Of a stretch of DNA of 64,000 nucleotides, positions 1 to 64,000 are shown piece by piece. The stretch's first letter is position 1; every line of letters starts with the position of its first letter. The notes under the pieces are model-generated. The model worked only from the letters and a program-made list of their open reading frames with translations. It was not told where the DNA came from and did not search any database. The stretch covers positions 20,269 to 84,268 of the forward strand of contig DYTN01000006.1 in assembly GCA_020725925.1 (NCBI GenBank), given 5' to 3'. The position numbers and the translations under genes are program-made. The DNA is from Methanobacteriota archaeon. Its GTDB lineage: Archaea > Thermoplasmatota > Thermoplasmata > UBA10834.

Positions 1-1
1 A

Positions 2-2875
2 TCGTGGAATGCAGCGGCGGAGGATGTCTGGACCAAGGAAGGTCTTGCTCTGGACGTAGGATCCTCTCAGGAATGGGACAGCAATGAGGTTCACTCTCCG
101 TCGGTATTAAGGGAAGCAGACGGAACCTACAAGATGTGGTATGCTGGCAACGACGGTATTCGCGGCCACGCCGGTATAGGGTACGCGATTTCAACGGATG
201 GCATCACATGGCAGAAGCCCAGCCTGCGACTCATCTCATACGGAGGGAGCACCGACAACAACATGGTGATGACGGTTGGACTGCCAGGATCATGGGATGA
301 CCTGTCAGTTAGTATGCCATGTGTCCTGAAAGAAGGTGAGACGTACAAGATGTGGTTCACCGGGAACCGTGCTGACACGTGGATGATTGGGTACGCGGCC
401 TCCTCTGATGGAATCCACTGGGATGAATTTGCGGGGAATCCTATCATGGTACCTGGTGCGTATTCGTGGGAAAGCACGGACATCTACGGTCCGACTGTCG
501 TGAACGACGGTAGCGCATATCGAATGTGGTACACCGGTGTGGCTGGCTACGTCGACAAGATTGGATACGCCTACTCGAATGATGGTATCGTTTGGACCAA
601 GCATCCTGATGCGGTGATTCCGCCTAGCTCTAGCGGTTGGGATGCTGGAGAGACGTTCCTGCCGTTTGTACTGAAGACCTCGACGGGTTTCGAGATGTGG
701 TATTGCGGGATTTCTGGAATAGATGTCTGGGACAACAGAATGGGGTACGCAATCTCGGCGGATGGCGTCAACTGGGCCAAGAAGGGCATCGTCCTAGACC
801 ACGGTTCACCTGGTCAGGACGACGATGGAGCCCTCGCCTCGCCGTGTGTGCTCAGAGAAGCTGATGGTTCTCTGAAGATATGGTACGCAGGCTACCACAA
901 CTATCGCATTAGGATTCTATTCGCCTCTGGTGCGGAGGTTGCACAGCCGGGTTTCACCGAATCCTACGACGGCTACGCATCAGTAGATGATGCTACGTAT
1001 CGAGCAGTTTGGACGAGCTGGACACCACCTGTCGGATATGGACAGACCAGCTCGACCATTGTTGACGGTGCGTTGAGGTGCGAAATCACGAATTCCTGGA
1101 ATACAGCGACTGCGATCGGCTTCGATGCAACCCACGAAGTTGCCTCGGACTTCTCTTTGGAATTCGACGTGGCAGATTTCAACAGGGGTCCAGGAGGTCC
1201 CACTCTTGTCGAGATGGCGGGGATTGACTTCCGAAGCGATGGCCAGAATTGCTACCGCTTGATGATCCAGTATTCACAGGAACTGGACAGTTTCCGCGAC
1301 CTATTATGGAAGATTCCTGACAGACACTCCTGGCCGCAGCATCCTTCCATCCTTGCAAGCACGCCCTGGATATCCTCGTCGTGGCCGCAGTCACACCACT
1401 ATAAGATCGAATGCGTAGGGTTCTCGACAATGGTTTGGCGTGATCACTCATCTGTGCCGATAATGACTGCAACGGACTTCTCGCTGTTATCGGGGTACAT
1501 CGGTACGTATTTCGAATCTGGAAACGGAAATGACGGCCCCATCAACGCATGGACAGTGCTAGATAACATTCATCTCGAACGCCTTCCTATTCAATCGTGG
1601 GTGAAGGGCGGCCGGGCCGTCAATCCCGGAAGCGCTTACCCAGATTGGGACAGCCTCGGAGTTGCCGTCTGTTGCGTGATTCACGACGACGATGGCCTGT
1701 ACAAGATGTGGTACAACGCACATGATGGTGCTTTCGCAAACATCGGGTACGCCTACTCGATGGACGGTCTGAACTGGGAGAAGCCGAATCTTGGAATAGT
1801 CGAATACATGGGATCCACTGACAACAATATCGTCATCACGCACGGACCGAGCGGAAGCTGGAAGAACCTTGGTGCCATGGGGCCGTACGTGATCAAAGAC
1901 AACGGGTTGTACAGGATGTGGTATGTCGGTGATGGCGACCACACGCTTGCAATCGGCTACGCAACGTCCACGGATGGGATCCACTGGTCTGACTACCCGA
2001 GCAATCCGGTGCTGTCTCCAGGATCGTTCTGGTGGGAGAGCACGGATGTCTACGGTCCATGCGTTGTGAGAGATGGCAGCACTCTTAAGATGTGGTATAC
2101 CGGAGTTGAGGGCTACATCGACAAAATCGGGTACGCAACATCCTCGGATGGCGTCACTTGGGTCAAGAACGCGGAGCCCGTCCTGTCCCTCGGACCTGGA
2201 TGGGACGCGGGAGAGGTGTTCATTCCACGAGTACTTAAGCACGGTGGAGCGTTCGAGATGTATTACTCTGGAATCTCTGCAATCGACGTACCTGACAACA
2301 AGATAGGGCACGCGGTATCGCTAGATGGACTCACCTGGACCAAGAAGGGTATCTCGATATCCAACGGCGGGCCTGGAGACCTAGACGAGAGAGAGGCAAA
2401 CAGCGGCTGTGTCATCCTCGAGGCCGATGGTTCATTCAGGATGTGGTACACGGGCAAGGACGCGGCAGGCACGAACCGAGTCCTTTGGGCGTCACTACAG
2501 ATGCCTACAATAACAGCCCTGATTGATATCAAACCAGGAAGCTATCCGAACTCGATCAACATCGGCGATATCGGTGCGATTCCTGTTGCAATCTTGGGCA
2601 ACCCGGGCTTGGATGTAAGACAAATCGACCCATCCTCTGTGAACCTGCAGGGCTTGCACGTCAAGATCGTTGGGAAGAGCGGAAAGTATCTTGCCCACTA
2701 CGAAGACATCAACGGAGACGGGTTCACCGATCTCGTCGTTCAGATAGACGATACGGACGGTGTGTTCGTGGAGGGCCAGATGACGGCTGTCCTCAAGGCT
2801 GTCCTGAAGAACGGCCAGCTTGTCGAGGGATCGGATTCTGTCAGAGTCGTCCCGCCGAACAATCCGCCATCTTAG
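2..2875 (+). CDS. Large secreted/surface protein, 5'-truncated by the window: repeated five-bladed beta-propeller blades (GH32/GH43/GH130-like), a central beta-sandwich and a C-terminal 'IDIKPGSYPNSIN' domain
   Basis: The frame is open from base 2 (SWNAAAEDVWTKEG...YKMWY) into the 134..2875 ORF. The motif 'YKMWY.G...IGYA.S.DG..W.K' recurs many times in two internally duplicated blocks. The C-terminus has DIKPGS.PNSIN and EDINGDGFTDL. Confidence 0.75.
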   Translation, partial: SWNAAAEDVWTKEGLALDVGSSQEWDSNEVHSPSVLREADGTYKMWYAGNDGIRGHAGIGYAISTDGITWQKPSLRLISYGGSTDNNMVMTVGLPGSWDDLSVSMPCVLKEGETYKMWFTGNRADTWMIGYAASSDGIHWDEFAGNPIMVPGAYSWESTDIYGPTVVNDGSAYRMWYTGVAGYVDKIGYAYSNDGIVWTKHPDAVIPPSSSGWDAGETFLPFVLKTSTGFEMWYCGISGIDVWDNRMGYAISADGVNWAKKGIVLDHGSPGQDDDGALASPCVLREADGSLKIWYAGYHNYRIRILFASGAEVAQPGFTESYDGYASVDDATYRAVWTSWTPPVGYGQTSSTIVDGALRCEITNSWNTATAIGFDATHEVASDFSLEFDVADFNRGPGGPTLVEMAGIDFRSDGQNCYRLMIQYSQELDSFRDLLWKIPDRHSWPQHPSILASTPWISSSWPQSHHYKIECVGFSTMVWRDHSSVPIMTATDFSLLSGYIGTYFESGNGNDGPINAWTVLDNIHLERLPIQSWVKGGRAVNPGSAYPDWDSLGVAVCCVIHDDDGLYKMWYNAHDGAFANIGYAYSMDGLNWEKPNLGIVEYMGSTDNNIVITHGPSGSWKNLGAMGPYVIKDNGLYRMWYVGDGDHTLAIGYATSTDGIHWSDYPSNPVLSPGSFWWESTDVYGPCVVRDGSTLKMWYTGVEGYIDKIGYATSSDGVTWVKNAEPVLSLGPGWDAGEVFIPRVLKHGGAFEMYYSGISAIDVPDNKIGHAVSLDGLTWTKKGISISNGGPGDLDEREANSGCVILEADGSFRMWYTGKDAAGTNRVLWASLQMPTITALIDIKPGSYPNSINIGDIGAIPVAILGNPGLDVRQIDPSSVNLQGLHVKIVGKSGKYLAHYEDINGDGFTDLVVQIDDTDGVFVEGQMTAVLKAVLKNGQLVEGSDSVRVVPPNNPPS

Positions 2876-2892
2876 GCTGAAGTCAAGCTACT

Positions 2893-2914
2893 AAACCCCT
2901 TTCCGTGTTTCCTT
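2893..2914 (+). terminator. Putative pyrimidine-rich archaeal terminator
   Basis: aaacccctttccgtgtttcctt lies just after the stop at 2875. A similar aaaccctttcccttttc follows the 17709..21620 gene. Confidence 0.4.
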
Positions 2915-3276
2915 ACTACTCCGGCGGGAGTCTGGGTGAGAGACTTCTGCATCAATGTCAGGATGGAAACTTCATCGAGTCAATACGCAGAGTATTTTGC
3001 TCCCCTAAGAGCCACCGATGCAGACAGCGCTCGAATCTCTCAAGATCATGTGGACAGGCTTACTATGGAGCACGAAGATGCTAAATGGGGAATCCTGCGC
3101 TCCGTTCGTACCCCAGCTCGTCCCAAGCACATAGAACGAGGACAAATAGAGAGCGATCTCTTCCATCTGGTCACTCGGACGCCTCGTCCGCAGGCCAAAT
3201 CGAAGAGCCTGCAAGTCTGATGTATACCAGCACCGTCAGTGTTCAGACTTCCATTTGAATGCGACTTTACTCAATG

Positions 3277-3300
3277 GTTCACATGCAATGGGATGCAGAC
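3277..3300 (+). repeat. 24-bp site A (putative recombination site)
   Basis: GTTCACAT-GCAATGGG-ATGCAGAC; intergenic, 44 bp before ORF 3345. Confidence 0.75.
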
Positions 3301-3344
3301 TGCGATTCACTGCATGTAGCTGATAGGCTCGTATCGGTGTATGG

Positions 3345-3647
3345 ATGATTCCCACCACGGGGGATAATCTGAACTGTGAGGACGATGATCGTCTCAAGGC
3401 CAAGTTCCTCGGCTGGCTCAAGAGGAATGGTGGAGCGAAGCACCTGACGACATGCGAGAAGAAGCTCCGTCATCTTGGTCTGGACTTGAGCTCTGCCGTA
3501 GGTGACTGGGATAAGGACAAGGTTTCGATTGTTCACAGCAGAGGGGACAAGGTGGTGTGGCTTAGGGACGTCCGCTGGGCAGATGAGTATGCAACTGCCT
3601 ACGACGTTGAGGTTTCTCATCATAGTCAATATCAAAACAAAAGTTAG
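3345..3647 (+). CDS. Hypothetical 100-aa protein, paralog of 14612..14905
   Basis: Shares 'F..WLKRN...K.L..C..KL.H..L' and 'WADE.A..Y.V.V.HH.Q' with the second copy. Confidence 0.75.
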   Translation: MIPTTGDNLNCEDDDRLKAKFLGWLKRNGGAKHLTTCEKKLRHLGLDLSSAVGDWDKDKVSIVHSRGDKVVWLRDVRWADEYATAYDVEVSHHSQYQNKS

Positions 3648-3738
3648 GACAGACAAACATAAATATCTGTAAAGCCTACTATGCTCGTGGATATGAAAGG
3701 TGACCAATGTGCCGTCTCGTGAACAAGTCCCGAGGAGG

Positions 3739-4260
3739 ATGCCGAAGTTGTCCGACTCGCCATTTGGCGGTCTTTTCGGGGATACAGCCGAGATCAGAGT
3801 GCTCCAGGAGATTGTGGCCGATCCGTTTTCGGACTACACCCATCATGATCTCATGGAACTGACTGAACTCTCGGATCCGAGTGTGAGGAGGGGCTTGCAC
3901 GTGTTGCTAAACCAGGGGATAGTTACCAACGTCTCTAATGACCGCCGGAGTCCCCTGTATCGTCCAAATCGTGCTTCGAAGAAGTTGACCGCTCTGATGT
4001 TCCTCGCGTACGCCATTCTTGACGACGAAAACGGCGAGGACTCCATGGACATGGCCGTCAAGGGCTATTGCGAGCCCAGGGCTCCTTACATCGATTTCTT
4101 CGAGATGCCCACTGCCAAGAAGGAAGGCGTCAGGGACTTCGACGGGGCGAGGGTGTACTTGTCGCAGGAAATCACGAGGGATCTCCGCGGAGTACTTCGC
4201 GAGATACTGAAGAAAGGATGCAAGGAAGGCCGGCTCGATAGGATCACAGTCTCGCGCTAG
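3739..4260 (+). CDS. Winged-helix (ArsR-like) DNA-binding protein fused to a DUF3467-like C-terminus
   Basis: RBS gaggagg precedes ATG 3739 (the ORF track extends to GTG 3700). The N-part matches 14957..15466 (PFGGLFG...VLQE.VADP...DL.ELTEL..P.VR). The C-part matches 15470..15811 (YIDF.EMP..KK.G...G.RVY.S). Confidence 0.75.
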   Translation: MPKLSDSPFGGLFGDTAEIRVLQEIVADPFSDYTHHDLMELTELSDPSVRRGLHVLLNQGIVTNVSNDRRSPLYRPNRASKKLTALMFLAYAILDDENGEDSMDMAVKGYCEPRAPYIDFFEMPTAKKEGVRDFDGARVYLSQEITRDLRGVLREILKKGCKEGRLDRITVSR

Positions 4261-4295
4261 ATGCACTGTCCGTATCTGGTGCGCTGAAGCCTAGA

Positions 4296-4319
4296 GTCCA
4301 CATGCAGCGGCATCAGAGC
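4296..4319 (+). repeat. 24-bp site B
   Basis: GTCCACAT-GCAGCGGC-ATCAGAGC; intergenic between 4260 and 4432. Confidence 0.7.
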
Positions 4320-4431
4320 CCATTAGGAGGCAGGCAGCCAGGAGAAAGCATTATCAGGGATGCCAGTGCTATGACTCTCGAATATGTCCCCTGCTGTTCA
4401 TCGCTGATGGACGGCAGGCAATTATCCACGA

Positions 4432-5091
4432 CTAGCTCTTCTTGCGCGCACGAAGCTTCTTCTCAGTCATCTCCTCGAGCTCGATCTTGATTGGAGACAC
4501 GACACCCCTCTCTTCCTCCAGCTCCTGCAGCCTCACCGCGAGATAACCCTCAAGGATCACCTCGCCACTCTGCGCCTCACACTCCTCCAGAATAGTGCGC
4601 CACTCAAGGCCTCGTTCTGCCAGACGAGCCATATCGTTGAGGTCGCCCTCTCGTTCAGTCACGCTCTTGAACAGGAAGATGTCTTCTGCAGACACGAGGT
4701 AGACTTCGAGTTTCCCATGCCTTGAATGGAGCTTGGAACGCGCGGCCATGCGAGGAGTGACCTTGATCTTTCTGCAGACTGTCTCTAGAAAGATGTCGAC
4801 ACGCATGCCCTTCTTGTCTTCCATCATGATTGCTGTTCCAAGACGACAATAGACATTGTCCTTCGGCACTACCACTCGGAAATCCTCCGTCGACAGCGCC
4901 TTGACCACCGATTCAGCCTCGTTCGCTGTGAGCAGTACCAGATCGATATCCTTGGTTGCGATCTTGGCGTTGTACAGAATCATTGCGCAGCCGCCAATTA
5001 GGTACGCCCTGACGTCGTCTGCTAGGGCTTGCCCCATTTGATTCAGAGCTCGTTCTAGATCATCCTTGCTTGACAATGCCCTATTGTTCAT
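4432..5091 (-). CDS. DUF6036-like nucleotidyltransferase (AbiEii-like toxin fold)
   Basis: Motifs 'YLIGGCAMILY...ATKDIDLV' and 'LFKSVTEREGDLND'. Overlaps the upstream HTH gene by 4 bp. Confidence 0.7.
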   Translation of the reverse strand: MNNRALSSKDDLERALNQMGQALADDVRAYLIGGCAMILYNAKIATKDIDLVLLTANEAESVVKALSTEDFRVVVPKDNVYCRLGTAIMMEDKKGMRVDIFLETVCRKIKVTPRMAARSKLHSRHGKLEVYLVSAEDIFLFKSVTEREGDLNDMARLAERGLEWRTILEECEAQSGEVILEGYLAVRLQELEEERGVVSPIKIELEEMTEKKLRARKKS

Positions 5092-6044
5092 ATGACGCCG
5101 CTCCCCAACTTGCCCTTGAGCTCGTCCAACTTCGGGAATGTGGGCGGTCGACTCACATCTGGATCTCTGAAGTAGTTGCGAATCGTCTCGAGATCGTCCT
5201 GTAGACCATACCTTGAAGCGCCTCTCCGGAGCCGGGCAAAATCTCGGGATAGGTTATTCCTGAGCCAGAGCATCAGTATCGCGGTATTCTCTCTGGTGTC
5301 CCGAGGCCTTAGAAGCATCGACTGCAGTAACACTTCATCAATTGTCCTGCGCCATTTTCCGATTGGATGGTAGTAGTACCGCCACGCCACGAAAAGTTGA
5401 ACGCCGTACTGCTCGAAGGCGGAAAACGCAGTCAGTCTGAAGTCCTCGCTCTCCTCGGCGCACTTGGTCCTGATGATGAATTCGCGACCTCGCTGCCAGA
5501 TCACCGTTGCATCGGAGCAGAACTCCTTCGCCTCAATCTGATTGGAGTACTCGTCGAACTCCTGCACGAATTCCGCAATGGGCTGGAAGCGGTCCGATAT
5601 CTCATAGATCCCCCTGGTCCGAGCACGCACCACCCCCAGTTCGCTCAACTGCTTCAGGGTCGTGTGGAGCGTTCTCGCTGAGACACCTGTGGACTGCATG
5701 AGGCTGGCTCTTGAGGATTCGGGGTATGCCGCGAGAGCCGAGAGGACGTTAAGAGATGCCAGCGAGATGATTCCTTCCAGCTTCATATGGCTGAACTCAT
5801 CAAGCACCCTCCTCAATCGTGACGCGTGCTTCTGGCGGGACATCGAGATCGAGGTCGTCATTCCCCGCCTGTCGACGTCCACCAATCCCTTGATCTTCAG
5901 CGATTTGACCAAGCGGGAGAGCTCCTGCGGGGAGATGTCCAAATCCTGAGCGACGGTCTTGGTGGCTTGGCCTTTCTCCCTGATGCTTCTCAGGACGGAG
6001 ATTTCCAAGGGTGTCAAGCGGGAGATTGCGTGGTTCATATGCAA
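5088..6044 (-). CDS. Tandem winged-helix (MarR-like) protein, putative AbiEi-type antitoxin/regulator
   Basis: Two HTH-like segments ('KTVAQDLDISPQELSRLVKSLKIKGLV', 'ARTLHTTLKQLSELGVV'). Translationally coupled to the nucleotidyltransferase. Confidence 0.65.
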   Translation of the reverse strand: MHMNHAISRLTPLEISVLRSIREKGQATKTVAQDLDISPQELSRLVKSLKIKGLVDVDRRGMTTSISMSRQKHASRLRRVLDEFSHMKLEGIISLASLNVLSALAAYPESSRASLMQSTGVSARTLHTTLKQLSELGVVRARTRGIYEISDRFQPIAEFVQEFDEYSNQIEAKEFCSDATVIWQRGREFIIRTKCAEESEDFRLTAFSAFEQYGVQLFVAWRYYYHPIGKWRRTIDEVLLQSMLLRPRDTRENTAILMLWLRNNLSRDFARLRRGASRYGLQDDLETIRNYFRDPDVSRPPTFPKLDELKGKLGSGVI

Positions 6045-6048
6045 TAAT

Positions 6049-6074
6049 TGTTAATAACTTATAAGTATTTAACA
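6049..6074 (-). promoter_or_regulatory. 26-bp near-perfect palindrome centred on TTATAA (promoter/operator of the HTH-NTase operon)
   Basis: TGTTAATAACTTATAAGTATTTAACA matches its reverse complement at 22/26 positions and lies directly upstream of the 6044/6038 start. Confidence 0.6.
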
Positions 6075-6115
6075 TTTTTTGCACATTTAGCCAGAGGATG
6101 CTCGGAGCATATGAA

Positions 6116-6172
6116 GGTGTCCAGTGGGAGTTGACACCCTATATTAGCAAATCAAGGGGAATTGTTGACACC
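6116..6172. promoter_or_regulatory. Operator-like motif GGTGTC-N11-GACACC plus a third TTGACAC half-site
   Basis: 6116..6144 matches 14418..14446 at 25/29. An extra TTGACAC lies 34 bp downstream in both copies. Confidence 0.55.
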
Positions 6173-6183
6173 TAGGTGAGGTT

Positions 6184-6207
6184 GGCTGCTTGTAGCAGGA
6201 ATTATCA
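6184..6207 (+). repeat. Integrase-proximal variant site I1 (attI-like)
   Basis: GGCTGCTT-GTAGCAGG-AATTATCA; the spacer starts 46 bp before the S-R-D codons of integrase 1, the same offset as I2. Confidence 0.5.
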
Positions 6208-6234
6208 GGACAGATCGGGGGCCTCGCTCAGGCA

Positions 6235-7215
6235 GTGTCTCGCGACTCATGGGTCCGTTGTCAGCAAGCGTACTTCGATGCGATCAGGTCCTACTACGCG
6301 CCAAGGACACTCCATTCTATGGAGCGTGGGTTCAGGACGATTCACGGGGCCTTTCTGGAGCTTCAAAATCAGGGCAAGGTACGGACTAGCAATCCGCAGA
6401 AGCTCACCAAGGATGACATCGCCGCATTCATGGAATGGATGAGAACAAGGAGGACGAGGACCGGCCTCAGTCTCGCTCACTCCACCCAGGCCAACTACAT
6501 GGACTACCTGAACGGCTTCCTTAGGTTCGAGAGTAACGGCGTGATCGACCAGATGAGGAAGCTCCACTATGTACGATTCCCTCAGAAGGTGCAGGGCGAG
6601 GTGAAGGTCCTGACGGAATCGAGACTGGAGGAGCTCCGGTTCAAGCTGCGAACGATGCCGGGGTATGAGGGGGCCGTCGCCCGGTTCATGGTGGCAATGT
6701 ACGCATACTCCGGTCTGAGGAGATCGGAGCTGCGCTTGTCGAGGCTCGAGGATCTGCGCCTCGATACCTGGACCATCTTGGTGGCCCACCCAAAGGGCGA
6801 AAGCAGCTGGGCGGCAGCGGCTCCCGCTCAGATACTGCCGCCTGCCCGCGATACTGTGCGAGAATTCCTGCGCGAGCGAAGACGGTATCTCCGGGCCTCA
6901 GGGGTATCGTCCTGCGAGGCCCTCGTCCCGAAGATATCGAATGGGGTGGCCGGCTACTGGACTGACGGGATGTGGGGCAAGGTCAAGGCAGCAGCAGTGG
7001 AGTGGTCCGGGATCAGGTTCCGCATCCAGGCGCTCCGAGCGACCTTCGGACAGATGAGCATCGATTGGGGCTGTCGGCTCGATGCGGTGTCGAGGGCGCT
7101 TCGCCACAAGACAACTCGGACCACAGAACTATACTATGCGAGGATTCGTTCCGATCATGCCTTTCGCCTGCTTGAGGAAGCATACGAGGGTGCCCACCAG
7201 GGGAGCGCCAAGTAG
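6235..7215 (+). CDS. Tyrosine recombinase / site-specific integrase (copy 1)
   Basis: Catalytic motifs SGLRRSEL (R), HPKG (K), QALRATF (QxxR in place of HxxR), LRHK (H) and ELYY (Y). Confidence 0.9.
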   Translation: MSRDSWVRCQQAYFDAIRSYYAPRTLHSMERGFRTIHGAFLELQNQGKVRTSNPQKLTKDDIAAFMEWMRTRRTRTGLSLAHSTQANYMDYLNGFLRFESNGVIDQMRKLHYVRFPQKVQGEVKVLTESRLEELRFKLRTMPGYEGAVARFMVAMYAYSGLRRSELRLSRLEDLRLDTWTILVAHPKGESSWAAAAPAQILPPARDTVREFLRERRRYLRASGVSSCEALVPKISNGVAGYWTDGMWGKVKAAAVEWSGIRFRIQALRATFGQMSIDWGCRLDAVSRALRHKTTRTTELYYARIRSDHAFRLLEEAYEGAHQGSAK

Positions 7216-7299
7216 GGCCCCCAATCTGTATGCTTTTATTTCATACGCGCTAACTAAGGCATATTGGTTTATATAGTATGTATGCTTTAGACTCTATGA

Positions 7300-8196
7300 A
7301 TGAATGAAATCATACTTGACCGTCTGCGTGATACATTGCTCACGCGAACCTCTCTCGATCGTCTTCCGGAAGATGTCTGGAAGCGATCGAGCGCCCTGAA
7401 TACTTGGGGAACCAACGCCATCGAAGGCAACACCTTGACTTGGAAGGAAGTTGAGAGACTGCTGCTTGAGGGCAAGAACATTGGGAACAGACCCATCCGC
7501 GATGTTCTCGAGACGATTCAACACGAAAGCACTTACAGGGACCTTCTACAGCGCAGGAGTCAGCCAATCACTCTGGTGACAGTGCTCGAGCTTCACGAAT
7601 CGGTGTTCAAGCGAGTGAAGGCGGATGCAGGCCAGTGGAGACGAGTCAACGTACGAATCACAGGATCGACACTCGTTCCTCCTCGGATGGAGAAGGTGGT
7701 GCCGGAGATGGAGGCCCTTCTCAGGCAATATGATAATCGGGACTTGGAAGGTGCGGAGACCTTCGACTTGGGAGCCTGGTTTCATCACGGATTCGAGTCT
7801 GTTCATCCTTTCAGCGATGGCAATGGCAGAGTCGGCAGACTTCTTCTCAACCTCCATTTCCTCAGGCGCAATTGGCCTCCCATTCATGTCCTTCCTCCGG
7901 ATAGGGAGACCTACCTGTCTGCAATGGAGAAGGGAAATCAATCCGACCTGTCGGATTTGGTGTCCTTTCTCAAGGAGCTGATGGGTCGATCCCTCCTCGA
8001 CCTGCTGGACCAAGTGGGTACTGGGGATGACGAGCTTAGGCCATTGAAGAAGCTCGCGTCGAAGGGGCCATACTCGGCGCACTACCTCAGCCTCAGGGCT
8101 GGCCAAGGGGAGCTGCCGGCGATCAAAGTCTCAGGGGATTGGCGGACCAGCGTCCGTGCGTTGCGACTATATCGGGAATTCACGGGGCGGGATTAG
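7300..8196 (+). CDS. Fic family protein with a C-terminal HTH-like tail
   Basis: Canonical HPFSDGNGRVGR motif; N-terminal 'TNAIEGNTLT'; TATA box tttatata at 7268..7275. Confidence 0.9.
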   Translation: MNEIILDRLRDTLLTRTSLDRLPEDVWKRSSALNTWGTNAIEGNTLTWKEVERLLLEGKNIGNRPIRDVLETIQHESTYRDLLQRRSQPITLVTVLELHESVFKRVKADAGQWRRVNVRITGSTLVPPRMEKVVPEMEALLRQYDNRDLEGAETFDLGAWFHHGFESVHPFSDGNGRVGRLLLNLHFLRRNWPPIHVLPPDRETYLSAMEKGNQSDLSDLVSFLKELMGRSLLDLLDQVGTGDDELRPLKKLASKGPYSAHYLSLRAGQGELPAIKVSGDWRTSVRALRLYREFTGRD

Positions 8197-8205
8197 CGAA
8201 ACGTC

Positions 8206-8257
8206 CTACCCTCACATTTCCCAGAAATTGGCCGAAACAGCGAAATTGTGAGGGTAG
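8206..8257. terminator. Inverted repeat / hairpin after the fic gene
   Basis: Perfect 11-bp arms ctaccctcaca (8206..8216) and tgtgagggtag (8247..8257). Confidence 0.4.
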
Positions 8258-8310
8258 ACCTGCGCACGTGAAGCGGCGCCCCGCTCTTTCAGAAGATATC
8301 AGTCGAGACG

Positions 8311-8334
8311 GTTTGCATGTAGGGGAATTCGAAT
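8311..8334 (+). repeat. 24-bp site C
   Basis: GTTTGCAT-GTAGGGGA-ATTCGAAT; shares 15 identical bp (tgcatgtaggggaat) with site F. Confidence 0.75.
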
Positions 8335-8444
8335 CCGCAGCTATGGCTCTCTTCCGACGCAGCCGCTTGGAGCTGGCTCCTTTGTGATATAGATTATTCG
8401 TGTAAACTATTTATATGGGTAAATCATTCCATGCTCCCGAGACA

Positions 8445-9041
8445 ATGAACACGGATGCTCTAATCGCCGACAAGCTTCTCTCCGTTGCGCGGTTGTGGGG
8501 GGAAGCAAGTGACATGATCTATTCTGGAGTCCGTAAGGATGGCGACAGGGCCTGGTTTCACATGGCAGGCTACGAGGTGCTGAACCACATCGACAATGGC
8601 ATCACAACCACCAAGAAGCTTGCAGCCGAAGTGAACAGCACGATGGCCAACATCACGCACATGACCAAGGCCTTGGAGGAGAGTGGATGCATAAGGCGGG
8701 AGGTCAACAAGACGGACAAACGTGTGTGGAATTTCCACACGACTTCGAAGGGAAGAAACCTGCTTCGCGTCGTCCGGTTGCAACATGTCGCAGCCATTGG
8801 GCACTTCTGCTCACAATTCACCGAGGATCAGAAGATGTGCGTGTTGACCTTCCTCAGCGCCATCGAAACGCATTTGGTTCAGTTTGTCCGGATACCTGAG
8901 GGCGAGCGAATGAAGATGTTGCAGCAGCACCAGAGTCCTGAGCTGGCGGCTCATTTCAGCTCCATGCAAGCCTCAGGCAAGCGAAGCGCTTCCTCCAGAC
9001 GTAGACGGCTCGTGGGGAAACGGGGAGTTGACCGTGCTTGA
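8445..9041 (+). CDS. MarR family transcriptional regulator
   Basis: 'KKLAAEVNSTMANITHMTKALEESGCIRREVNKTDKRVW..HTTSKG'. The ORF-track start 8415 falls in a TATA-like tttatat about 30 bp before ATG 8445. Confidence 0.75.
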   Translation: MNTDALIADKLLSVARLWGEASDMIYSGVRKDGDRAWFHMAGYEVLNHIDNGITTTKKLAAEVNSTMANITHMTKALEESGCIRREVNKTDKRVWNFHTTSKGRNLLRVVRLQHVAAIGHFCSQFTEDQKMCVLTFLSAIETHLVQFVRIPEGERMKMLQQHQSPELAAHFSSMQASGKRSASSRRRRLVGKRGVDRA

Positions 9042-9964
9042 TCGAACTACAGAACTTGACCAAAACCTTCGGATCACTGAGAGCCGTCGACAACCTCAGC
9101 CTGAGCGTTCCGAAGGGTCAGACTGTTGGATTTCTGGGACCTAACGGCGCTGGCAAGACAACGACCATCAGAATCATGACCAATTCGATCAGTGCGACAA
9201 GCGGTAGCGTACTCCTTAACGGGATAGACGTGAGGGCCAACCCGAAGCAAGCCTTGGGCTCTGTGGGGATAGTCGTTGAGACTCCGGAATTCTATTCCTA
9301 TCTGACTTCCCTTGAGGTTCTGGCGTATCTTGGAAGCCTCAAGGGGTTGCAGCCGAATGAAATCAAGCGGCGGAGCCAAGAAGTCCTTCATCTGGTCAAG
9401 ATGGATGAATGGAAAGACACGCGCGTCGGTGGTTTCTCGAAGGGTATGAAGCAACGGCTCGCGATTGCCCAGGCCATGCTTCACGAACCTGAGATACTCA
9501 TTCTCGACGAGCCCACGACAGGCTTGGATCCGCGAGGCATGGTAGAGGTGAGGGAGGTCATTCGTCGGCTCAAGAGGGAAGGATACACGATCTTCATGAG
9601 CTCGCACTTGTTGCCGGAGGTCCAAGAGGTCTGCGACAGCGCCGCCCTGGTCAATCATGGAAAGCTTCTGGCCTACGATTCCATTGACAATCTCGGAAAG
9701 ATGGTGAAGAACACCAGGATCGAGGTCATGACCTTTTCCGACATCCCGCCGTCCATCCTTGACAGAATCAAGGAACTTCCGCAAGTACGCTCGGTCGACC
9801 TTGTGAACGCACGCTCGGTCATAGTCACCATCGAGGATTCGCCCAGTGCTCGTGCCGATCTCCTCGGTTCGATCCAGAATGCTGGCACCCCCGTCACTGG
9901 GTTTCAGCCTATCGATCTCCCACTAGAGACGATCTACATGGATTTGGTGAAAGAGTCGAGGTGA
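9038..9964 (+). CDS. ABC transporter ATP-binding protein (CcmA/multidrug type)
   Basis: Walker A GPNGAGKTT, signature FSKGMKQR, Walker B LILDEPT, H-loop SSH. Confidence 0.95.
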   Translation: MIELQNLTKTFGSLRAVDNLSLSVPKGQTVGFLGPNGAGKTTTIRIMTNSISATSGSVLLNGIDVRANPKQALGSVGIVVETPEFYSYLTSLEVLAYLGSLKGLQPNEIKRRSQEVLHLVKMDEWKDTRVGGFSKGMKQRLAIAQAMLHEPEILILDEPTTGLDPRGMVEVREVIRRLKREGYTIFMSSHLLPEVQEVCDSAALVNHGKLLAYDSIDNLGKMVKNTRIEVMTFSDIPPSILDRIKELPQVRSVDLVNARSVIVTIEDSPSARADLLGSIQNAGTPVTGFQPIDLPLETIYMDLVKESR

Positions 9965-9970
9965 TTGTAG

Positions 9971-10804
9971 ATGACAGAGGATGTAATGAGGAGACGCCAG
10001 TTACCGTCAGACCTCGTCCAGACACTGATTGTATGGAAGTACGAATCTCTGAAGTACCTCAGGTCATACAGGCTTGTCGGTTCAATCGTGATAGTTCTCG
10101 CCATCGTCGCCCTCGTCTACGTGGGTCCCATCCTGGCCGGGAACGGCTATGGCAGCGTAGATGCTGAGGCCTTCGCGTCGAACTTCGTCCAGTTCGCTAG
10201 CATGCTCATCGTAGTCTGTGCGACGTTCTTCGGAGCTGACGCAATTGTCGGCGAATTTCAGAACAGGACTGGTCACACAGTCCTTTCGAGCGCGGTGAAC
10301 CGGCGCACAGTCTATGCGGGAAAATTCAGCGCAAGCGCGATCATGGGCATATGTGTGGTGGCACTATTCTACGCAAGCATCGGCATCCTCTCGTGGTTGA
10401 CTATCGGCAATGTCGACGACGATTTCGCGATATCGTTTGCATATGCCCTGGAGCTACTCCTGGCTGCAACAGCGGTGGCCTACCTGATCAGCGCCATCTT
10501 GAAGAGCACGACTGGCGCATCCGTGCTCAACTTCTTCCTCTTGATTCTCGTCCTTCCGATAGTCGATATGATGGTGTCCTATGCTGGCATAAGGCCCGAA
10601 GGGTCGCTCACCTTCTCAGCAGGAGTCATAGGCAGCGTGTTGGCAGATCCGTATCCAGTAGACACCACGGTGACAATGCACGGGATCACGTCATCTCGAT
10701 TCTTTCCGGATCCGGCACTTGCCGCCATCGTCCTTCTTGCATATGGATTGGCCGCTCTGGCGATGGGGATTCTCCTATTCAGGAGGAGGCAATTGCAGGG
10801 CTAG
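9971..10804 (+). CDS. ABC-2 type transporter permease
   Basis: About six hydrophobic helices and an 'IVGEFQNRT' EAA-like motif, directly after the ATPase gene. Confidence 0.85.
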   Translation: MTEDVMRRRQLPSDLVQTLIVWKYESLKYLRSYRLVGSIVIVLAIVALVYVGPILAGNGYGSVDAEAFASNFVQFASMLIVVCATFFGADAIVGEFQNRTGHTVLSSAVNRRTVYAGKFSASAIMGICVVALFYASIGILSWLTIGNVDDDFAISFAYALELLLAATAVAYLISAILKSTTGASVLNFFLLILVLPIVDMMVSYAGIRPEGSLTFSAGVIGSVLADPYPVDTTVTMHGITSSRFFPDPALAAIVLLAYGLAALAMGILLFRRRQLQG

Positions 10805-10813
10805 TGGGAAATG

Positions 10814-10837
10814 CGTCGCATGTAATGGGATATTAAC
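10814..10837 (+). repeat. 24-bp site D
   Basis: CGTCGCAT-GTAATGGG-ATATTAAC, 10 bp after the permease stop. The spacer differs from site A by one base. Confidence 0.65.
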
Positions 10838-11212
10838 CGAGCATTTCGCCGAGCGGGGGGTTCGAGGCCGTGCAGCACGTAGCAGAAAAGCAAATGTACT
10901 GCTGAGGGAATGGTACGAATGTGTACAACGCCGCTGCGACGCGAGGAATTCGATCTCGAACTGGGAACTCAGGTCTTATATCGGGCGGAAGATACTCAAG
11001 GAATGCGAATAGCTGCCGGGCTAGGTGATGTAGGTGGCGTACCCGGAACCAATCCCTGTTCTCAAGTCGAAGGAAGCCAAGGAGTTCGAGAATAGATTGG
11101 ACTCATTCAAGCTCAGCGGCGCCCAGAAAGAGTTATATCGACAAGCAATTGAGAGATTCGGCTCCAGGTAGACGATCACCGGCGAACATGGGGGCCTGAG
11201 TCCATCGCGCGG

Positions 11213-11788
11213 TTGTTCGAGCATCCCAGCGAGATCGATACCTTCAGACTCAGGTTCGAACCATTCAAATCTGACTCCCTTCAGGTGAGATCCGTTGACT
11301 GTGGAAACAGGGCTCTCAACGATTTCCTTAGGTCTGAAGAAGTCGCCAACTACGAGCGGGAACTGCTTGGAAAGACGACTCTGGTCTTCTACGAAGGAGA
11401 TCTTGCAGGATACTACACAATGAGCAGCGGATCCCTCAGATCTGAGTACCTCAAGACTTGGAGGAGCTTCACGAAGGCCGGTGAAGTTCACCTGAACGCG
11501 ATACCCTGTTTGATTGTTGGTAGACTTGCCGTTGACGGGAGATGGCAGAACAAAGGGGTTGGAAGAACAGTCATGCAGAGAATCATGATTCACGCCCTTG
11601 ATTGCTCGAGACATGCGGAGATCCGTTTAGTTGTGGTTCAGGCGAAGAAGGAAGCCACTGATTTCTACAAGAAGCTCGGGTTTGATTTCGTCGCAGAGAC
11701 CAGTGAAGAAAGGAAGAGATTCAAAGCTAGAAACACGAGGACGATGTTCTTCGATATCCTCGAGCTCAGTTACCTGAGAACCATCTAG
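11213..11788 (+). CDS. GNAT family N-acetyltransferase (AtaT/TacT toxin-like)
   Basis: 'DCGNRALNDFL', 'GYYT', 'GRLAVDGRWQNKGVG', 'FYKKLGF'. Confidence 0.85.
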   Translation: MFEHPSEIDTFRLRFEPFKSDSLQVRSVDCGNRALNDFLRSEEVANYERELLGKTTLVFYEGDLAGYYTMSSGSLRSEYLKTWRSFTKAGEVHLNAIPCLIVGRLAVDGRWQNKGVGRTVMQRIMIHALDCSRHAEIRLVVVQAKKEATDFYKKLGFDFVAETSEERKRFKARNTRTMFFDILELSYLRTI

Positions 11789-12126
11789 ACTACATCAGAA
11801 TCACTCGAGACTGGGGTCGAAAGGTCCACGATCCTCTGAGCAGGCACATCAAGTTGAAACCAGCCGACCTCTCCAAGTGGCGAGCTGATCAGAAGAATCA
11901 GAGATATACAGTATGTTTTCGAGATCCAACCTTCGGTTGAAGATTGGCCTCATCGGAAAAGTGAATCCAATCTACTTAAAGAATGGCACGTGGCTGGCCA
12001 CAGTGGCAACTCCGCGTCCTTCTGATGCGTATTGTACTATGATGCAGCATTTTCACGTCAATGTCATGCATCATAATACAACATGCTCGGCAATGCCTAC
12101 CCACGTACTGCTGAGGCTTCCTGACT

Positions 12127-12150
12127 GTCCACATGCGGTGGGATTTGAAC
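12127..12150 (+). repeat. 24-bp site E
   Basis: GTCCACAT-GCGGTGGG-ATTTGAAC; the left arm is identical to site B. Confidence 0.75.
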
Positions 12151-12247
12151 TGACGCCCGTTCATCCCCGACGACCTGACATATCCAAGACTCGGCCGCGA
12201 GAGGCTACGAGCAGCAACAAAGTATAATACACTCGGCAGGAATCTCG

Positions 12248-12562
12248 ATGCGACAAGAGAACGAGGCCCTGAGGTCGAACATGACGGAAGCTTGTAGAAC
12301 GGCTCTGCCAAAGGGCATGTCCATCCGCCGAATTGCGGCTGAGATCGAACAGGCAGCGCAGAACAAACTCTGGGTTATGAACCACATGGCGGAACTCAGA
12401 GAGAAGTATCCTGACCAGTTCGTCGCATGCAGGGATGGGAAGATTGTTGCCAGTGCGAGTTCGAGTGAGGGGGTCTTCCGCAAACTCAAGAAAAAACGGG
12501 AGGACCTGTCTCTTATCGCCATCGAATTCGTGCCGAAGGACCGTGTGATTTGGCTCCTTTGA
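12248..12562 (+). CDS. DUF5678-domain protein
   Basis: 'WVMNHMAELREKYPDQFVACRDGKIVASA...IEFVP...WLL'; TATA-like gtataat about 25 bp upstream. Confidence 0.7.
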   Translation: MRQENEALRSNMTEACRTALPKGMSIRRIAAEIEQAAQNKLWVMNHMAELREKYPDQFVACRDGKIVASASSSEGVFRKLKKKREDLSLIAIEFVPKDRVIWLL

Positions 12563-13078
12563 TTGTTCATCCGGCGCGGTGGCGGTCTCTTGAGGAAATT
12601 CCCAGCTAGGATCTCCGATGATCCTGATCAAGCTGAGGCGTTCTTCTTCACGTGCTATGTTCTGGCTCATGACCATCTCAAGGGGGCTTTGGTGAACTTC
12701 TACCTCGACACAGGTTCCTCGGACGTGATCATGGGGGAGAACGATCTCAAGAAGATTGAGATGCCTCTTGCATCATTGCCACACGCGCCCGAGCCCATCG
12801 CTGGATGGGGCGGCACTACAGTCGCGTTCCTTATGACGAACGTCTGCCTGTACCTGACTGATAGTGAGGGGAAGACCGAGGCCTTTGAGGTTCCTGAGGT
12901 GATCTGTGGGAGGAACCCCAAGCATGACAAGACGAAGACAAAGGGGATGCAAAGAATCACTGAGACCCGAAGGATTCCAATTCCCAGCGTCATTGGAAGG
13001 AGGTTTCTCCGGGACACGGGATTGATTGCCCATGTCGACGTGAAGGGCAGAGACATCTGCCTGTTCTCCCCGGGCTAG
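12563..13078 (+). CDS. Clan AA (retropepsin-like) aspartyl protease family protein
   Basis: 'FYLDTGSS' catalytic-type motif and C-terminal 'SVIGRRFL'; abuts the DUF5678 gene. Confidence 0.7.
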   Translation: MFIRRGGGLLRKFPARISDDPDQAEAFFFTCYVLAHDHLKGALVNFYLDTGSSDVIMGENDLKKIEMPLASLPHAPEPIAGWGGTTVAFLMTNVCLYLTDSEGKTEAFEVPEVICGRNPKHDKTKTKGMQRITETRRIPIPSVIGRRFLRDTGLIAHVDVKGRDICLFSPG

Positions 13079-13133
13079 GACCCCTGTAGATCGGCAGAAT
13101 CACACAGAGATTTCCGCGCGCGCATCCGAGTGG

Positions 13134-13157
13134 GTGTGCATGTAGGGGAATGCAAAC
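13134..13157 (+). repeat. 24-bp site F
   Basis: GTGTGCAT-GTAGGGGA-ATGCAAAC; spacer identical to site C, right arm identical to site G. Confidence 0.8.
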
Positions 13158-13177
13158 CAGGTTCAGCTCATGGCACA

Positions 13178-14395
13178 TCAGACCTTATCCTCGAGCATGA
13201 ATCGCCACAATGGTAAGAGCTCAACGCCATCGACGCGCCCGCTCTGGTTCCTCGTGATGACGATCTTCCGCTTGGCCTTCAGGTCCTTCAGATGAGAGAC
13301 GTCATCCAGGTTCACCCGGTCGGAGTACTTGACCTCGTAGCACGAATCTGGAAGGACGAAATCCACCTCCCTTTCGCGGACGAGACCGTAGGCGGGGTTG
13401 TAACCGCGTTCTCGCAGCTTGTTGAACACGCAGTTCTCAACTAGGCATCCGATGTTGACTGTGGGGCTCAGGATGTGCACGATGCCTGTGTCGCTCAGGT
13501 AGGCCTTCCTCGGAGCTGCCATACTCTCGGCCACCTTCCCCTTCAGCCGGATTGTGTGGATCAGGTTCGCCTCCTCGAAAGCCGAGAGGTGCTCGCGCAC
13601 AGTCTCATGCGATATGCCGAGGATCCTTGCGATCCTTCTCGGCGACAGCTTAGAGCCGCAGCTCTGTGACACTATCAGCAGTAGCTCCCTGAGGACCCGC
13701 ATGTTCCTCACACCGCGGCGGGCACCGATGTCCTTGTACAGTATGGAGTCGATGAGGGTCGTCAAGTAGCCGGGGTCGCCCGTCTTCAGATACTCTGGAA
13801 GGCCCCCTGCGCGAACGAAATCCTCGATATGTCTGACCATCAGATGGGAATCGCTTGGCTTTGTCCTGATCTTCTTCATGACGAGGTACTCTGAGAAACT
13901 GAACGGGAAGACCTCAATGAATGTCTGCCTGCCCGTCAGGAACGAACCCTTCTCGACCATAAACAACGACGAAGAGCCGGTGGCGAAGACCTTGACGTGC
14001 CCAAGATCGTATGTCGTCTTGAGCTCCTGTTCGAAACCATCCCTGAGATGGACTTCGTCGATGATTGTTGTGAATCGATCGTTGTGTTTCAGACCATGGA
14101 GCCGCCTGTAGCTGTTCAGAACGTCCAGGATTGATTCTCTTACTAGCGAGGGGTGGTCCATGGAGAAGTAGAGGATTCTTCTCGGATCCTGCCCCCTCGA
14201 AATGAGTTCTTCGATGTATTGGCGGACCAGCGTGGTCTTTCCAACTCTGCGGAGACCGGTGACGAAGACAATCTCTTTGGTTCGCTCTCGTCGACTCAGC
14301 TGCTCGAGATATCGGGTTCTTCTGATTCCCTCAGCCCTGAATGGGGATTCCCACCACGGGTTGAAGATTGCCAGGACTTCTTCCACGAAGTGCAA
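13178..14395 (-). CDS. AAA+ ATPase with DUF4143 nuclease-like domain (COG1373)
   Basis: Walker A GLRRVGKTT, Walker B IIDEVH, 'ATGSSS', 'LTGR', and C-terminal 'EVDFV...YEVKY'. Confidence 0.85.
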   Translation of the reverse strand: MHFVEEVLAIFNPWWESPFRAEGIRRTRYLEQLSRRERTKEIVFVTGLRRVGKTTLVRQYIEELISRGQDPRRILYFSMDHPSLVRESILDVLNSYRRLHGLKHNDRFTTIIDEVHLRDGFEQELKTTYDLGHVKVFATGSSSLFMVEKGSFLTGRQTFIEVFPFSFSEYLVMKKIRTKPSDSHLMVRHIEDFVRAGGLPEYLKTGDPGYLTTLIDSILYKDIGARRGVRNMRVLRELLLIVSQSCGSKLSPRRIARILGISHETVREHLSAFEEANLIHTIRLKGKVAESMAAPRKAYLSDTGIVHILSPTVNIGCLVENCVFNKLRERGYNPAYGLVREREVDFVLPDSCYEVKYSDRVNLDDVSHLKDLKAKRKIVITRNQSGRVDGVELLPLWRFMLEDKV

Positions 14396-14417
14396 AGGAC
14401 ATCAAGGAGTATATATA

Positions 14418-14474
14418 GGTGTCCACTACAAGTTGACACCCTATATAAACAAACGATGCAAGACGCTTGACACA
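14418..14474. promoter_or_regulatory. Operator-like motif (second copy) between divergent TATA boxes
   Basis: ggtgtccactacaagttgacaccctatat, with TATA-like tatata on both flanks (about 14410..14417 and 14442..14449) and an extra ttgacac at 14467. Confidence 0.55.
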
Positions 14475-14501
14475 TCTGCCATGAAGAACTCTCTTGAGCA
14501 T

Positions 14502-14525
14502 GTCTGCATGCAGCGGAATGCAAAC
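14502..14525 (+). repeat. 24-bp site G
   Basis: GTCTGCAT-GCAGCGGA-ATGCAAAC; arms are 7/8 complementary and the spacer differs from site B by one base. Confidence 0.8.
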
Positions 14526-14611
14526 ATGTGACAATGCGGCCCTTGGAGTTGTGTCTAGTTTCACTGCACGTACTGGGAAAGACTAACCAGTCAAAGTCAG
14601 TCCTCTTAGTG

Positions 14612-14905
14612 ATGGAGTCCGATGGGCCCTCCGACACTTGTGAGAGGAAAGCGTTGTTCGTCGCCTGGCTCAAACGTAACAGCGCAGGCAAGACACTACG
14701 CGTCTGTAGGAGGAAACTCAAACATCCGGACCTGGCGGAGGATACCCTGACTTCATTTCCCAGCAAGATCTGCATTCAACGACAATACGGCGAGGAGTTT
14801 GTTCGTCTTGAGGACCGCAAATGGGCGGATGAACTCGCGAAGACCTATGAGGTGAAGGTGATGCATCATGCCCAGCGCATTGGGCTGAAAAAAGATTTAC
14901 TGTAA
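14612..14905 (+). CDS. Hypothetical protein, paralog of 3345..3647
   Basis: Homology to the first copy begins after ATG 14612 (the ORF track extends to GTG 14528). Confidence 0.75.
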   Translation: MESDGPSDTCERKALFVAWLKRNSAGKTLRVCRRKLKHPDLAEDTLTSFPSKICIQRQYGEEFVRLEDRKWADELAKTYEVKVMHHAQRIGLKKDLL

Positions 14906-14956
14906 CAAAAAAGATATATATGGTAGAATGCAGGTACGGATAGAACTAGCTCAGAT

Positions 14957-15466
14957 GTGCCCAACATGAGGAACGAAAAAGTACGCTCAATTCGCGACAC
15001 GGTTGACGTGGTCGACGCCCCTTTCGGGGGCCTGTTCGGGAGTATATCACAACAGAAGGTGCTCCAGGAGCTGGTCGCCGATCCGTATTCAACCTACACT
15101 CCAAGAGACCTCACAGAGCTGACAGAGCTCACAGAGCCGACTGTGCGAGAAGCGATTGCTGCTCTGCTCCAACTTGGGATTCTCAGGAACATATCTCGGC
15201 GCAGAATGCGGCCGGTGTATCAAGTGAATCTAGACTCGAAAAGAATGGTCGCGCTGATGTTTCTCAGTTATGCAACTCTGGACGATAGGTACGGCGAGGA
15301 CCATCTGAGCGACGCCGTCAAGTGCTACTACGAGACGGTTCAGTCTTCGTGTCTTGAGCTCGAACCAGGAGAAGTGACAAGCGTGATGGGGGATTCATAC
15401 TGGAGCATTGCCAAAGAGGCGCTTTCAAGCGAGAAGGGGTATGCAGCCGCAGCGGCGGGGGTGTAG
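14957..15466 (+). CDS. Winged-helix (ArsR-like) DNA-binding protein
   Basis: 'PFGGLFG...VLQELVADP...TPRDLTELTELTEPTVREAIAALLQLGIL'; paralog of 3739..4260; TATA gatatatat upstream. Confidence 0.75.
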   Translation: MPNMRNEKVRSIRDTVDVVDAPFGGLFGSISQQKVLQELVADPYSTYTPRDLTELTELTEPTVREAIAALLQLGILRNISRRRMRPVYQVNLDSKRMVALMFLSYATLDDRYGEDHLSDAVKCYYETVQSSCLELEPGEVTSVMGDSYWSIAKEALSSEKGYAAAAAGV

Positions 15467-15469
15467 AAG

Positions 15470-15811
15470 ATGGCAAAGAGACCGAAATCCGATCTGGAGC
15501 CGTCCCCTAGACCCGGGGACTCAAGGATTTCAATAGATCTAAGGAAGATCTACGAATTTGACGCCAAGGACATAGTGCCTGAGATCAGCACGATCAGGTA
15601 CTCCAACCTGGCTTACATCCAGGTCACGCCGCGGGACCTCTACATAGATTTCCTGGAAATGCCCGGCGTGAAGAAAGATGGCCGGATGGTCGTGAGCGGG
15701 GTGAGGGTCTACATGTCTCACGTAGCAGGTCAGAGGCTCTCCCAGACTCTAGGGCACACCATTTCGGAGGTCCTCGAGAAGGGCAAGATTGAGGAACTCA
15801 AGAAGAGATAG
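15470..15811 (+). CDS. DUF3467-like protein
   Basis: 'YSNLAYIQVTPRDLYIDF...VRVYMS...QRLSQTL' fits the DUF3467 pattern as recalled. In frame with the upstream wHTH gene (TAG AAG ATG). Confidence 0.6.
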   Translation: MAKRPKSDLEPSPRPGDSRISIDLRKIYEFDAKDIVPEISTIRYSNLAYIQVTPRDLYIDFLEMPGVKKDGRMVVSGVRVYMSHVAGQRLSQTLGHTISEVLEKGKIEELKKR

Positions 15812-15907
15812 AACCGTCGAGTGGGGCTCTGCAGTTCTTACCCTTGCATTTCGACAGAATCGAGACATGGAATGGATTTGCAGGGGTAATCTAGTGCCTC
15901 AGATTGC

Positions 15908-15931
15908 TGCTACATGTAACGCAAATCCTCA
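15908..15931 (+). repeat. Integrase-proximal variant site I2 (attI-like)
   Basis: TGCTACAT-GTAACGCA-AATCCTCA; same 46-bp offset as I1, and the right arm matches I1 at 6/8. Confidence 0.5.
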
Positions 15932-15946
15932 CTATGGAACTCAGCC

Positions 15947-16972
15947 ATGGACACGGTTGTGGGTCGCGATCCATGGGTTCCATGTCAACGGGCCTATCTT
16001 GAGGCGATCAGAAGCTACTACGCTCCGAAGACCCTCCAGACAATGGAGCGAGGCTTCAGGACTTTACATAGGGCCTTCCTCGAGCTTAGGAAGGATGGCA
16101 AGGTCAGCACAACGAATCCTCAGATGTTGACTAAGGACGACATCGCGGCCTTCATGGAATGGATGAGGACGAGGAAGACGAGGCATGGCATCAGCCTTAC
16201 ACATGCCACTCAAGCCAACTACATGGACTACCTCAACGGACTTATGAGGTTCGAGAACAACGGGGTGATCGACCAGATGAGAAAGCTGCACTATGTGCGC
16301 TTCCCTCAGAAGGTGTCTGCCGAAGTCAGAGTACTGCCAGAGTCTCGAGTCGAGGAGATCCGCTCAAAGCTTAAGACAATACCGGGGTACGAAGGCGCTG
16401 TGGCACGGTTCATGGTGGCGATGTACGCCTACTCAGGTCTCAGAAGATCTGAGCTTCGCCGAGCTAGGTTCGAGGACCTTAACATCGACACCTGGACGAT
16501 TATGGTTGCTCATCCCAAGGGCGAGAGCAACTGGGCCGTCGCCTCTCCCGCACGGATATTGCACCCTGCCCGTGAGACGGTCGTCGAGTTCCTGGCAGAA
16601 CGAAATCGGTATCTGGCTGATGCCGGCATCGAGTCATGCGAGGTATTGGTGCCTAAGATCATCGATGGCGTCGCAGGATATTGGACTGACGGGATGTGGG
16701 GGAAGATCAAGGCAAAGGCTGAGAAGTGGTCAGGAATCAGGTTCCGGATCCAGACTCTGCGGGCCACTTTCGGTCAGATGTGCATCGATTGGGGCGGCCG
16801 TCCCGATGCGGTCTCTAGGGCGCTCAGACACAAGACCACACGGACGACCGAACTCTACTACGCCAGGATACGGCCGGATCATGCTTTTCGTCTTCTCGAT
16901 CAGGCTTACGATTCTGCTCATAGCGAGAAGAGGTCCCCACAAAAGCCCCTCGGTTGGGAAGAAGCCAGCTAG
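15947..16972 (+). CDS. Tyrosine recombinase / site-specific integrase (copy 2)
   Basis: Same motifs as copy 1 (SGLRRSEL, HPKG, QTLRATF, LRHK, ELYY); roughly three-quarters identical to copy 1 by eye. Confidence 0.9.
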   Translation: MDTVVGRDPWVPCQRAYLEAIRSYYAPKTLQTMERGFRTLHRAFLELRKDGKVSTTNPQMLTKDDIAAFMEWMRTRKTRHGISLTHATQANYMDYLNGLMRFENNGVIDQMRKLHYVRFPQKVSAEVRVLPESRVEEIRSKLKTIPGYEGAVARFMVAMYAYSGLRRSELRRARFEDLNIDTWTIMVAHPKGESNWAVASPARILHPARETVVEFLAERNRYLADAGIESCEVLVPKIIDGVAGYWTDGMWGKIKAKAEKWSGIRFRIQTLRATFGQMCIDWGGRPDAVSRALRHKTTRTTELYYARIRPDHAFRLLDQAYDSAHSEKRSPQKPLGWEEAS

Positions 16973-16976
16973 TCCG

Positions 16977-16999
16977 GTGTGCAGGGACCTGATTTGAAC
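16977..16999 (+). repeat. Possible variant site H immediately after integrase 2
   Basis: GTGTGCAG-GGACCTG-ATTTGAAC: left arm 7/8 to site F, right arm identical to site E, but a 7-bp divergent spacer. Confidence 0.35.
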
Positions 17000-17708
17000 C
17001 TAGATAACCGGCGGAATCGCCCTCTACTCGTTTTCCCACTAATCCAACCACTGCCTGCCGCGGGATGGTTTCTCTACAGGCAAGGAGTGTGTTGTCAGTC
17101 CATAAGGCCTGGACAATCTGGCTACACTTCAATTGAGACTTGTCTGAGATGTTCAAAACAGGAGTAGCGCATTGCGTCTTCCGCGAGTTGATTCCCTGCC
17201 GTTATCATTTGCAGGTGAAACTCCTTCGCCGACAGAGAGCCGTCTTCCCTGCTATGATGGGGACAATGTCCTTCAGTCCAGTCGCCAATTCGCATTGACA
17301 CGGTCTCCTCAGTGCGTCTGAGGAAGTGCATCTAGGTCTCAGGACGCACGCAAAGCCGGAAAGCCACTGAAACCGCTCGACTTGCAGTCAAGCGTCTCGG
17401 ACAACGACTCAGACCAGCCATGCAGTCAGCGTGCCGCCGGGGTCTTAACACAACGCAAGGGTCTCTCTTGGGAAGCATAGGACTTCTGAAGGAGGATCGC
17501 TGGATTGGACGCAATGGAAGAGACCAAGACATAAGTATCTGGATGACGATACGATAGTTGGTCCGAAGAGCAACCTCGACTCGGGGGAGTTCTGAACGTG
17601 TGGGGAGGAATCGGCTCATTGCTGGAGACTCCGCCTCAATTCAATGAGGACTAATCTCGCCAGGCAGGCGTGCTTTTCTTTGCTGATATCAGGAAGTAAG
17701 CCGGAGAT

Positions 17709-20700
17709 GTGAAGCCCATGAATGGTCTAGGAGACACCCGTCGACAGGTAGTGTCAATTGTGTTTGTGAGTCTGCTGCTGTGCGTGTTCCAGTTTGTATC
17801 CATGCCAGCATCAGCACACAACATCGCTGTGACTTCAGCCGGAAAGTGGCAGGGATTCTTGCCAGTGACTCCTGATGGACAGTCAGGGTTTCATGACGCG
17901 CTAGTAGATCAAACGATAGGAACCACAGCGACCAAAACTGAGGTCGACGGCTCAGGATATCTGATTGGAACGGGAGGCGTCAGCTTCTCCGCCAACATAT
18001 GCAGGATTGAGGGCTCTGGTTCGTATACGACGGTCGAAGTGGATGTGGCCGCAAAAGCAGATTCGCGCCTAGGGATGTGGTATGCTGACCTGGGGCCGTA
18101 TTCAATTGGCAACAATGCCAAATTCGACTTCATTTCTGACAGCTCCTTAGAGGTCATATCCACAACAACCACTTTGGACGATTGTGGGTGGTGGTTGAAT
18201 GTTGTAGACAAGGATAACAATCCATGGCACATAGGCTACATGGGCGGATTCTACAACCATGTATGGGTTTGCACCAATGGATTTGTCGCTTTCGATGCTG
18301 CGGCTTCGAATGACGTCGGCGCATGGGTATCGGGCACCCCAGCGCCGATTGGCAGTCCTGAACTCCCGAATTCACTTGTTGCACCTCTATGGAGGAACTT
18401 ATACATGGACAAGGACAGCAAGATTGTCTATGGGCCGGGGTCATTCACCAAGATGATAAATGCCGGGTGCTTCATAATTGGCTGGATCAACATGCGGGAC
18501 TGGACTGATCCCCAAGTGAGATTGTCATTTGCGGTGTACTTCTATCACAGCTCTGCATTGGACGATTACTACTCGCAACACGACGACATTGAGTTCGTCT
18601 ACAAATCCTATACGGCCCTGGACGGGACAGTAATTGGGATTGAAGATGAAGCCGGAGGAATGGGGGACTACATCCTTCCCACTAATGTGAGCAAGGGCAA
18701 GTACTTCCAGATATACGCTGCGTTTGGAGGCTGGTACAGAATTAAGGAGATTGAGATTGGCTGCTTCAAGTTCGTCAGCGATGCGACTTCCTCAGCGAGT
18801 TTCGGTTCTACCGGGTCGGGGTGGACCTTTGGCGGAATGAATATCGGGGAATATATCTACAACAACCCTGACAATGATGGGGTCTTTGACACCCTTGACT
18901 CGATTCAAGATGGTCTTGACTGGTTCTCGGCGGGCACGACCGTTGTCGAACTGATGGTAGGGTGCCAGCTAGTTCCGGGATGGGGTCAGGGTCTTATCGC
19001 CGGCTATTTCATCGCACACAGCATCATCGATCTACTGCATACTCAAACTCCATCTAACAGCGAGCAGGGAATTGACCCGATGGAGCCAGATACTATGTCG
19101 GGAACGATGACCTCCCCGTGCAAGGATGATCTGGTTGGCGATGTTCCGGTAGATCCATACAAGCAGGTCTATCCATGGACTGCGAGTCTCGTAAGCCGCA
19201 TCAGGTGGAGTATCTTGGACACCTCGGTGGACCACACAATCGGACTGTACGCGAAGGTCACTTTCGTGGATCGGTCTGGGAAAACGTACCCCTTGAGCAC
19301 CCCCATGGATGTTGTGTCTTGTCCAACTCTAACTCTTTTCGGCACTGAGACAACGAAGAACGGCAATGGCCTCACCTCTGGTGAGATTCCTTGGGCTGCC
19401 CGAACCTCTCCAGACATGAAGAGATACAACTTCTACCCGTACAACTATGGCGGGGCGGTCGCCTGCTCACTCAGCACAGACGGCACAACGGAGTCCGGCT
19501 ACGATGTCATGGGGTGGAGCCGTTTGGCAGACTACCCGGCCCTGGACTACACGACCGGCGCAGATGGCTGGGTCAGAATCGAAGGCGATTTCATGCAGAT
19601 TGACAGCCTCCCACCTCACCTCGTATCGTCCGAGAGGATGGTCAACATCTACGTTATGTATTCTCCTCCATCGGATGTTTCCTATAGCGGGGAGCTCGAG
19701 GTCATCGCGCGAACGGCCAGGATTCTCGATGCTGATGATTCTGTCGGGAGCTGGGTGCACGCGTCTGTTGACATTGGTCCATTCGACCCGAATAGACACA
19801 TCAAAGTCGGGGTTGGAAGGCCGGCCTCCTCGGATACGAGCGAGGGTGTCGGAGTAGATTGGGTGAACGTCCAGGTAACACCAATTCCTGCTCCTCCGTC
19901 ACCAAACCAGAAGCCTACGGCGTACATCAACTCGGTGGCGCCTAATCCCGCATCCTATGGGACAGTTGTGACCCTCGACGGTTGGGGGTCGGATCCTGAC
20001 GGGTCGGTTGTCGCCTTCCATTGGTGGAGCAGCATTGACGGAGACTTGTATCTCGGCCCACAGAACGTCTATCAAACCTCTGATCTCTCCGTCGGAGATC
20101 ACATCATAAAGTACTGGGTCCAGGACGATGATGGCGCTTGGTCTGACGAATGGGTCCTCAGTGTTTCCTCAGTCAAAATCACCCAGGGCGATGCGCCGAC
20201 GAAGCCTGGAGCCCCACAATGGCCTTCTGCAAGTGAGCGAGACGGTGACTTCACATTGAGCTGGGACCCTGCTATCGACGATGGCCCAACGCCTCTTGAC
20301 CATTACGTGCTTCAGGAGATGGTCATCGGTGGGGGCTGGGTTACACTCAGTGATAATATTCCGAAGAACCCTCCCCAGTATTCTCCGGGCTACAGATCTC
20401 CTGGCACATACTATTACCAAGTCAAAGGCGTCGATACTGGAGGCTTGTCGGGACCGTGGTCGGATCTTAGTGACCCATGCACAGTTCCGTGGGATATGTC
20501 CGTGATGAGATCGGACGGTGCCGAGAATTCTCCCGCAATAGCGGCCGATCTGTCCGGAAACTACCATGTTGCCTGGGCCCAGCTGGTTGGTGGCAAGAAC
20601 GTGATCTGCTACGCTCTGCTGGACCCGAATTGGAATATCTTGTCTGGTCCGACTCAGCTCACTACGACTGCCTATGACTCAATCGAGCCCGTGATTGCTT

Positions 20701-21620
20701 TCTCTCCCTCCAAAGGCGTGAAGGTGGTCTGGTCGGACAACTCTGCGACGAACTACCAAATCCGCAGCGTTGTGATGGAACCGGGCGCCGTCATAGTGAA
20801 TGAGTGGCGAGTGAAGGGTTACAATTGCAGGGAACCGGATATTGCCGTTGATTCGGACGGGGGCTTCCATATTGTGTTCAAGGATTCCAAAGTCGCCAGC
20901 GACAAGAGACATGTGACGGAAGAGATACGCTGGATAGGCCCGGGTCAGTACGACAGGGAGACTCTATATTCCTACTACTTCGACTATGTCACAGGAGCCT
21001 CCCGAAATCATCTGGAATCGCCTAAGGTTGCGGTCGGCACGGGCAATATTGTTCATGTTGCATTCGCTAGGCAGTTTCCAGTCGTCGCTAGCCCTGCCGA
21101 GGTGGTGTACACGCGGATATCAGGAGGAGTCTGGCCAGAACCATGGGCGATAGCATCGATGATAGATGCACCATGGGACGTCTCGATAGACGCAGACTGG
21201 AGCAGCAACTACGTATGTGTCGTGTACGAGAATTGGGCAGGTGCATCCTATATGGACATACAGTTCACGATTAGTCCTGATGGGGGAATCACCTGGCCTG
21301 GAGCGCCTTCCCATTCTGGCACATTGGCTGGAAGCCGCCAGAAGTACGAGTCCGGACCCGATGCTAGCTTCAGCGCGGACGGCAAGGTCTATGTAGTCTG
21401 GAATAGCGACTATGGTACTGAGGGTCACGAAGTGTATTACGCGGTAAGCACAGATCACGGACTTACTTGGAGCTTGCGAACGCAAGTGAGCCAGGGATCT
21501 GGGGATTCGTTGTTCCCGAGGATTTGCATCTCAGCGTTGGGTGAAGTTGGAGTTGTGTGGCAAGATGCCCGCAACAACAGCGATTGGGACATCTACTTCA
21601 CCGCCAAGTTCTTCAGTTAG
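17709..21620 (+). CDS. Large secreted multidomain protein (signal peptide, nidogen-like region, PKD, FN3, C-terminal BNR/propeller region)
   Basis: Hydrophobic signal ending PASA; PKD-like 'TVVTLDGWGSDPDGSVVAFHWWSSIDG'; FN3-like 'FTLSWDPA...HYVLQE...GTYYYQVKGVD'; 'S.DGG.TW' and 'S.DHGLTW' BNR boxes. Likely start is ATG 17718. Confidence 0.75.
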   Translation: MKPMNGLGDTRRQVVSIVFVSLLLCVFQFVSMPASAHNIAVTSAGKWQGFLPVTPDGQSGFHDALVDQTIGTTATKTEVDGSGYLIGTGGVSFSANICRIEGSGSYTTVEVDVAAKADSRLGMWYADLGPYSIGNNAKFDFISDSSLEVISTTTTLDDCGWWLNVVDKDNNPWHIGYMGGFYNHVWVCTNGFVAFDAAASNDVGAWVSGTPAPIGSPELPNSLVAPLWRNLYMDKDSKIVYGPGSFTKMINAGCFIIGWINMRDWTDPQVRLSFAVYFYHSSALDDYYSQHDDIEFVYKSYTALDGTVIGIEDEAGGMGDYILPTNVSKGKYFQIYAAFGGWYRIKEIEIGCFKFVSDATSSASFGSTGSGWTFGGMNIGEYIYNNPDNDGVFDTLDSIQDGLDWFSAGTTVVELMVGCQLVPGWGQGLIAGYFIAHSIIDLLHTQTPSNSEQGIDPMEPDTMSGTMTSPCKDDLVGDVPVDPYKQVYPWTASLVSRIRWSILDTSVDHTIGLYAKVTFVDRSGKTYPLSTPMDVVSCPTLTLFGTETTKNGNGLTSGEIPWAARTSPDMKRYNFYPYNYGGAVACSLSTDGTTESGYDVMGWSRLADYPALDYTTGADGWVRIEGDFMQIDSLPPHLVSSERMVNIYVMYSPPSDVSYSGELEVIARTARILDADDSVGSWVHASVDIGPFDPNRHIKVGVGRPASSDTSEGVGVDWVNVQVTPIPAPPSPNQKPTAYINSVAPNPASYGTVVTLDGWGSDPDGSVVAFHWWSSIDGDLYLGPQNVYQTSDLSVGDHIIKYWVQDDDGAWSDEWVLSVSSVKITQGDAPTKPGAPQWPSASERDGDFTLSWDPAIDDGPTPLDHYVLQEMVIGGGWVTLSDNIPKNPPQYSPGYRSPGTYYYQVKGVDTGGLSGPWSDLSDPCTVPWDMSVMRSDGAENSPAIAADLSGNYHVAWAQLVGGKNVICYALLDPNWNILSGPTQLTTTAYDSIEPVIAFSPSKGVKVVWSDNSATNYQIRSVVMEPGAVIVNEWRVKGYNCREPDIAVDSDGGFHIVFKDSKVASDKRHVTEEIRWIGPGQYDRETLYSYYFDYVTGASRNHLESPKVAVGTGNIVHVAFARQFPVVASPAEVVYTRISGGVWPEPWAIASMIDAPWDVSIDADWSSNYVCVVYENWAGASYMDIQFTISPDGGITWPGAPSHSGTLAGSRQKYESGPDASFSADGKVYVVWNSDYGTEGHEVYYAVSTDHGLTWSLRTQVSQGSGDSLFPRICISALGEVGVVWQDARNNSDWDIYFTAKFFS

Positions 21621-21647
21621 GACGGCCGAAAGCAAGTTGAACGATAG

Positions 21648-21664
21648 AAACCCTTTCCCTTTTC
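21648..21664 (+). terminator. Putative pyrimidine-rich terminator
   Basis: aaaccctttcccttttc about 28 bp after the stop. Confidence 0.4.
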
Positions 21665-22069
21665 TAGTAATCCTGCTCGCTTGTCCTTTGTTTCCTTCAT
21701 CTTCTAGGCGAAGATCTGTCCCCTGAGATGCTTAGCTGGCAACGTGACCTCGAGATCAATCATGAGCCGAGAGCTAGACATGAACCCAATACTAGCCATG
21801 TCTTCAGGCATGTAGGTTCTTGCGCCCAACCGCACTCACTTCAACCAAATGACGGAGTCCTCTGTCCGTAGGTAGACGGAGTCTCCCCCCTCATTTTGCA
21901 TCGGCAAGTAAAGCATCCATTTTTGGTTGCCGGAAGACTCCGGGCCAATATCCGGGCCCAGACTCAACATCCGCCTCTTGCACGAAGTGCTTGTCTTCGA
22001 ACCCAAGAAGATTCATCTGTTAGTCTGCGATTCGGAGATCTAGCGCATGGTCAACTTCGGTGGCGTCAA

Positions 22070-22564
22070 ATGATTGATTTGCTGAAACTGGCGACTAAGC
22101 TGGAAGAGATGCGGTGCCGCCCTGCTGTCCTTTCTGGTCAGTGGGAGGGCCAGGGCTTCGACATAGTCGCAGGCAGCAACAAGAACGCGGTTCTGGTCAA
22201 GGTACTGAAGACGTTCGATGATCGCTCAGCAAAGGAAATCGAAAAGGTCTACACAGACCTCTGTGCGAAGTCCTCAGGCTGGCTCCTTGGAAGGAGATTT
22301 GAATTGGTCATCTTGGCCGAGACCGTCAATACTGACATTCAGCCGTACTTTGACTGGAGCGAGAGGCTCAGCAAGATAGCAGCTAGAGCGCGACTCTATG
22401 ACATGAAGAGTGGCGGTGGAAGGGTCTCCGTAGTCGACCTCGAGAACAAGGAAATCCTACCGCGAATGAAATGGTTTCCTGAGGACCGCAGCAACATCGG
22501 TCAGCAATTCCAGGAGCTTCATCTGAATTCAAGATGGGGTAGAGCTATAGTGGAGTGCTGGTAG
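22070..22564 (+). CDS. Hypothetical protein, possibly PD-(D/E)XK-like fold
   Basis: ATG 22070 within the 21896..22564 ORF. 'GFDIVAGSNKNAVLVKV' resembles the nuclease-fold core. Confidence 0.45.
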   Translation: MIDLLKLATKLEEMRCRPAVLSGQWEGQGFDIVAGSNKNAVLVKVLKTFDDRSAKEIEKVYTDLCAKSSGWLLGRRFELVILAETVNTDIQPYFDWSERLSKIAARARLYDMKSGGGRVSVVDLENKEILPRMKWFPEDRSNIGQQFQELHLNSRWGRAIVECW

Positions 22565-22631
22565 AAACCCGAAACGATTGCATCTCGCAACATCCCATGT
22601 GGCGAGCCTTCATCGGGTAGTCCGCCAAGAT

Positions 22632-22922
22632 TCACTCTCCATCCTGACGGTGCACGCCGTTCTTCTTGTGGAGCTTCTTCTCAGCTAGAGTCTCAAGCGT
22701 AGCCTTGATCGGAGACACTATGCCCTTCGCTTCATCAAGTTCCTGAAGCCTGATGGCTAGAAACGCCCCCAGGATGACGTCCCGGCTCTGATGCACGCAC
22801 TCACTCAGAATCACATCCCAATCAAGACTCCGTTCCGCGAGCAGAGCCATATCGTCAAGGTCTCCCGCTCTCTCGGTTACGCTCTTGAAGAGGAACGTGT
22901 CTTCCGGGGAGACGAGGTTGAT
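22632..22922 (-). pseudogene. C-terminal remnant of a DUF6036-like nucleotidyltransferase
   Basis: 'LVSPEDTFLFKSVTERAGDLDDMALLAERSLDW..IL.EC...LAIRLQEL.E..G.VSPIK' aligns to the C-terminal half of 4432..5091. The N-terminal catalytic half is absent. Confidence 0.75.
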
Positions 22923-22956
22923 CCTGGGTCTCCCAACCCCAGCGGTCTCGGTATTC

Positions 22957-24315
22957 TCAAACCGAAAGAAGGAGCCACCACAGGGGAAACATACCAATCG
23001 CCACACCCCCGACCTCCATGCTCCCCTGCTTGTCCTTCGTGACCATAAAGGCCTTGTCGCAGTCGTGGACCTCGCAGAACCTGACGAGGCCCTTTGCGTC
23101 CGACTTGTAGATGCTGCTCTGGTACTTCACCTCGATAGGGACCGGACGCGCTCTCGACGGGAGGACGATGTCCACCTCGTTCCCCTGAGAATCCCTCCAG
23201 AAATAGACCGGTGAAGTCCTGGACAGGTGGTTGTACACCGAGGTCTCCGCAAGTCTGCCTATCTCCTGAGTCCCGGTGGATTCGTCTAGGCCGAGGAGTG
23301 AGGTGATGAGTCCGTTGTCAGTCAGATATGCCCTCTTCGACGACCGTGCCTGCTTCACCATGCTCTTCGTGAAGTTGTAGCAGGTCGACATGAGCATCGC
23401 ACGTTCCAGGATGGACAGGTACTTCGAGGCCGTCTGCGCCTTCATGCCGATGTCGGGCGCGATGTTGGAGATCTCGAACCTCTGTGAGCTCATAGAGGCC
23501 AGTATCTTGAGGAGGTGCATCATACTAGCCGGGTTGGCGACGTTCTCCGTCTCAGGAAGATCATGGTACACGACGCGCTCCAAGACCGACTGCCGGATGT
23601 ACCTGTGCACTTTCGAGATTGGGCGCATGCCCACAGTCTCTGGATAACCCCCTCTTATCAGATACTCGTTTAGCGCATCGGAGACCTGCTCCTTGATGAG
23701 CATGAATGATGAAGGAATACCGGATCTCGACCAGATCAGGGGCAAGCGTGGTGCGTCAACGCCTCTGAACCTGAGGTACTCGCGGAAGGATAGCGTCGGG
23801 ACAGTGATGTCGAATGCCCTGCCTGCCAGGCTCTCGCCCATGCCCTTCTTCACACCGAGCGACGAGGAACCCGATGCGAAGATCTTCGCGTTCGGCTGGG
23901 CCTCATAGATGCGCTTGAGTAATGTGGGCCAGTCACGGACGAACTGGACCTCATCGAGGAATAGGAAGGCTCTGGCTTGTTTCGACGGTTTGGCTGGCAA
24001 CACATTGGTGAGGAAGTAGGAAACGACATCGTCGAGCACCGTATGTTCTCTGGAAAGCACCTCATCGAAGGAGAAGTAGAGGATGTTCCTGCGATTGGTA
24101 CCCTTGTCGAGTCGCTCCTGCATCGTCAGGATCATCGCGGTAGTCTTCCCCGATCTCCTTGGACCCGTGATCAGAAGAATCTGACGGTCCGCTAGGTATT
24201 TCGCAATCTCCTCTGTTGCATCTCTCGAATGGATCTTGTCCACGTGTTCGAGGAGACTCTCACCCCTCCATTGAGGGTTTGAGGCCTTCATCTGTCTGAT
24301 GATTTCTTCATTCAC
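22957..24315 (-). CDS. AAA+ ATPase with DUF4143 domain (COG1373)
   Basis: GPRRSGKTT, FLDEVQ, SGSSS, SLAGR, C-terminal 'EVDIVL...PIEVKY'; TATA attataaa about 25 bp upstream. Confidence 0.85.
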   Translation of the reverse strand: MNEEIIRQMKASNPQWRGESLLEHVDKIHSRDATEEIAKYLADRQILLITGPRRSGKTTAMILTMQERLDKGTNRRNILYFSFDEVLSREHTVLDDVVSYFLTNVLPAKPSKQARAFLFLDEVQFVRDWPTLLKRIYEAQPNAKIFASGSSSLGVKKGMGESLAGRAFDITVPTLSFREYLRFRGVDAPRLPLIWSRSGIPSSFMLIKEQVSDALNEYLIRGGYPETVGMRPISKVHRYIRQSVLERVVYHDLPETENVANPASMMHLLKILASMSSQRFEISNIAPDIGMKAQTASKYLSILERAMLMSTCYNFTKSMVKQARSSKRAYLTDNGLITSLLGLDESTGTQEIGRLAETSVYNHLSRTSPVYFWRDSQGNEVDIVLPSRARPVPIEVKYQSSIYKSDAKGLVRFCEVHDCDKAFMVTKDKQGSMEVGGVAIGMFPLWWLLLSV

Positions 24316-24557
24316 GCCCAGTCAATGTAATTTTGAGTTTATAATGATTTCCAGTAAGCCTAAAATTCGTGTGCGTGCTGCCCTTGGGGCCCCCCGGAGT
24401 CATTCTTTCCGACCCCGCCGCTCGTTCCGTTGTGCTTCGGTGTAAGGAGTTTGTGCGATAGTTGATAATTGATATTTGAATGACTTATCACAATTTGCAC
24501 AAATCATTGCGACGGTGACATGAAGAAGCGTTGGTCCTTGCTTCTCGCCGGCGAGTA

Positions 24558-24692
24558 TAGCTCCCTGCATTAATTGCCAGTAGATTCTGTGCCAATAACT
24601 GGGCGTCAATTTGTCCCTAACATTCGTGAATTCTTTAGGTGGGGGGTTTAATTGCCAGCAGATTCTCGGCAGATATCCGGGTCCTCGCACAT
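24558..24692 (+). repeat. RepB family: copies R1 (24558..24587) and R2 (24636..24692)
   Basis: taattgccagtagattct and taattgccagcagattct are 78 bp apart. R2 continues as gcagatatccgggtcctcgcacat. Confidence 0.65.
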
Positions 24693-24780
24693 TCTGCTCG
24701 AATAACCAAACTCAATTCCAGCGCAGACAGGTGAACCGCACGTCCTGAACGCCCATATGGTAGTCTCAGCAGTCCCCGTT

Positions 24781-25863
24781 TCAATGAGCGTGCCTGTGGT
24801 GGATATCGGGCCAATGAGGGTGATCGTGGGCTTCAGTCGGATGAGTATGCTCGTGGACATGAGGTTCCCTGACCGGACCTGGATGACAGTGGTCGTGGGA
24901 GAAGTCCCCATGAGCGTGTAGGTGCACGTGCGTCAACTCCTCGTGCTGATGTACGTGCGAGTGCCTCTCGTAAAGCATTGCCACAACACCACCCACCATC
25001 AGGACGGCCGCAGGCGCCACGACCCATCCGAGCGACTCGTCCAAGAGCGCCACGGAAACCGCTGCTCCCATGAATGGGCCCAAGCTGAAGAACGCTCCAG
25101 TCCTGGAAGCTCCAAGGCCTTGAAGTGCCAGTACAAAGAGGACCAAGCTGGCTCCGTAGCTCAGGGAACCCAGAACCAGAGCCCAGATGATATCGCTGCT
25201 CATCCTCACGTCCCATCCCAGGGCAAGGGCAAGTGCTATCGATGTGCAGCCCGCAACAAGCCCCTTGATCTGCGCAATCTGGATTGGGTCCTTTCCGCAG
25301 ATGTTCCTTGTGAAGTTGTTGTCCAGTCCCCAGCCTATTGCGGCTACGACAAGAAGCAGAGACCCAGTCACAGCAAACACATCCTCCTCGGGATTCCAGC
25401 TCAGGAGGACCCCTGCTGCAGTCATGCAAAGGATTGCCAAGACAATCCTCCGACCCAGACGCTCCTTGAAGAGCATCGTCGCGATTATCGCGGTTGCGAT
25501 ACCTTCAAGGTTGAGTAGAAGTGAAGCTGAGAAACCGGAGATCATTGTCAGGCCGGTCATGAGGCAGATTGGGGCCACGATTCCACCTGCGACTGTTGCC
25601 CCAACCAACCATGGTGCGTCATTTCGCCCCAAACGGCCCTTCAGGATTTCGCGTTGATCCGAAGTGGTTCGACGCAGGATGTCGTAGAGAGATAGCCCGG
25701 CCATGGCTCCAAAGTACAGAAGCCCGGCCAATGCGACAGGCGGAAGGTCTCCCAACAGCATCTTGGCGAACGGGGTGCCCATGCCGAACAGTACTGCGGA
25801 CGCAGCAGCGAACACTAACGGCAGTCTGTTGGCGCCTGCGGAATTCTGCAGTTGGATTCTCAC
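24781..25863 (-). CDS. EamA/DMT family transporter with His-rich C-terminal tail
   Basis: About 10 TM segments, followed by 'HSHVHQHEELTHVHLHAH...HDHPHWPDIHHRHAH'. Confidence 0.85.
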   Translation of the reverse strand: MRIQLQNSAGANRLPLVFAAASAVLFGMGTPFAKMLLGDLPPVALAGLLYFGAMAGLSLYDILRRTTSDQREILKGRLGRNDAPWLVGATVAGGIVAPICLMTGLTMISGFSASLLLNLEGIATAIIATMLFKERLGRRIVLAILCMTAAGVLLSWNPEEDVFAVTGSLLLVVAAIGWGLDNNFTRNICGKDPIQIAQIKGLVAGCTSIALALALGWDVRMSSDIIWALVLGSLSYGASLVLFVLALQGLGASRTGAFFSLGPFMGAAVSVALLDESLGWVVAPAAVLMVGGVVAMLYERHSHVHQHEELTHVHLHAHGDFSHDHCHPGPVREPHVHEHTHPTEAHDHPHWPDIHHRHAH

Positions 25864-25929
25864 CTCGGATTTGAAATCGGCTATATCGTCACGCGCTATT
25901 TAGATTCTCCAGCCAACTCAAGGGCAGAC

Positions 25930-26562
25930 ATGGAGAAACTTCATATTCGAGCATCACATAGTGAAGGAACTGGAATGGAAAGGCTGGTCCGTCTGCGGAA
26001 GAGCCTTCGCGGATCGAGCGTGGGCCCTTCTCTCAGGCGGTTCTTCGTCAACACACTATTCGACTCTACATTCATGCTTCTGGGAGTGATCATCGGCTCT
26101 GCGTTCTCGGACAATCCAGACATCGAGGTCGTGGTGGGTACGATGATCACTACCAGCCTCGCACTAGGGATATCGACGGGCGTCAGCGTTTATGAAGCCG
26201 AGAACCTGGAGAGAGGCATACGCATTTCTCAGATTGAGAAAGCGATGATAAGGAACCTCGACGAGACAGTCATCGCGGAGTCGGCCAGAAAAGCGGCCCT
26301 CGTGGTTTCCCTCGCGAACTTCGCGACGCCGCTCGTTTCGTGTGCTGTCACTATTCTGCCCTTCGTGCTGGCACTTCAGGGTGTGCTACAGCTCAGGACC
26401 GCGGCGTGGATTGCGATCGGGTTCGCACTCGCCATACTATTCACTGCGGGAGTAATCCTCGGACGTCTTGGGAACAAGAACCCGTGGCTCAAGGGATTGA
26501 GGATGCTGGGCTTCGGTGTCCTGGCCTTCGTCATCGGATATCTGATCGAAGTGCTCATCTGA
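25930..26562 (+). CDS. VIT1/CCC1 family transporter (archaeal TIGR00267-like)
   Basis: 'RRFFVNTLFD..FMLLGVIIG', 'ALGISTGVSVYEAE..E', 'LGRL..KNPW..GLRM'. The ORF track extends to TTG 25852. Confidence 0.8.
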   Translation: MEKLHIRASHSEGTGMERLVRLRKSLRGSSVGPSLRRFFVNTLFDSTFMLLGVIIGSAFSDNPDIEVVVGTMITTSLALGISTGVSVYEAENLERGIRISQIEKAMIRNLDETVIAESARKAALVVSLANFATPLVSCAVTILPFVLALQGVLQLRTAAWIAIGFALAILFTAGVILGRLGNKNPWLKGLRMLGFGVLAFVIGYLIEVLI

Positions 26563-26919
26563 GCTCCAGCCGACCATCTCATTAGCCGCTGCAGGGGACT
26601 CCTATTCCCTGCCCTCCGAGACAGTGGCCCCAGGGTGACCGCATATCCTCCGCCAATCTCCAGAACATCTCCCCTGGCCTTCTTGAGATCGGCTGACAGG
26701 TCAAGGCTCATGGAGACCATATGGTTGGCGCCTTTGCCAGAGGTCGTAGTGTTGCTCCTGACATGCGGAAGGAAAGGCAGCCTCGTTTCTTGCCGGTGAG
26801 AAAAGCGATGTCGGCACCCAGTCGTTTCCTGCCTGCAAGCATAGCATCAAGCTTTGATTGCCGGTGGATTCCGGGCCAATATTCCCAGGTCTTCTGTCCC
26901 CCATTTCCTAGCAGGATCA

Positions 26920-26970
26920 TAGGTGGGAGCATTGACTGCCAGTAGATTCCAGACACACATCCGGGTTCTC
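26920..26970 (+). repeat. RepB family copy R3
   Basis: 39/51 identical to 24636..24686. Confidence 0.65.
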
Positions 26971-26975
26971 TCGCC

Positions 26976-27779
26976 TCAGTGGGCCCCGCTACAAGTCAAA
27001 GCCGCTGCGATTGTGGACGCTATGACCTCGACCCATCTGATGGTTGCCACATCTGGCAGCTTCATTGTCCTGGTCCCGGAGATCTCTATCCAGCCGACGA
27101 GCTCATTGCCAGGACCGTAGATTCCAACATCGATGTAGTCTCCCTCCAGACTATCTGTGGGGTCTGTGCGCTTCATCGTCAGAAGCACCGGGCGATTGAA
27201 GGCATCCCTCTCCACTCCATCCGCAGGAAGGTTATCCTCAGCCAGGTATATTCTTGTGTACCTGCTGATCGTGACACCGTGATATTCCACGTCTTCGAAG
27301 AACTGCTCTCTCTTGTAGGCTATCTTCTTGTGTGCTTCTACAGCGTCGGGCCGAAAGCCAACCATCGCCTTGTACCTGTACAGCCCGTCCTTCGGGTCCC
27401 TGAGGCCGATCGCCACGTTGTCTATTCCGAACTGCCGCCAGATGAAGTTGACTGCTTCGTTGAGCATCTTGTCGATGTCCATTTGCGGATCCTGGAAGTG
27501 GGAGAGGAGAGCCTGAACACCTTCAAGGGTCTTCTGAGAGTGATCTCTCACGCCGTGAGAGTATTCGAACTTGATCTTGTCGGGTATCGTCCTATGGTCG
27601 ACCGTCGGTCGTACTGCGGGCTTCCTAGATATGCCCCGCTCCCTCTCAGCGGCTCCAACCCGCCGTGTGGAGTCTCTTTCTGGGGAGGCATTTCGGCGCA
27701 ATTGGTGGAGTGATTTCCCGCATAAGCAGCAAAGGCTTGCCTGTTCAGGGTTTTCGGTTCCACAACTGGGGCATCTCAC
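26976..27779 (-). CDS. Zinc-ribbon plus GAF-like domain protein
   Basis: N-terminal CPSCGTENPEQASLCCLCG; GAF-like 'NEAVNFIWRQFGIDNVAIGLRD...YRY.AMVG'; RBS ggagg. Confidence 0.65.
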   Translation of the reverse strand: MRCPSCGTENPEQASLCCLCGKSLHQLRRNASPERDSTRRVGAAERERGISRKPAVRPTVDHRTIPDKIKFEYSHGVRDHSQKTLEGVQALLSHFQDPQMDIDKMLNEAVNFIWRQFGIDNVAIGLRDPKDGLYRYKAMVGFRPDAVEAHKKIAYKREQFFEDVEYHGVTISRYTRIYLAEDNLPADGVERDAFNRPVLLTMKRTDPTDSLEGDYIDVGIYGPGNELVGWIEISGTRTMKLPDVATIRWVEVIASTIAAALTCSGAH

Positions 27780-28015
27780 AGGGGGTCCTCCAGCATGCGC
27801 AATCGCGCTTTCTCGTCCTAGTTAAGTCTCCTAGACAGCTATAAACATCTTTCCCCTTGAGCCCCTATGGTCATGCAGCGATTGGCGGGGGGCTCTTTGC
27901 TGGCAGTGAATTCGGGAATTGCCTTTCAGGCATCGAGTGCAATCTACCGGCGGATCGGCGACATTGTCCGAGCCATCGAACATCCTCCGTTGGCCAAATC
28001 GATGTTCAAACCATG

Positions 28016-28219
28016 CTAGGGAACATGTGCGTGTTTGAGTTTCTCGCTTGCCGGTTCTCCGCCTACTCCCCAGTCCTCCTTCGGCACCTCATGGATGACA
28101 ACTTCGACTGCTTCCGCGGGCACGCCTATGTCAACGAAGACTCTAGTCATGCCTGCTATCACCCTTTTCTTGGCTTCGTTTGAAAATCCCTTCCAAACAT
28201 ACACCTGCACAATTGGCAT
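28016..28219 (-). CDS. 4-oxalocrotonate tautomerase family protein
   Basis: M-P-I-V start (catalytic Pro1) and 'VEVVIHEVPKEDWGVGG'. Confidence 0.9.
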   Translation of the reverse strand: MPIVQVYVWKGFSNEAKKRVIAGMTRVFVDIGVPAEAVEVVIHEVPKEDWGVGGEPASEKLKHAHVP

Positions 28220-28297
28220 GCGATGTCTCACCACTTAGGTACGTGTCAGGCTTGGTATTTAATGGGTCGATTTGATGTCGGAACCAACGGGGCTCTC

Positions 28298-28337
28298 CAT
28301 TCTTCCCGGGAAAAGGCCATACGGAAGAGAGGGACAT
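28298..28337 (+). repeat. RepB family block-4 copy (degenerate)
   Basis: cattcttcccgggaaaaggccatacggaagagagggacat. Confidence 0.5.
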
Positions 28338-28365
28338 CTGTATCTTGTAGTGCGAAGTGACTGCC

Positions 28366-29340
28366 ATGGAACCGAAAACCAAAATTGCCCTAGCTGCGGG
28401 TGCATTTATCATCACTGTGATCGTGATTGTCGCGGCAATACAGATTGGCAGCCGTTCCAAGAGAGAGAATGTGCCTCATGAAGGGGCATGGGGCATCTAC
28501 TCACTGGTCATCGACTCTGAGAGGGTCAGCCTGATATACAGTTCCGAGAACATGCTCCGAGACCTGTCTCTCAACGGAGCCGGAGACAAACTAGCGTTCA
28601 GCGAGAGAATTGATGGCACAAGCGATTCCTCTGAAGAGATATGCTGCGTCAATGTGGATGGCACTGGGTTCAATAGGCTCACAAACAACAGCGTCCTTGA
28701 TACGTATCCTGCGTGGTCATCGGATGAATCAATTCTCTACTTCCTGTCATGGCGGAACACGTCCCTAGACATATACAAAATGAGTCCCAGTGGGAGCGGC
28801 CAGGTCATGTTCTACGATTCCGGTTTCCATGACGCGGATGTCAATAGCGTGGGTGACAAGCTCGTCTTCACCAGACAGAGCCAGATCTGGAGCATCCACG
28901 ATGACGCATCCGGAGAGGCCAAGATCACGGACCCTCCAAGAGCAGGCGAGTGGGGAAACGCGAACCTTCCTTTTGGGGACTATGACCCTAGGTTGAGCCC
29001 AGATGGAAGCAGGATAGTGTTCGAGAGATTGGTCGATGATGCCAGTGTCCACGGCAACTACGACCTCTATATCGTAGACGCGGACGGCACTGATGAGCGC
29101 GCCCTCACCGCAAACGGGTACTCCCAGGGTCTTGCAGGCTGGTCGCATTCAGGTGACAGAATAGCCTACATAGTTGCCGCGATCAATGACACTGGAGTCT
29201 ATCACATCTACATGATGGACTCCGACGGGACGGACAACAGGGACGCGACTCCGGGTTATTTCCCAGACGGTTTCCTGTGTCAATCCGTTGTGTTCTCGCA
29301 AGATGACTCGAGATTGTTCTTCATAGGTCAGTGGTGGTGA
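28366..29340 (+). CDS. Membrane-anchored TolB-like (PD40) beta-propeller protein
   Basis: N-terminal TM; repeats 'YPAWSSD', 'PRLSPDGSRIVFE', 'DLYIVDADGTDERALT'. Confidence 0.8.
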   Translation: MEPKTKIALAAGAFIITVIVIVAAIQIGSRSKRENVPHEGAWGIYSLVIDSERVSLIYSSENMLRDLSLNGAGDKLAFSERIDGTSDSSEEICCVNVDGTGFNRLTNNSVLDTYPAWSSDESILYFLSWRNTSLDIYKMSPSGSGQVMFYDSGFHDADVNSVGDKLVFTRQSQIWSIHDDASGEAKITDPPRAGEWGNANLPFGDYDPRLSPDGSRIVFERLVDDASVHGNYDLYIVDADGTDERALTANGYSQGLAGWSHSGDRIAYIVAAINDTGVYHIYMMDSDGTDNRDATPGYFPDGFLCQSVVFSQDDSRLFFIGQWW

Positions 29341-29348
29341 AGCAGGGG

Positions 29349-29437
29349 CATTCCTCTCGGAAAAGACCATAGGAATGGAAAGGCACAAGATGTTCAAACC
29401 ATAGCCCGAGAAAAGACTATAGGAGAGGAAGGGCGAT
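29349..29437 (+). repeat. RepB family: two tandem copies (29349..29384 and 29390..29437)
   Basis: cggaaaagaccataggaatggaaaggc and atgttcaaacca...cgagaaaagactataggagaggaagggcgat (38/48 identical to 31374..31421). Confidence 0.7.
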
Positions 29438-29492
29438 TCAAGACCCAGGTGTGGTGGTGCTATTGAAGTCGGTTGTCTTGGGATACGCGGCT

Positions 29493-30497
29493 ATGGCGAA
29501 GGGACAGGAACTCAAGCAGTTCGATTACGAGCCGCCGAAACTGAACGGTCATGACGTTCGAGTTGCCATTACCCATTGCGGTCTCTGCTACACTGACATC
29601 CACGCGATCGACGACTACTTCGGCATCACCAACTTCCCGTTTGTGCCCGGCCATGAGATCGTTGGTCAAGTGTCTGAAATTGGCTCTGAAGTCACTGGGC
29701 TAAGGAAGGGCGATCGTGTCGGCATCGGGTGGCAGGGTCGTTCATGCATGGAGTGCGAGTGGTGCTTGAAGGGGGAGGAACAACTATGCAAAGACATCGC
29801 CAAAGCGGCAGCGTGGTCTCCTTACGGCGGCTTCTCGTCCTCGATCACGGTGGACAGCCGTTTTGCGTATTCGTTGCCCGCCTCCATGCCCTCCGAGTTC
29901 GCTGCGGTGCTCCTCTGTGCGGGAATCACTGTCTACTCTCCGCTTAGATCGACGGAAACTGGACACAGGCGAAAGGTCGGCATAGTCGGTGTGGGCGGTC
30001 TGGGCCATCTCGCAATTCAGTTCGCACATGCCCTCGACTGTGAGGTCACGGCCATTTCGTCGTCGCCGGACAAGGAGGAACAAGCCCTGGCTCTTGGCGC
30101 GGACCACTTTGTTATGGCCGAGGACAAAGGTACTCTTCGTAACATGAATCTGAGCCTCGACATGCTTCTATACACCGGCCACAGTGCAATCGACTGGACA
30201 CGGTTGTTGAACACGCTTAGGAACAATGGCAAGCTCGTCATGGTTGGGTTCTCCACCGTCCCTGTGACATTCGAGCCGCTAGAGTTGGTGGTTCATCAGA
30301 TGTCGATCACAGGATCTCTGCTTGGCAGCCGGATGGTGATGCGTGAGATGCTCGCGTTCGCGCAAGAGCGAGGCATCAAGCCACAGATCGAGTTCATGCC
30401 AATGTCGCAAGTGAACGAGGCGATTCGTAGGGTGAAGGAAGGGAGGGCGCGTTACCGAATCGTTCTCGTAAATGATTCAGCGCGCCTTCGAACCTGA
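29493..30497 (+). CDS. Zn-dependent NAD(P) alcohol dehydrogenase (cinnamyl-ADH/YahK-like)
   Basis: CGLCYTD, GHE, structural-Zn C..C..C...C, LLCAG.TVY, G.GGLG. The ORF track starts at 29451. Confidence 0.9.
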   Translation: MAKGQELKQFDYEPPKLNGHDVRVAITHCGLCYTDIHAIDDYFGITNFPFVPGHEIVGQVSEIGSEVTGLRKGDRVGIGWQGRSCMECEWCLKGEEQLCKDIAKAAAWSPYGGFSSSITVDSRFAYSLPASMPSEFAAVLLCAGITVYSPLRSTETGHRRKVGIVGVGGLGHLAIQFAHALDCEVTAISSSPDKEEQALALGADHFVMAEDKGTLRNMNLSLDMLLYTGHSAIDWTRLLNTLRNNGKLVMVGFSTVPVTFEPLELVVHQMSITGSLLGSRMVMREMLAFAQERGIKPQIEFMPMSQVNEAIRRVKEGRARYRIVLVNDSARLRT

Positions 30498-30506
30498 GCG
30501 GACGAA

Positions 30507-30573
30507 GGGTCCTCACGCATTAGGAATTGTATGTATCTCAGTTCGGAAAAGACCGTAGGGATGGAAAGGCGAT
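30507..30573 (+). repeat. RepB family copy between convergent genes
   Basis: gggtcctcacgcat ... cggaaaagaccgtagggatggaaaggcgat. Confidence 0.7.
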
Positions 30574-30619
30574 CTGAAAGAAAGACTGCTAAAGGGTTTT
30601 TGGAGCTCGGATTCCTGGT

Positions 30620-31243
30620 TCATGCCGGCCAAACCATGGGCTCAAATGTGTCTGAAATGTCGACCCAAAATACTCCACCATAGATGTTCTGCCAATGTGG
30701 GCTGAAATCGACGATAACGCAGAACGTCGACGAAAGGCTGGACGGGTTCCCAATTGTATCAGCGTCAACATACCAGGCGAAGGTCGCACCCGTGATAGAC
30801 ATCTCGGGCGGATCTAGGTCGATTGGAGCGGGGTCATATCGGCTAAGGAGCGGTACGAACCCGTTGCCATACCATGCTACGGCGACCATATAGTCGCGGC
30901 TTCCGTCCAGATTGGTGTCAAGGAAGTGCACCCACCCCATTCCATTCGTCCCAGGCGTCAAAGCTACCTCGGTCAACAAGTCTTCGCAATACATTGTCAT
31001 GGTCAGCACAAAGTCACCCTTCTGCTTCGAGACCGAAACTTCCTTGATGTCCAGGTAATCCGCCTGCCCAATCGGGGAGTTATCTGGCCAAGGCACGTTG
31101 AAATCGTTATACAAGTATAGCTTGCTCAAGTCGTATCGGTCATCTTTCACCGTGACTGTGTTGGTCGTCTTCCCAGCCAGGACGGGCTGGGCCAACATGA
31201 GTACTGCCACGACTATACTAAATGCTACTGCTACTGCTCTCAT
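30620..31243 (-). CDS. Hypothetical secreted protein
   Basis: Signal peptide MRAVAVAFSIVVAVLMLAQPVLA; RBS ggaggtga; pyrimidine-rich tract after the stop. Confidence 0.65.
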   Translation of the reverse strand: MRAVAVAFSIVVAVLMLAQPVLAGKTTNTVTVKDDRYDLSKLYLYNDFNVPWPDNSPIGQADYLDIKEVSVSKQKGDFVLTMTMYCEDLLTEVALTPGTNGMGWVHFLDTNLDGSRDYMVAVAWYGNGFVPLLSRYDPAPIDLDPPEMSITGATFAWYVDADTIGNPSSLSSTFCVIVDFSPHWQNIYGGVFWVDISDTFEPMVWPA

Positions 31244-31338
31244 CTACATTTCACCTCCCCCTCGAACCACGGTCAAGGCTGTGTCCCGAATCGACTGACG
31301 TTGTATTAACTGCTTGTCTACGGAAGGTGGAAAGGGAA

Positions 31339-31421
31339 GGGCCCTCGCGCATCTTGATTCAAATCAAGGATTCATGTTCAAACCAAGACGCGAGAAAAGA
31401 CCATAGGGATGGAGAGGCGAT
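31339..31421 (+). repeat. RepB family copy (83 bp; weaker similarity from 31303)
   Basis: Same length and conserved ends as 32239..32321; internal stem CTCGCG-CA-TCTTG / CAAGA-CGCGAG. Confidence 0.7.
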
Positions 31422-31442
31422 ATGTGGGAAGGAGGTATTGGG

Positions 31443-31814
31443 ATGAAAGGAAAAGGCCAAATCAAGCGGATACCGCACCTTACCCTCGGCGTGTCCGATC
31501 TGAAGAGGTCCGTGTCCTTCTACCAGGACGTGCTTGACCTTAAGAAAGTCGGGGAATGGCCGGGCTATGCAGTCTTCGACATTGCTGGAGTGGAGATCGG
31601 TCTGGAGCCGAGATCGAAACCAGAAATCTGCTTGCTCGTTGACGATGTAGACAGGGCTTACGAAAGTCTCAAAGCAAAAGGAGCAAAGTTCGCTTCCAAG
31701 CCAAAGGATCAGGCTTGGGGCGGTCGAACAGCTGCCTTTGCCGACCCCGATGGAAACAAGTTCGTCATCGAATCGTTCCGATGCAAGGTCTGCGGAAGAA
31801 GCTGCAAGAGTTAA
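31443..31814 (+). CDS. VOC / glyoxalase-bleomycin resistance family protein
   Basis: 'HLTLGVSDLKRSVSFYQDVL', 'WGGRTAAFADPDGNKFVI'; RBS ggaggt. Confidence 0.9.
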   Translation: MKGKGQIKRIPHLTLGVSDLKRSVSFYQDVLDLKKVGEWPGYAVFDIAGVEIGLEPRSKPEICLLVDDVDRAYESLKAKGAKFASKPKDQAWGGRTAAFADPDGNKFVIESFRCKVCGRSCKS

Positions 31815-32204
31815 CGCGAGCTTCTGGAGCAGCACTTGCAGAAACACAAGTGACATCGGATGTCAATCGGATCATCGCTGATTTCGCCGGCAATCTCAGC
31901 GAGGTGTGGGCCGGGGCATCTATTGAGATCAAGCTCGTGCTAACCTTCGTATCCGCCAGAAAGTTCCATCAGAGACATCCAGAAGAAAGAGCCTGGCTCG
32001 GTGCAGCTATCATCTGACTGGAAAGGAGCTGGACGCTTGTGTCCGCACAAGGCTCTCTGCACTGATTGACTCACACCTAGTTCGCGGGACATACATCCCA
32101 AGGCATTTCAAAAGAGACAATAAGAAAGGGCACTCTGCATTTTCTGCTGGCAGGAGAACGGGGGACGAGACCCCCCCAATTTGCACCAGCAAGTAAAGCA
32201 TCCC

Positions 32205-32321
32205 GCTTCAACTACTGGTAGATTCCGTGCAGAAATCTGGGTCCTCGCGCATGTTGACTCCGTGTCGCGAGTTGATGCTCAGACTATGACCTAGAAAAGA
32301 CCATGAGCAAGGAAGGGCGAT
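32205..32321 (+). repeat. RepB family, longest copy (all four blocks)
   Basis: gcttcaactactggtagattc...gcagaaatctgggtcctcgcgcat...atgctcagacta...gaaaagaccatgagcaaggaagggcgat; 32215..32252 matches 24655..24692 at 29/38. Confidence 0.7.
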
Positions 32322-32349
32322 GACGTGTTCGGAGAATTGGTGAGAGTTC

Positions 32350-33132
32350 GTGCCCAGGCTGCCTCCTGTCGTTCTTGGTGATTCAGGCCTGAGAGTGTCC
32401 AAACTGGGCTTCGGCACTGTCGAATTTGGCGTCAAATCAAACAACATCACCCCAGAAGAGGGAAGTAGCATACTAATTGGCTCACACAGGCTGGGTGTCA
32501 ACTACTGGGACACGTCCGATGACTACGGCAGTCACCCTCATGTTGCAGGGGCACTAAGACGTCTGCCGAGGGAGGAAGTCGTGTTGTCCACGAAGACGGG
32601 GGCAAGAACCTCAAGAGAAGCCACAAGGAGTCTGAAGGCCTCCCTGAAAGAACTTGGTACCGACTATGTGGACATCTTCTTTCTACACTACGTCAAATCA
32701 GACTGGATTGATGGCTGTCGTCGCGTCCTGAAGGAGCTGGGCAGCGCGAAGAAGGCTGGGACCGTGAAGGCGCTTGGTTTATCCACTCATAGTGTTGTGG
32801 TCGCGGAAGAAGCCCACAGAATCAGGGAATTGGATGTACTGATGACCATCTATTGCAGGGGAAGCCAGGCAATGGTCAGAAGATATCCTAGACACATTCC
32901 CCTGGTAGATGGTTCCATCGAAGAGATGCTGCAGGCCATCGAGCTAGCGCATGATGCTGGAAAAGGTGTTGTTGCCATGAAGGTCCTGGGAACTGGGGCA
33001 CCGCCACTTATCAGAGGGTATCGATCGTCCATAAGGTCAGTTGCCCGGATTGCATCCATCGACTCGATGGTAATAGGAATGAGGAACATGGACGAGGTAA
33101 GGAAGAACGTCAGGGCATTCGTATCCCGCTAG
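32350..33132 (+). CDS. Aldo/keto reductase family protein
   Basis: 'SGLRVSKLGFGT', 'GVNYWDTSDDYG', 'LSTK', 'LGTDYVDIFFLH', 'GLSTH'. Confidence 0.9.
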   Translation: MPRLPPVVLGDSGLRVSKLGFGTVEFGVKSNNITPEEGSSILIGSHRLGVNYWDTSDDYGSHPHVAGALRRLPREEVVLSTKTGARTSREATRSLKASLKELGTDYVDIFFLHYVKSDWIDGCRRVLKELGSAKKAGTVKALGLSTHSVVVAEEAHRIRELDVLMTIYCRGSQAMVRRYPRHIPLVDGSIEEMLQAIELAHDAGKGVVAMKVLGTGAPPLIRGYRSSIRSVARIASIDSMVIGMRNMDEVRKNVRAFVSR

Positions 33133-33195
33133 TTCTGACCATCTCAGCACGTTATGATGAGCCATCCGTCCCTGATCGCCTCATGCGGTGAGCAC

Positions 33196-33465
33196 ATGCA
33201 CCCACTGCTTGCGGGAGCCATGGCCATCGGAGTATCCCTGGTCACTATTGGTCTCGGGATGGCGCTCGTCAGTCATTCGGAGATGGAAGGAATGATTCAA
33301 TCCGGGGCGACCGATCTAGACGAGCAGCTCGAATCCTTGAACGACAGGAGCATGGCCGGCGTCTATCTAGCGTCCATTGGCGCGGGCGTGACGGTCTTCG
33401 CCCTCTTGATCGATGAGAATCGAAGGAAAAAGGAGCGGGAAAAGAAAAGAGGTTTCTTGTACTAG
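33196..33465 (+). CDS. Small two-TM hypothetical membrane protein
   Basis: Two hydrophobic helices and a basic C-terminus; the ORF track starts at 33154. Confidence 0.5.
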   Translation: MHPLLAGAMAIGVSLVTIGLGMALVSHSEMEGMIQSGATDLDEQLESLNDRSMAGVYLASIGAGVTVFALLIDENRRKKEREKKRGFLY

Positions 33466-33535
33466 ACTCAAAAAGGGTCGCAGAGTACGCATCCCCGTCT
33501 GATTGCGGGAATTGAGCTGCCCAATGCTGAGCTCC

Positions 33536-34472
33536 TCATCTCTTCTTCTGTGGTCCCTTGAGCCATCCTCCCACACCGAGTTCCTTCACCCTGACTTCGA
33601 TGGGCTCGGGCTCGCAGGTCTTGTACTTGCCAGACTCGTCAAGGTACATGATTCTCGGGTTCAAAGAGAAGTGCCCATGATTTGACGACTTCAGACGAAG
33701 CGTGATGTCCTCGGTCTTCAACGCATCGAGTCTCTTCCCCTTCATGTTGAGATGGTCGTTCTCAATCCTGTATGATCCAGGCTCCGAAAGCAGCTCAAAC
33801 CCCTCAGGCACAGCCCTCTCGATCTTGATGATCTGAGCAGGAGCTCCTCCGGCATTGACCATCTCCACATCGAGTCTCATCTCCTCTCCAACGTTCATCT
33901 CCTTCGGCTTCATGATGAGCGTTGCCTGGATCGAGGCGTGCCGGAATTCCTCCACCCCGTTCGCCGTCTCCTGAGTCGCCGCTGGGACCGCGAAGGCCAT
34001 GGTGCTCGATACTGCGTCCGGCGCGTGGAGGATCTCCATGAGGGAAACCGCCAGAGCTCTGTACTGAATCACCTTCTGCTGTAGTTTCGAGACCTTCTCA
34101 TTCTTCTTGGGATAGCCCGCCTTCACGTACGCCGCTGCAGAAGCATCAAGGACCTTCTCCGTCATTGCGTACAGTCTCGCCTTCTTCTTTGGCTGCCTTG
34201 TCCATCAAGACATATGCATCGAACAACAGCTTGGAGGCGTTTGCGTACTCGGCGTCTTTCTCAAGACCTGCATTGAGGTACGACTTCGCGGCGCTCTCGA
34301 GGTTCCCGGTGGCGAGTCCGTGCAAGGCAGTATCCCCCGATTCCGCAAACTTGGTCAAAAGAGGCTTGATTCCCGCCTCCGAAAAGGCCTTGTGGATGGA
34401 AAAGCACCTGCTTTCTTCCGATAAGTAGGCGGCGCTCCGATAGTGCTTGTTTCCTGCCAGTAGGCATAGCAC
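33536..34472 (-). pseudogene. Frameshifted remnant of a helical-repeat protein with a C-terminal Ig-like domain
   Basis: ORF 34146..34472 (…DAYVLMDKAAKEE) continues in another frame as ARLYAMTEKVLDA… (33536..34165) across an aaagaagaagg tract. There is no credible N-terminus. Confidence 0.5.
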
Positions 34473-34670
34473 CCAGGTTCACCTGCCGGGAGATCCCGGG
34501 CCGTGATCACAGCCCGAGAAAGGCGATGGAAGAAGGCAGAGGAGGAATTGAGTCCCGCTCGTGAAAAAGGCCTGGAGGGATGGAACGGTGGTTTGGACAT
34601 GCGCTGGTCCTGAAGTTCTGTCGCTCATCACGAAGCTAATTGCGGTATTGAGCACAGAGTAGTTGGGAAA

Positions 34671-34699
34671 CGGAAAAGGCAAAGAGGGTGGAAAGCGAT
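34671..34699 (+). repeat. RepB family block-4 copy (degenerate)
   Basis: cggaaaaggcaaagagggtggaaagcgat. Confidence 0.4.
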
Positions 34700-34963
34700 G
34701 CGGCAATCCGTGAGTGGTCTTTCTCCGTATGGAGGAAGGAATGGTGATTCATTCTGCTGTCTCACCATCGATTGAGCTAGGAGCCCGCGTTCTCCTAGCT
34801 TCGTCGACTGCGGAGCAATGCGCGTAGGATGGTCGCAGGACGTCCTGCGAAATTCGCATCTATCTGCGTGCTGCTTCGCACGTTGGCAGAACAAGGAGGA
34901 GTTGATAGGCGGGGTGGCGAGGTGCGCATCGGCGGAGAATCAAGAATAGGTCAAAACACGACA

Positions 34964-37090
34964 ATGATCATCATCATTCTAGTAGTCCTGCTTGTCCTGT
35001 GCCTTCCGAGAAGTTCATTCCCCGCTTCTGCAACACTCGAACGCGAATGGACAGGACCAGTGCCGGTTCCGATGGGTGCGCCGAATGGCCAGGACTACGT
35101 CCGCTGTCCTAGTATCGCGGTCGACGGCAACGGCAATGCGGTTGCTGTCTGGCAGCAAGGCTTGTCAGAACTCAGCACATTGGCAAACCGATTCACGAAG
35201 GGATCCGGCTGGGGTAATCCGGTCGTGCTGGACGATGCCGCGGCGACTTCCTGGCCAGATGTCGCGTGTGACCAGTTCGGCAATGCCATAGCAGTGTGGG
35301 AACACAGAGACAGTCTGGATATCGGCACCCCAACGGTCGTTCAGGCGAGCCGCTACTGGGATGGCTGGGGTTGGGGACCAAGTTCGACCATATCGCAGGG
35401 AAATGGAAATGCGAGCGAGCCACGCATCGCGGTTGATGCCATGGGCAATGCCATCGTCATTTGGAGGTTCTCGATTGGATTCAACAGTAGTATTTGGTCA
35501 AATAGGTACATGGTCGGTGCCGGATGGATGGACCCCCAGAAGGCTTCCACAGGCGGCGGGAACTGGGGAGGACATGAAGTCGCTGTTGACATGACAGGCG
35601 ATGCAATCGCCGTGTGGACCGGGGGCGCAGGCATAATGGCAAACCGATACTCGAACTCCTCATGGGGAATCCCGGTTGTCATCGGAAATGGTATCTATCC
35701 GAAGATAGCAGGCAACGCTGCTGGTGACGCGGTCGCTGCCTGGGCGGGAGTCCTCAACGGGACAGGGGGCCTCATATCATGCCGGTTCTCGCCGGATGTC
35801 GGCTGGGGCGCGGCCGTTGCCATCGGAGAATACGCGCAACTGTTACCATATGAGGAGGGCCCGAGCGTTGCCATGAGCTCGAGTGGAGAGGCGGTCATTG
35901 CCTGGGATCAATGGGTCGGGGAGGGCCCACCCGCTTCCCAGGCAGTGGTGAGTCGCTCATTCGTAGACACAGCCTGGAGCATTCCCGAGCCGGTCGGGAC
36001 ACCTGTTGAGTATTGGCCTTCTTGTCCTGTTGTTGCGATAGACTCGCTTGGCAACGCCATTGTCGTCTGGCCCAATATCAACAACTCCACGCTTTGGGGC
36101 CGCAGCTACACTGTTGGCCAAGGCTGGGGAACTCCAGTTCTGGTTTCGGGCGACCGGAATTGCTCGCTCGCGCCGATAATCGCGATGGATGCAATGGGCA
36201 ATGCCATGGTCCTTTGGCTGGAATCCGAGGGCAACAGCTCGATTATTTGGACATGCAGCTATGCCGGAGTCGAACCCCAACCCGACATGATTGTCATAGA
36301 GCCCGACCTCTCTGACATTTCCCGTGATATCTCCATGCTGAGATGGGCCGTCGTCGCCAACTCTGCCCTCGCCTTCGCATTAGCTTCGGTCCTCATCCTA
36401 GTGCTTCTCAGGCGTCGGAATGGAAGTCGCGGCAGCCCCATAGGACTCCACGGTGACTCACGCTCGAGGGGACCGGACAGTACTTCGGGCCAAGTGATGC
36501 ATCTCCAATTGCCTGCGGACAACAACAGCACTCCCGCAAACGGACTCAACCAGGAAAGGCGTTGGCCTTCGAGGGCCATTTCGGGCCCGCTTCGACTCAC
36601 AGCCAAAGAGAGGATACTGCTCCATCTCCTGCACTTCGCTCGGTATGCGGACTCGCTGGAGGTCCCGCCCGAACTGACGCAGGAACGCATCGCAGAAGCT
36701 GCAGGAATCGAGAGGCGCCATTTCACGCAATACGTTCACCCCCTCGAAGAAGACGAGCTAGTTCGAGAGCGGACGAGCCGCGTGAGAGGTGTGGTCCAGA
36801 AGCGGCGCGTCTATGTCCTCACTGAAGAAGGAGTGCGCAGGACTCTCGGGGTCCGTGACCGGGTCCGGTCAGCGATGGTCCGTGTGCGGGACGCCTCAGC
36901 AGTCCGGGAGGTCACCGTTGCAGAGGCGCTCATCGAAGCGCGCGGGTCGATGTCAGTCCTGGACATCATTCGCGAGTCGATCGAGACGGGAATCGTCGAT
37001 CTAACACGCTCGGCGTCCTCGGGACGGGAAGCTGGTCCAATGACAGTGGGTTCGGAGGAAGGGGTGCTGCAATTAGAGGAAAACAGATGA
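34964..37090 (+). CDS. Membrane protein: extracellular beta-propeller repeats, TM helix, cytoplasmic winged-helix domain
   Basis: Signal-like start MIIIILVVLLVLC; about 8 repeats of 'P.IA.D..GNA..VW'; TM 'WAVVANSALAFALASVLILVLL'; wHTH 'KERILLHL...LTQERIAEAAGIERRHFTQYVHPLEEDELV...RRVYVLTEEG'. Confidence 0.75.
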   Translation: MIIIILVVLLVLCLPRSSFPASATLEREWTGPVPVPMGAPNGQDYVRCPSIAVDGNGNAVAVWQQGLSELSTLANRFTKGSGWGNPVVLDDAAATSWPDVACDQFGNAIAVWEHRDSLDIGTPTVVQASRYWDGWGWGPSSTISQGNGNASEPRIAVDAMGNAIVIWRFSIGFNSSIWSNRYMVGAGWMDPQKASTGGGNWGGHEVAVDMTGDAIAVWTGGAGIMANRYSNSSWGIPVVIGNGIYPKIAGNAAGDAVAAWAGVLNGTGGLISCRFSPDVGWGAAVAIGEYAQLLPYEEGPSVAMSSSGEAVIAWDQWVGEGPPASQAVVSRSFVDTAWSIPEPVGTPVEYWPSCPVVAIDSLGNAIVVWPNINNSTLWGRSYTVGQGWGTPVLVSGDRNCSLAPIIAMDAMGNAMVLWLESEGNSSIIWTCSYAGVEPQPDMIVIEPDLSDISRDISMLRWAVVANSALAFALASVLILVLLRRRNGSRGSPIGLHGDSRSRGPDSTSGQVMHLQLPADNNSTPANGLNQERRWPSRAISGPLRLTAKERILLHLLHFARYADSLEVPPELTQERIAEAAGIERRHFTQYVHPLEEDELVRERTSRVRGVVQKRRVYVLTEEGVRRTLGVRDRVRSAMVRVRDASAVREVTVAEALIEARGSMSVLDIIRESIETGIVDLTRSASSGREAGPMTVGSEEGVLQLEENR

Positions 37091-37166
37091 TAGATGCCCC
37101 CCACTTGTATTGGCTCTGGCGAGCGAATACGTCACCTCGTGTGTGGTTCGAGTGCGAGGTGAGGCA

Positions 37167-38645
37167 ATGAAGAGAGCCAGAGTCCTGGCTGCAGTCGCGG
37201 TGACTGCCGGGGTGGTTCTTGCTACAGGACTTGGTTCCATACTGGCATTTCTGGACGGCGAAGTCGGTGGAGGTCCGGTATCCCGCATCTTCCTGGGTCA
37301 GATTTCATCCGTGAGGTGGTCCCTGACCGACGACTCCTGGCCCGCCTCGCGCAGCTACCACGCGATGGCCTATGACGCTAGCAGCGACTGCATCGTCCTC
37401 TTTGGCGGCTGGGCGGGAGGCTCTACCAACGAGACTTGGACTTTCGACCTCAACGCGAACAGGTGGGCCAAAATGAATCCAGCCGCGGCGCCGTCCGCGC
37501 GGGATTGCGCCGCCATGGCATACGACGCGCAGTCAAGACGGGTGATTCTCTTTGGCGGTATTTCTGGCACACCCAACGGGGAGACTTGGTCCTACGATTC
37601 AGGCACGAACACATGGACCAATAGGGCGCCGACCACCGCTCCTCCCGCTCGGCTCGGAGGGCGGATGGTCTACGATGCGCAATTCGATAGAATCATCCTC
37701 TTCGGCGGTCACAACGGCGCGCTCTACGGGGACACGTGGGCGTACGACTACGAATCGAACACGTGGACCGCGAGGTCGCCGGCCAGCTCCCCAAGTCCTC
37801 GTGCCTGGCATATAATGGCGTACGACGCCGAATCCAACCGGACCGTGCTGTACGGCGGGGATCCGGGCACTGGGCAGAGCTCTTCTGACGATCTCGGCGA
37901 TACCTGGACTTATGACTATGCGAACGACACCTGGACGAACATGAATCCAGCCCAAGGACCAGCGCGGAAGGCGTTCGCCAGCGCGGCCTACGATTCGGAG
38001 TCAGACCGCGTCGTGCTGTTCGGGGGCGGCGTAGAACCGGGGGAGACATGCGCGTACGATCTGAATGCAAACGCTTGGACGGTGTACAATGTCACCCCCC
38101 GACCCTCCGACAGAGCCACTCACGCCATGGCCTACGATTCAGAGTCGGACCACATCGTGCTCTTCAGCGGGAGCTGGCCGGTGGGTATCGTTTCGAGCCC
38201 GACGATCCAACACAACAATGAGACCTGGTCGTACGACTTCAACGCGAACGATTGGACCCTGCTCAGTCCTCTTCCCGATACTACTAGCCCCACTATTGCC
38301 CTGACGTTTCCAGCTGAGGGCACGGTCCTCAAGTCGACTTCCGTCACCGTCTCGGGCACTGCATCGGACAATGTTGCTGTGGAACGGGTGGAGCTGAGCA
38401 AAGACGGCACGAACTGGGTTTTGGCGGACGGAACTACCTCATGGTCGGGTACCTTGACATTGCAGAAGGGGTCCAACACAATCTACGCCAGGGCCATGGA
38501 CATCTCTGGCAACAACGCGTCGACGAGCATTTCGGTCTCGGTCTCCATCCCGTCCAACCTCACAGCACTCATCGTCGTCGCGGGCGCAGGCACTATTCTT
38601 GGGGCGGCAGTCTTGTTTCTCGTGCTGAGACGTCGGAGGAAGTGA
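37167..38645 (+). CDS. Kelch-repeat surface protein with Ig-like domain and C-terminal membrane anchor
   Basis: Six 'R..HAMAYD.....LFGG.....ETW.YD...N.W' repeats; 'VTVSGTASDNVAVERVE' Ig-like domain; TM followed by RRRRK. Confidence 0.85.
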   Translation: MKRARVLAAVAVTAGVVLATGLGSILAFLDGEVGGGPVSRIFLGQISSVRWSLTDDSWPASRSYHAMAYDASSDCIVLFGGWAGGSTNETWTFDLNANRWAKMNPAAAPSARDCAAMAYDAQSRRVILFGGISGTPNGETWSYDSGTNTWTNRAPTTAPPARLGGRMVYDAQFDRIILFGGHNGALYGDTWAYDYESNTWTARSPASSPSPRAWHIMAYDAESNRTVLYGGDPGTGQSSSDDLGDTWTYDYANDTWTNMNPAQGPARKAFASAAYDSESDRVVLFGGGVEPGETCAYDLNANAWTVYNVTPRPSDRATHAMAYDSESDHIVLFSGSWPVGIVSSPTIQHNNETWSYDFNANDWTLLSPLPDTTSPTIALTFPAEGTVLKSTSVTVSGTASDNVAVERVELSKDGTNWVLADGTTSWSGTLTLQKGSNTIYARAMDISGNNASTSISVSVSIPSNLTALIVVAGAGTILGAAVLFLVLRRRRK

Positions 38646-38931
38646 TCATCTGACTTCGCGGGCGGTTCTGCCAACCCCTTCCTCATTTGACTGCAGAACT
38701 GGCCTTGGCTCTGTCGTGCACTCCAATTCCAGACCATGGTCCGGGCCCTCGCACATGCTCATTGCCTCAGGTGGGCAACCTTCTCTGGTCGAGCGATTCT
38801 GACGAATCCCATTCCATCTCGTTGCCTTGACTGCCTCCGTGTCTGGCCGTCCACCAAGGGCGCTTTCGTTGCCATTCTCGAAATCCTTAATGGCGCGCGG
38901 TGTGATACGCAATCACGGAGGATTGGCTGGA

Positions 38932-39819
38932 ATGACCGAACCACCGCAGTCTCAGACTCGTGACGAACCTCTTTTGCCCTGGTACGTTGTCGGCGTGACC
39001 GCCTTGATCAGCGGGGCGGCTCTGATGGCGATATCCCTGCTCGGGCCTCTCTGGCTTGAGTCGATTCAATATCGGACCTCGCAGTCAGGGATCTGGCAGA
39101 CAACAGGCGGGGACCTTGTGAACCTCGTCCTGATGGTCCCGTTGCTGCTGGTCGGGGGAACCCTCCACCTGCTCAGACGGATCGGTTCGAAGTACCTCCT
39201 GATACTCACGCCTGTGACGCTCATGTATGTCGGGCTGAGCCTTGGTCTCGGGCAGGAATGGGGCAACCCCGAGTACACTGGGAACGTCGAGGACTACTCG
39301 TGGCTCTACCTGATAGTCATCATAGGTGGGCTCATCCTGCTCGTCTCCACTCTGTCTTTGTTCAGTTCCAGGGACGCTCCCGAGTTCAAGCCGAGGGGGC
39401 TCAAGATCTATGTCGCAGTGATGGCCCTCTTCCTGATGGCGTTCGCGGCCATGTGGCTGTCCGAGCTCGCTGAGGTCATATCCACCGGCGAAACGGCCAG
39501 CGGCGCCTACGAGGAAACCCCCGTTCTCTGGTGGACTGTGAGGTATCTCGACCTGGGGCTGACCATCCCGCTCGGCTTCCTGGCGCTGTATCTGCTGCTG
39601 ACCAAGCCGAGCAGATGTTACGCGATGGTCCTCCTGTTCTTCGGGTTCTTCGTTACCCTGGGAACGGGCGTTCTCACCATGGGTGTAATAATGGTCATCA
39701 ACGACGATCCGACGGTGCAGGCGGGCGCGCTACCCATATTCGGGACCCTCGCGGCACTCTCGTGGGTCGGCCTCCTGTACCTTGTGAAGGACAAGCTCTC
39801 GCGGTTCTTCGCAAGGTGA
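38932..39819 (+). CDS. Multi-pass hypothetical membrane protein
   Basis: About 8-9 hydrophobic segments; RBS ggagga before ATG 38932 (the ORF track starts at 38827). Confidence 0.7.
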   Translation: MTEPPQSQTRDEPLLPWYVVGVTALISGAALMAISLLGPLWLESIQYRTSQSGIWQTTGGDLVNLVLMVPLLLVGGTLHLLRRIGSKYLLILTPVTLMYVGLSLGLGQEWGNPEYTGNVEDYSWLYLIVIIGGLILLVSTLSLFSSRDAPEFKPRGLKIYVAVMALFLMAFAAMWLSELAEVISTGETASGAYEETPVLWWTVRYLDLGLTIPLGFLALYLLLTKPSRCYAMVLLFFGFFVTLGTGVLTMGVIMVINDDPTVQAGALPIFGTLAALSWVGLLYLVKDKLSRFFAR

Positions 39820-39914
39820 TGTCAGGACTGGGAGAGTTCTCGCATTTAGCTTCGTATTCGTGGACATCGATTCTCAATGATGAGCCAATGCTTCAATCGA
39901 CTACCAAGCCCAGC

Positions 39915-41588
39915 TCAATCGCGGCCGGGCAGTCCCATATCCTGTCGAACCTCTCTTTCGAGCAGGTAGAAAGGGAGGTTCCCGTTCTCTGCGACCAGGT
40001 CATGGAACCGCTTCTCAGAGAAGTCACTGCCCTGCTCGGCCGCGAGGGCCCTCTTGAGCTGCATCACCAGGTGCCTCCCAAGGAGGTAGCAGATGCCATA
40101 TCCCGGATTGCGAGTGAACCCCTTCACATCGGCCTCGGCGGAAGCCCAAGGCCTTCCCACCTCCCTCGCTGTCATCTCGATCATGTCCTCCAGCGTGGCG
40201 TCCTCGCAGGAGAGCTTCACCTCGCTGATCGTCCTGCACGCCATTAAGATCCGGTAGTCGAGCAGGCCCAGCAGGTGGTGGTCCGAGGCCATGAACCCAT
40301 GGTCCACCATCAGCTGCTCGCAATAGGTCGCCCACCCCTCCTGTGACTCGTACGGGGGAGAGAGCGTCTCGGGCGAGTACATGATATGCGGCAGCTGGTG
40401 CACCCAGGGCTTCCGGTTCGACATCGTGCCCTGATGATGGTGCCCGGGGTAGGCCTCGTGGACGGCGAGAGTGTCTATGCCTGCGTAGTTGTGCCAGCTT
40501 CCGAGGTCTTCCTGGCCTTGCCCGCCGGAGACCAGGAACACCGTGTCCTGGGATTCCTCGAAGACCGCGGGAAGGTAGGTCGATGCTATGGGCGTGCTCC
40601 CGGCGAGGAAGTCCGGCGTCTCCATGACGAGGACCCTCGGTCCGTCAAGGACTGTCGCGAGGTCCTGCTCGATCACGAAGCTCCTCGCCCGTTCGACCGC
40701 AGCCTTCGTCCTCTCGACGACCTCGGCCACACTCTGAGGGCACTCGTCCTCCACAAACCTTCGCGCCTCGTCGACGGTCCCTCCGTTCGATATCCTCTCT
40801 GCCACGGACTCTCTCATTGTCTTGAACTCATCAAGCTGGGCGTACGCGAGGTCGAGGAGCCCTTGGGGAGTGTAGGATATTCCCCGTATCCTCAGCATCT
40901 TCTCGAAATTCACTTTGCCCATCGCGAAGCCCTCTTGCGAGGAATCGAGCATCTTCATCAGCCATTCCTCGTGTGCCGGGAGGCTTTCCCTCAGCCCGGA
41001 AACGCTCTTGGCCATGTCCGATCCCAAGTCGGAGTCCGGATTCGCACGCGCGAGCTTCTCTGCAGTGTCGAGAAATGCAGGGAATGCCTTGCACATCTCA
41101 ATCGCCGCCTCAGTCCAGATCCTGACGGTCCTCGCCCCCTTGAAGCGGTCCCGGAACTGCTCGAGGTATCGTGGCATCTCGCCTATGCGCGCCGCGATCG
41201 ATTCCAGGCGGACGTGCATGGGAGCATAGTCCCTGACGATCATCATGAGCATCGCAGTTCCAGGGTTTCCCAGCGCCTCCGGCCTCATCTTCCATAGTGA
41301 GTAGTCCTCGACGGCGAATCTGTATGTGCCAAGGGTGTAGTGCAACACCTGCAAGGATACCTGCTGATCACGCGAGAGCTCCGCCCTCGATGCGAACGCA
41401 TCCGCTCCCCGGACCCATTCCGTCAGGAGGTCCAGGTTGCCCTTGATCTTCTGGAACCCTCCGTGCGGGAGCAGCTTATCATATGGATCGTGCATCCCCC
41501 AGATGGTCGCGCAGTCGGGGTTGATTGAGAACAGTCTCCGGAGCTTCCCCTCGTTGAGCTCCTCGAAATCCGAGGCCCCTGTGGTCAC
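39915..41588 (-). CDS. DUF885 family protein (zincin-like)
   Basis: 'HEAYPGHHHQ', 'EGWATYCE', 'PGYGICYLLG', 'FSEKRFHDLV..NG.LP'. Confidence 0.85.
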   Translation of the reverse strand: MTTGASDFEELNEGKLRRLFSINPDCATIWGMHDPYDKLLPHGGFQKIKGNLDLLTEWVRGADAFASRAELSRDQQVSLQVLHYTLGTYRFAVEDYSLWKMRPEALGNPGTAMLMMIVRDYAPMHVRLESIAARIGEMPRYLEQFRDRFKGARTVRIWTEAAIEMCKAFPAFLDTAEKLARANPDSDLGSDMAKSVSGLRESLPAHEEWLMKMLDSSQEGFAMGKVNFEKMLRIRGISYTPQGLLDLAYAQLDEFKTMRESVAERISNGGTVDEARRFVEDECPQSVAEVVERTKAAVERARSFVIEQDLATVLDGPRVLVMETPDFLAGSTPIASTYLPAVFEESQDTVFLVSGGQGQEDLGSWHNYAGIDTLAVHEAYPGHHHQGTMSNRKPWVHQLPHIMYSPETLSPPYESQEGWATYCEQLMVDHGFMASDHHLLGLLDYRILMACRTISEVKLSCEDATLEDMIEMTAREVGRPWASAEADVKGFTRNPGYGICYLLGRHLVMQLKRALAAEQGSDFSEKRFHDLVAENGNLPFYLLEREVRQDMGLPGRD

Positions 41589-41691
41589 GGGGTAACCGAT
41601 GCCTACGAGACTACAAATCCTTTGCCCGCCTTGGGGGCCGCCTCAGTCGTGCACGCTCACAGCCACGACGCATAGATGAAGAATCGTGGGA

Positions 41692-41922
41692 CTACTTCTG
41701 GCCCTCGTCGAAACGGGCGTTGACAAGGCTGCAACCTCTGAAATCATCTCGGCTGCTCGCGCACATCTTGGCGAAGTCTCCTTTAGAGAACCTCACACAT
41801 CCCCAGCACTGACTGAACAGCCTGCGCTCCCTCTCTGCCCTGATCTCGCTGCAGAGCTTCATCGCGGTCTCCCTTGGAACTGGAGCGCCTTCACACGTAC
41901 TTTTCTGCGTCATATCTTTCAA
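41692..41922 (-). CDS. Small Cys-rich hypothetical protein
   Basis: 76 aa filling an intergenic gap; six Cys including CWGC; co-oriented with its neighbours. Confidence 0.5.
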   Translation of the reverse strand: MKDMTQKSTCEGAPVPRETAMKLCSEIRAERERRLFSQCWGCVRFSKGDFAKMCASSRDDFRGCSLVNARFDEGQK

Positions 41923-42010
41923 GAACCTACCGCTAAAGCGCTTTTCTCAGCCCACAATGCTGCCGCGGGGATTCGCAGCAATCCAGGGCCCGGCATCGCG
42001 CTCCCGTCTC

Positions 42011-42373
42011 CTATCCAGCCCTCGCGCCGTTCGGCACGGGTCGCTCAGGCACGGCCAGCACCGGGGTGATGCCATCGGCATAGCCTATGTCGAAGAGCAT
42101 GCCCTCGGAGACATGTCCCATCATCTTCCTTGGCTCGACGTTCAGCACGAACAGCGCCTGCATGCCCTCTATCTCCATGGGGTCCTTCCGTTCCCTCTTC
42201 ATTCCGACGACGATGCTCCTCTTGTGACTCCCGAAGTCGACCGTGAGCTTGACCAGCTTGTCCGACCCCTCGATCCCCTCGACTCGCTCGATCGTCCCGA
42301 CTCGGATGTCGATCTGGTCCATCAGCTTCGCTGGCACCGTCGGCTTGACCGGCGCGACCGTGATTCCGGCCAT
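42011..42373 (-). CDS. tRNA-binding OB-fold protein (CsaA/Trbp111/MetG C-terminal-like)
   Basis: 'IDIRVGTIERVE...SDKLVKLTVDFG..KRSIVVG', 'N.EPRKMMG..SEGML'; RBS ggagga. Confidence 0.85.
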   Translation of the reverse strand: MAGITVAPVKPTVPAKLMDQIDIRVGTIERVEGIEGSDKLVKLTVDFGSHKRSIVVGMKRERKDPMEIEGMQALFVLNVEPRKMMGHVSEGMLFDIGYADGITPVLAVPERPVPNGARAG

Positions 42374-42523
42374 CACATCCTCCTGGGGAGATACTGTTCT
42401 GACGGATAATGAACTGTTGACAGTCGTGTCCAACCATTGCAAGTGGAAGCCATCGGCAAGATGCTTATACCGTATATGCCAATCCCTGGCAAGCTCTGGC
42501 AACAGAGACAGGAGGACGAAGGG

Positions 42524-43600
42524 ATGGGCAGGAAGAGCGCTATCGTGATCATTGTCGTTGTGATTGTCGTTGTTCTTCTGATGCTAGCTGTGGTTTCGAG
42601 CATGTTGGAGGACGAGATCGTGACGCCCCCGAGGAGCGAGGCGATCCCTGCGGACGCTGTGAAGGGGACGCCCGCGACTGACATCTTCAAACCCGTCCTG
42701 CACTCGGACGAATGGGAGGACCCAGTCCCGATGCCAGGCCCGATCAACACTGCAGGTGCAGAGGACTCGCCGTTCATCACGCCCGACGGAAACACGTTCT
42801 ACTTCTTCTTCACACCAGACGTGCGTGTCCCGCCCGAGAAGCAGCTCCTGGACAGGGTCACGGGCATCTGGTGGAGCCACAAGGTCAACGGCACCTGGAC
42901 GGAGCCAGAGAGGATCATCCTGCACGATGACGTGTCCCTGGACGGCGCTGAGTTCGTCCAGGGTGACACGATGTGGTTCGGCTCTGTCAGAGCGGGCAAC
43001 TACGGCGAGATAGACGTCTACACTGCCAAGCTCGACGGCGGCGATTGGCGCGATGTTGAGAATGCAGGGGAACAGCTCAATGTCGACTACGACATCGGAG
43101 AGTTCCACATCGCCTCTGATGGCGTTACCATGTACTTCCACACGGGCAATGTGGCCTCGGGTGAGGAAATGGACATTTGGTCGACCACGAAGACCGTAGA
43201 CGGCTGGAGCCAGCCCGTGTTGGTCCCCGGGCTCAGCACCAGCTCGATGGAGGGGTATCCGTTCGTGACGGAGGACGGGAACGAAATGTGGATTACAGGG
43301 ATCAGCAAGCTCGGATACACGGGCCCTGCGTTGTTCAGGAGCCTTAAGAGCGGCAGCAGCTGGACAACCCCAGTGGAGATCGTCTCCAACTTCGCAGGCG
43401 AGTGCACGATGGACGCCGAGGGCAACCTTTACTTCGTCCACCACTACTACAGCTCGAACATGACCATGATCGAGGCGGACATCTATGTCGCATATCACAA
43501 GGGCTTCCGATTCATCGAATCATCCCATCATGCGGGTGAGAGTCCTCTGAATGCCTTCCCGGCCGCGGTCATCGCCCCTGCGTCACGGGCGTGGTCGTGA
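42524..43600 (+). CDS. Membrane-anchored PD40/WD40-like beta-propeller protein
   Basis: N-terminal TM; 'INTAGAEDSPFITPDGNTFYF', 'YPFVTEDGNEMW'. Confidence 0.75.
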   Translation: MGRKSAIVIIVVVIVVVLLMLAVVSSMLEDEIVTPPRSEAIPADAVKGTPATDIFKPVLHSDEWEDPVPMPGPINTAGAEDSPFITPDGNTFYFFFTPDVRVPPEKQLLDRVTGIWWSHKVNGTWTEPERIILHDDVSLDGAEFVQGDTMWFGSVRAGNYGEIDVYTAKLDGGDWRDVENAGEQLNVDYDIGEFHIASDGVTMYFHTGNVASGEEMDIWSTTKTVDGWSQPVLVPGLSTSSMEGYPFVTEDGNEMWITGISKLGYTGPALFRSLKSGSSWTTPVEIVSNFAGECTMDAEGNLYFVHHYYSSNMTMIEADIYVAYHKGFRFIESSHHAGESPLNAFPAAVIAPASRAWS

Positions 43601-43608
43601 TTGCGCGT

Positions 43609-45099
43609 TCACGAAGAGAGCCTGAACGGTCTACCCTCGTGGTCGCACAGCAGCTGGACCAGCTCCCTGCCTGATGCGAGCGATGTCGGCACGGACCCTC
43701 CGGGTGTGACCCACTGGCCGGCCATGTAGAAGTTGGAGAGCCCTGGCAGTGTCCTCGGAATCGTCCTCGTGATGTTGTCAGAGGAGATGAGCCACCCCAT
43801 GTATGCCCCTCTCCAATTCAGCGTGTATCTCCACATGGTGTACGGTGTCGCGACGTCCGTGAGCTCTACCTTGGTCGAGATTCCAGGATACAGCCTCTCG
43901 AGCCGTGTCAGGACGCTCTTCGCAGCCGCCTCCTTCGCCTCCTGGTACTTCGCGGGTGCATTGCGGAGACCGTCCCAGTAGTCCCATTCCGTCTCGAGCA
44001 TCGCCTGCACCACCGTCCTGCCCGGCGGCGCGAACCCGACGCTGTAGTTGAACAGCCTGACGCTGAAGCCCTTTGACTCCTCGTCGCCCACCTTCAGTGG
44101 CTCGTCCAAGAGGACCAGCTGGAGAGGTGGCACGTCCGGGAATGCCATGTTCACGCCGAGGCTGACCACGATGGTAGGCCTGCAGAGCTGCCAGGTCGTG
44201 TAGCGGTCTCTTGTCTTCTTGTCTGTGAAGCGTCCGTCCAACATCTGGAAAATCGTGGAGTGCCCATCCGCGGCTGACACGACGATCTCCGCCCTGTGTT
44301 CCTCGCCGTCGGCCAATCGCACACCGACGGCACAGCCATCCTCGACGAGGATCTTGTCCACGGTCGCCTCATAGGTGATCTCTCCCCCGAGCGCCTTGAA
44401 GCGCCTTTCCATGGGCTCGACGAACGCCTGGCAGCCTCCTTCGATCACGCCCATCTCCTTGTTCGCAACGAGTGCCAGAATCATGAGCACGAACCAGGCA
44501 GGCACCTCTGGGAGGAACAGGTTCTCCACGACCTTTCTCAGTGCGGGGTCGTTGATCTCATACGGGTTCTCTCCGATCGGCCTCGCATATGCTCCGCCGA
44601 AGAACCTCAGGATCTTCCGCATCCTCCAGAACATCCTGATCCTGTCGATGAGTGTGCTGAGCTCATGCGGCTTGTCTGCCAGCATATCGCCTGAGTCGTA
44701 TCCACGCTGCATTCTCCTGACGTCGGCAACGAACCTGTCCGCGAAAGCGGATTCCGAAGGCGCGAACTCCTTCAGGTCACGCAGGAGTCTGTCCAGGTCC
44801 GAGGTGAAGTCGATCCTCCTGCCGGACTTCTCGTCCCACACTCTTACATAGGTGTCGAGGTCCAGGAACCTGTTCGACTGGGCGATGCCGAGCTCTTCGT
44901 ACAATGAGTACAACTTGGAGCCTGGCCTGTGCCCCATGAGGAAGTGGATCCCACCGTCAATGAGGTATCCGTCCCTTCGCCAGGCTGCGGCTACGCCCCC
45001 TGCTTGGGAATGGTGCTCGAGTATGTGGCACCGGTATCCGTTCAATTGGGCGTATATGCCGGTCGAGAGCCCTGCGAGACCAGCACCTATGATAATCAT
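43609..45099 (-). CDS. Phytoene dehydrogenase-like FAD-dependent oxidoreductase (COG1233)
   Basis: IIIGAGLAGL Rossmann motif, 'D.ATP.T..RYT....G', 'NFYMAGQWV.PGG'. Confidence 0.85.
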   Translation of the reverse strand: MIIIGAGLAGLSTGIYAQLNGYRCHILEHHSQAGGVAAAWRRDGYLIDGGIHFLMGHRPGSKLYSLYEELGIAQSNRFLDLDTYVRVWDEKSGRRIDFTSDLDRLLRDLKEFAPSESAFADRFVADVRRMQRGYDSGDMLADKPHELSTLIDRIRMFWRMRKILRFFGGAYARPIGENPYEINDPALRKVVENLFLPEVPAWFVLMILALVANKEMGVIEGGCQAFVEPMERRFKALGGEITYEATVDKILVEDGCAVGVRLADGEEHRAEIVVSAADGHSTIFQMLDGRFTDKKTRDRYTTWQLCRPTIVVSLGVNMAFPDVPPLQLVLLDEPLKVGDEESKGFSVRLFNYSVGFAPPGRTVVQAMLETEWDYWDGLRNAPAKYQEAKEAAAKSVLTRLERLYPGISTKVELTDVATPYTMWRYTLNWRGAYMGWLISSDNITRTIPRTLPGLSNFYMAGQWVTPGGSVPTSLASGRELVQLLCDHEGRPFRLSS

Positions 45100-45288
45100 G
45101 GACTTCTCTGGCAGATCCTGACCTCCTGAGGCCCGCGCCCAACGTCTGAATCCCTGTTGCGGGTCATTATTGCTTTGCTGTCGCTTCAGGTCTGTCGACA
45201 GGTCCGGCACCACAAGGTACATCTACTCTTCAGGACTCTCGGGCTCGTTGCAGCCAGGACCGAGCTGCGGGTCTAGGGGGAATGGTTT

Positions 45289-47550
45289 GTGAGGACGGAA
45301 AGGATACGATTTGCGGCACTGCTCGTGGCCGTGTTGACTGTGATAGCATCCGCGGGCTACTGGGGTCTTGCGGGATTTGGCTCCGAATCGAGCCATGGCC
45401 CGACGGGGCTCGCTGCTCCTTTGACCGGGAGTGTTTCGGCTATCGTGAATCCTGACAAGTTCGTGATGGCGGGGCTCGGAGAGCCGGACTATCTGGACCC
45501 GGCGGTCGACTATGAATACTCTGGTTGGCAAGTCATACAGAACGTCTACGAGACCCTGGTGTGGTACAACGGGTCCGACACTTCCGAGCTTGTGCCGCTG
45601 CTGGCGGATGAGGTGCCTACTCTCGCGAACGGCCTGATCTCGCCGGACGGCCTCGAGTACAGCTTCACCATCAAGAGCGGGATCGACTTCCATGATGGCA
45701 CCCCATTGACGGCGGACGATGTCGTCTATTCGATCCAGAGGGTGCTGAGGATCCACGATCCAAGCTCGATGAGCTGGGCGCTGGAGCAGGTCATGTCAGA
45801 CTATATCCAATACTACGTCGGCGCCACTGTCTCGGAGTACCTCGACTCCTCGTACAACGCGACCTGGGTCAGGGCGGTCCTCGAGCCCCTCGGATATGAC
45901 CACATCATAACCGAGGACGACGTCCAGGTCGTCGCCGAGGCGGCTGTGGAGAAGACCTCGCAGTGGGGCGTGCTGATGAGGCTGACCCACCCATATGCTG
46001 GGTTCCTCCAGGTCCTCGCCAGCCCCGTGGGCAGCATAGTCAGCCAGGACTATGTCGAGGCGCACGGAGGCATCGTCAACGCGGAGCACAACTATTGGAT
46101 GGATGTGCACACATGCGGCACAGGCCCATATCAGCTCGTGGATTGGTCCATCGGATATGGGATCAACCTCACGAGGTTCTCAGGCTACCACGGCAGCCTG
46201 CCCGCCGTGACCGATGTCCAGATCCTGAATGTCGGGGACGGCCTCCAGAGGATATCGATGTTGCAGGCAGGAGATGCGGATTTCGCGTACATACCGCGCA
46301 ATAACGAGTCGGATTTCTCGGGACCTAACTACACGATCCACAAGGGCAGTCCAGCCTTCGAATTGGGGTTCGCCGGCTTCAACTTCAACATAAATGAGGC
46401 GGCCGCTGCGGCGTACGGAAGCGACCTGCCCTGGGACTTCTTCCAGGACAAGAAGGTGAGGCAAGCATTTGCCCGCCTATACAACGCGACGCAGTTCATC
46501 GAGGATGCTATGGGTGGCAACGCCATCCAGCCGAATGGCCCCATCCCAAAGGACATGTGGGGGTACAACTCGAGCATTCCCGCCTATGCATACGATCTCG
46601 CGCAATCCGAGTCGCTCTTCCGGGAAGCCATCAACCCAGCCTCGGGCAACTCATGGTGGGACGACGGGTTCACAATTGCCCTGATATACAACGAAGGGAA
46701 CGGATACCGCGAGAACTTCAGCCTCATCCTGGAATCCTGTCTGGAGGGCCTCAACCCCAACTTCCACGCTACCGTAAACGCGCTCGATTGGCCTACCTAT
46801 CTGGCCCTACTGATAACCTACCCCTGCCCATTCGCGTTGTTCTGGCTCGGCTGGGCGCCCGACTATGCTGACCCTGACGACTACGTGGTGCCGTTCCTCG
46901 ACAGCTACTCAGGATACTTCCCGAACAGAATGAGCTACTCCAATGCAACCATCGATGCGCTCATATGGGCCGCTGCGGGCGAGACGGATCCTGTGGTGAG
47001 GTACGACCTCTACTCGCAGATATCCCTGTTGTGTTGGGATGACTGTCCGTACATCTGGATGTACCAGACCTGCAACTTCCACATCGAGCGGTCATGGGTG
47101 CAGGGGTACTACTTCAACCCGATGTACGGCGGCCTGTACTATGCCGCCATGTGGAAGGAGGAGCTGAACACACAGCCGACGGCGTTCTTCACAGTGTCGC
47201 CTCTCGTGGGCGATGTCTTCACGATCTACACCTTCGACGCATCGGGATGCTCCGATGCCGAGGACGTTGTTGACCTCCTCGAGGTCCGATGGGACTGGGA
47301 GAACGACAGCGTGTGGGACACCAGCTGGTCGACCGTCAAGGTGATAGACCATCAGTTCACCACTGCTGGCATCTATACGATCAAGCTCGAGGTCCGGGAC
47401 ACCGGCGCGCTCAACGATACGATGGAGATGGAGCTCGAGGTGGTTGAGCTGATCCCGGAGTTCTCGGGGCTGCTCGTGCCAGTTCTCACGATGGCCGCGT
47501 TGGTCCTGCTGATCCGCTGGCGGAGGCGTCGGGAGCCTGCTCACTGCTAG
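45289..47550 (+). CDS. Family 5 ABC substrate-binding protein (DppA/OppA-like) with PKD domain and PEF-CTERM anchor
   Basis: 'LDPAVDYE...NVYETLV', 'FHDGTPLTADDVVYSI', 'GTGPY', 'W..DY.DPD'; PKD 'FDASG.SD...RWDWENDSVWD'; C-terminal IPEF, TM and RRRR. Confidence 0.85.
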   Translation: MRTERIRFAALLVAVLTVIASAGYWGLAGFGSESSHGPTGLAAPLTGSVSAIVNPDKFVMAGLGEPDYLDPAVDYEYSGWQVIQNVYETLVWYNGSDTSELVPLLADEVPTLANGLISPDGLEYSFTIKSGIDFHDGTPLTADDVVYSIQRVLRIHDPSSMSWALEQVMSDYIQYYVGATVSEYLDSSYNATWVRAVLEPLGYDHIITEDDVQVVAEAAVEKTSQWGVLMRLTHPYAGFLQVLASPVGSIVSQDYVEAHGGIVNAEHNYWMDVHTCGTGPYQLVDWSIGYGINLTRFSGYHGSLPAVTDVQILNVGDGLQRISMLQAGDADFAYIPRNNESDFSGPNYTIHKGSPAFELGFAGFNFNINEAAAAAYGSDLPWDFFQDKKVRQAFARLYNATQFIEDAMGGNAIQPNGPIPKDMWGYNSSIPAYAYDLAQSESLFREAINPASGNSWWDDGFTIALIYNEGNGYRENFSLILESCLEGLNPNFHATVNALDWPTYLALLITYPCPFALFWLGWAPDYADPDDYVVPFLDSYSGYFPNRMSYSNATIDALIWAAAGETDPVVRYDLYSQISLLCWDDCPYIWMYQTCNFHIERSWVQGYYFNPMYGGLYYAAMWKEELNTQPTAFFTVSPLVGDVFTIYTFDASGCSDAEDVVDLLEVRWDWENDSVWDTSWSTVKVIDHQFTTAGIYTIKLEVRDTGALNDTMEMELEVVELIPEFSGLLVPVLTMAALVLLIRWRRRREPAHC

Positions 47551-47616
47551 CACGGCTCGTCAGCGAGGCGTGTAGCCGCGAACGCTTAATGTACGGAAGT
47601 GTACGTCTAGCGCTCG

Positions 47617-48741
47617 ATGTTCCCTGAGAGAGTCTCCTCGCTCAAGGTCTCTGGCATACGCAAGCTGTTCGAGGCCGCGCCTCCAGGGTCGATCAACCTG
47701 GGCCTGGGCGAGCCGGACCTACAGCCCCCGCCCGAGATGATCAAGGGGTTCGTCGACGCGCTGGAGAAAGGGTACAACAAGTACGGACCTAGCGCGGGGA
47801 TAATGGAGCTCAGGGAGGCCATCGCTGCGTACTTGAGGCGTTACAGGCGGGATGTGACCTTCGAGAACGTGATCGTCACCGCGGGTGCGACCGAGGGCAT
47901 GAGGATCGCCTGCGAGACGATCCTGGGCGAGGGCGACGAAGCGCTCGTGCCCAACCCGGGGTTCATCATCTACGGTCCAGACGTGAGGCTCGCAGGTGGG
48001 AAGGCGAAGGAGTACTCCCTCCGCGCGGAGAACCGCTACCTGCCGGACATCGAGGAGATCAAGTCCCTCATCACTCCGAGGACGAAGGCGATACTGGTGA
48101 ACAGCCCGTCGAACCCCACGGGCGCTGTGTTCCCGAGGGAGACGGTCAAAGCCCTGAGCGATATCGCGAAGGATCACAGGCTCTACATCCTCTCGGATGA
48201 GGTGTACGACAGCTTCGTCTACGAGGGCGAGCACCTGTCGTTCGCGAGGTTCCACAACGACACCATCATAGTCCAGTCGTTCTCCAAATCGTTGGCTGCG
48301 ACAGGGTGGAGGATCGGGTACGTGGCCACATCGAAGGAGATCGTCCAGCAGCTCTCCAAGGTGCAGTACTACACCCTCGCGTGCCCACCCACGGCGACGC
48401 AGTACGGCGTGCTCGAGGGGCTCAAGGTCATTGACAGGTTCCAGGAGGAGATGATTGCTGAGTTCAGGAAGCGGCGGGAGGTCGCCATGAGGAAGATCTC
48501 CGAGATCCCGAGCTTCGCGAACGCGCCCGTCAACGGAGCCTTCTACATGTTCCCGAAGTACGCCCAGAAGATGCCGTCGGAGAAGCTCGCGCTCAAGATA
48601 CTCGACATGGGCGTGATATGCGCGCCCGGGTCCGCATTCGGGTCCTCGGGCGAGGGACACATCAGGTTCTCGTACGCCAACTCGCAGGCGAACATCGCAA
48701 ACGGCTTGGACATCGTGAAGGCGTTCATGGCCAGGCTCTGA
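47617..48741 (+). CDS. PLP-dependent aminotransferase class I/II (aspartate aminotransferase-like)
   Basis: 'NSPSNPTG', 'SDEVY', 'SFSKSLAATGWRIG'. Confidence 0.95.
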   Translation: MFPERVSSLKVSGIRKLFEAAPPGSINLGLGEPDLQPPPEMIKGFVDALEKGYNKYGPSAGIMELREAIAAYLRRYRRDVTFENVIVTAGATEGMRIACETILGEGDEALVPNPGFIIYGPDVRLAGGKAKEYSLRAENRYLPDIEEIKSLITPRTKAILVNSPSNPTGAVFPRETVKALSDIAKDHRLYILSDEVYDSFVYEGEHLSFARFHNDTIIVQSFSKSLAATGWRIGYVATSKEIVQQLSKVQYYTLACPPTATQYGVLEGLKVIDRFQEEMIAEFRKRREVAMRKISEIPSFANAPVNGAFYMFPKYAQKMPSEKLALKILDMGVICAPGSAFGSSGEGHIRFSYANSQANIANGLDIVKAFMARL

Positions 48742-48789
48742 ATGGCGCCGACCAGCAGATTTATATTCGGTGCCATATCTTAAGGGACT

Positions 48790-50373
48790 ATGCCCGAGGG
48801 GGCAGCGCGGGGAGCGGGCGGGAACCACCGGCTGATGAGCCCCAAGGCGGCCTTCTCCGTGGCGAACAACGTCCTTGGGGCGGTCCTCGGGACGGCCGCG
48901 CTGGTTTTCATCGCGAAGAACATGGGCCCCGAGGTAATGGGCGTTCTTGGGTATACGATCGCCGCGATCGGCATCCTGAGCTTCCTGTCAGACTTCGGCG
49001 TGGGCTCGGTGCACGCGAACCACATCCGGAGCGGGGAGGACCTGGGCAAGTGCGTCGGCGCATATGCGATCATCAGGATCGTCCTCCTCGCGATATTCGC
49101 GATAGTCACATTCGCGCTGATCGAGCTCTGGAAGCATGGGTATCTGGGCGGGGCGATGCCGAACAGCTTCATCGTGATCGATTCGCTCCAGGTGTTCCTG
49201 GTCTACTACATCCTGCTGGGCATCAGCCAGATCGCGACCCACACCTTCGACGCTGTCGAGGAGGTCGCGAAGTCGCAAGTGCCAGCTCTTCTGGACGTGG
49301 TCGTCAGGGTGTCGTTCATCATCTATGTCTCGTTGTCCTCGCTGAGGACCGACCCGGAGGCTCCTGCGCTGCTGGCCACAGCGTACGCAGCGGGGATCAT
49401 CTCCTCGACCATCCTCGCTGCGATGCTCCTCAGGAACATCAGCATCAGCAGGCCGGACAGGGACATCCTGGTCAAGTACGTCACGTCCCTTGCACCTGTC
49501 TTCGTCATCTCCATGATCATCATCCTGGACCTCTACCTCGACAAGGTCCTTGTGGGATACTTCTGGGGGCCGTACGAGGTGGGGGTGTACTTCGGCGCGC
49601 AGAAGATGGCCATCTTCGTGGGGGTGTTCTCTCTGTCCGTGGCGACCATGATCCTGCCCTCTGTCACGACATACTTCACAAGAAAGGATGTCGCCGCGAG
49701 CTGGGATGTGGTCAACCAGGCCGAGCGGTATGTCTCGCTCATCGTGGTCCCCACGGCAGCGTTCTACCTCCTGTACGGAACAGACATCCTCAGGGTGTTC
49801 CTGACACCTGAGTTCGCCGAGTCTGTGCAGACCATGGATGTGCTCGTCATAGGCAGCACCATGGTCGCCCTCGTCCTGCCCCTGCGCTCGGCCATCGCGG
49901 GGGTCGGGAAGCACTCGACCCTGTTCTTCGTCGGCCTGGGAGGGCTCGCGCTCCAGCTGGCCATGCTCCTCGTCCTGGTCCCCGACGAGTTCCTGGGGGT
50001 CGAGATGCTCGGCATGAAGGGCCTTGGCGCGGCCTCTGCCCTGCTCGTCTCGTCGATATACTACTTCTTCGTCCTGAGGTACATGGCGTGGAAGACATCG
50101 AGGATAGTCCCGAGCTCGAGGTCGTTCAGGCATCTCGTGTCTGCTGGGTTCATGGTGGGCGTCCTGTATGTGATCGACTGGATGCTCATCCCGACGGTCG
50201 ACTGGCTCGCGCTCGTCCTGCTGGCTGTAGTCGCGACGGTGACATACGCCATCACTGCATATCTGATAGGCGAGCTCGACAGGGCCGACTACAGGTACTT
50301 TAGGTCGCTGCTGCATCCGCAGGACACATTCCAGTATGTCGTGAACGAGCTCCTAGGAAAGCGAGGGCACTGA
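48790..50373 (+). CDS. Oligosaccharide flippase (Wzx/RfbX, MOP superfamily)
   Basis: About 14 TM; 'KNMGPEVMGVLGY', 'DKVLVGYFWGPYEVGVYFGA'. Confidence 0.8.
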   Translation: MPEGAARGAGGNHRLMSPKAAFSVANNVLGAVLGTAALVFIAKNMGPEVMGVLGYTIAAIGILSFLSDFGVGSVHANHIRSGEDLGKCVGAYAIIRIVLLAIFAIVTFALIELWKHGYLGGAMPNSFIVIDSLQVFLVYYILLGISQIATHTFDAVEEVAKSQVPALLDVVVRVSFIIYVSLSSLRTDPEAPALLATAYAAGIISSTILAAMLLRNISISRPDRDILVKYVTSLAPVFVISMIIILDLYLDKVLVGYFWGPYEVGVYFGAQKMAIFVGVFSLSVATMILPSVTTYFTRKDVAASWDVVNQAERYVSLIVVPTAAFYLLYGTDILRVFLTPEFAESVQTMDVLVIGSTMVALVLPLRSAIAGVGKHSTLFFVGLGGLALQLAMLLVLVPDEFLGVEMLGMKGLGAASALLVSSIYYFFVLRYMAWKTSRIVPSSRSFRHLVSAGFMVGVLYVIDWMLIPTVDWLALVLLAVVATVTYAITAYLIGELDRADYRYFRSLLHPQDTFQYVVNELLGKRGH

Positions 50374-50422
50374 TCCCCGATTCGCTTATAGCGCGAGAGC
50401 GGGATTAGGACCACGCATACAC

Positions 50423-51685
50423 ATGCCGGATGATTTGCTGGTTCTTCGCGCATCGGAGCTCGTCACTCTGAAGGGCCCCAGGAGGGCGAGGGCGAAGGGC
50501 GAGATGTCCGAATTCTCCATCCTCAGGGACGGAGCCGTGGCCATCGCCGGGGGCGTGATCGTGGATGTCGGGAGGACGGAATCCATCCTGAGGGACCACG
50601 ACGCGACGGGCGTCGAGAGGATCGACGCCTCGGACAAGGTCGTGATGCCGGGGTTCGTCGACCCTCACACACACCTGGTCTACGCGGGCTCGCGCGAGTT
50701 CGAGCTGGAGCTCAAGGCGAAGGGCAAGACCTACCTCGAGATACTCCAGGAGGGCGGGGGCATACTCAGGACCGTCCAGGACACCCGGGCAGCAAGCAAG
50801 GAGGAGCTGTTCAGGCAGTCGGCGAGAAGGCTCGAGTCGATGATCGCCCACGGCACCACGACCGCGGAGGCCAAGTCCGGGTACGGGCTGGACAAAGCGG
50901 TCGAGCTCAGGATGCTCGAGACGATCAAGAAGCTGGGCGACGACTACCCAGCAGACCTGGTCCCCACCTACATGGGAGCTCATGCGGTGCCGCAGGAATA
51001 CGCGGGCAGAGCAGACGACTACCTGGACTTCGTGGTCTCGGACGTGATGCCCGAGGTCGCCCGGTGGAAGTTGGCGGAGTTCTGCGACGTCTTCTGCGAG
51101 AAAGGCGTGTTCGGGTATGAGCAGTCGAGGAAGGTCCTGCTCGCAGCGAAGGCCCTGGGCATGAAGCTCAAGGTCCACGCGGACGAGCTGCGCCCCTCTG
51201 GGGGGGCGGAGCTCGCGGCCGAGGTCGGAGCCATTTCCGCGGACCATCTCGCGAAGCCGTCCGATGACGGTATAATGGCGATGGCCAGGAAGGACGTGAT
51301 AGGCGTGCTGCTCCCGGGGACGCCGTACTCCTCGATGTCGAAGGACTATGCCGACGGCCGGAGGCTCATAGACCTCGGCGTTGCCATCGCGCTGGGCACG
51401 GACCTCAATCCGAACTGCTGGAACGAGTCGATGCAGTTCACGATAAGCCTGGCGTGCCACAAGATGCGCATGACCCCCGCGGAGGCCATCACCGCCTCCA
51501 CCATCAACGCGGCCGCGGCCCTGGGCATGGAGAAGAAGGTCGGGACGATCGAGGCCGGCAAGCGCGCAGACATCGTGATCCTGGACATACCGACGCACGC
51601 GCAGCTGCCGTACAAGTTCGGGACCAACCTGTGCTCCAGCGTGCTCAAGGACGGCGAGGTGGTCTGGGAGAGGCAGCCGTTCTAG
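50423..51685 (+). CDS. hutI: Imidazolonepropionase
   Basis: 'PGFVDPHTHLV', 'GGGILRTV..TR', 'HGTTT.EAKSGYGL', 'DVFCE', 'HADE', 'SADHL', 'TD.NP'. Confidence 0.92.
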   Translation: MPDDLLVLRASELVTLKGPRRARAKGEMSEFSILRDGAVAIAGGVIVDVGRTESILRDHDATGVERIDASDKVVMPGFVDPHTHLVYAGSREFELELKAKGKTYLEILQEGGGILRTVQDTRAASKEELFRQSARRLESMIAHGTTTAEAKSGYGLDKAVELRMLETIKKLGDDYPADLVPTYMGAHAVPQEYAGRADDYLDFVVSDVMPEVARWKLAEFCDVFCEKGVFGYEQSRKVLLAAKALGMKLKVHADELRPSGGAELAAEVGAISADHLAKPSDDGIMAMARKDVIGVLLPGTPYSSMSKDYADGRRLIDLGVAIALGTDLNPNCWNESMQFTISLACHKMRMTPAEAITASTINAAAALGMEKKVGTIEAGKRADIVILDIPTHAQLPYKFGTNLCSSVLKDGEVVWERQPF

Positions 51686-51784
51686 ACCACGAGCGGCTTA
51701 CATATATATGCGCGCAATCTCATGCTCGCGGAAAGGCCGGTTCGCCCAAGACCCGGCCTTGCTGGCGCACTCGGCAGTGGTCCC

Positions 51785-52825
51785 ATGGTCTCGGTCTGCA
51801 TGCTCACGGAGCTCGAGAGGTACAGGACCATCATCCCGTTCAAGAACCCCGGCGGCATGGGGACGAACGTGCCGATGGTCGCCAAGGAGCTGGAGCGCAT
51901 CGGGTGCCGGGTGCTCCTGAACGAGCCGAAGGGAGAGTACGACGTCCTGCACGTCCACAGCCCCCTGCCGGATTCCTTCATGTGGGCCCTCAGGCGGCGC
52001 AGGACGGGGAAGCCCCTCGTCGTCCATGGCAGACATCTGCCCGAGCTGATCAAGGGCGGCTTCAGGGGCGGCGCATGGGCATACCCGTTCGTTCGCGCGT
52101 ACTCCGTCAAGTTCTACAACCTTGGGACCGTGGTCGTCGGGGCGACGCCGTACGTCGTCAAGACGCTGGCCAAGGACGGCGTCAGGGGACCCTTCAAGGT
52201 CATCCCCAACGGCATCAACAGGGAGGTCTTCGTCAAAAACGAGGCGGAGGGGGCCAAGTTCAGGGAGCGCCTGGGCCTCTCGAAGACGGACAAGCTGGTG
52301 CTCTCGGTCGGTCTGCGGATACCGAGGAAGGGCGTGGACACCTTCGTCAACATGGCCTCCAAGCTGGCAGACAGGAAGGACGTGAAGTTCGTCTGGGTGG
52401 GGGCCTCGGAGGTCCTGCTGGAGGACGTGCTCGACCATATGTCCCCAGGAAACGTGCTGTTCCCAGGGCACGTGCCGTTCAGCGAGATTGTGGGCGTGTA
52501 CTCTGCAGCGGACGTGTTCGTGTTCCCGACCCTGGCGGAGAGCTACGGGAACGTGATGTTCGAGGCCGCGAGCTGCGGCTGCCCGCTCCTCATCAGGGAC
52601 ATCCCCGTGTACGAGGAGTGGGTCTACGAGGGCGAGCACTGCCTCAAGGCCAGGACCGACGACGAGTTCGCCCAGAAGCTCAGGATGATGCTCGACGACT
52701 CCTCGCTGCGGTCAAGGCTCGTCGAAGGCGCGAGGCTGCTGGCGGGCGAGCACGACATCAAGAAGACCGCCGTCATGCTCAAGGAGCTCTACGAGTCGCT
52801 CACATCCGGGAGGCATGGCGCGTGA
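51785..52825 (+). CDS. Glycosyltransferase family 4
   Basis: 'IPNGIN', 'KGVDTF', 'DVFVFPTLAESYGNVMFEAASCGCP'. The ORF track starts at 51722. Confidence 0.88.
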   Translation: MVSVCMLTELERYRTIIPFKNPGGMGTNVPMVAKELERIGCRVLLNEPKGEYDVLHVHSPLPDSFMWALRRRRTGKPLVVHGRHLPELIKGGFRGGAWAYPFVRAYSVKFYNLGTVVVGATPYVVKTLAKDGVRGPFKVIPNGINREVFVKNEAEGAKFRERLGLSKTDKLVLSVGLRIPRKGVDTFVNMASKLADRKDVKFVWVGASEVLLEDVLDHMSPGNVLFPGHVPFSEIVGVYSAADVFVFPTLAESYGNVMFEAASCGCPLLIRDIPVYEEWVYEGEHCLKARTDDEFAQKLRMMLDDSSLRSRLVEGARLLAGEHDIKKTAVMLKELYESLTSGRHGA

Positions 52826-53424
52826 TCGGGATAGGCCAGGACATCATCAGCCTGTTCGACGACCTGGGCGATGTCGGCATGCTGATGGCCATCGCCGTCA
52901 TCATTTGGATCGACGGCACGGCCTTCCCCACGCTTCCCGAGGCGTGGATGGTGTTCATCTTCGGGACCAACCCCGGCTCGTTCGCCTGGGGCGCGACGGT
53001 CGTCGTCGTGGCGAGCGTCGCCAGCCTGGCCGGCAACTTCACGCTGTACGCCCTCGTCAAGAAGGCCAAGCTGCCCGGGAGGATCCAGGAGGCGATGCGA
53101 GCTTACACCAACTGGCTCATCCTGAAGGACGAGCGGCTCTTGATACTGAACAGGTTCGCCCCGCTGATACCCTACACGGGCGCGTTCATCGCGGTGTGCA
53201 ACTGGAACGTGAGGAAGTGCGCTGTCTACATATTCGCCAGTGCGCTCGCGAAGTTCTCTGCCTACACCCTCATATTCTGGTTCAGCTTCGACAACCTGCG
53301 CGCAGAGGTCGCTCCGTGGGTGTCGCTTGCGGTGGTGGCCGTCGTGATCGGCGCCAGTGTTGCAGCCTCGCTCGCATACAAGAAGCGGCAGAAGGTCGGG
53401 GGTGAGCCGCAACGATCTCCGTGA
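52822..53424 (+). CDS. DedA/VTT-like membrane protein
   Basis: GTGA overlap with the GT4 stop; this is the C-terminal third of ORF 51454..53424. 'LNRFAPLIPY...A..NW', hydrophobic throughout. Confidence 0.65.
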   Translation: MIGIGQDIISLFDDLGDVGMLMAIAVIIWIDGTAFPTLPEAWMVFIFGTNPGSFAWGATVVVVASVASLAGNFTLYALVKKAKLPGRIQEAMRAYTNWLILKDERLLILNRFAPLIPYTGAFIAVCNWNVRKCAVYIFASALAKFSAYTLIFWFSFDNLRAEVAPWVSLAVVAVVIGASVAASLAYKKRQKVGGEPQRSP

Positions 53425-54515
53425 TCGTCCCGACATACAACGAGAAGGACAACCTCGACGAGCTCGTCCAGCGCATCAACTCCTCGTGCTCGAAAGCGGG
53501 CATCGAGTGCGAGATCGTCATAGTGGACGACAACAGCCCCGACGGCACGGGCGCGAAGGCAGAGGAGCTGGCCAAGAGCGCGAGGATGAAGGTGCTCCAC
53601 AGGGAGGGGAAGCTGGGGCTCTCCTCGGCGGTCCTCGAGGGCTTCAAGGTCGCCTCGGGGTCCGTCCTGGTGGTCATGGACGCCGACCTGAGCCACCCGC
53701 CGGAGAAGATCCCCGAGATGGTCTCGAAGATCGAGTCGGGCGAGGCCGAGCTCGTCGTCGGCAGCAGGTACATCAAGGGCGGCAGCGTCGAGAACTGGCC
53801 GTTGCGCAGGAAGGCGGTCTCAAAGGGCGCGACCTTCTTGGCTCGCTGGCTGACGAAGGTCAAGGACCCGATGTCCGGGTTCTTCGCCCTGAGCAGGTCC
53901 GTCATCGACGGCGTAGCTCTGAACCCCGTGGGCTACAAGATCGGCCTCGAGATCCTCGTGAAGGGCAAGTACGAGAAGGCTGCGGAGGTGCCCATACACT
54001 TCGCCGACAGGAAGGCGGGGAAGAGCAAGCTGGGCGGCACGGAGATGCTGAGGTACATCGACCATGTCAGCATGCTCTACGAGCACAAGCACCTCTGGCT
54101 GGGGAAGTACCTCAAGTTCGCCTTCATCGGAGGCATAGGCGCGCTCATCAACCTGGCGGTGCTCTGGGTGTCACACGAGGTCTTCTTCGTCCACTACCTG
54201 TGGGCCGCCGTGCTCGCGTTCGTGGTCGCGGACACGAACAACTACATCTGGAACAGGCTTTGGACATTCAAGTCCAAGGGCAAGATACACTTCCAGTACC
54301 CGCAGTTCCTCCTGGTCAGCGTGGACGGCCTGATGCTCAACCTCATCCTCCTCTGGGCGCTCGTGGAGGAGGTCTTCCCGGGGCTGGGCGTGCGGATGGA
54401 CAAGGCCTCTGTCATGCTCATTGTCGCGCAGGTCCTGGCCATATTCACCGTCAGCCTGTTCAACTTCTTCGCGAACTCCATATGGACCTTCGGCGGGGAC
54501 ATGCGAAAGGCGTGA
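53421..54515 (+). CDS. GT2 polyprenol-phosphate mannosyltransferase-like protein with GtrA domain
   Basis: 'VPTYNE', 'VDDNSPDGT', 'VMDADLSHPP', 'DPMSGFF', 'GYKIGLEIL'; C-terminal GtrA-like helices. Confidence 0.88.
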   Translation: MIVPTYNEKDNLDELVQRINSSCSKAGIECEIVIVDDNSPDGTGAKAEELAKSARMKVLHREGKLGLSSAVLEGFKVASGSVLVVMDADLSHPPEKIPEMVSKIESGEAELVVGSRYIKGGSVENWPLRRKAVSKGATFLARWLTKVKDPMSGFFALSRSVIDGVALNPVGYKIGLEILVKGKYEKAAEVPIHFADRKAGKSKLGGTEMLRYIDHVSMLYEHKHLWLGKYLKFAFIGGIGALINLAVLWVSHEVFFVHYLWAAVLAFVVADTNNYIWNRLWTFKSKGKIHFQYPQFLLVSVDGLMLNLILLWALVEEVFPGLGVRMDKASVMLIVAQVLAIFTVSLFNFFANSIWTFGGDMRKA

Positions 54516-54523
54516 GCCTGGGC

Positions 54524-56005
54524 TCATTCCCGCCAGTAGAAGCTGATGGGCCCGATCCCCTCCTGGAAGAGGTCCAGGACGGCGGAATCGTCCCCCGCGA
54601 TGAAGCTCCCGACCGCCTGGTGGAACCCCCTTGACTCGAGGGCCGCCTGCAGCCCGGCCATGTCGCTCAGCTTGTAGCACACGACCACGACCTTCACCTC
54701 GTACGCGTCTATCGCATCCTCGACGTCCTGGAGCGTGAGCTCTGGGTCCACCCTGTACGCCACGTTCACGACCTCCGGCGGCGTGGGCCTCTCCGCGATG
54801 GCCGCGATCAGGGGATCACCCGTGATGACGAACTCCCCCGGGTCCGAGCGCTGCTCGACCATGTCCGCGAGCCTCTGTTGGATCGGCTCGCCCTGCGCCC
54901 CGAGCCCGTATGCTGCGAGGCCGGCAGAAGCGAGCAGCGAGGCGAGGAAGAGGGCCGAGAACGCCTTCCCGGCGGTGCTGACTTTTCCGAATGAAATGAT
55001 AGGCCGCCTGGTTCCAGCAAGACCTTTTTCGAGAGATATGACCCTGACGGCAAGTACGCCCGCGAGCACCGCCAGGAACGGGCTTAGGAGGACCATGTGG
55101 TGAAAGAAGACCAAAGGCTGCAGTATCATGAAGGCCAGTATGACCAGCGAGGTCGACAGGAGGTACCTCACCTCCCTCCCCATGCCCCACATCGTGCGTG
55201 CATATGCGAGCGGGAGCGCGTACACTGGCAGGAGCCCGAAGTACGCCAGCACGGAGAGCTTCATCTCGGCGTCGAACGCCCTGTGGCCCTGGTCGAGCAG
55301 CATGCCCTGGATCATGTCCGATGGGCCGAGGGCGATGAGCAGCCTGAGCATGGGCAGCGAGGCGGCCACGAGCAGAAGTGCTATGTCCAGCAGCCTTGCC
55401 CTGCGCTCCTTCCGCCCCCACGCATCGACGATGAGGAACACCAGCATCCCGACGAGCGCGAGGCCCCCGAACAGCTTCGTGACAAGGGCCAGTCCAACCA
55501 GCAGGCCCGAGCAGAACAACATCAGCCTGCTCCCCCTCCTCAAGTACAGGACGAAGAACGGGATGGAGATGGCCGTCATGGAGCCGGCCAGGGCGTCGAG
55601 CGAGAACAGCCGCGACTCCCTCAGGAATGCGAAGTCGACCGCCAGCAGGAGCCCGGTCGCGAGCATCGCCCTCTGGCCCGAGATCGACCTCGCAGCGAGC
55701 ATGCACGCAGCTATCGCCACGAGTGAGAACATAGCGCTCATCGACCTCAGGGCGAGCACGTCGCCGTCGAAGAGCGCGCCCATGTAGAACGCGAGTGGAG
55801 CCTGGTCGCAGGGCAGGTCGGAGTACAGCTCGTGCCCAAGGCCAACCATGTATGAGCGCTCGAGCATGATGCCCTCGTCGATGCCGTCGTTCGAGAAGCT
55901 CCAGCCTATGTTGATGAACCTGAGGGCGGCCGCCAGGGCCAGGATGAGCAAGGCGATCGTGAGCACCTTGCGGCGTTCGAGAACCGCATCTGAAGGCTGT
56001 GCCAA
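54524..56005 (-). CDS. GT-C fold glycosyltransferase (PMT/ArnT-like, family 39/83)
   Basis: 'DEGI', 'LYSDL..DQ.PL', 'K..G', many TM segments; adjacent to the Pol-P-sugar synthase. Confidence 0.75.
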   Translation of the reverse strand: MAQPSDAVLERRKVLTIALLILALAAALRFINIGWSFSNDGIDEGIMLERSYMVGLGHELYSDLPCDQAPLAFYMGALFDGDVLALRSMSAMFSLVAIAACMLAARSISGQRAMLATGLLLAVDFAFLRESRLFSLDALAGSMTAISIPFFVLYLRRGSRLMLFCSGLLVGLALVTKLFGGLALVGMLVFLIVDAWGRKERRARLLDIALLLVAASLPMLRLLIALGPSDMIQGMLLDQGHRAFDAEMKLSVLAYFGLLPVYALPLAYARTMWGMGREVRYLLSTSLVILAFMILQPLVFFHHMVLLSPFLAVLAGVLAVRVISLEKGLAGTRRPIISFGKVSTAGKAFSALFLASLLASAGLAAYGLGAQGEPIQQRLADMVEQRSDPGEFVITGDPLIAAIAERPTPPEVVNVAYRVDPELTLQDVEDAIDAYEVKVVVVCYKLSDMAGLQAALESRGFHQAVGSFIAGDDSAVLDLFQEGIGPISFYWRE

Positions 56006-56065
56006 TGGATCCCCCCGTCCTCGGACTGGGAAGGCGCTGGGCCCTATTGAACCTGACTGGTCTCG

Positions 56066-57253
56066 TCAGAGGAACTGCTGGAACTCCCTGACCAGCTCGG
56101 GGTACTTGGTCTCGATCGCCTTCAGTATCGCGTAAGTGGACATCTTCTCGACCCCGACCTCGTTCAGGGTCGTGATGATCTTGTTGAACATGTCGTCCGA
56201 GAGCGTCACGAGCTTCTCCTTGGCCATCCAGTTCCTGTACAGGTGGTCCTCCAGGAGGTCCCTCCAGCCCTTCTCGTACCTCTGGAGCGACCTCTCGCTG
56301 AAGTCCCTCTCCTTGGTCGCCTTCGCCAGGACCTCGCCCGCGACCTTGCCCGCCCTGCAGCTGTTGGATATGCCCCCGCCTGTGATGGGGTCTATCATCC
56401 GCGCGGAGTCCCCGACCAGGAGGACGCCGTTCCCGATGGTCTTGTCTATCGGGGCGCATATTGAGACCGCCCCGCTTACCAGCTCGAGGGGCTTGCCCTT
56501 CCTCAGCCTCGGGTCGTTCGCGATGAACTTGTCCAGGTACCTCTTCACGTCTGCGGGGTTCTTCAGCTTCGCGAGCTGCATGCCTATGCCAACGTTGGCC
56601 GTGTCCTCGTTCTTCGGGAACACCCAGATATATCCTCCGGGGGCCGCAGACCCGAGGACGAACTCGCAGTAGTCCGGGTTGTGGCTGATGTTCGTGAGCC
56701 TGTACTGGAAGCAGCTCGTGATGTCCCTGGGCGCGAGGTTGGTGTCTATTCCCGCCCACCTGCCGACCTGCGACTCGAACCCGTCGGCGCCCACGACGCA
56801 TCCCGCCCTGATGTCCCTCTCCTCGCCGAATGACCTGACCCTGACGCCAGCGACCTTGTCCTTCTCCTTGAGCAGCTTGACCGCCGCGGTCTTCAGCACG
56901 AGGTCCGCGCCCGCCTTCACGGCGTCCCTTGCCAGGAGCTTGTCGAAGAACACCCTGTCGAGCACGATGCCCACCTCGTTCCCGGCCATCTTCTCGGACA
57001 GATAGAAGGCAGAGCCGTTCGGCGAGACGATCCTTGCGCCTTTGACCTGCCACGCGACGCTCTTGTCGTCCAGCTTGATGCCCACGGGCTCGAGCCAGCC
57101 CCTGGAGATCCCCTCCCCGCATCTGACGGGGGAGCCGATCTCCTGCCTCTTCTCGACCATGAGCACGCTCGCGCCGTTCCTAGCAGCCCACTTGGCCGTC
57201 ATCGAGCCCGCAGGTCCAGCGCCGACGACGACGATGTCGTAGTGTGACTGCAT
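56066..57253 (-). CDS. ggr: Digeranylgeranylglycerophospholipid (geranylgeranyl) reductase
   Basis: 'VVGAGPAGS', 'EKRQEIGSPVRCGEG', 'APGGYIWVFPK', 'LVGDSAR..DP.TGGGI'. Confidence 0.9.
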   Translation of the reverse strand: MQSHYDIVVVGAGPAGSMTAKWAARNGASVLMVEKRQEIGSPVRCGEGISRGWLEPVGIKLDDKSVAWQVKGARIVSPNGSAFYLSEKMAGNEVGIVLDRVFFDKLLARDAVKAGADLVLKTAAVKLLKEKDKVAGVRVRSFGEERDIRAGCVVGADGFESQVGRWAGIDTNLAPRDITSCFQYRLTNISHNPDYCEFVLGSAAPGGYIWVFPKNEDTANVGIGMQLAKLKNPADVKRYLDKFIANDPRLRKGKPLELVSGAVSICAPIDKTIGNGVLLVGDSARMIDPITGGGISNSCRAGKVAGEVLAKATKERDFSERSLQRYEKGWRDLLEDHLYRNWMAKEKLVTLSDDMFNKIITTLNEVGVEKMSTYAILKAIETKYPELVREFQQFL

Positions 57254-57448
57254 CTACTTCCCCCCGACAAGCTTGACTGCACCGACGGGGCACACCTTGA
57301 TGCACCTCTTGCAGAGGTTGCAGTCGTCGTTGAACTCGAGCACGACCTCGTTCAGGTAGATGGCGTTCACGGGGCACGAGCCCACGCAAGCGCCGCAGTG
57401 CATGCACCTGGTTATGTCGACTTCCAGCTCGTCCAGCTCCTTGGGCAT
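57254..57448 (-). CDS. 2[4Fe-4S] ferredoxin
   Basis: CMHCGACVGSCP and CNLCKRCIKVCP. Confidence 0.9.
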   Translation of the reverse strand: MPKELDELEVDITRCMHCGACVGSCPVNAIYLNEVVLEFNDDCNLCKRCIKVCPVGAVKLVGGK

Positions 57449-57458
57449 GGGGATCAAC

Positions 57459-59012
57459 TCACGTGTACTCTTCCCCGTGCCTCTTCCGCCACTCGGCCAG
57501 GGGAACGGAGAACCTCTTCTCCACCTCGGTCCTGTACACAGGGCCGGAGTTGTATGCGCAGAAGGGTATGATCTTGCCGTCGGGAGTCGTGTAGTGTATC
57601 ATGCACCTCTTGACCCGCTCGACGTCGTAGTTGTATGAGTCCATGAAGTGCATCGCGCCCACGTACATCATCTGCCAGCTGAACTTGGCGAGCTCGGACT
57701 TCGTCTCCTCCGACAGCACTCCCCTCAAGGCCTTGAGGAACTGCACGGAGCTCATGCCGTCCGGGAGCTCGTCCTTCTTCAGGTACTTCCTGAGCAGGCT
57801 GAACGCCTTGACCTTCGAGAAGGCCTTGATCTTCTTGCTCCCGGCCTTCCGGGCCAGCTCGTACAGCTCGTCGAAGAGAGGCTCCACATCGACGAACCTG
57901 GTGATGGGTATGACGTTGTCTGGGCCCCTCACGAACATGTATGTGGCCATGCCGCAGTGGGCGTGAGTCGTCAGGGTCACCTTCGAGTCCCCGTAGAGCG
58001 CCATCCATAGCTCCGAGATGGGCGCGACCGCGGGCACGGGGTACCAGTCCGAGGCCTTGATCATCCCCTTCGACTGCCTCTCGATGTCCTTGGCCAGGTC
58101 GGGTATCGTGTACCTGCCCTTTGCCAGGTCCTCGTTGCTGATCCTCCCGGTGAACGCGACGGGCTGGAAGTTGACGCCCCTGATGACGTCCATGTTCTCG
58201 AGGGCGTACCGGAGTATGGGCCAGACCTGGTCGTCGTTCACGCCCTTGACGACCGTAGGGACAAGGACGATGGACGAGTGGTGCTCCACCTTGCGGAAGT
58301 TGTCCACCACCTTCTGCTTCACGTCCAAGAGGTCGCGCCCTCTGGCCCGGACATAGATGTCCTTCCTGAAGCCGTCGAACTGAAGGTAGACCGTGTTCAG
58401 GCCAGCGTCGCTCGCCTTCTGGCAGAAGTCCAGGCTCTCGGCGAACTTGATGCCGTTCGTGGCGACCTGTATCTGCGCGAACCCCAGCTCCTTCGCGGCC
58501 TTGATGACGTCCAGGAACCTGGGGTATATCGTGGGCTCACCACCGGAGAACTGCACCGCCGGGCACGGCACGGGCCTCTCGTCCCTCAGGACCTTGAGCA
58601 TCTTCACGACCGTGTCGAAATCCGGCTCGAACACGTAGCCTGCTGCATTGGCGTTCGCGAAGCAGATGGGGCAGCGGAGGTTGCAGCGGTTCGTGAGATC
58701 GACGTTGGCGAGCCCAGTGTGGCTGAGGTGCAGGTCGCAGAGCCCGCAGTCGAACGGGCATTGCTTGGCCTTGGGGATCGCGGGGTTCGTGACCCCGACG
58801 CCGTCCTTGGCCCACCTCTCCGCCTTGAGGTACAGCTCGGTGTCGGACCAGACGACGTCCTTGAACTTGCCGTGCTTCGGGCACGACTTCTCCATGACGA
58901 CCTTGCCGTTGTCGTCCCTTATCGTCGCCTGGATGATCGTGAGGCACTCGGGGCAGAGGCTCTCAGTCGTCTTGGGCAGTCCTGCCGGTACGGCGCTCTT
59001 CTTCGTGAGCAT
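57459..59012 (-). CDS. tes: Radical SAM tetraether lipid synthase (Tes / GDGT-MAS family)
   Basis: N-terminal SLCPEC...CPKHG, CPFDCGLC..H, DLTNRCNL.CPICFANA, QFSGGEPT, and C-terminal MHFMD.YNYD.ERVKRC.IHY..PDG.IIPFCAYN. Confidence 0.85.
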   Translation of the reverse strand: MLTKKSAVPAGLPKTTESLCPECLTIIQATIRDDNGKVVMEKSCPKHGKFKDVVWSDTELYLKAERWAKDGVGVTNPAIPKAKQCPFDCGLCDLHLSHTGLANVDLTNRCNLRCPICFANANAAGYVFEPDFDTVVKMLKVLRDERPVPCPAVQFSGGEPTIYPRFLDVIKAAKELGFAQIQVATNGIKFAESLDFCQKASDAGLNTVYLQFDGFRKDIYVRARGRDLLDVKQKVVDNFRKVEHHSSIVLVPTVVKGVNDDQVWPILRYALENMDVIRGVNFQPVAFTGRISNEDLAKGRYTIPDLAKDIERQSKGMIKASDWYPVPAVAPISELWMALYGDSKVTLTTHAHCGMATYMFVRGPDNVIPITRFVDVEPLFDELYELARKAGSKKIKAFSKVKAFSLLRKYLKKDELPDGMSSVQFLKALRGVLSEETKSELAKFSWQMMYVGAMHFMDSYNYDVERVKRCMIHYTTPDGKIIPFCAYNSGPVYRTEVEKRFSVPLAEWRKRHGEEYT

Positions 59013-59079
59013 CGAATCGCATCCCGGAGGTCAATTCGGAGGGAATCATTTAAACCTTATGTAGCTCATTCGGCTACAA

Positions 59080-59826
59080 ATGGATGCGAAGAAGCTAGTG
59101 CAGAGCCTCGGCGGGGACATCGATGCGCTCAGCAGGGAGTACGCTGCCATATCTGGGACTCTCTCCAGGCTGGGCTTCTCCGAGTACGAGGCCCGCGCGT
59201 ACATCGCCCTCGTGGCTCTCGGTTCAGCTTCTGCCAACCTTGTAGCTGAGATAGCACAGATTCCGCGGACTTCTGCATACAAGGTGATGGCGAGCCTCGA
59301 GAGGAACGGCGCCGTGCGCATGCTCGAGGGGAAACCCAGAGCATATGCTCCCGTCGAGCCCACTGACCTGTCCAAGAGGTTCGTGGGAGAGATAGAGGAC
59401 GCCTTCAAGAAGATCTCCTCCGTGCGCGACATGCTCTCGCAGCGCGGCGTCCCCCAGCTCGTCTACACCGTCATGGGCAGGGACCGCGTGCTGGAGAAGA
59501 TCGGCGAGATGCTCGACAAGGCGGAGCACACCTTCACCATCTCCTCTCCCTCGCTGGTCGAGATGAGGCAGCGCCTGGGCAAGCGGTTCGCGAACGCGCT
59601 CAGCAGGGGCGTGACCCTCACCGTCATCACCAGCCCTTTCGTGAAGGCGCCCGGGGGAGCGACGGTCGTCAGGAGGAAGGGGCTCATAGCGACGGACGTC
59701 ATCAGCGACGGCAAGACGGCCCTCATCGCCGCCCCGGACCTGTCGGCGTGCGGCTACACGGACAACGAAGCCCTCTCGAAGCACCTGGAGGACTTCCTGA
59801 CCATCATGGGCCGCGCCGCCGAGTAG
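59080..59826 (+). CDS. TrmB family transcriptional regulator
   Basis: 'LGFSEYEARAYIALV...AEIAQIPRTSAYKV..SL...G.V....GKP..YAPV.P'. Confidence 0.88.
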   Translation: MDAKKLVQSLGGDIDALSREYAAISGTLSRLGFSEYEARAYIALVALGSASANLVAEIAQIPRTSAYKVMASLERNGAVRMLEGKPRAYAPVEPTDLSKRFVGEIEDAFKKISSVRDMLSQRGVPQLVYTVMGRDRVLEKIGEMLDKAEHTFTISSPSLVEMRQRLGKRFANALSRGVTLTVITSPFVKAPGGATVVRRKGLIATDVISDGKTALIAAPDLSACGYTDNEALSKHLEDFLTIMGRAAE

Positions 59827-61111
59827 GCCATCGGTTTGCGCCCACATTCTTCGATTCCGCCTTGATGACCGTCCGTATCAGGAACGGCGCGTAGAGGGTA
59901 GTCACCATCGACACCAGGACTATGACCGAGTAGGTCGCCTGGCCGATCGTGCCCATGTTGAGGCCGATCATGGCCACCACGATGCCCACCTCTCCCCTCG
60001 GGACCATCCCCGCGCCCACGATCAGGGCTGTCCTCTCGCCCCTGGTCCACGCGCCGAGGGAACAGCCGACGAGCTTGCCCAGGATCGCCACGATGGTGAT
60101 GACTATCGCGAACGGGAGCACGGAGGAGAAGTTGGCGAAGTCAACCCTCGCGCCCATCACGACGAAGAAGAACGGCACCAGGAGCACGTTCAGGGGCTCG
60201 AACTTCTGCTCGAGCTCGTATGTGTCCTTCGTGTCCGAGAAGATGAGGCCCGCGAAGAACGCCCCGATGATCGCGGCCAGCCCGACGAAGGATGCCATCG
60301 CGCTCAGGCCAAACACGACTATCAGGATGATGACGAACGGCGCCTGCCTCTGCTTCAGCTTGTCGAACCAGCTGTCCCTCTTGAACGCCCGGGTCGTGTA
60401 GTGGATGGCCCACTCGCCGTTCGTTGTGCGGTCGAACCTGACCTCCCGCTTGCCGGTGGCGTACTTGACAACCCTCGTGCCGATGATCGTCACTATGGCC
60501 ACGAAGCACAGCGCCTCCGCTATCACGATGGCCACGTTGAGCATCGTCAGCTCGCCCACGGCCATGCCGCTCACGAGCGTGAGGACTATCATGCCGAGGA
60601 TGTCGTCCACCACGGCCGCGCCGAGGATGATCTTGGCCTCAGTGGAGTGGATCATGCCCATGTCCTCGAGCACCCTGGCTGTTATCCCGACGCTCGTCGC
60701 CACCAGCGCTGTCCCGATGAACATCGCCTCGATAGAGGACGCGAACAGGAGCACGGAAACGTAGTATCCGAGCACGAATGGCACCAGGACTCCCAGGAGC
60801 GCCACAGAGCTGGCCACGAGCCCGACCTTCTTGAGCTCGGAGAGCTTCGTCTCCATGCCGACCGAGAACAGCAGGAAGGTCGCCCCGAGCTGTGCCAGCA
60901 CATCGAAGAACTTGTGCTCCTCTGTGATCAGGCTCAGGAGTGTCGGCCCGAGCAGTATCCCCGCGATGAGCTCGCCCGTCACCGCCGGGAGCCTCATCCG
61001 CTCCATGAGCTCGCCCCCGAGCTTCGCGGCGAGGAACGCGACGAAGATCAGAAGCAAAGTCTCCTCAGTGTCCAACGCATCCCATCCGGGTAGTTGAATC
61101 ACGTCATCCAT
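59804..61111 (-). CDS. Cation:proton antiporter (CPA2, KefB/NapA-like)
   Basis: True start ATG 61111 (MDDVIQ...). 'LPAVTGELIAGILLGP', 'ATSVGIT', 'AAVVDD', 'PRGEVG'. Confidence 0.9.
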   Translation of the reverse strand: MDDVIQLPGWDALDTEETLLLIFVAFLAAKLGGELMERMRLPAVTGELIAGILLGPTLLSLITEEHKFFDVLAQLGATFLLFSVGMETKLSELKKVGLVASSVALLGVLVPFVLGYYVSVLLFASSIEAMFIGTALVATSVGITARVLEDMGMIHSTEAKIILGAAVVDDILGMIVLTLVSGMAVGELTMLNVAIVIAEALCFVAIVTIIGTRVVKYATGKREVRFDRTTNGEWAIHYTTRAFKRDSWFDKLKQRQAPFVIILIVVFGLSAMASFVGLAAIIGAFFAGLIFSDTKDTYELEQKFEPLNVLLVPFFFVVMGARVDFANFSSVLPFAIVITIVAILGKLVGCSLGAWTRGERTALIVGAGMVPRGEVGIVVAMIGLNMGTIGQATYSVIVLVSMVTTLYAPFLIRTVIKAESKNVGANRWPTRRRGP

Positions 61112-61286
61112 ATTTAATTGTGAGTCGGAGGCGTTCGGCCGCCCAGGCGGGCCGCCGCCCAGGCGGGCCGACGTATATTGCATGTAGCAGAGGCCCTTTA
61201 CACGCCCGCAGGCCGTCCCACTCATGGGATGGTCCATGGGAAACCGGACGGGTTCGACGGGACGCAGAGGCTCCAGAACAAGGCGC

Positions 61287-64000
61287 ATGAGCCGCGACAC
61301 GGCGGGGCAGGTCTCCTTCGCCGTCATAGCGGTCGCGCTCCTGACGGCGACCGCCGTCACGGGCGCGTACATCGCCAAGGCAGAGCTGGACAAGGCGAAG
61401 GCGGAGAAGAGGGAGAGGCTGCTCAGTGCCATGGAGCAGACCATCGACGAGGTCGTGCAGGAGCTGGGCGTATGCGCGGCTGGAAGGGCCCAGGACCTCG
61501 TGACCTCGTGGGAGGAATACCCCGTGAACGAGTCGAGGATCTCTGACGCGTTCTCCGCCAGGATGGAGGAGTACCTGAACTCGTCCTTCCCGCGCACTGA
61601 GGGCGACTTCTCCGTCCGTGTGACCAACTGGACAGGAGGGCTCTTCTATGTCGAGCGAAAGACGGTCGACCTGATGCCCTCCGAGAACGGGTCGGTGAAG
61701 GAGCTCAGGTCGGACGAGTCGGAGATGGAGTACTCCGAGCTCCCAGCGCCTTCTGAGGAGCAGCTGGGTGAGCAAACCGTGAACCCCTACTATGTGGCCG
61801 TGGGCAACTTCTCGGTGGAGGTTTCCGCGAAGTCCCTGTCGGTCTCCAGGCTGACATCCTTCCAGAAGCCAATCATATCCGCGCTGCCGTTCCTCGAGTC
61901 GAAGCTCAGGGCGTTCGAGCAGGCGTCGGAGGGTGAGCTGTCGGACCTCGGAAGGCTCGTGGGGTACATGCTCAGCACCCTGTGCGAGCTGCGCGTGCTC
62001 GAAGGGTATGGTCAGCCCATGTACTCCGGGAAGAACACCTCGGCGATCCTCACCGAACAGGACGTCTACCGGGCAGTGGCTGTGGGGCTGCTGCTCGAGC
62101 AGGCGCGGCTGTTCCGCGAGGTCGATGAGTCGTTTGCGTCCGAGGTGGCCGACGCCTGCGGGGGAGGATACCCCGGCACGACGGCGCTCATGAGCCCAAG
62201 GGCGCGCGCCCTGGACCCCTCGGAGCTCTTCCTGTGGTACCTGGGGAAGACCAGCGTGGACATCGACCCTCAGATGATGGTCGCGCAGACCCTTTTCGGG
62301 GTCTCGGACCAGTTCACCATCAAGATCATGGACTACATGGGCTGGTTGGGTGCACTTGACTCGGCGAAGGCGGTCGCTGATGCTCTCGGGGGAGCACTCG
62401 ATTCTCTCATGGAGTACCTCACGGGCATCGACAAGGCCAAGGCGGCGGTCACTTCCTGGATCTCCAAGAGCCTGCATGCAGCGGGCGCTTCGCCAACGAT
62501 ATGCTCCGAGCTGTTCTCCTCCGACGAGGATCTCGCCGTCCCTGTGCCTGAGAAGCAGTACTTCGTCGAGGACGCCGCGGGCAACCTCTATCCCGTCTGG
62601 GTCGGGAACATCACGGCATGCGTGAACGTTCCGCAATACGACCTCCTGCAGTCGGACGGCTGGGGCGACTTCTACACCGACTACAAGGAATGCCAGTCGT
62701 CGTTCCGCACGCTCCTGGAGGACGGTCTCGCGCGGTTCGCCTTCGACATCGCGAGCATATCGCGGCTCGAACTCGGCTCCACAAGCATAGATCCGTCCGA
62801 TGGGGCGGACCTGTTCGCCGCGCTCGCCTTCGGCTCGGGGCAGGTAGACCTGGTGCTCGACCCAGCGGCCCTCGCCGAGGCCTCGAAGAAGCTGCCGATG
62901 TTCAGCGCGCAGCACGAGCTCGCCACGCGGTTCTCGGAGTTCGTGACGGCGAGGGGTGCCGACCTGTTCGAGCGCGAGATCGTGCTGGAGGGCGTGTACA
63001 CGGACCTCACCGCCACAGTGCTGGGTTCGGCGCGCTACGCGTACATCCCAGACCTTGTCGTGCCCGTTTCCGAGCAGCTCGCAGACATCGTGTGGCACGA
63101 CATCCAGGCAGATGCCGAGTGGGGCGTGGGGGAGACGGCCGTCTCGGTGTTCGACGCGATCTGCTCCCTGGACCTGGAGAGGCTCCGGAGCGTGATCGAG
63201 CTCTCGGTCGTGCGGGCAGATGACGGCTTCGCCGGGCCCATGGTTGACTCGCTCGCGACCTTGTTCGTCGAGGGGCTGGACGGGTTCCCGGGGATGGAGA
63301 GGGCGATCGAGAGCGTCCTGAGCGCCTTCTCCAAGGAGGTCCTCGGCCAGAAGCGGATATCCTCGTACCGCCAGGCCGTCCATGTGGACCTCGACAGGCC
63401 CTTCGAGTTCTGGGAGGGCGACAGGTCGTCGGCGGAGGCGAGCGGGGCCGTCCTCAGCGAAGACCTGTCCGTGGATGTGTCCAGCGGCCTCCCAGTGATG
63501 CAGGCCGTGCCATACGATGAAGCGCTCGGGTACGCGTCCCTGGAGGCGCTGTTCCCGACGGACAACATGCTGGTCCAGGTCAAGCGCCCCTGGGACTACG
63601 ACCGTTCCAGGAGCGAGTACCCGAACCTGCACATGACCTCGCTCTCTACCTGGACCGCTGCTCCTTACACGACCCAGTGGACCGTGTCCGCGCTCGGGCT
63701 GATCGAGCTCGGGCTCGAGAGCAGCAACTCCGCATTCCAGTCGCTGCTCGCGGACCACGATGTCAGCTCGCGCAGGAGCGTCAAGGTCTCCTTGGAGCTG
63801 CCCGTGACCGTGCACTCGTCCTGGCCTCTCCAAGGGGTCGAGTACAACCCCTCGAACACCATGATCGGGGACGCGGTCGCTGCCGCGAAGAAGTTCTGCG
63901 AGCTCGTGTGGGACAAGCTCGAGCCTGTGTTCGGCTGGGTCAAGGACGGGCTCGAGCGCATATACAAGCTCGTCGAGCGCGCGTTCGACGTGCTCGCCAG
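61287..64000 (+). CDS. Very large hypothetical protein with class III (pilin-like) signal peptide, 3'-truncated
   Basis: Absent from the ORF track because it has no stop in the window. Starts MSRDTAG/QVSFAVIAVALL. The frame reads open at both ends (checked by eye), and the long antisense ORF 61104..63833 is its mirror. Confidence 0.7.
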   Translation, partial: MSRDTAGQVSFAVIAVALLTATAVTGAYIAKAELDKAKAEKRERLLSAMEQTIDEVVQELGVCAAGRAQDLVTSWEEYPVNESRISDAFSARMEEYLNSSFPRTEGDFSVRVTNWTGGLFYVERKTVDLMPSENGSVKELRSDESEMEYSELPAPSEEQLGEQTVNPYYVAVGNFSVEVSAKSLSVSRLTSFQKPIISALPFLESKLRAFEQASEGELSDLGRLVGYMLSTLCELRVLEGYGQPMYSGKNTSAILTEQDVYRAVAVGLLLEQARLFREVDESFASEVADACGGGYPGTTALMSPRARALDPSELFLWYLGKTSVDIDPQMMVAQTLFGVSDQFTIKIMDYMGWLGALDSAKAVADALGGALDSLMEYLTGIDKAKAAVTSWISKSLHAAGASPTICSELFSSDEDLAVPVPEKQYFVEDAAGNLYPVWVGNITACVNVPQYDLLQSDGWGDFYTDYKECQSSFRTLLEDGLARFAFDIASISRLELGSTSIDPSDGADLFAALAFGSGQVDLVLDPAALAEASKKLPMFSAQHELATRFSEFVTARGADLFEREIVLEGVYTDLTATVLGSARYAYIPDLVVPVSEQLADIVWHDIQADAEWGVGETAVSVFDAICSLDLERLRSVIELSVVRADDGFAGPMVDSLATLFVEGLDGFPGMERAIESVLSAFSKEVLGQKRISSYRQAVHVDLDRPFEFWEGDRSSAEASGAVLSEDLSVDVSSGLPVMQAVPYDEALGYASLEALFPTDNMLVQVKRPWDYDRSRSEYPNLHMTSLSTWTAAPYTTQWTVSALGLIELGLESSNSAFQSLLADHDVSSRRSVKVSLELPVTVHSSWPLQGVEYNPSNTMIGDAVAAAKKFCELVWDKLEPVFGWVKDGLERIYKLVERAFDVLA

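Follow-up and report, generated by a model that had tools for sequence, protein, structure and literature searches.

Genes and sites at the locus

The DNA analysed here (the window, 64 kb from an uncultured Thermoplasmata archaeon) contains two tyrosine recombinase genes, INT1 and INT2, along with seven short repeated sites and a series of small gene units, whose content was assigned by Pfam (Table 1). The G+C content of its first 34 kb is 52-56%, compared with 59-65% for the remainder. Seven co-oriented, intergenic 24-bp sites, two paralogous integrases at 6235 and 15947, and the contents of the intervals A-B, C-D, D-E, E-F and F-G had all been described in the original prediction. The seven sites were recovered on the + strand with the positions and sequences listed in Table 1, each of them between real genes; the Pfam assignments agreed with the interval contents, and the two integrases proved to be 78% identical.

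Table 1. Sites, genes and gene units identified in the window.
Feature	Position	Strand	Description
Site A	3277..3300	+	GTTCACAT GCAATGGG ATGCAGAC; 33 bits
Cassette A-B	3301..4295	+	Small ORF 3345-3647 (family f7) and wHTH protein 3700-4260
Site B	4296..4319	+	GTCCACAT GCAGCGGC ATCAGAGC; weaker right arm; 17.5 bits
Nucleotidyltransferase cassette	4432..6044	-	DUF6036 nucleotidyltransferase 4432-5091 and double-wHTH MarR-like protein 5088-6044
INT1	6235..7215	+	Tyrosine recombinase; catalytic residues kept
Fic/DOC cassette	7227..8310	+	Gene 7300-8196; TATA-like box ~32 nt upstream
Site C	8311..8334	+	GTTTGCAT GTAGGGGA ATTCGAAT
Cassette C-D	8415..10804	+	MarR, ABC ATPase, ABC-2 permease
Site D	10814..10837	+	CGTCGCAT GTAATGGG ATATTAAC; weakest site
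GNAT cassette D-E	11213..11788	+	GNAT acetyltransferase
Site E	12127..12150	+	GTCCACAT GCGGTGGG ATTTGAAC; same right arm as the tRNA site
Cassette E-F	12248..13078	+	DUF5678 protein and aspartyl-protease-like protein (weak Pfam match)
Site F	13134..13157	+	GTGTGCAT GTAGGGGA ATGCAAAC; 34 bits
ATPase cassette F-G	13178..14395	-	AAA_14/DUF4143 ATPase
Site G	14502..14525	+	GTCTGCAT GCAGCGGA ATGCAAAC; 35 bits
Integrase-proximal module	14528..15811	+	f7-family ORF 14528-14905, wHTH 14957-15466, small ORF 15470-15811
Conserved motif	15906..15932	+	GCTGC(T)ACATGTAACGCAAATCCTCAC; site-like left arm and spacer, different right arm
INT2	15947..16972	+	Two-domain tyrosine recombinase; R166, K191, R272, H295, Y305
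tRNA-Leu(CAG) 3'-end remnant	16977..17015	+	GTGTGCAG GGACCTG ATTTGAAC, then AACCGGCGGA

The consensus of the seven sites is GTyyrCAT–GyArnGGr–ATkyrrAC, with 8-bp arms of the GTYYRCAT family inverted about an asymmetric 8-bp spacer, GYARNGGR. Arms of 8 bp are short for a tyrosine-recombinase site. The pattern GTNNRCATGYRRNGGVAT, with at most one mismatch, has six matches against 0.27 expected, a number reached in none of 100 shuffles. When both strands of the window were scanned with a position-weight matrix, the seven sites scored 26-34 bits and the next unrelated match 10.6, and in leave-one-out scans each omitted site ranked directly after the remaining six. No conservation was found around the seven sites outside the 24 bp, and no other sequence resembling them was found in the 64-kb window. 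Spacers differ between neighbouring sites, so that many site pairs may recombine poorly. In addition, no recognisable site adjoins INT1 on either side and sites in two related loci (L069/70) are also decayed or missing, which could mean that part of the array is frozen.

Most of the gene units recur in a set of related loci described below. Cassette A-B, paralogous to the module that precedes INT2, is 79% identical to positions 11084-12046 of L069/70, where it stands downstream of the integrase; the homology begins at 3302, directly past site A. The interval B-C is made up of three units (nucleotidyltransferase plus wHTH, INT1 and Fic), their internal sites being decayed or lost. The nucleotidyltransferase and its MarR-like partner, possibly a toxin-antitoxin pair, lie between two sites in L003 (128/1911), L036, L046/47 and L064, and the right-hand site is absent in the window. 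The Fic/DOC gene matches PADLOC PDC-S04/SoFic, and its cassette has a site on both sides in L040, L001 and L049-53. The GNAT cassette is 84% identical to L021 3711-4683, there located between a site and the integrase, with homology starting at 10818, within site D. The DUF5678 and protease-like cassette is also present in L038, L065, L020 and L051-53. The DUF4143 ATPase matches PADLOC PDC-S01 (E 1e-76); a site stands on each side of its cassette in L021 and L038, and in L040 the cassette is inverted and adjoins an inverted site. No copy of the MarR/ABC cassette C-D was found in any other locus of the related set.

The integrase-proximal module is kept upstream of the integrase in L001, L028, L033, L064 and L073, and at least 12 distinct loci carry, upstream of the integrase, the motif that follows it. 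In L002, other genes and a site stand between module and integrase, an arrangement by which the module behaves as a separable unit. TATA-like boxes are located 25-35 nt upstream of cassette starts, suggesting that cassettes bear their own promoters, and the ATPase and nucleotidyltransferase cassettes are on the strand opposite to the sites. The cargo consists largely of toxin-like or candidate defence genes.

The integrase and the sites differ from IntI and attC

The residues R166, K191, R272, H295 and Y305 are invariant in the integrase, and its predicted structure (pLDDT 89) comprises core-binding and catalytic domains that span the whole protein, with no arm-binding domain. XerA, Cre, XerH and IntI were obtained as PDB structural matches, VchIntIA being no nearer in the fold comparison than XerA, Cre, XerH or Tn1549 Int. 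The NCBIfam model for integron integrases, TIGR02249, gave 27.5 bits against a cut-off of 265, in a match that spans only model positions 35-200 of 315, in line with the previous claim that these proteins are not IntI and lack its specific additional domain. Identity as a XerA equivalog was also rejected (NF040815, 41.7 bits against a cut-off of 220). The integrase is a Xer-like two-domain tyrosine recombinase, neither IntI nor XerA.

Integron attC sites are 57-141 nt long, contain R''/L''/L'/R' boxes and are recombined as a folded single strand. The sites of the window, which had been proposed not to be attC, showed none of this: conservation is limited to 24 bp, there are no R'/R'' boxes, and folding of ±30 nt around the sites was not in excess (z-scores of -0.9 to +1.6), complementarity between arms being barely higher than for randomly re-paired arms (5.97 versus 5.60). 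Furthermore, the GTTRRRY motif needs a purine at position 4, where 65 of 66 sites have a pyrimidine.

A site family linked to one integrase clade and to tRNA-Leu(CAG)

The comparison set consisted of 99 related loci (about 780 kb, 63 distinct sequence contexts), reaching ±10 kb at most. A search matrix built from the seven sites of the window alone identified 80 further sites on the integrase strand versus one on the other, all matches being at loci whose integrase is at least ~73% identical. Of 81 plus-strand sites, 71 precede the integrase by 0-7 kb, most often by 1-2 kb, and none is more distant; the motif was not found in the outer flanks of the loci (±10 kb at most). Within the DNA covered, these data bear out the expected enrichment of the motif next to this integrase family, as well as the presence of the same co-oriented sites beside homologous integrases.

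An intact tRNA-Leu(CAG) gene is present 3' of the integrase in 39 related loci. Its 3' end, GTGTGCAG GGAGCCGG ATTTGAAC, shares the architecture of the sites and belongs to their family. Some sites are hybrids of the tRNA type and the cassette type, and in L008 an insert has tRNA-type repeats at both ends. In the window, the core of the remnant directly after INT2 (16977-16999, 23 nt) constitutes an eighth site-like element, a decayed site of the tRNA type. No tRNA genes were found in the 64 kb, and the chromosomal neighbours known from relatives are absent from the window.

Cassette shuffling and location of the exchange

Gene-family maps show that the related loci draw on a single pool of cassettes. 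These are arranged in many orders, each cassette with a fixed orientation relative to the sites. Fic, DUF4143 ATPase, nucleotidyltransferase plus wHTH, DUF5678 plus protease-like and GNAT cassettes recur, and in most arrays a single integrase accompanies two to four units of 1-2.5 kb that lack one. Cassette order, which had been predicted to vary between relatives, differs across the sites, with homology breaking inside them. Of the 460 internal ends of high-identity alignments, 85 fall between -20 and +45 bp from a site start, a zone that makes up 0.95% of the sequence (~19-fold enrichment). For example, a 2831-bp stretch shared by L052 and L053 with 99.9% identity begins exactly at a site, upstream of which the two loci are unrelated. 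The comparative data come from metagenome assemblies and MAGs, where mis-joins at repeats are conceivable; against this, the 24-bp repeat is short and separate assemblies of several samples (L049-L053, L028/29, L031/32, L041/42) gave identical junctions.

Each arm moves with the flank on its own side. In pairs of sites having only the right flank in common, differences are found mostly at positions 1-5, and mostly at positions 14-23 in those having only the left flank in common, which places the exchange in the site centre, between positions ~6 and 15. Two occupied/empty pairs show the site duplicated around the insert. One is a 5.3-kb insert found by comparing L039 with L041/42, with GTGTGCAG GGAGCCGG ACTTGCAG at the first junction, GTTTGCAG GGAGCGGG ATGCATAC at the second and GTGTGCAG GGAGCGGG ATGCATAC at the empty site; these junctions agree with exchange inside the spacer. 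The other, observed in L073 versus L001, is a 2.7-kb insert including Fic, between two sites. Cassette identity is also decoupled from integrase identity: the DUF5678 and protease-like cassette is 99.7%/98.7% identical in L058 and L066, whose integrases share 72.9%, and this identity ends at position 15 of the site.

A probable chromosomal cassette platform

We read the region, with a probability of roughly 80%, as a platform in the chromosome on which a simple tyrosine recombinase of the Cre/Xer type captures and shuffles cassettes through lox-like double-strand sites. Direct repeats of simple tyrosine-recombinase sites give excision and integration. The association of the integrase with the sites suggests INT1 and INT2 as the enzymes acting on them, in which case each 8-bp arm would bind one monomer, and the asymmetric spacer would give the site its polarity and harbour strand exchange, with cleavage probably flanking it. 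Any two direct sites could then recombine, the intervening DNA being excised as a circle with one hybrid site, and such putative circles would re-enter at any compatible site. Repeated rounds would stack integrase-less cassettes of 1-2.5 kb upstream of the integrase gene, occasionally between it and the tRNA, with the 3' end of tRNA-Leu(CAG) as the anchor of the platform. No description of such a platform was found in the open-access literature searched.

The original prediction of a gene-capture platform with non-IntI tyrosine recombinases on 8-8-8 bp sites is supported at the sequence level, including the occupied/empty pairs. It left a choice between an integron-like system and accretion of circles at one att. 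Accretion of cassettes stands, and the two options turn out not to be really distinct, the best reading being that of integrase-less small circles accreted at an interchangeable family of sites; the tRNA-Leu(CAG) anchor and the cassettes on both strands with predicted promoters of their own are refinements added here.

Three other explanations were weighed. Ordinary integrative elements could have inserted one after another at a tRNA gene, each bringing its own integrase, which was later deleted; the repeats would then be old att scars and the cassettes immobile today. The integrase does adjoin tRNA-Leu(CAG) in 39 loci, the window holds two integrase copies, several sites are decayed, and elements integrated in tandem at tRNA genes are well documented in archaea (PMC8371274) and in tycheposon islands (10.1101/2020.12.28.424599). 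However, with only one integrase for two to four such small units in most arrays, it would demand repeated integrase loss from every unit, which is not parsimonious; the separators are not partial tRNAs but a distinct 24-bp site with a different spacer, an integrase-less cassette is 99% identical in arrays with 73% identical integrases, and nearly identical strains are distinguished by one cassette at a site. We consider this explanation unlikely.

Even less probable is that a housekeeping recombinase of the host such as XerA uses the sites, as occurs for Acinetobacter pdif, while the integrase serves the tRNA site only. The integrase is Xer-like at the fold level and site-flanked modules moved by host Xer proteins are already known (PMC6449649, PMC13141974), but the sites here occur only beside one integrase clade, overwhelmingly on its strand, and are all direct, whereas pdif sites alternate in orientation; the hybrids between tRNA-type and cassette-type sites also place both types in one recombination system. 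As for a regulatory or terminator-like motif with no role in recombination, which the intergenic location and partly palindromic nature of the 24-mer might suggest, we give it hardly any credit: its orientation follows the integrase and not the flanking genes, which are on both strands, it is absent from the remainder of the window, and the breakpoints, the segregation of arms and the duplication of sites around inserts have no regulatory explanation.

With the cassette platform as the preferred reading, a broader proposal seems to us slightly more probable than its opposite: that a clade of uncultured Thermoplasmata independently evolved a working integron analogue, in which a dedicated Xer-like integrase derived from an ordinary tRNA-Leu-targeting ancestor captures, stacks, shuffles and exchanges promoter-bearing single-gene cassettes through 24-bp lox-like double-strand sites. 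If so, the variable spacers would define compatibility classes, deciding which cassettes can recombine and stabilising neighbouring ones, and the array would be a store of toxin and defence genes.

Comparison with known systems

Integrons have been reported in archaea (Ghaly et al., 2022; PMC9668308). The platform resembles them in having a tyrosine recombinase beside a co-oriented array of mostly single-gene, site-bounded cassettes, whose content varies between relatives and is shuffled and exchanged between arrays, and the abundance of toxin-like and defence-type genes recalls sedentary chromosomal integrons. In contrast, its integrase lacks an IntI-type score, a tRNA gene serves as its anchor, arms follow their flanks in the manner of double-strand exchange, and instead of mostly promoterless cassettes in one orientation read from Pc, cassettes are on both strands with predicted TATA-like promoters of their own. 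As in Cre/loxP, Flp/FRT and Xer/dif, the recombinase has two domains, lacks an arm-binding one and carries the catalytic R-K-(H)-R-H-Y set, and in each site an asymmetric 8-bp spacer separates inverted arms, with exchange at the centre. The platform departs from these systems in its arms of only ~8 bp and in the many non-identical sites of several spacer types, which build a cassette array rather than resolve dimers, and from archaeal XerA/dif in the multiple sites clustered by the integrase gene in place of a single chromosomal dif.

The SCC composite islands at rlmH in staphylococci consist of recombinase-less cassettes in tandem at one att, moved in trans. Stacking of such cassettes at one chromosomal att site is common to both, although SCC islands are bacterial, with serine recombinases (Ccr) and much larger cassettes, while here the recombinase is a tyrosine one and the host an archaeon. 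As in the tycheposon islands of Prochlorococcus and archaeal integrated elements, a tyrosine recombinase targets a tRNA 3' end and each new insertion moves the older units farther from the tRNA, so that a variable island builds up. Tycheposons measure several kb to more than 10 kb, usually carry integration and replication modules of their own and are separated by partial tRNAs (10.1101/2020.12.28.424599); the units found here are gene-sized and integrase-less, and a 24-bp non-tRNA site separates them. Among known systems in which cassettes use simple double-strand sites, the pdif/dif modules of Acinetobacter come closest, small accessory modules bounded by short Xer-type sites and shuffled between replicons (PMC6449649, PMC13141974). 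Modules of the pdif kind are located on plasmids, have sites of alternating orientation and depend on the host XerC/XerD, whereas the platform described here has an adjacent dedicated integrase, direct sites (80 versus 1) and a chromosomal location beside a tRNA gene.

Sites of the window and their distribution among relatives

The seven 24-bp sites (A to G) that the original prediction had read as the junctions of an integron-like cassette array were all found again with the positions and sequences proposed (7/7, + strand, between 3277 and 14525), and its description of them as intergenic, with the genes assigned to each interval, also held, Pfam agreeing in every case. A degenerate pattern with at most one mismatch matched six of the seven versus 0.27 expected, a number reached in no shuffle. 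When both strands of the 64-kb window were scanned with a position-weight matrix, the seven sites scored 26-34 bits and the best unrelated position 10.6, and with leave-one-out matrices every omitted site was recovered, ranking right after the remaining six. Alignment of the seven sites with 60-nt flanks revealed no conservation outside the 24 bp.

The two tyrosine recombinases of the array, INT1 and INT2, are 78% identical. Over its first 34 kb the window has a G+C content of 52-56%, and over the remainder 59-65%, which indicates that the array is part of a larger island; no RNA genes were found in the 64 kb with ARAGORN or Rfam. A 913-aa protein, in which a GH130-like domain and an FG-GAP repeat are recognised, is encoded in the low-G+C DNA immediately to the left of site A. 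To reach sequence beyond the left end of the window, this ORF was used as a query, giving no match, as was a 100-aa ORF, which retrieved only the 1492-bp locus L106 (Logan SRR13164374). The latter is 100% identical to window positions 2182-3673, site A included, so that this run should hold reads of the same organism.

More than 120 integrase homologues were identified, all in uncultured Thermoplasmata or Thermoplasmatota MAGs or metagenomes wherever the source was named. Sites were searched for in 99 loci, of which GTDB genomes supplied 19 and JGI metagenomes 80 (~780 kb, all turned to place the integrase on the + strand), using a matrix derived from the window's seven sites only and a threshold of 17 bits. 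Samples from which the arrays come include two sediment series, Ga0315xxx and Ga0299xxx. The scan returned 80 sites on the + strand versus one on the - strand, in 63 distinct sequence contexts. Matches were confined to loci with an integrase at least about 73% identical, and no array sites were found within +/-10 kb in loci with 38-58% identical integrases. The region 0-7 kb upstream of the integrase held 71 of 81 plus-strand sites, with a peak at 1-2 kb, and none lay more than 7 kb upstream or 4 kb downstream in the related loci. Among the 21 dereplicated arrays with at least two sites, that of the window, with seven, is the largest.

Anatomy and origin of the sites

The consensus of 66 distinct sites is GTyyrCAT GyArnGGr ATkyrrAC (~28 bits). 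Left arms include GTTCACAT, GTCTGCAT, GTTTGCAT and GTGTGCAT, and right arms, once reverse-complemented, ATGCAAAC, ATGCAGAC and ATTTGAAC, all forming a single family, GTYYRCAT. Spacers are asymmetric and fall into a small number of types, among them GTAGGGGA, GCAATGGG and GCAGCGGA, the site nearest the integrase usually having the GTAGGGGA type. Sites C and F of the window both carry GTAGGGGA. Within the 21 dereplicated arrays, identical spacers were seen in 0 of 36 pairs of neighbouring sites (1.2 expected), and spacers with at most one mismatch in one (4.2 expected, P about 0.06); these neighbour statistics, which are not significant, hint that spacers may form compatibility classes. Some junctions carry decayed sites, e.g. 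CTGTGCAT GAATAGGC TGTGCACC in locus L069, and on both sides of INT1 the sites have vanished; such decay or loss fuses units into fixed blocks.

Folding of the sites in the manner of attC was considered and rejected. The two arms within a site are complementary at 5.97 positions, close to the 5.60 of randomly re-paired arms, and the sequence +/-30 nt around the sites folded no better than shuffles. This anatomy is that of a double-strand core site and agrees with the initial view that the sites are not attC. A viral or plasmid origin was likewise discarded on the results with IMG/VR, where a single integrase relative was present (28% identity) and the five matches to the site pattern all lacked the left arm, being at chance level according to our estimate from the information content of the pattern.

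Another reading concerned tRNA genes. In 39 loci the integrase is closely followed on its 3' side by an intact tRNA-Leu(CAG) encoded on the other strand, an adjacency also kept for integrases at 54-58% identity. On the integrase strand, the 3' end of this tRNA reads GTGTGCAG GGAGCCGG ATTTGAAC, with the 8-8-8 layout of the sites and another spacer, and the resemblance of ATTTGAAC to the T-loop raised the suspicion that all sites could be tRNA 3' fragments. This was rejected, only the integrase-adjacent site being tRNA-derived: array sites are built like the tRNA site and in some cases have its right arm, but their spacer is different. The existence of hybrids between both types, such as GTGTGCAG GGAGCGGG ATGCATAC in L039 and L041/42, where left arm and spacer are tRNA-type and the right arm cassette-type, places the tRNA site and the array sites in a single recombination system.

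In the window, a decayed 23-nt copy of the tRNA 3' end is followed by an additional 10-nt piece and then by unrelated DNA, while in locus L008 the integrase is followed by a similar remnant, a 2.5-kb insert and the true tRNA. No tRNA, tRNA-type site or chromosomal neighbours known from relatives were found between 17 and 64 kb. Given that positions 1-64000 hold no tRNA gene and that the relatives' chromosomal neighbours are absent, the window array appears to lie in a different or rearranged context.

The low-G+C island extends 17 kb past INT2 (17000-34000). Several pieces of this stretch are homologous to cassettes of other loci, and neither cassette-type nor tRNA-type sites were detectable in it; it may represent a degraded array, or else DNA inserted at the tRNA site, with its far end outside the window. 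Giant ORFs are present just past the integrase in L073 (1230 aa) and in the window (1303 aa), and another one (1465 aa) in the L041/42 insert. They may be a separate class of large cargo using the tRNA-type spacer.

The integrase

Residues R166, K191, R272, H295 and Y305 are kept across the integrase family. The best NCBIfam scores fell far under the cut-offs (41.7 versus 220 for XerA and 27.5 versus 265 for the integron integrase), the latter bearing out that these are non-IntI enzymes, and the only sequence matches in PDB were the two archaeal XerA structures. The fold of an AlphaFold model (pLDDT 89) matches XerA, Tn1549 Int, VchIntIA, XerH and Cre about equally, at 13-18% identity. Core-binding and catalytic domains occupy all 341 residues of the model, and the enzyme is therefore a simple tyrosine recombinase of two domains that lacks an arm-binding one. 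The integrase thus belongs to neither IntI nor XerA.

Conserved small wHTH proteins are encoded upstream of the integrase. A motif, yGCTGCATGTARCnnrAATCCTCAC, is found 15-85 nt upstream of its start in the window and also in L003, L022, L023, L025, L028, L031, L036, L040 and L058-60. Its left arm and spacer are site-like and its right arm is different. It could mark the ancestral boundary of the integrase unit, or act as an attI-like site or as an autoregulatory operator.

Recombination footprints and cassette shuffling

Comparison of related loci by blastn showed that nearly all intervals of the window recur in other neighbourhoods, with homology stopping at or in the sites. Of 460 internal alignment ends (at least 88% identity), 85 fell between 20 bp before and 45 bp after the start of a site, a zone that makes up 0.95% of the sequence. 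According to gene-family maps of about 55 loci, there is a single pool of cassettes in many orders, and the orientation of each cassette relative to the sites is fixed (Fic forward, ATPase and nucleotidyltransferase reverse), with rare exceptions. In one of these, in L040, the ATPase cassette is inverted relative to that of every other locus and lies between an inverted site and a direct one, which suggests occasional inversion between oppositely oriented sites.

Coordinates and setting of features (window positions unless a locus is named)
Feature	Location	Setting
913-aa ORF	134-2875	immediately left of site A
INT1	6235-7215	tyrosine recombinase
Vanished sites	6045-6234; 7216-7299	both sides of INT1
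Integrase-upstream motif	15906-15932	upstream of INT2
INT2	15947-16972	tyrosine recombinase
Decayed tRNA 3' end	16977-16999	after INT2
1303-aa ORF, no Pfam match	17709-21620	island past INT2
Truncated DUF6036 nucleotidyltransferase	22632-23006	island past INT2
Second AAA_14/DUF4143 ATPase	22957-24315	island past INT2
EamA, VIT1, ADH and aldo-keto reductase genes	within 17000-34000	island past INT2
5.3-kb insert, one 1465-aa ORF	L041 1699-7041; L042 1685-7027	site at each end
Inverted ATPase cassette	L040 about 3049-4394	one inverted and one direct site
Decayed junction site	L069/L070 10975-12160	
Nucleotidyltransferase + wHTH unit	L003	bounded by two sites
Fic	L040, L049-53	bounded by two sites
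GNAT	L021	between site and integrase
ATPase	L021, L038	bounded by two sites
A-B cassette (small ORF + wHTH)	L069/70	downstream of integrase

Footprints were also evident at single sites. From the exact start of a site onwards, L052 shares 2831 bp with L051 and L053 at 99.9% identity, the upstream DNA being unrelated, and the 97% identity between L001 and L028 extends to about site position 18, after which they diverge. Across the whole set, site pairs with only the right flank in common differ mostly at positions 1-5, and those with only the left flank in common at positions 14-23. The arms thus move together with their flanks and the exchange is central, which is consistent with cuts on either side of the spacer.

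Two pairs of loci correspond to occupied and empty states. L039 has a single site after the integrase where L041/42 carry the 5.3-kb insert; at the ends of this insert the arms recombine as B-O-P' and P-O-B', and the right flanks match at 99.8% identity. In the second pair, the single site of L073 corresponds to two sites in L001, placed around 2.7 kb including Fic. Finally, the DUF5678 + protease-like cassette is 99.7%/98.7% identical between L058 and L066, with identity ending at site position 15, whereas the integrases of these loci are 72.9% identical; cassette identity is therefore decoupled from that of the integrase.

Cargo of the cassettes

The ATPase cassette matches the PADLOC candidate PDC-S01 (E 1e-76) and the Fic cassette PDC-S04/SoFic, while the DUF6036 nucleotidyltransferase and its wHTH partner look to us like a toxin-antitoxin pair. 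TATA-like boxes were located 25-35 nt upstream of the starts of cassette genes, which are found on both strands, and cassette genes thus seem to be self-expressed. With its commonest cassettes matching candidate anti-virus defence families, the array may help to find new archaeal defence genes.

Proposed mechanism and comparison with known systems

The footprints are observed; from them we infer which enzyme acts, that circles are formed and where the cuts fall, as follows. Each arm would be bound by one integrase monomer, with the strands exchanged over the 8-bp spacer. Two direct sites would recombine to release an excised circle with one hybrid site, which could re-enter at any spacer-compatible site, including that of the tRNA, and older cassettes would become fixed by site decay, as around INT1 and in L069/70. 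Such a device would explain in concrete terms how gene flux takes place in an archaeal group of which little is known, and a recombinase this compact, with its 24-bp site and the natural diversity of its spacers, could offer a set of orthogonal recombination tools.

The word "cassette" is absent from a 2021 review of archaeal tyrosine recombinases (PMC8371274), and a 2022 paper on archaeal integrons describes canonical IntI/attC systems and leaves Thermoplasmata unmentioned (PMC9668308). No description of this cassette system was found in the open-access literature searched, nor anything closer. The evidence for the platform is comparative throughout.

Integrons, the textbook example of gene capture, have a definition that rests on one integrase family and on folded single-strand attC sites. 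The window array is integron-like in function but departs from them in three of four integron criteria; a comparable outcome would be reached by another route, in which a simple tyrosine recombinase serves short double-strand sites next to a tRNA gene, and cassette platforms would then have arisen convergently instead of having been invented only once. As regards the site, the array works in the manner of Cre/lox or Xer/dif. As module systems, its nearest analogues are the pdif modules of Acinetobacter plasmids and the tandem islands at tRNA genes, tycheposons among them; in contrast with both, the array has a dedicated adjacent integrase, sites that are all direct and gene-sized units without an integrase.

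What the first reader, a model, noticed from the sequence alone, without database searches (positions are those of the whole stretch)
4296..6207. Occupied versus empty site: the HTH/NTase operon sits where copy 2 has only one site
Seen: in core copy 2 the order is wHTH-DUF3467-[I2]-int. In copy 1 it is wHTH::DUF3467-[B]-(reverse-strand HTH + DUF6036 operon, about 1.9 kb)-[I1]-int. Inference: this is the footprint of a cassette inserted at the integrase-proximal site, turning one site into two. It is the best internal evidence that the sites are used.
Basis: partly seen in the sequence, partly recalled or inferred. Interest (0 to 1): 0.72.

Follow-up and report, generated by a model that had tools for sequence, protein, structure and literature searches.

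The report
Site-bounded toxin cassette beside archaeal integrase
The reverse-strand HTH/nucleotidyltransferase operon is a discrete, toxin-antitoxin-like gene cassette bounded by two real recombination sites in an integron-like cassette array of an uncultivated Thermoplasmata archaeon, but its junction with the integrase is old, so it is not a fresh insertion into an otherwise empty site.

Summary
B (4295-4320), I1 (6183-6208) and I2 (15907-15932) are significant sites. Core 2 is wHTH-DUF3467-[I2]-int2. Core 1 is wHTH::DUF3467-[B]-NTase/HTH-[I1]-int1.

The window carries an array of modules at 3.2-17 kb. They are separated by 26-bp near-palindromes, GGTTTGCAT-N8-ATGCAAACC, all on one strand. 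These resemble the 3' end of tRNA-Leu(CAG), which follows int in about 27 relatives.

In 72 related Thermoplasmata loci the same modules occur in many orders:
- core
- Fic
- AAA14/DUF4143
- NTase+HTH
- DUF5678+protease
- GNAT

Breakpoints between near-identical sequences fall inside these sites. The left arm travels with the left module and the right arm with the right module.

The operon is absent upstream of int in most relatives: 12 of 40 contexts are "empty", and five carry NTase/HTH. It turns up in several other positions.

Its left breakpoint against the closest relative (L072, about 81% identity) lies inside B. However, operon-I-int is conserved in L072 and L073, so that junction is ancient. 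No high-identity breakpoint falls in any I-site.

This is a cassette system built on a non-IntI integrase, a new variant of a known kind.

The parts
3276..3301 (+). C-type 26-bp site (GGTTCACAT.GCAATGGG.ATGCAGACT); left boundary of core module 1 and of the array
   Evidence: External PWM score 32.7. A C-site precedes the small ORF of the core in 12 or more relatives.
3345..3647 (+). Small core protein 1 (100 aa, no family)
   Evidence: Homologous to 14528-14905 and to ORFs in L004, L006, L009 and L014.
3700..4260 (+). wHTH::DUF3467 fusion protein of core 1
   Evidence: Pfam HTH_5. Alignment to the wHTH and DUF3467 of copy 2. The fusion recurs in L006, L009, L014, L050 and L071.
4295..4320 (+). 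Site B (AGTCCACAT.GCAGCGGC.ATCAGAGCC); left boundary of the cassette and a demonstrated crossover point
   Evidence: PWM score 15.5. Homology to L072 starts at 4309 and the left flank is unrelated. L073 has a site at the equivalent place.
4321..4431 (-). Conserved 111-nt 3' flank of the NTase gene, part of the cassette in the window/L072/L073 subfamily
   Evidence: Aligned with L072. Other subfamilies have only about 23 nt here.
4432..5091 (-). DUF6036 nucleotidyltransferase, MenT/AbiEii-like toxin fold
   Evidence: Pfam. PDB sequence hit 8an4, E = 0.034. AF2 model with pLDDT 90. Foldseek hits MenT1 8an4/8an5, E = 1e-6, TM 0.57-0.65.
5088..6044 (-). Double-wHTH protein (probable start at 6038); putative antitoxin or regulator. 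Its stop overlaps the NTase start.
   Evidence: Pfam MarR_2, HVO_A0261_N and HVO_2833_C. The exact 316-aa product is on a Logan contig.
6104..6172 (.). Promoter/operator module of the cassette: TATA - inverted repeat GGTGTCCA..GTTGACACC - TATA - a third GTTGACACC
   Evidence: 81% identical to 14406-14453. Also present in L009 and L059.
6183..6208 (+). Site I1 (TGGCTGCTT.GTAGCAGG.AATTATCAG); integrase-proximal I-type site and right boundary of the cassette
   Evidence: External I-PWM score 25.6, against a shuffle maximum of 15.6. I-sites occur upstream of int in essentially all relatives.
6235..7215 (+). Tyrosine recombinase int1
   Evidence: Pfam Phage_integrase. NCBIfam scores are far below the XerA and IntI cut-offs.
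7300..8196 (+). Fic-domain protein, in one conserved block with int1 (no site between them)
   Evidence: Pfam Fic. PADLOC PDC-S04/SoFic. The block 4309-8191 is collinear with L072.
8310..8335 (+). C-type site; right boundary of the int1-Fic block
   Evidence: PWM score 28.7.
10813..10838 (+). Weak C-type site after the MarR-ABC transporter module (8415-10804)
   Evidence: PWM score 13.5.
12126..12151 (+). C-type site after the GNAT module (11213-11788)
   Evidence: PWM score 24.0.
13133..13158 (+). C-type site after the DUF5678 + 171-aa module (12248-13078)
   Evidence: PWM score 36.9.
13178..14395 (-). AAA_14/DUF4143 ATPase cassette (PDC-S01-like)
   Evidence: Pfam. PADLOC E = 1e-76.
14501..14526 (+). 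C-type site; left boundary of core module 2
   Evidence: PWM score 30.9.
14528..15811 (+). Core module 2: small protein, wHTH (14957-15466) and DUF3467 (15470-15811)
15907..15932 (+). Site I2 (CTGCTACAT.GTAACGCA.AATCCTCAC), the single site between DUF3467 and int2
   Evidence: I-PWM score 39.8.
15947..16972 (+). Tyrosine recombinase int2
16976..17030 (-). Decayed 3' fragment of tRNA-Leu(CAG): the T-arm and acceptor 3' strand, with an 8-nt insertion
   Evidence: Alignment to the intact tRNA-Leu of L002, L003 and L007. No tRNA is called in the window.

Best explanation
The window carries a cassette array driven by site-specific recombination, in an uncultivated Thermoplasmata archaeon.

A distinct family of tyrosine recombinases (int1, int2) normally sits beside tRNA-Leu(CAG). 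It is associated with modules of 0.5-2.5 kb, each bounded by 26-bp sites: 9-bp inverted arms around an 8-bp centre. The sites mimic the 3' end of the tRNA.

Recombination in the 8-bp centre joins the left arm of one module to the right arm of the next. Modules can therefore be inserted, excised and reshuffled.

The HTH + DUF6036 operon (4321-6182) is one such module. It is a MenT/AbiE-like pair: a nucleotidyltransferase toxin with an HTH partner that is a putative antitoxin, carrying its own bidirectional promoter/operator.

B is the junction between the core-1 module and this cassette. I1 is the conserved integrase-proximal site to which the cassette's right end is joined.

Shown:
- the sites are real;
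- the modules are shuffled between genomes;
- breakpoints fall inside C-type sites, including B;
- the NTase has the toxin fold.

Inferred:
- Int catalyses the exchange;
- the cassette once entered at or next to the I-site;
- the operon acts as a toxin-antitoxin or abortive-infection pair.

In this lineage the cassette-I1-int1-Fic block is old and probably now fixed. The left arm of I1 has lost the near-invariant CAT.
For: - Site significance was established with external matrices.
- The loci hold 102 non-redundant C-sites: 89 in the orientation of int and 3 opposite. Only 27% lie inside long stop-free stretches, which cover 79% of the bases.
- The same modules occur in many orders in 72 loci.
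- 24 of 61 ends of blocks at 93% identity or above lie inside a 26-bp site.
- Worked cases: L003 and L056 are 99.5% identical from the site centre rightwards, but carry Fic versus NTase/HTH on the left. The L012 and L056 cassettes are 95% identical up to offset 21 of that site. L037 and L038 differ only in the left arm. A 465-nt cassette is shared by L014 and L068 exactly between two sites.
- Arm segregation, given as mismatches in left arm/centre/right arm: 2.73/1.73/0.45 for pairs sharing the right module, 1.33/2.27/2.60 for pairs sharing the left module, and 2.87/3.39/3.07 for unrelated pairs.
- B: the window-L072 HSP runs 4309-8191, with unrelated DNA on the left.
- tRNA-Leu(CAG) follows int in about 27 loci, and its 3' end scores as a C-site.
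- Content upstream of the I-site is diverse.
- The NTase fold matches MenT1. The HTH and NTase genes overlap.
Against: - No excised circle, empty allele or read-level polymorphism of this genome could be examined.
- The closest relatives are only about 80% identical.
- No high-identity breakpoint maps inside an I-site.
- I-sites keep an I-type left arm and centre whatever lies upstream.
- In the L005/L013/L027/L048 lineage, exchange is at a C-site 17 nt upstream of I.
- Some junctions carry no site: int1-Fic in the window and L072, and Fic-core in L072.
- The centres of different sites differ in sequence, which classical tyrosine recombinases tolerate poorly.
- B and I1 are degenerate.
- The HTH protein matches no AbiEi family.
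Confidence: 0.7

Rival explanations
1. Serial accretion only. The sites are att scars, that is, duplicated copies of the tRNA-Leu 3' end, left by successive integration of small independent elements at the tRNA gene. Each newcomer pushes older elements away. Under this reading nothing is captured at the integrase-proximal site, and I is merely the attL scar or an Int-binding operator of the int promoter.
For: - The sites resemble the tRNA-Leu 3' end, and the tRNA follows int.
- A few loci carry modules between int and the tRNA: L044, L054 and L061.
- No breakpoints fall in I-sites.
- The left arm and centre of I are conserved independently of the upstream module.
Against: - In about 27 loci int stays directly next to the tRNA while the content to its left varies. 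Newcomers at the tRNA would separate int from it.
- The same cassette is found at internal positions, with breakpoints in internal sites.
- L008 has an I-site with a perfect C-type left arm.
Confidence: 0.2
2. The 26-bp palindromes are regulatory or structural elements, such as operators for the wHTH proteins or transcript-end signals, that happen to be shared between modules. Shuffling would then come from homologous recombination at these short repeats, not from the integrase.
For: - The sites are intergenic, and many lie in 5' leaders.
- Other conserved intergenic modules exist: D17 and the CCCTCACA inverted repeat.
- Several breakpoints lie outside sites: at offset 52 downstream of I, and 22 nt to the left of I in L004.
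Against: - 9-bp arms are too short for efficient homologous exchange.
- Arms on either side segregate independently and the switch is confined to the 8-bp centre. That is the signature of site-specific exchange.
- The sites keep one orientation whatever the gene orientation, and they also occur at convergent gene ends (B and 13133).
- The sites are tied to a tyrosine recombinase and to the end of a tRNA.
Confidence: 0.07
3. Nothing mobile happened here. Copies 1 and 2 are anciently diverged paralogues whose difference in gene content says nothing about events at the sites. B and I1 would be chance matches.
For: - The two copies are 23-25% diverged.
- B scores only 15.5, and I1 has 8 mismatches to the I consensus.
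Against: - Matrices built from other genomes find B and I1 at the predicted places, with 0.06 C-type hits at score 14 or above per shuffled window.
- The breakpoint against L072 lies inside B.
- The operon moves between contexts.
Confidence: 0.03

Closest known systems
Integrons (IntI, attI, attC cassette arrays), including the archaeal integrons of Ghaly et al. 2022 (PMC9668308)
   Same: - A tyrosine recombinase sits beside an array of short gene cassettes.
- Each cassette is delimited by a recombination site in a fixed orientation.
- A distinct integrase-proximal site exists.
- The breakpoint lies at a fixed place in the site, so part of the site stays at each cassette end.
- The cargo is rich in toxin-antitoxin and defence-type genes.
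   Different: - The integrase is not an IntI: NCBIfam integron integrase scores 19.6 bits against a cut-off of 265.
- The sites are 26-bp simple near-palindromes resembling a tRNA end, not 60-150-nt attC sites recombined as folded single strands.
- The cassettes lie in both orientations and carry their own promoters.
- int reads towards a tRNA gene and is co-directional with the array.
- Use of the integrase-proximal site for capture is not shown.
tRNA-targeting integrative elements that pile up in tandem, such as tycheposons of Prochlorococcus (bioRxiv 10.1101/2020.12.28.424599) and archaeal integrative elements at tRNA genes (the latter from my own knowledge)
   Same: - A tyrosine recombinase sits next to a tRNA gene.
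- Partial tRNA copies flank the modules.
- Islands contain several elements and remnants.
- Cargo is exchanged like plug-in cassettes.
   Different: - The modules here are much smaller (0.5-2.5 kb), and most lack an integrase or replication genes.
- int stays at the tRNA while internal modules vary.
- The repeats are short near-palindromic core sites, not long tRNA segments.
Xer/dif-based module exchange: pdif modules of Acinetobacter plasmids and IMEX elements (from my own knowledge, not tested here)
   Same: - Short sites with two inverted recombinase-binding arms around a central region bound discrete cargo modules, often toxin-antitoxin pairs.
- The modules are found in many contexts.
- The recombinase is distantly Xer-like (best NCBIfam hit XerA_Arch).
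   Different: - The integrase is not a XerA orthologue: 40 bits against a cut-off of 220.
- The sites are 9-8-9, not 11-6-11.
- All sites are in direct orientation rather than alternating.
- The recombinase is encoded within the array and linked to a tRNA, not to chromosome dimer resolution.
MenAT / AbiE nucleotidyltransferase toxin-antitoxin systems
   Same: - The NTase model matches the MenT1 toxin (8an4/8an5) and TglT.
- An upstream HTH gene overlaps the NTase gene, as with AbiEi-AbiEii.
   Different: - Sequence identity is only 16-18%.
- The family is DUF6036, not DUF1814.
- The partner is a 318-aa double-wHTH protein with no AbiEi or MenA match.
- Toxicity is untested.

Membership tests
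Integron | An IntI-type integrase with the IntI-specific additional domain | tested here: not met
   NCBIfam TIGR02249 scores 19.6 bits against a cut-off of 265, and PRK15417 scores 15.1 against 435.
Integron | attC sites: imperfect palindromes of 60-150 nt, recombined as folded single strands | tested here: not met
   The sites are 26 bp, with a 9-8-9 layout. No attC-specific model was run.
Integron | An array of cassettes, each bounded by a site, next to the integrase, with a distinct integrase-proximal site | tested here: met
Integron | New cassettes are captured at the integrase-proximal site (attI) | tested here: inconclusive
   Content upstream of I is hypervariable. However, 0 of 61 high-identity breakpoints lie in I-sites, and one lineage exchanges at a C-site 17 nt upstream of I.
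tRNA-targeting integrative element | The integrase gene is adjacent to a tRNA gene whose 3' part is repeated at the element's borders | tested here: met
   Intact tRNA-Leu(CAG) lies after int in about 27 relatives. Its 3' end scores as a C-site. The window itself holds only a decayed fragment after int2 and nothing after int1.
tRNA-targeting integrative element | Excision to a circle and re-integration | not testable with these tools
   No read data are available. Exact-protein look-ups found only one 1.2-kb contig.
Xer recombinase / dif-type site | Orthology to XerA, XerC or XerD | tested here: not met
   XerA_Arch scores 40.2 bits against 220, XerD 31.6 against 330 and XerC 28.2 against 335. 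A profile of 8 ints has no PDB sequence match at E <= 1e-3.
Xer recombinase / dif-type site | A core site of two inverted binding arms around a short central region where the strands are exchanged | tested here: met
   The consensus is GGTTTGCAT.N8.ATGCAAACC. The arms segregate independently and the switch lies in the centre. The cleavage positions themselves were not tested.
MenT/AbiEii NTase toxin-antitoxin | A toxin with the MenT/AbiEii nucleotidyltransferase fold | tested here: met
   AF2 model with pLDDT 90.3. Foldseek hits 8an5/8an4 at E = 1e-6, probability 1.00, TM 0.53-0.65. Sequence hit 8an4 at E = 0.034.
MenT/AbiEii NTase toxin-antitoxin | A cognate antitoxin encoded immediately upstream in one operon | tested here: inconclusive
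   The HTH gene overlaps the NTase start by 4 nt, and the pair is conserved together in 10 or more loci. The HTH protein matches no AbiEi or MenA family.
MenT/AbiEii NTase toxin-antitoxin | Growth arrest by the NTase, relieved by its partner | not testable with these tools
   This needs an expression experiment.

The most novel reading that the evidence does not exclude
Freshwater-sediment Thermoplasmata carry an independently evolved, IntI-free analogue of the integron. It is a platform anchored at tRNA-Leu(CAG), in which a Xer-like tyrosine recombinase captures, excises and reshuffles small defence and toxin-antitoxin cassettes. The exchange uses 26-bp sites that mimic the tRNA end. The core regulators, and possibly the integrase gene, are themselves cassettes.
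Probability: 0.5. Interest if true: 0.82.

Novelty: new variant of a known kind. Interest (0 to 1): 0.66.

Why it matters
Cassette capture by site-specific recombination is known essentially from integrons: IntI acting on folded attC sites.

Here a different archaeal recombinase family, using simple double-strand-type sites derived from a tRNA end, appears to have arrived at the same genome architecture. The array exchanges defence-like and toxin-antitoxin-like modules among uncultivated archaea.

If this is confirmed:
- It gives a second, mechanistically simpler route to cassette platforms.
- It explains a hypervariable hotspot in Thermoplasmata genomes.
- It offers a compact recombinase and 26-bp site pair that could be tested as a tool for archaeal genetics.

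Tried and rejected
- **tRNA and Rfam scans of the window:** nothing was found. I first suspected an intact tRNA target inside the window, but only a decayed fragment follows int2.
- **Exact-protein look-ups of window genes:** these aimed to find alternative junctions in the source sample. Only one 1.2-kb Logan contig came back (window 4993-6192). It ends at the first base of the I1 centre, which is suggestive. Its other end lies inside the NTase gene, so I did not use it as evidence.
- **IMG/VR scan with the integrase profile:** no relatives were found, so there is no sign of a virus.
- **A possible decayed ancestral site at 4393-4418:** I considered this to explain why B lies 111 nt from the NTase stop when other cassettes have about 23 nt. 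I dropped it because L072 and L073 share the long flank and have their site at the B-equivalent place.
- **Breakpoints inside I-sites:** none were found at 93% identity or above. The position profiles were uninformative because too few pairs qualified.
- **A rule that the centre always travels with the left arm** (from L014/L068 and L004/L042): rejected. The pair statistics show the centre is mixed.
- **Literature searches for a prior description:** none was found.
- **PADLOC:** it gave no hit for the NTase.
Full report
**1. What is in the window**

Positions 3.2-17 kb hold two related "core + integrase" sets.

- Core 2: a small protein (14528-14905), a wHTH (14957-15466), DUF3467 (15470-15811), a 135-nt gap, then int2 (15947-16972).
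- Core 1: a small protein (3345-3647) and a single 186-aa protein (3700-4260). Its first 125 residues align with the wHTH of copy 2 and its last 60 with the C-terminal half of DUF3467. On the other strand follow a DUF6036 nucleotidyltransferase (4432-5091) and a 318-aa double-wHTH protein (5088-6044), and then int1 (6235-7215).

The two integrases are 77% identical as proteins and 75% as DNA. The wHTH parts are 41% identical.

**2. The sites**

Every gap between modules from 3.2 to 16 kb carries, on the + strand, a motif that comparison with other genomes resolves as a 26-bp near-palindrome: GGTTTGCAT - 8 bp - ATGCAAACC.

I scored the window with a matrix built only from other genomes.

- C-type hits lie at 3276, 4295 (B), 8310, 10813, 12126, 13133 and 14501, all on the + strand.
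- Shuffled windows give 0.06 hits at score 14 or above.

A second, integrase-proximal type has the consensus TGCATGTARYGCRAATCCTCAC. Its left arm and centre resemble the C-type, but its right arm differs.

- It lies 40-100 nt upstream of int in essentially all relatives.
- Its matrix hits the window only at I1 (6183-6212, score 25.6) and I2 (15907-15936, score 39.8). The shuffle maximum is 15.6.

B, I1 and I2 are therefore real, although B and I1 are the weakest of their kinds.

**3. Relatives**

- A scan of reference genomes gave six loci from Thermoplasmata MAGs.
- A metagenome scan gave 64 more, mostly from freshwater and wetland sediments.
- A search with the NTase gave two close ones, L072 and L073.
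- Nothing was found in IMG/VR.

In about 27 loci an intact tRNA-Leu(CAG) gene lies directly after int on the opposite strand. Its 3' end (GGTGTGCAG.GGAGCCGG.ATTTGAACC) itself scores as a C-type site. In the window only a decayed 3' fragment of this tRNA follows int2, and nothing follows int1.

**4. Modules are shuffled at the sites**

The same modules occur in many different orders and, rarely, in different orientations, with C-type sites between them:
- the core (split or fused);
- Fic;
- AAA_14/DUF4143 ATPase;
- NTase+HTH;
- DUF5678 + aspartic-protease-like protein;
- GNAT.

Of 102 non-redundant sites, 89 point the same way as int and 3 the other way. Only 27% lie inside long stop-free stretches, which cover 79% of the sequence.

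Among blocks at 93% identity or above between loci, 24 of 61 internal ends fall inside a 26-bp site.

Clear cases:
- L003 and L056 are 99.5% identical from the centre of a site rightwards (core + int). To the left, one has Fic and the other has the NTase/HTH operon.
- The operons of L012 and L056 are 95% identical up to offset 21 of that same site.
- L037 and L038 share the operon and the right arm of its left site, but differ in the left arm.
- A 465-nt cassette is shared by L014 and L068 exactly between two sites.

Arm segregation, given as mismatches in left arm/centre/right arm:

| Pair class | Pairs | Left arm | Centre | Right arm |
|---|---|---|---|---|
| Same right-hand module, unrelated left flank | 11 | 2.73 | 1.73 | 0.45 |
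| Same left-hand module, unrelated right flank | 15 | 1.33 | 2.27 | 2.60 |
| Unrelated | 1687 | 2.87 | 3.39 | 3.07 |

Each arm therefore travels with its own side, and the switch lies in the 8-bp centre. That is the signature of site-specific exchange.

**5. The operon as a cassette**

Of 40 distinct contexts with enough sequence upstream of the I-site:
- 12 have the core directly in front of int (the "empty" state, including fused cores in L006, L014 and L071);
- 9 have Fic-type genes;
- 6 have the ATPase;
- 5 have an NTase/HTH operon;
- 3 have other known modules;
- 5 are unknown.

The operon also occurs before a Fic-like gene (L002), between Fic and int (L012), before the core (L056, L059) and before the ATPase (L030).

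*Right boundary.* In L002, L012 and L056 it is a C-type site 124-134 nt upstream of the HTH start. I1 lies 139 nt upstream in the window.

*Left boundary.* There are two subfamilies.
- In L002, L012, L037 and L038 the site is about 23 nt after the NTase stop.
- In the window, L072 and L073 it is 111-124 nt after it.

Against L072 (NTase 89% identical as protein) a single HSP runs from window 4309 to 8191 at 80.8% identity. It therefore starts inside B.
- The right arms match: ATCAGAGCC and ATCTGAGCC.
- The left arms differ: AGTCCACAT and GATTCAGAT.
- The DNA to the left is unrelated. L072 has a 1041-aa surface-protein gene where the window has core 1.

L073 has a site (GGTTCACGT.GCAATGGC.GTCTGAGCC) at the equivalent place, with a DUF5678/protease module to its left.

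The operon is usually absent, and its breakpoints do coincide with B and with the position of I1.

**6. Limits of the "insertion at the integrase-proximal site" reading**

- L072 and L073 keep the same operon-I-int arrangement at 77-81% nucleotide identity. In L072 the block extends through Fic. That junction therefore predates the split of three lineages, and what varies among them is the left side of B.
- No high-identity breakpoint falls within any I-site.
- I-sites keep their own left arm and centre whatever lies upstream.
- In the L005/L013/L027/L048 lineage a full C-type site sits 17 nt upstream of I, and exchange happens there.
- L037 and L038 have operon - C-site - about 80 nt - I-site - int.
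- In the window lineage the left arm of the I-site has lost the near-invariant CAT. It reads CTT in the window and L009, and CCT in L072 and L073. This suggests a junction that is now frozen.
- Some module junctions have no site at all: int1-Fic in the window and L072, and Fic-core in L072. Deletions and other events also shape these arrays.

The I-site may be an attI-like capture site. It may equally be an Int-binding operator, or an old attL.

**7. Internal evidence in the window**

The 70-nt promoter/operator module is a TATA, the inverted repeat GGTGTCCA..GTTGACACC, a second TATA and a third GTTGACACC.
- It lies at the right end of the operon, at 6104-6172, just before I1.
- It recurs at 81% identity at the right end of the ATPase cassette, at 14406-14474, just before the C-type site 14501.
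- It is also found in L009 and L059.

The same kind of cassette end is thus joined to an I-type right arm in one place and to a C-type right arm in another.

**8. What the operon encodes**

- The NTase has a weak sequence match to the AbiEii/MenT1 toxin (8an4, E = 0.034).
- A confident AlphaFold model (pLDDT 90.3) matches MenT1 best (8an5/8an4, E = 1e-6, TM 0.53-0.65) and then TglT.
- The HTH gene precedes the NTase gene and overlaps it by 4 nt. The two stay together in all loci.

This fits a MenAT/AbiE-like toxin-antitoxin or abortive-infection pair. That is an inference: the HTH protein matches no AbiEi family.

Other cassettes match candidate defence families: Fic matches PDC-S04/SoFic, and the ATPase matches PDC-S01 at E = 1e-76.

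**9. Comparison with known systems**

- The integrase is not an integron integrase and not a XerA orthologue.
- The sites are not attC-like.
- The archaeal integrons already described are of the IntI + attC type (PMC9668308).
- The nearest parallels are integrons (architecture), tandem tRNA-targeting elements such as tycheposons, and Xer/dif-bounded modules (the last from my own knowledge).
- Five literature searches found no description of this system.

**10. Verdict**

- The operon is a genuine site-bounded cassette in a recombination-driven array, and B is a demonstrated crossover point.
- A specific insertion into an empty core1-I-int1 site is not shown, and the junction with int1 is old.
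- The system is a new variant of a known kind. Interest is moderate to high.

Noticed in passing
window 29357-34405: A second family of intergenic repeats: six copies of about 28 nt (TCGGAAAAGACCATAGGAATGGAAAGGC). Three of them are preceded by ATGTTCAAACC, which resembles a C-site arm. They lie in front of or between dehydrogenase, reductase and unknown genes. They could be a shared promoter/leader or another kind of module boundary.
   Followed up: partly
window 8209-8254; also L002, L008, L012, L023, L029, L035, L037, L041: An inverted-repeat element, CCCTCACA - about 30 nt - TGTGAGGG. It recurs beside Fic-type genes and just upstream of I-sites in many loci. Its function is unknown.
   Followed up: no
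window 6104-6172 and 14406-14474: A shared bidirectional promoter/operator-like module with three copies of GTTGACACC, one of them inverted. It lies at the 5' ends of two different minus-strand cassettes. It may be an operator for one of the wHTH proteins, or an accessory site for Int.
   Followed up: partly
window 16976-17030: Only a decayed 3' fragment of tRNA-Leu(CAG) follows int2, and the 64-kb window holds no tRNA gene. About 27 relatives have the intact gene at this place. The array here may have lost its target gene or moved away from it.
   Followed up: partly
window about 35000: G+C rises from about 54% (1-35 kb) to about 60-65% (35-64 kb). The array lies inside the low-GC part. Homologues of genes downstream of int2 (17709-21620 and 21896-22564) also lie downstream of int in L059 and L035.
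   Followed up: no
L068:2995-4266 and L069: The integrase gene is interrupted by a 1.27-kb insertion. The insertion encodes a 414-aa TnpB-like protein with a zinc-ribbon motif, of the IS605/IS1341 type.
   Followed up: partly
L025:2726-4395: The AAA_14 cassette is inverted relative to its usual orientation. The site on its left is inverted, while the site on its right is not. This suggests an inversion between sites.
   Followed up: no
L001 (Logan SRR13164374) = window 4993-6192: The only other record of this exact sequence is a 1.2-kb contig. It stops at the first base of the 8-bp centre of I1. That could reflect a branch in the assembly graph at the site, but its other end lies inside the NTase gene.
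   Followed up: partly
window 4321-4431: The 111-nt non-coding stretch between B and the NTase stop is about as conserved with L072 as the genes are. Other subfamilies of the cassette lack it. It may be a structured 3' UTR or a small RNA.
   Followed up: no
L014:340-830 and L068:570-1058: A 465-nt cassette lies between two C-type sites and is shared by two unrelated contexts. It is too short for a typical gene and I did not examine its content.
   Followed up: no

Follow-up and report, generated by a model that had tools for sequence, protein, structure and literature searches.

Sites of the lox and FRT type, on which Cre and Flp act, are heterospecific and consist of two arms around an asymmetric 8-bp spacer that sets their polarity, in an 8-8-8-like layout. 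The sites described here are likewise 8-8-8-like and fall into several spacer classes, which would restrict the pairing of sites. Unlike lox and FRT, they occur in a natural multi-site array with module cargo, and one class, the I-type site upstream of the integrase gene (int), has a single recognizable arm. Two arms around a 6-8 bp spacer, as in Xer/dif sites, are present in the repeated G-type sites of the array, whereas the I-type site has the left arm only. In Acinetobacter plasmids, small accessory modules (toxin-antitoxin systems, transporters, regulators) with short Xer-type pdif sites at their ends, in each of which a short spacer separates two inverted arms, are shuffled between replicons (PMC6449649, PMC13141974). 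The present array resembles these pdif modules, and the best, if weak, match of its recombinase is archaeal XerA. However, pdif sites alternate in orientation and use unlinked host XerC/XerD, whereas here spacer polarity relative to int is the same in 44 of 45 sites, the integrase is dedicated and linked, the setting is chromosomal, and int has a site class of its own in addition.

Tycheposons (bioRxiv 10.1101/2020.12.28.424599) and Islander-type tRNA islands (PMC4383910) share with this locus an integrase beside a tRNA gene 3' end, tRNA-like junction fragments, and tandem units with flexible cargo, many of which lack an integrase of their own. In contrast to those islands, the internal sites follow a symmetric consensus of their own (GTTTGCAT-N8-ATGCAAAC) and are not copies of a tRNA end. 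The units, at 0.4-2.5 kb, are very small, and a further site, private to the integrase, lies 5' of it. With integrons, of which archaeal examples exist (PMC9668308), the locus has in common a specialized site immediately 5' of the gene for a tyrosine recombinase, gene units that are bounded by sites and extend from there as an array in one orientation, only partial sequence sharing between the specialized and the repeated sites, and cargo rich in toxin-antitoxin-like and accessory genes. The match is one of topology only. Integron attC sites, of 57-141 nt, consist of imperfect inverted repeats and take part in recombination as single strands in folded form; integron cassettes mostly comprise one ORF each, lack promoters, share an orientation and are expressed from Pc. 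Here, in contrast, the sites are 24-bp symmetric duplexes, and each module has 1-3 genes, on either strand, with promoters of its own. The integrase does not pass the IntI models, the platform is tied to tRNA-Leu(CAG), and the I-type site appears improbable as the preferred entry point. The arrangement is thus integron-like but not an integron, and a literature search found no description of this integrase-site arrangement.

The 64,000-nucleotide stretch of Thermoplasmata DNA that was analyzed (the window) contains two integrase genes, each preceded by a conserved site of 24-26 bp. Site I1 spans 6184..6210 on the + strand (24-mer 6184-6207; left arm GGCTGCTT, spacer GTAGCAGG, right arm AATTATCA(GGA)) and I2 spans 15908..15934, also + (24-mer 15908-15931; left arm TGCTACAT, spacer GTAACGCA, right arm AATCCTCA(CTA)); the sequences and coordinates reported for both in a first-pass annotation proved exact when the window was rechecked. 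The genes int1 (6235..7215, +) and int2 (15947..16972, +) encode tyrosine recombinases (PF00589) with 76% amino acid identity, their coding sequences being 74% identical. Homologue N-termini (M-G/S-R-D) place the starts at GTG 6235 (M-S-R-D) for int1 and at GTG 15959 or ATG 15947 (MDTVVGRD) for int2. The 24-mer lies at -51 to -28 relative to the integrase start codons, and from the spacer start (6192 in I1, 15916 in I2) to the S codon of int1 (6238) or the G codon of int2 (15962) the distance is 46 nt in both cases. At fixed register the two 24-mers are identical at 15 of 24 bases (P about 3e-4), whereas their flanks are unrelated (7/40 identical bases in the left 40 nt, 10/27 in the right 27-nt leader). 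The site is therefore an island of conservation and not a spill-over of gene homology. I1 is located at the 5' boundary of the int1 module, within the predicted int1 5' leader, and its nearest relatives are the sites 5' of the integrases of L024 and L025/26 (..AACCATCAGG, ..AACAATCAGG); the right part of I2 matches the family consensus at 16/16 positions.

The conservation that had been predicted for the 24-mer was found in the MAG and metagenome contigs that make up the entire data set. Of 65 close homologues of the integrase (Thermoplasmata MAGs and metagenomes), 63 have the sequence gcTGCATGTA-RYGNRAAT-CMTCACKA upstream. It occurs nearly nowhere else: of the 45 matches (at least 21/26) found in 881 kb, 43 precede an int start on the same strand by less than 140 nt, and 600 kb of shuffled sequence gave no match to the I-type consensus at that threshold. 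The information profile shows a steep rise at position 2-3 (CTGCATGTA) and further rises at AA (17-18) and TCAC (22-25), and is flat in the flanks. Several positions are invariant across integrases that are 72-87% identical, while the adjoining leader of 27-90 nt has diverged beyond alignment. In degree of conservation the 26-mer equals the protein encoded downstream of it, unlike the DNA on either side, and it represents a clean, testable cis element. The identical offset emphasized in the first-pass annotation applies to int1 and int2 but not to the family, in which site-to-gene distances cluster at 42-46, 54-57 and 95-100 nt. To the left, 61 I-type sites border about 22-27 unrelated contexts; to the right there is always int.

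I-type and G-type sites have TGCAT plus GTAR in common, in the same polarity. It had been proposed that the left arm and spacer resemble those of the other sites and that only the right arm is distinct. This describes the window well, but across the family the I-type left arms (nGC-TGCAT) and spacers are also type-specific and lie outside the G-type pool (GTn-TGCAT or GTT-CACAT), with GC-TGCAT in 16 of 24 contexts and CACAT in none. This argues against frequent I x G capture and indicates that the I-type site is no simple hybrid of a neighbor's left half and int's right half. Since I-type spacers are never identical to G-type spacers, I x G exchange by the classical, homology-dependent route is not to be expected either. 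The I-type right arm does not resemble the left arm in inverted form and thus offers a second integrase monomer no obvious binding site. Around CATG the I-type site contains a 12-bp near-palindrome, GCTRCATGYAGC.

Both integrases score above the PF00589 cut-off of 27.1 bits (29.5 for int1, 30.4 for int2), and the catalytic residues R175/R176, K200, R281, H304 and Y313/Y314 are invariant in an alignment of 28 sequences. An identity as integron integrase, a family marked by an additional IntI-specific domain, was rejected, as the scores are far under the cut-offs of the IntI models (19.6 and 27.5 bits against 265 for TIGR02249; 15-18 bits against 435 for PRK15417). The best-scoring model was archaeal XerA, at 40-42 bits; with an equivalog cut-off of 220, identity as the XerA host chromosome-dimer resolvase was rejected as well. 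The arrays contain one recombinase family only, and since all loci were sampled via the integrase, the association of array and int is partly by construction.

The sites that bound modules of 1-3 genes are 24 bp long and of one polarity. For 41 distinct G-type sites the consensus is gGTnTGCAT GnAgnGGa ATGCAAACC, with arms that form an inverted repeat around the 8-nt spacer; 38 of 41 have T at position -2 and two have GCTGCAT. Spacer classes GTAGGGGA, GCAATGGG, GTAGTGAA and others coexist. An attC-like hairpin was rejected given the 24-bp length of the sites and their folding, 60-nt windows around six of them folding no better than shuffled sequence (z -0.44 to +1.21). Within the window, homology to other loci ends at such sites, all on the + strand unless indicated. 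At the left end of the array, where homology begins at 3302, a site at 3277-3300 (GTTCACAT GCAATGGG ATGCAGAC) is followed after 7 nt by one at 3308-3331 (CACTGCAT GTAGCTGA TAGGCTCG), and a degenerate site at 4296..4319 (GTCCACAT GCAGCGGC ATCAGAGC) separates an ArsR-HTH module from an NTase/HTH module. G-type site 'a' (8311..8334; GTTTGCAT GTAGGGGA ATTCGAAT) separates the Fic module from a MarR-ABC module. A module at 10818-11790 starts at the site 10814..10837 (GCGTCGCAT GTAATGGG ATATTAAC), which overlaps an inverted I-type-like relic on the - strand (10803-10826, TACATGCGACGCATTTCCCACTAG). Further to the right are a G/T-type site at 12127..12150 (GTCCACAT GCGGTGGG ATTTGAAC), near a module boundary at about 12200, G-type site 'b' between convergent genes (13134..13157; GTGTGCAT GTAGGGGA ATGCAAAC), G-type site 'c' at the right end of the ATPase module (14502..14525; GTCTGCAT GCAGCGGA ATGCAAAC) and a weak site at 14562-14585. 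Modules bring TATA boxes of their own and have genes in either orientation; the ATPase gene, for example, is on the - strand, and the Fic module has a TATA box at 7269-7276.

Recent exchanges map to these sites. Contigs that are near-identical (up to 99.95%) turn to unrelated DNA exactly at G-type sites, the switch lying inside the site for L002/L074 (99.5%), L006/L069 (99.95%), L007/L073 (96%) and L002/L059 (97.3%), and at the tRNA-like site for L039/L041 (99.8%). In the L004/L045 group the exchange took place at a G-type site 42 nt 5' of the I-type site and not at the I-type site itself. All of the roughly 7 mapped recent events were at G-type or tRNA-like sites and none at an I-type site; likewise, no pair of loci with at least 92% identity had a breakpoint exactly there, the int-proximal breaks in such pairs lying 17-36 nt 5' of the start codon in the fast-evolving leader. 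Over longer time, however, the left neighbors of I-type sites have been at least 22 different ones.

On the opposite side of int from the I-type site is the chromosomal attachment site of the family, the 3' end of tRNA-Leu(CAG). This tRNA gene lies about 20-25 nt past the integrase stop codon in at least 30 loci, including those of homologues with only 50-56% identity. The first-pass annotation had not mentioned this tRNA neighborhood. In the window, only a 21-nt fragment follows int2: the T'-type site at 16977..17000 (+; GTGTGCAG GGACCTG ATTTGAAC) contains at 16980-17000 a copy of the tRNA-Leu(CAG) 3' end (acceptor, T-stem, T-loop) with one base missing, and homology to other loci ends exactly at 17000. 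The 3' end of int1 is fused directly to the Fic module, with no tRNA-like site at the junction. A second copy of the fragment (at most 3 errors in 21 nt) was not found within 10 kb 5' of int in any locus or in the window; internal junctions have the diverged G-type consensus in place of tRNA-fragment direct repeats.

Upstream of I1, the left neighbor module contains an outward-facing promoter at 6116..6172 (+), consisting of GGTGTCCA-N6-GTTGACACC, TATATTA (6140-6146) and a second GTTGACACC; the element recurs at 14418-14448. It probably drives int1 across I1, from a predicted transcription start. Its TATA box is about 45 nt further upstream of int1 than the I-type site, and no promoter of the int module's own was recognizable between I-type site and start codon. 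In many homologues a GGAGG Shine-Dalgarno sequence lies between site and start, which indicates that the mRNA is not leaderless.

We consider it somewhat probable (about 0.55) that the I-type site, one of a family of short recombination sites of the duplex core type, is bound by the integrase and delimits the int module; it probably has a regulatory role as well. The site family would partition a genomic island of uncultivated Thermoplasmata, anchored at tRNA-Leu(CAG) in most relatives, into exchangeable modules of 1-3 genes. In the same polarity as the other members, the I-type site would retain the integrase-recognition half of the family (TGCAT plus the spacer start GTAR), whereas the remaining half, RAAT-CMTCAC, is private to int. 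The integrase would bind this site, and may exchange strands there, which would mark and maintain the 5' boundary of the int module, with exchangeable DNA to the left and always int to the right. Because the site is in the int leader, 3' of the promoters supplied by whichever module lies to the left, the integrase probably controls its own expression. It would not be the main entry point of the family; the recent exchanges occurred 3' of int, at the tRNA-like site, and at G-type sites, which are symmetric.

An alternative that we regard as unlikely, though it explains several observations, is a purely regulatory operator or leader element that controls int transcription from the neighbor's promoter and never serves as a crossover site; the integrase or a host- or module-encoded HTH protein would bind it, perhaps via the near-palindrome. 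The location of I1 between the upstream TATA and the int1 start, the constant presence of the site within 42-100 nt of the int start, two type-specific arms, the near-palindrome around CATG, the missing promoter of int itself and the lack of recent breakpoints all agree with an operator. On the other hand, homology between loci ends exactly at the site with at least 22 unrelated left contexts, so that some breakage and joining at or beside it is needed; moreover, TGCAT, GTAR and polarity are shared with proven breakpoint sites, and nothing would oblige an operator to point the same way as the sites of the array. Much less credible is the possibility, raised in the first-pass annotation against its own proposal, that the site amounts to no more than the core promoter (BRE/TATA) or the ribosome-binding region of int. 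An archaeal core promoter would have a T/A-rich octamer about 26 nt 5' of the transcription start, at constant spacing from a leaderless start codon. The right arm does fall at -35 to -28 of the GTG starts, the TATA position for a leaderless mRNA, and in I1 it is moderately A/T-rich. However, the family consensus AATCCTCAC, with right arm AATCCTCA, is not T/A-rich, genuine promoters in the window read TTTATATA or TATATAA, the best-conserved part of the site, CTGCATGTA, is not promoter-like, and both the variable distance to the start and the intervening GGAGG of many homologues disagree with such a role, as does the TATA box located elsewhere.

The first-pass annotation itself viewed the I-type site as a primary insertion site analogous to attI; in such a model, circular modules with G-type, attC-like sites would preferentially be captured there. 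Its topology was correctly recognized: the site is directly 5' of int, a site-bounded array in single orientation extends from it, the adjoining module is highly diverse, and the left arm and spacer start are common to G-type sites. As a primary insertion site, however, it appears improbable. Besides the non-IntI integrase, the absence of an attC-like fold, and modules with their own promoters in both gene orientations, I x G capture predicts swapped left arms, which are rarely seen (the two G-type sites with GCTGCAT), none of the mapped recent events falls at the I-type site, not even in the L004/L045 group with its G-type exchange so close by, and the attachment site is on the other side of int. 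Hardly tenable is an inert scar of old recombination or deletion, for instance a G-type site with a damaged right half that hitch-hikes with int. It is true that RYGCRAAT looks like the G-type right arm ATGCAAAC moved 5 nt towards TGCAT (e.g., TGCATGTAATGCAAAT, L033/L042), the displacement expected from a 5-bp spacer deletion, but the positions kept invariant next to a diverged leader point to purifying selection on the I-type site.

A more far-reaching version, which we find doubtful, is an undescribed, IntI-independent gene-capture platform in which a Xer-like integrase at tRNA-Leu(CAG) uses 24-bp heterospecific core sites, the I-type site is the attI-equivalent dock, and int is transcribed from the last-captured module; this would couple capture to integrase expression. 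If I-type, G-type and tRNA-like sites are all integrase substrates, the locus would represent a second, independently evolved route to integron-like arrays, in Archaea, with ordinary duplex core sites in place of folded attC and a simple Xer-like recombinase. It would then help to explain the shuffling of toxin-antitoxin-like, defense-like and transporter modules among Thermoplasmata populations in sediments, and would provide, in compact natural form, a collection of heterospecific 24-bp sites and the recombinase that goes with them, open to direct testing. As to individual modules, close homologues of the ATPase gene occur outside int-bearing contigs without flanking sites, and the right half of site 'b' co-varies with the ATPase module.

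Both 24-mers that the first-pass annotation had placed upstream of integrase genes are at precisely the stated positions, and each precedes a tyrosine recombinase gene. I1 occupies 6184-6207 on the + strand (left arm GGCTGCTT, spacer GTAGCAGG, right arm AATTATCA) and I2 occupies 15908-15931 on the same strand (TGCTACAT, GTAACGCA and AATCCTCA, respectively). The downstream genes, int1 (6235-7215, +) and int2 (15947/15959-16972, +), each match Pfam PF00589 slightly over the gathering threshold and encode proteins that are 76% identical. Because most integrase homologues begin with M-(G/S)-R-D, translation was assigned to start at GTG 6235 in int1 and at GTG 15959 (or ATG 15947) in int2. In-frame stops within the spacers (TAG 6193, TAA 15917) had raised the idea of an SSV-type split integrase, which was rejected since the homologues start with M-G/S-R-D just past the leader. 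From the start of the spacer to the S/G codon the distance is 46 nt for I1 and I2 alike, and in this fixed register the two sites have 15 of 24 bases in common (P about 3e-4). Only 7/40 positions agree in the left 40 nt and 10/27 in the 27-nt leader between site and start, so the site forms a separate island of conservation.

The 24-mer proved to be conserved upstream of integrase homologues. Among 103 loci encoding integrase relatives, taken from species-representative genomes (all Thermoplasmata/Thermoplasmatota MAGs) and JGI metagenomes, the motif gcTGCATGTA-RYGNRAAT-CMTCACKA preceded the start in 63 of the 65 close homologues (72-87% amino acid identity), while it was absent upstream of homologues with 50-56% identity. 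The information profile across the aligned sites rises abruptly at CTGCATGTA, AA and TCAC, with both flanks flat. Across the window and 881 kb of fetched DNA together, 43 of 45 distinct matches (at least 21/26) were on the same strand as an integrase gene and within 140 nt upstream of its start; 600 kb of shuffled sequence gave none at this threshold. A search of the genome collection with the exact I-type pattern was uninformative (eight chance matches in bacteria, plus locus L001), and the viral contig collection contained no integrase relatives. The claim that the site stands at a constant offset from the gene holds for the two window copies. In homologous loci the site-to-gene distance clusters at 42-46, 54-57 and 95-100 nt, and given this variability the equal offset in the window reflects two paralogues of the short-leader class.

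A position-weight scan placed all related sites of the window in the 3.2-17 kb stretch, on the + strand and in intergenic DNA. G-type sites, which bound modules of one to three genes, have the consensus gGTnTGCAT / GnAgnGGa / ATGCAAACC (41 distinct sites, all loci), i.e., two inverted GTTTGCAT arms flanking an asymmetric 8-nt spacer, and in 44 of 45 sites the spacer points the same way with respect to the integrase. The modules measure 0.4-2.5 kb, have genes on either strand, and in the window carry an ArsR-type HTH protein, a DUF6036 nucleotidyltransferase with an HTH protein (AbiE-like), int1 with Fic, MarR with an ABC-2 transporter, an AAA_14/DUF4143 ATPase, a DUF3467 cluster, and int2. They recur in other loci with 65-85% nucleotide identity and in differing orders, in one case inverted, and homology stops at the sites. 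Each site varies in its right half together with the module that follows: the ATPase module always starts with ATGCAAACC[AG][GC]RTTCAGC, and every int module starts with the I-type right half. The flanking sites are missing from three close ATPase gene homologues on integrase-less contigs, which keep their own GGTGTCAAC...TGGACACC promoter palindrome. No second recombinase, such as a resolvase, was found in the modules, and the exact G-type 20-mer gave an uninformative result in the genome collection (one chance match in a Bacteroidota contig of 39% GC, plus L001). The cargo resembles toxin-antitoxin or defence modules, with the AbiE-like pair at 4432-6044, in which the DUF6036 nucleotidyltransferase overlaps a 318-aa multi-wHTH protein, and the Fic/DOC protein at 7300-8196.

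Pairwise comparison of loci revealed near-identical contigs that change to unrelated DNA within a G-type site. This was seen in the pairs L002/L074 (99.5% identity; GAGTGTGCAT / GTAGGGG... versus AGGTTCACAT / GTAGGGG... at the switch), L006/L069 (99.95%), L007/L073 (96%) and L004/L065 (95.6%), and in L002/L059 (97.3%), where identity stops after the spacer. The arms stay with their own flanks and exchange is confined to CAT and the spacer, which is the way a tyrosine recombinase acts, and the switches show that G-type sites are breakpoints. The sites are far shorter than the assembler k-mers (several contig names give k = 127 or 141), which makes chimeric assembly at the sites unlikely, though it may still apply to some pairs.

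The right half of the I-type site is private to int, the left part with TGCAT and GTAR and the polarity are common to the site family, and at least 22 unrelated classes of DNA adjoin it on the left. The I-type site, the junction at the 5' side of the int module, is thus a boundary site and, by its resemblance to the other sites, a candidate integrase-binding site. The I-type left arm forms a type of its own: it has GC before TGCAT in 16 of 24 contexts and never CACAT, whereas G-type left arms read GTn-TGCAT or GTT-CACAT, and I-type spacers (GTAACGCA, GTAGCGCA, GTAATGCA, GTAGCCGG and others) do not overlap with G-type spacers (GTAGGGGA, GCAATGGG, GTAGTGAA and others). We favour, with a probability of roughly 0.55, an integrase-bound boundary element that is probably also autoregulatory. 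Such an element would recombine rarely or only with its own class, and its placement in the int leader suggests that it probably autoregulates int.

The first-pass annotation had proposed an attI analogue, a primary insertion point beside the integrase gene. The integron-like topology of the array agrees with that proposal, but a capture function seems rather doubtful. Free exchange between I-type and G-type sites would mix the left-arm types, which are distinct, and the two sets of spacers never coincide. None of the recent events mapped in contig pairs fell at an I-type site, and in the L004/L045 group the exchange took place at a G-type site that lies just 42 nt upstream of one. A search for identical integrases with differing left contexts found, for the homologue P0050, the arrangement DUF5678-Fic-G-42 nt-I-int in 10 of 10 places. 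Single-strand folding of six sites did not differ from that of shuffles. A pure operator, acting from the same position in the leader, is a less doubtful alternative than capture, but still clearly less probable than the boundary element. A core promoter, which the first-pass annotation had itself envisaged, is very improbable: the right-arm consensus AATCCTCAC is not T/A-rich, unlike the promoters elsewhere in the window (TTTATATA or TATATAA), and in many homologues GGAGG sits between the site and the start. A canonical TATA is present at 6140-6146, about 45 nt left of I1 and within the neighbouring module, and we infer that the I-type site lies in the 5' leader of a transcript starting in the adjacent module. 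The chance that the site is an inert scar appears slighter still.

The tRNA and Rfam scans of the window gave no match, and the window has no tRNA gene; a link to tRNA-Leu(CAG) emerged only from the homologous loci (L001, L004, L031, L038, L043, L069 and others). In most homologous loci this gene lies about 20-25 nt past the integrase stop, on the opposite strand and convergent, with its 3' end facing int, and in several loci int is followed by a fragment, then 2.5-4.4 kb, and then the tRNA. The window has only a 21-nt copy of the tRNA-Leu(CAG) 3' end after int2 (16980-17000), and homology with other loci stops exactly at 17000. The tRNA-like site (16977-17000) has the 8-8-8 layout of G-type sites (GTGTGCAG / GGAGCCGG / ATTTGAAC), and the pair L039/L041 (99.8% identity) switches exactly at this type of site. 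The position of the tRNA gene in most loci and the shared layout show that tRNA-Leu(CAG) is the target of this integrase family; int normally occupies the tRNA-proximal end, with the module array on its upstream side. The clade with 50-56% identity also adjoins tRNA-Leu(CAG) (L010-L016, L080-L082); within 10 kb it lacks any array of repeated sites, and upstream it has a single conserved CTCGGTGCAARA (GGTATCAGAGCCCTTCGGTGCAAAAG-like motif) that is unlike the I-type motif. The right arms of G-type sites form a gradient from ATTTGAACC to ATGCAAACC, and the repeated sites are related to tRNA ends. That they are 3' halves of tRNA genes was considered in view of the T-loop-like TTCGAAT in site a (8311-8334) and of some ATTTGAACC right arms, and was discarded because the consensus is now a symmetric GTTTGCAT-N8-ATGCAAAC. 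No tRNA fragment follows int1, which is fused to the Fic module. At this junction (7213-7300) the Fic module is joined 11 nt past the int1 stop with no site between, the C-terminus of the int1 protein is shorter than in homologues, and in other loci a G-type site precedes the Fic module by about 50 nt.

The array resembles an integron in topology but not in its sites, its integrase or the way its cargo is organised. Described archaeal integrons have IntI and folded attC sites (PMC9668308). The integrase passes neither the IntI models nor the XerA equivalog model; among PDB entries it matches P. abyssi XerA best (E = 0.057). The nearest functional analogues are the pdif modules of Acinetobacter plasmids, which have sites of alternating orientation and rely on the host's recombinase (PMC6449649, PMC13141974), and tandem tRNA-island accretion and tycheposons (bioRxiv 10.1101/2020.12.28.424599). 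Cassette arrays go unmentioned in a review of archaeal tyrosine recombinases (PMC8371274), and our literature search found no account of such a system. We regard the window system as a variant, not previously described in the literature found, of site-specific module arrays.

A divergent promoter/operator, GGTGTCCA-N6-GTTGACACC with TATATWA and another (G)TTGACAC after it, is shared by 6116-6172 and 14418-14448 and retained in ATPase homologues outside arrays (L124-L126). It probably serves as the operator of an HTH regulator rather than belonging to the recombination sites. A 10-bp inverted repeat, TACCCTCACA-N30-TGTGAGGGTA (variant TACCCYTACA...TGTARGGGTA; 8207-8256), recurs near module ends, downstream of int in L024, L035 and L005, and about 25 nt upstream of I-type sites in L027, L028, L052, L055 and L062; its role could be that of an operator, of a terminator-like element or of a site for an accessory factor. 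Two I-type-like sequences have no adjacent integrase and may have been left behind by an earlier inversion or deletion: an inverted TACATGCGACGCATTTCCCACTAG on the - strand (10803-10826), overlapping the site at 10814-10837, and a degenerate TACATCAGAATCACTCGAG on the + strand (about 11793-11812), at the end of the module 10818-11790. Between 21 and 34 kb, the D3/D7/D8 repeats are not followed by TGCATGTA-type sites. The intergenic element TTRATTGCCRGYRGATTCYGGNCCAATATCCGGG (D3/D7) occurs at 21886-21959, 24533-24681, 26817-26965 and 32171-32244, and in L048 and L076 it precedes G-type sites by about 35 nt. A 28-48-nt motif, GAAAAGACCATAGGRATGGAAAGGCGAT (D8/D12), is repeated at 29357, 29407, 30543, 31391, 32291 and 34378, adjoins modules in L003 and L002, and may be a conserved leader or promoter. 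The G+C content is 0.52-0.56 up to about 34 kb (1-34000) and 0.57-0.65 beyond (34000-64000). The low-GC part holds the array, a second AAA_14/DUF4143 ATPase gene (22957-24315), and EamA, VIT1, ADH and aldo-keto reductase genes, and the island may be much larger than its site-bounded part.
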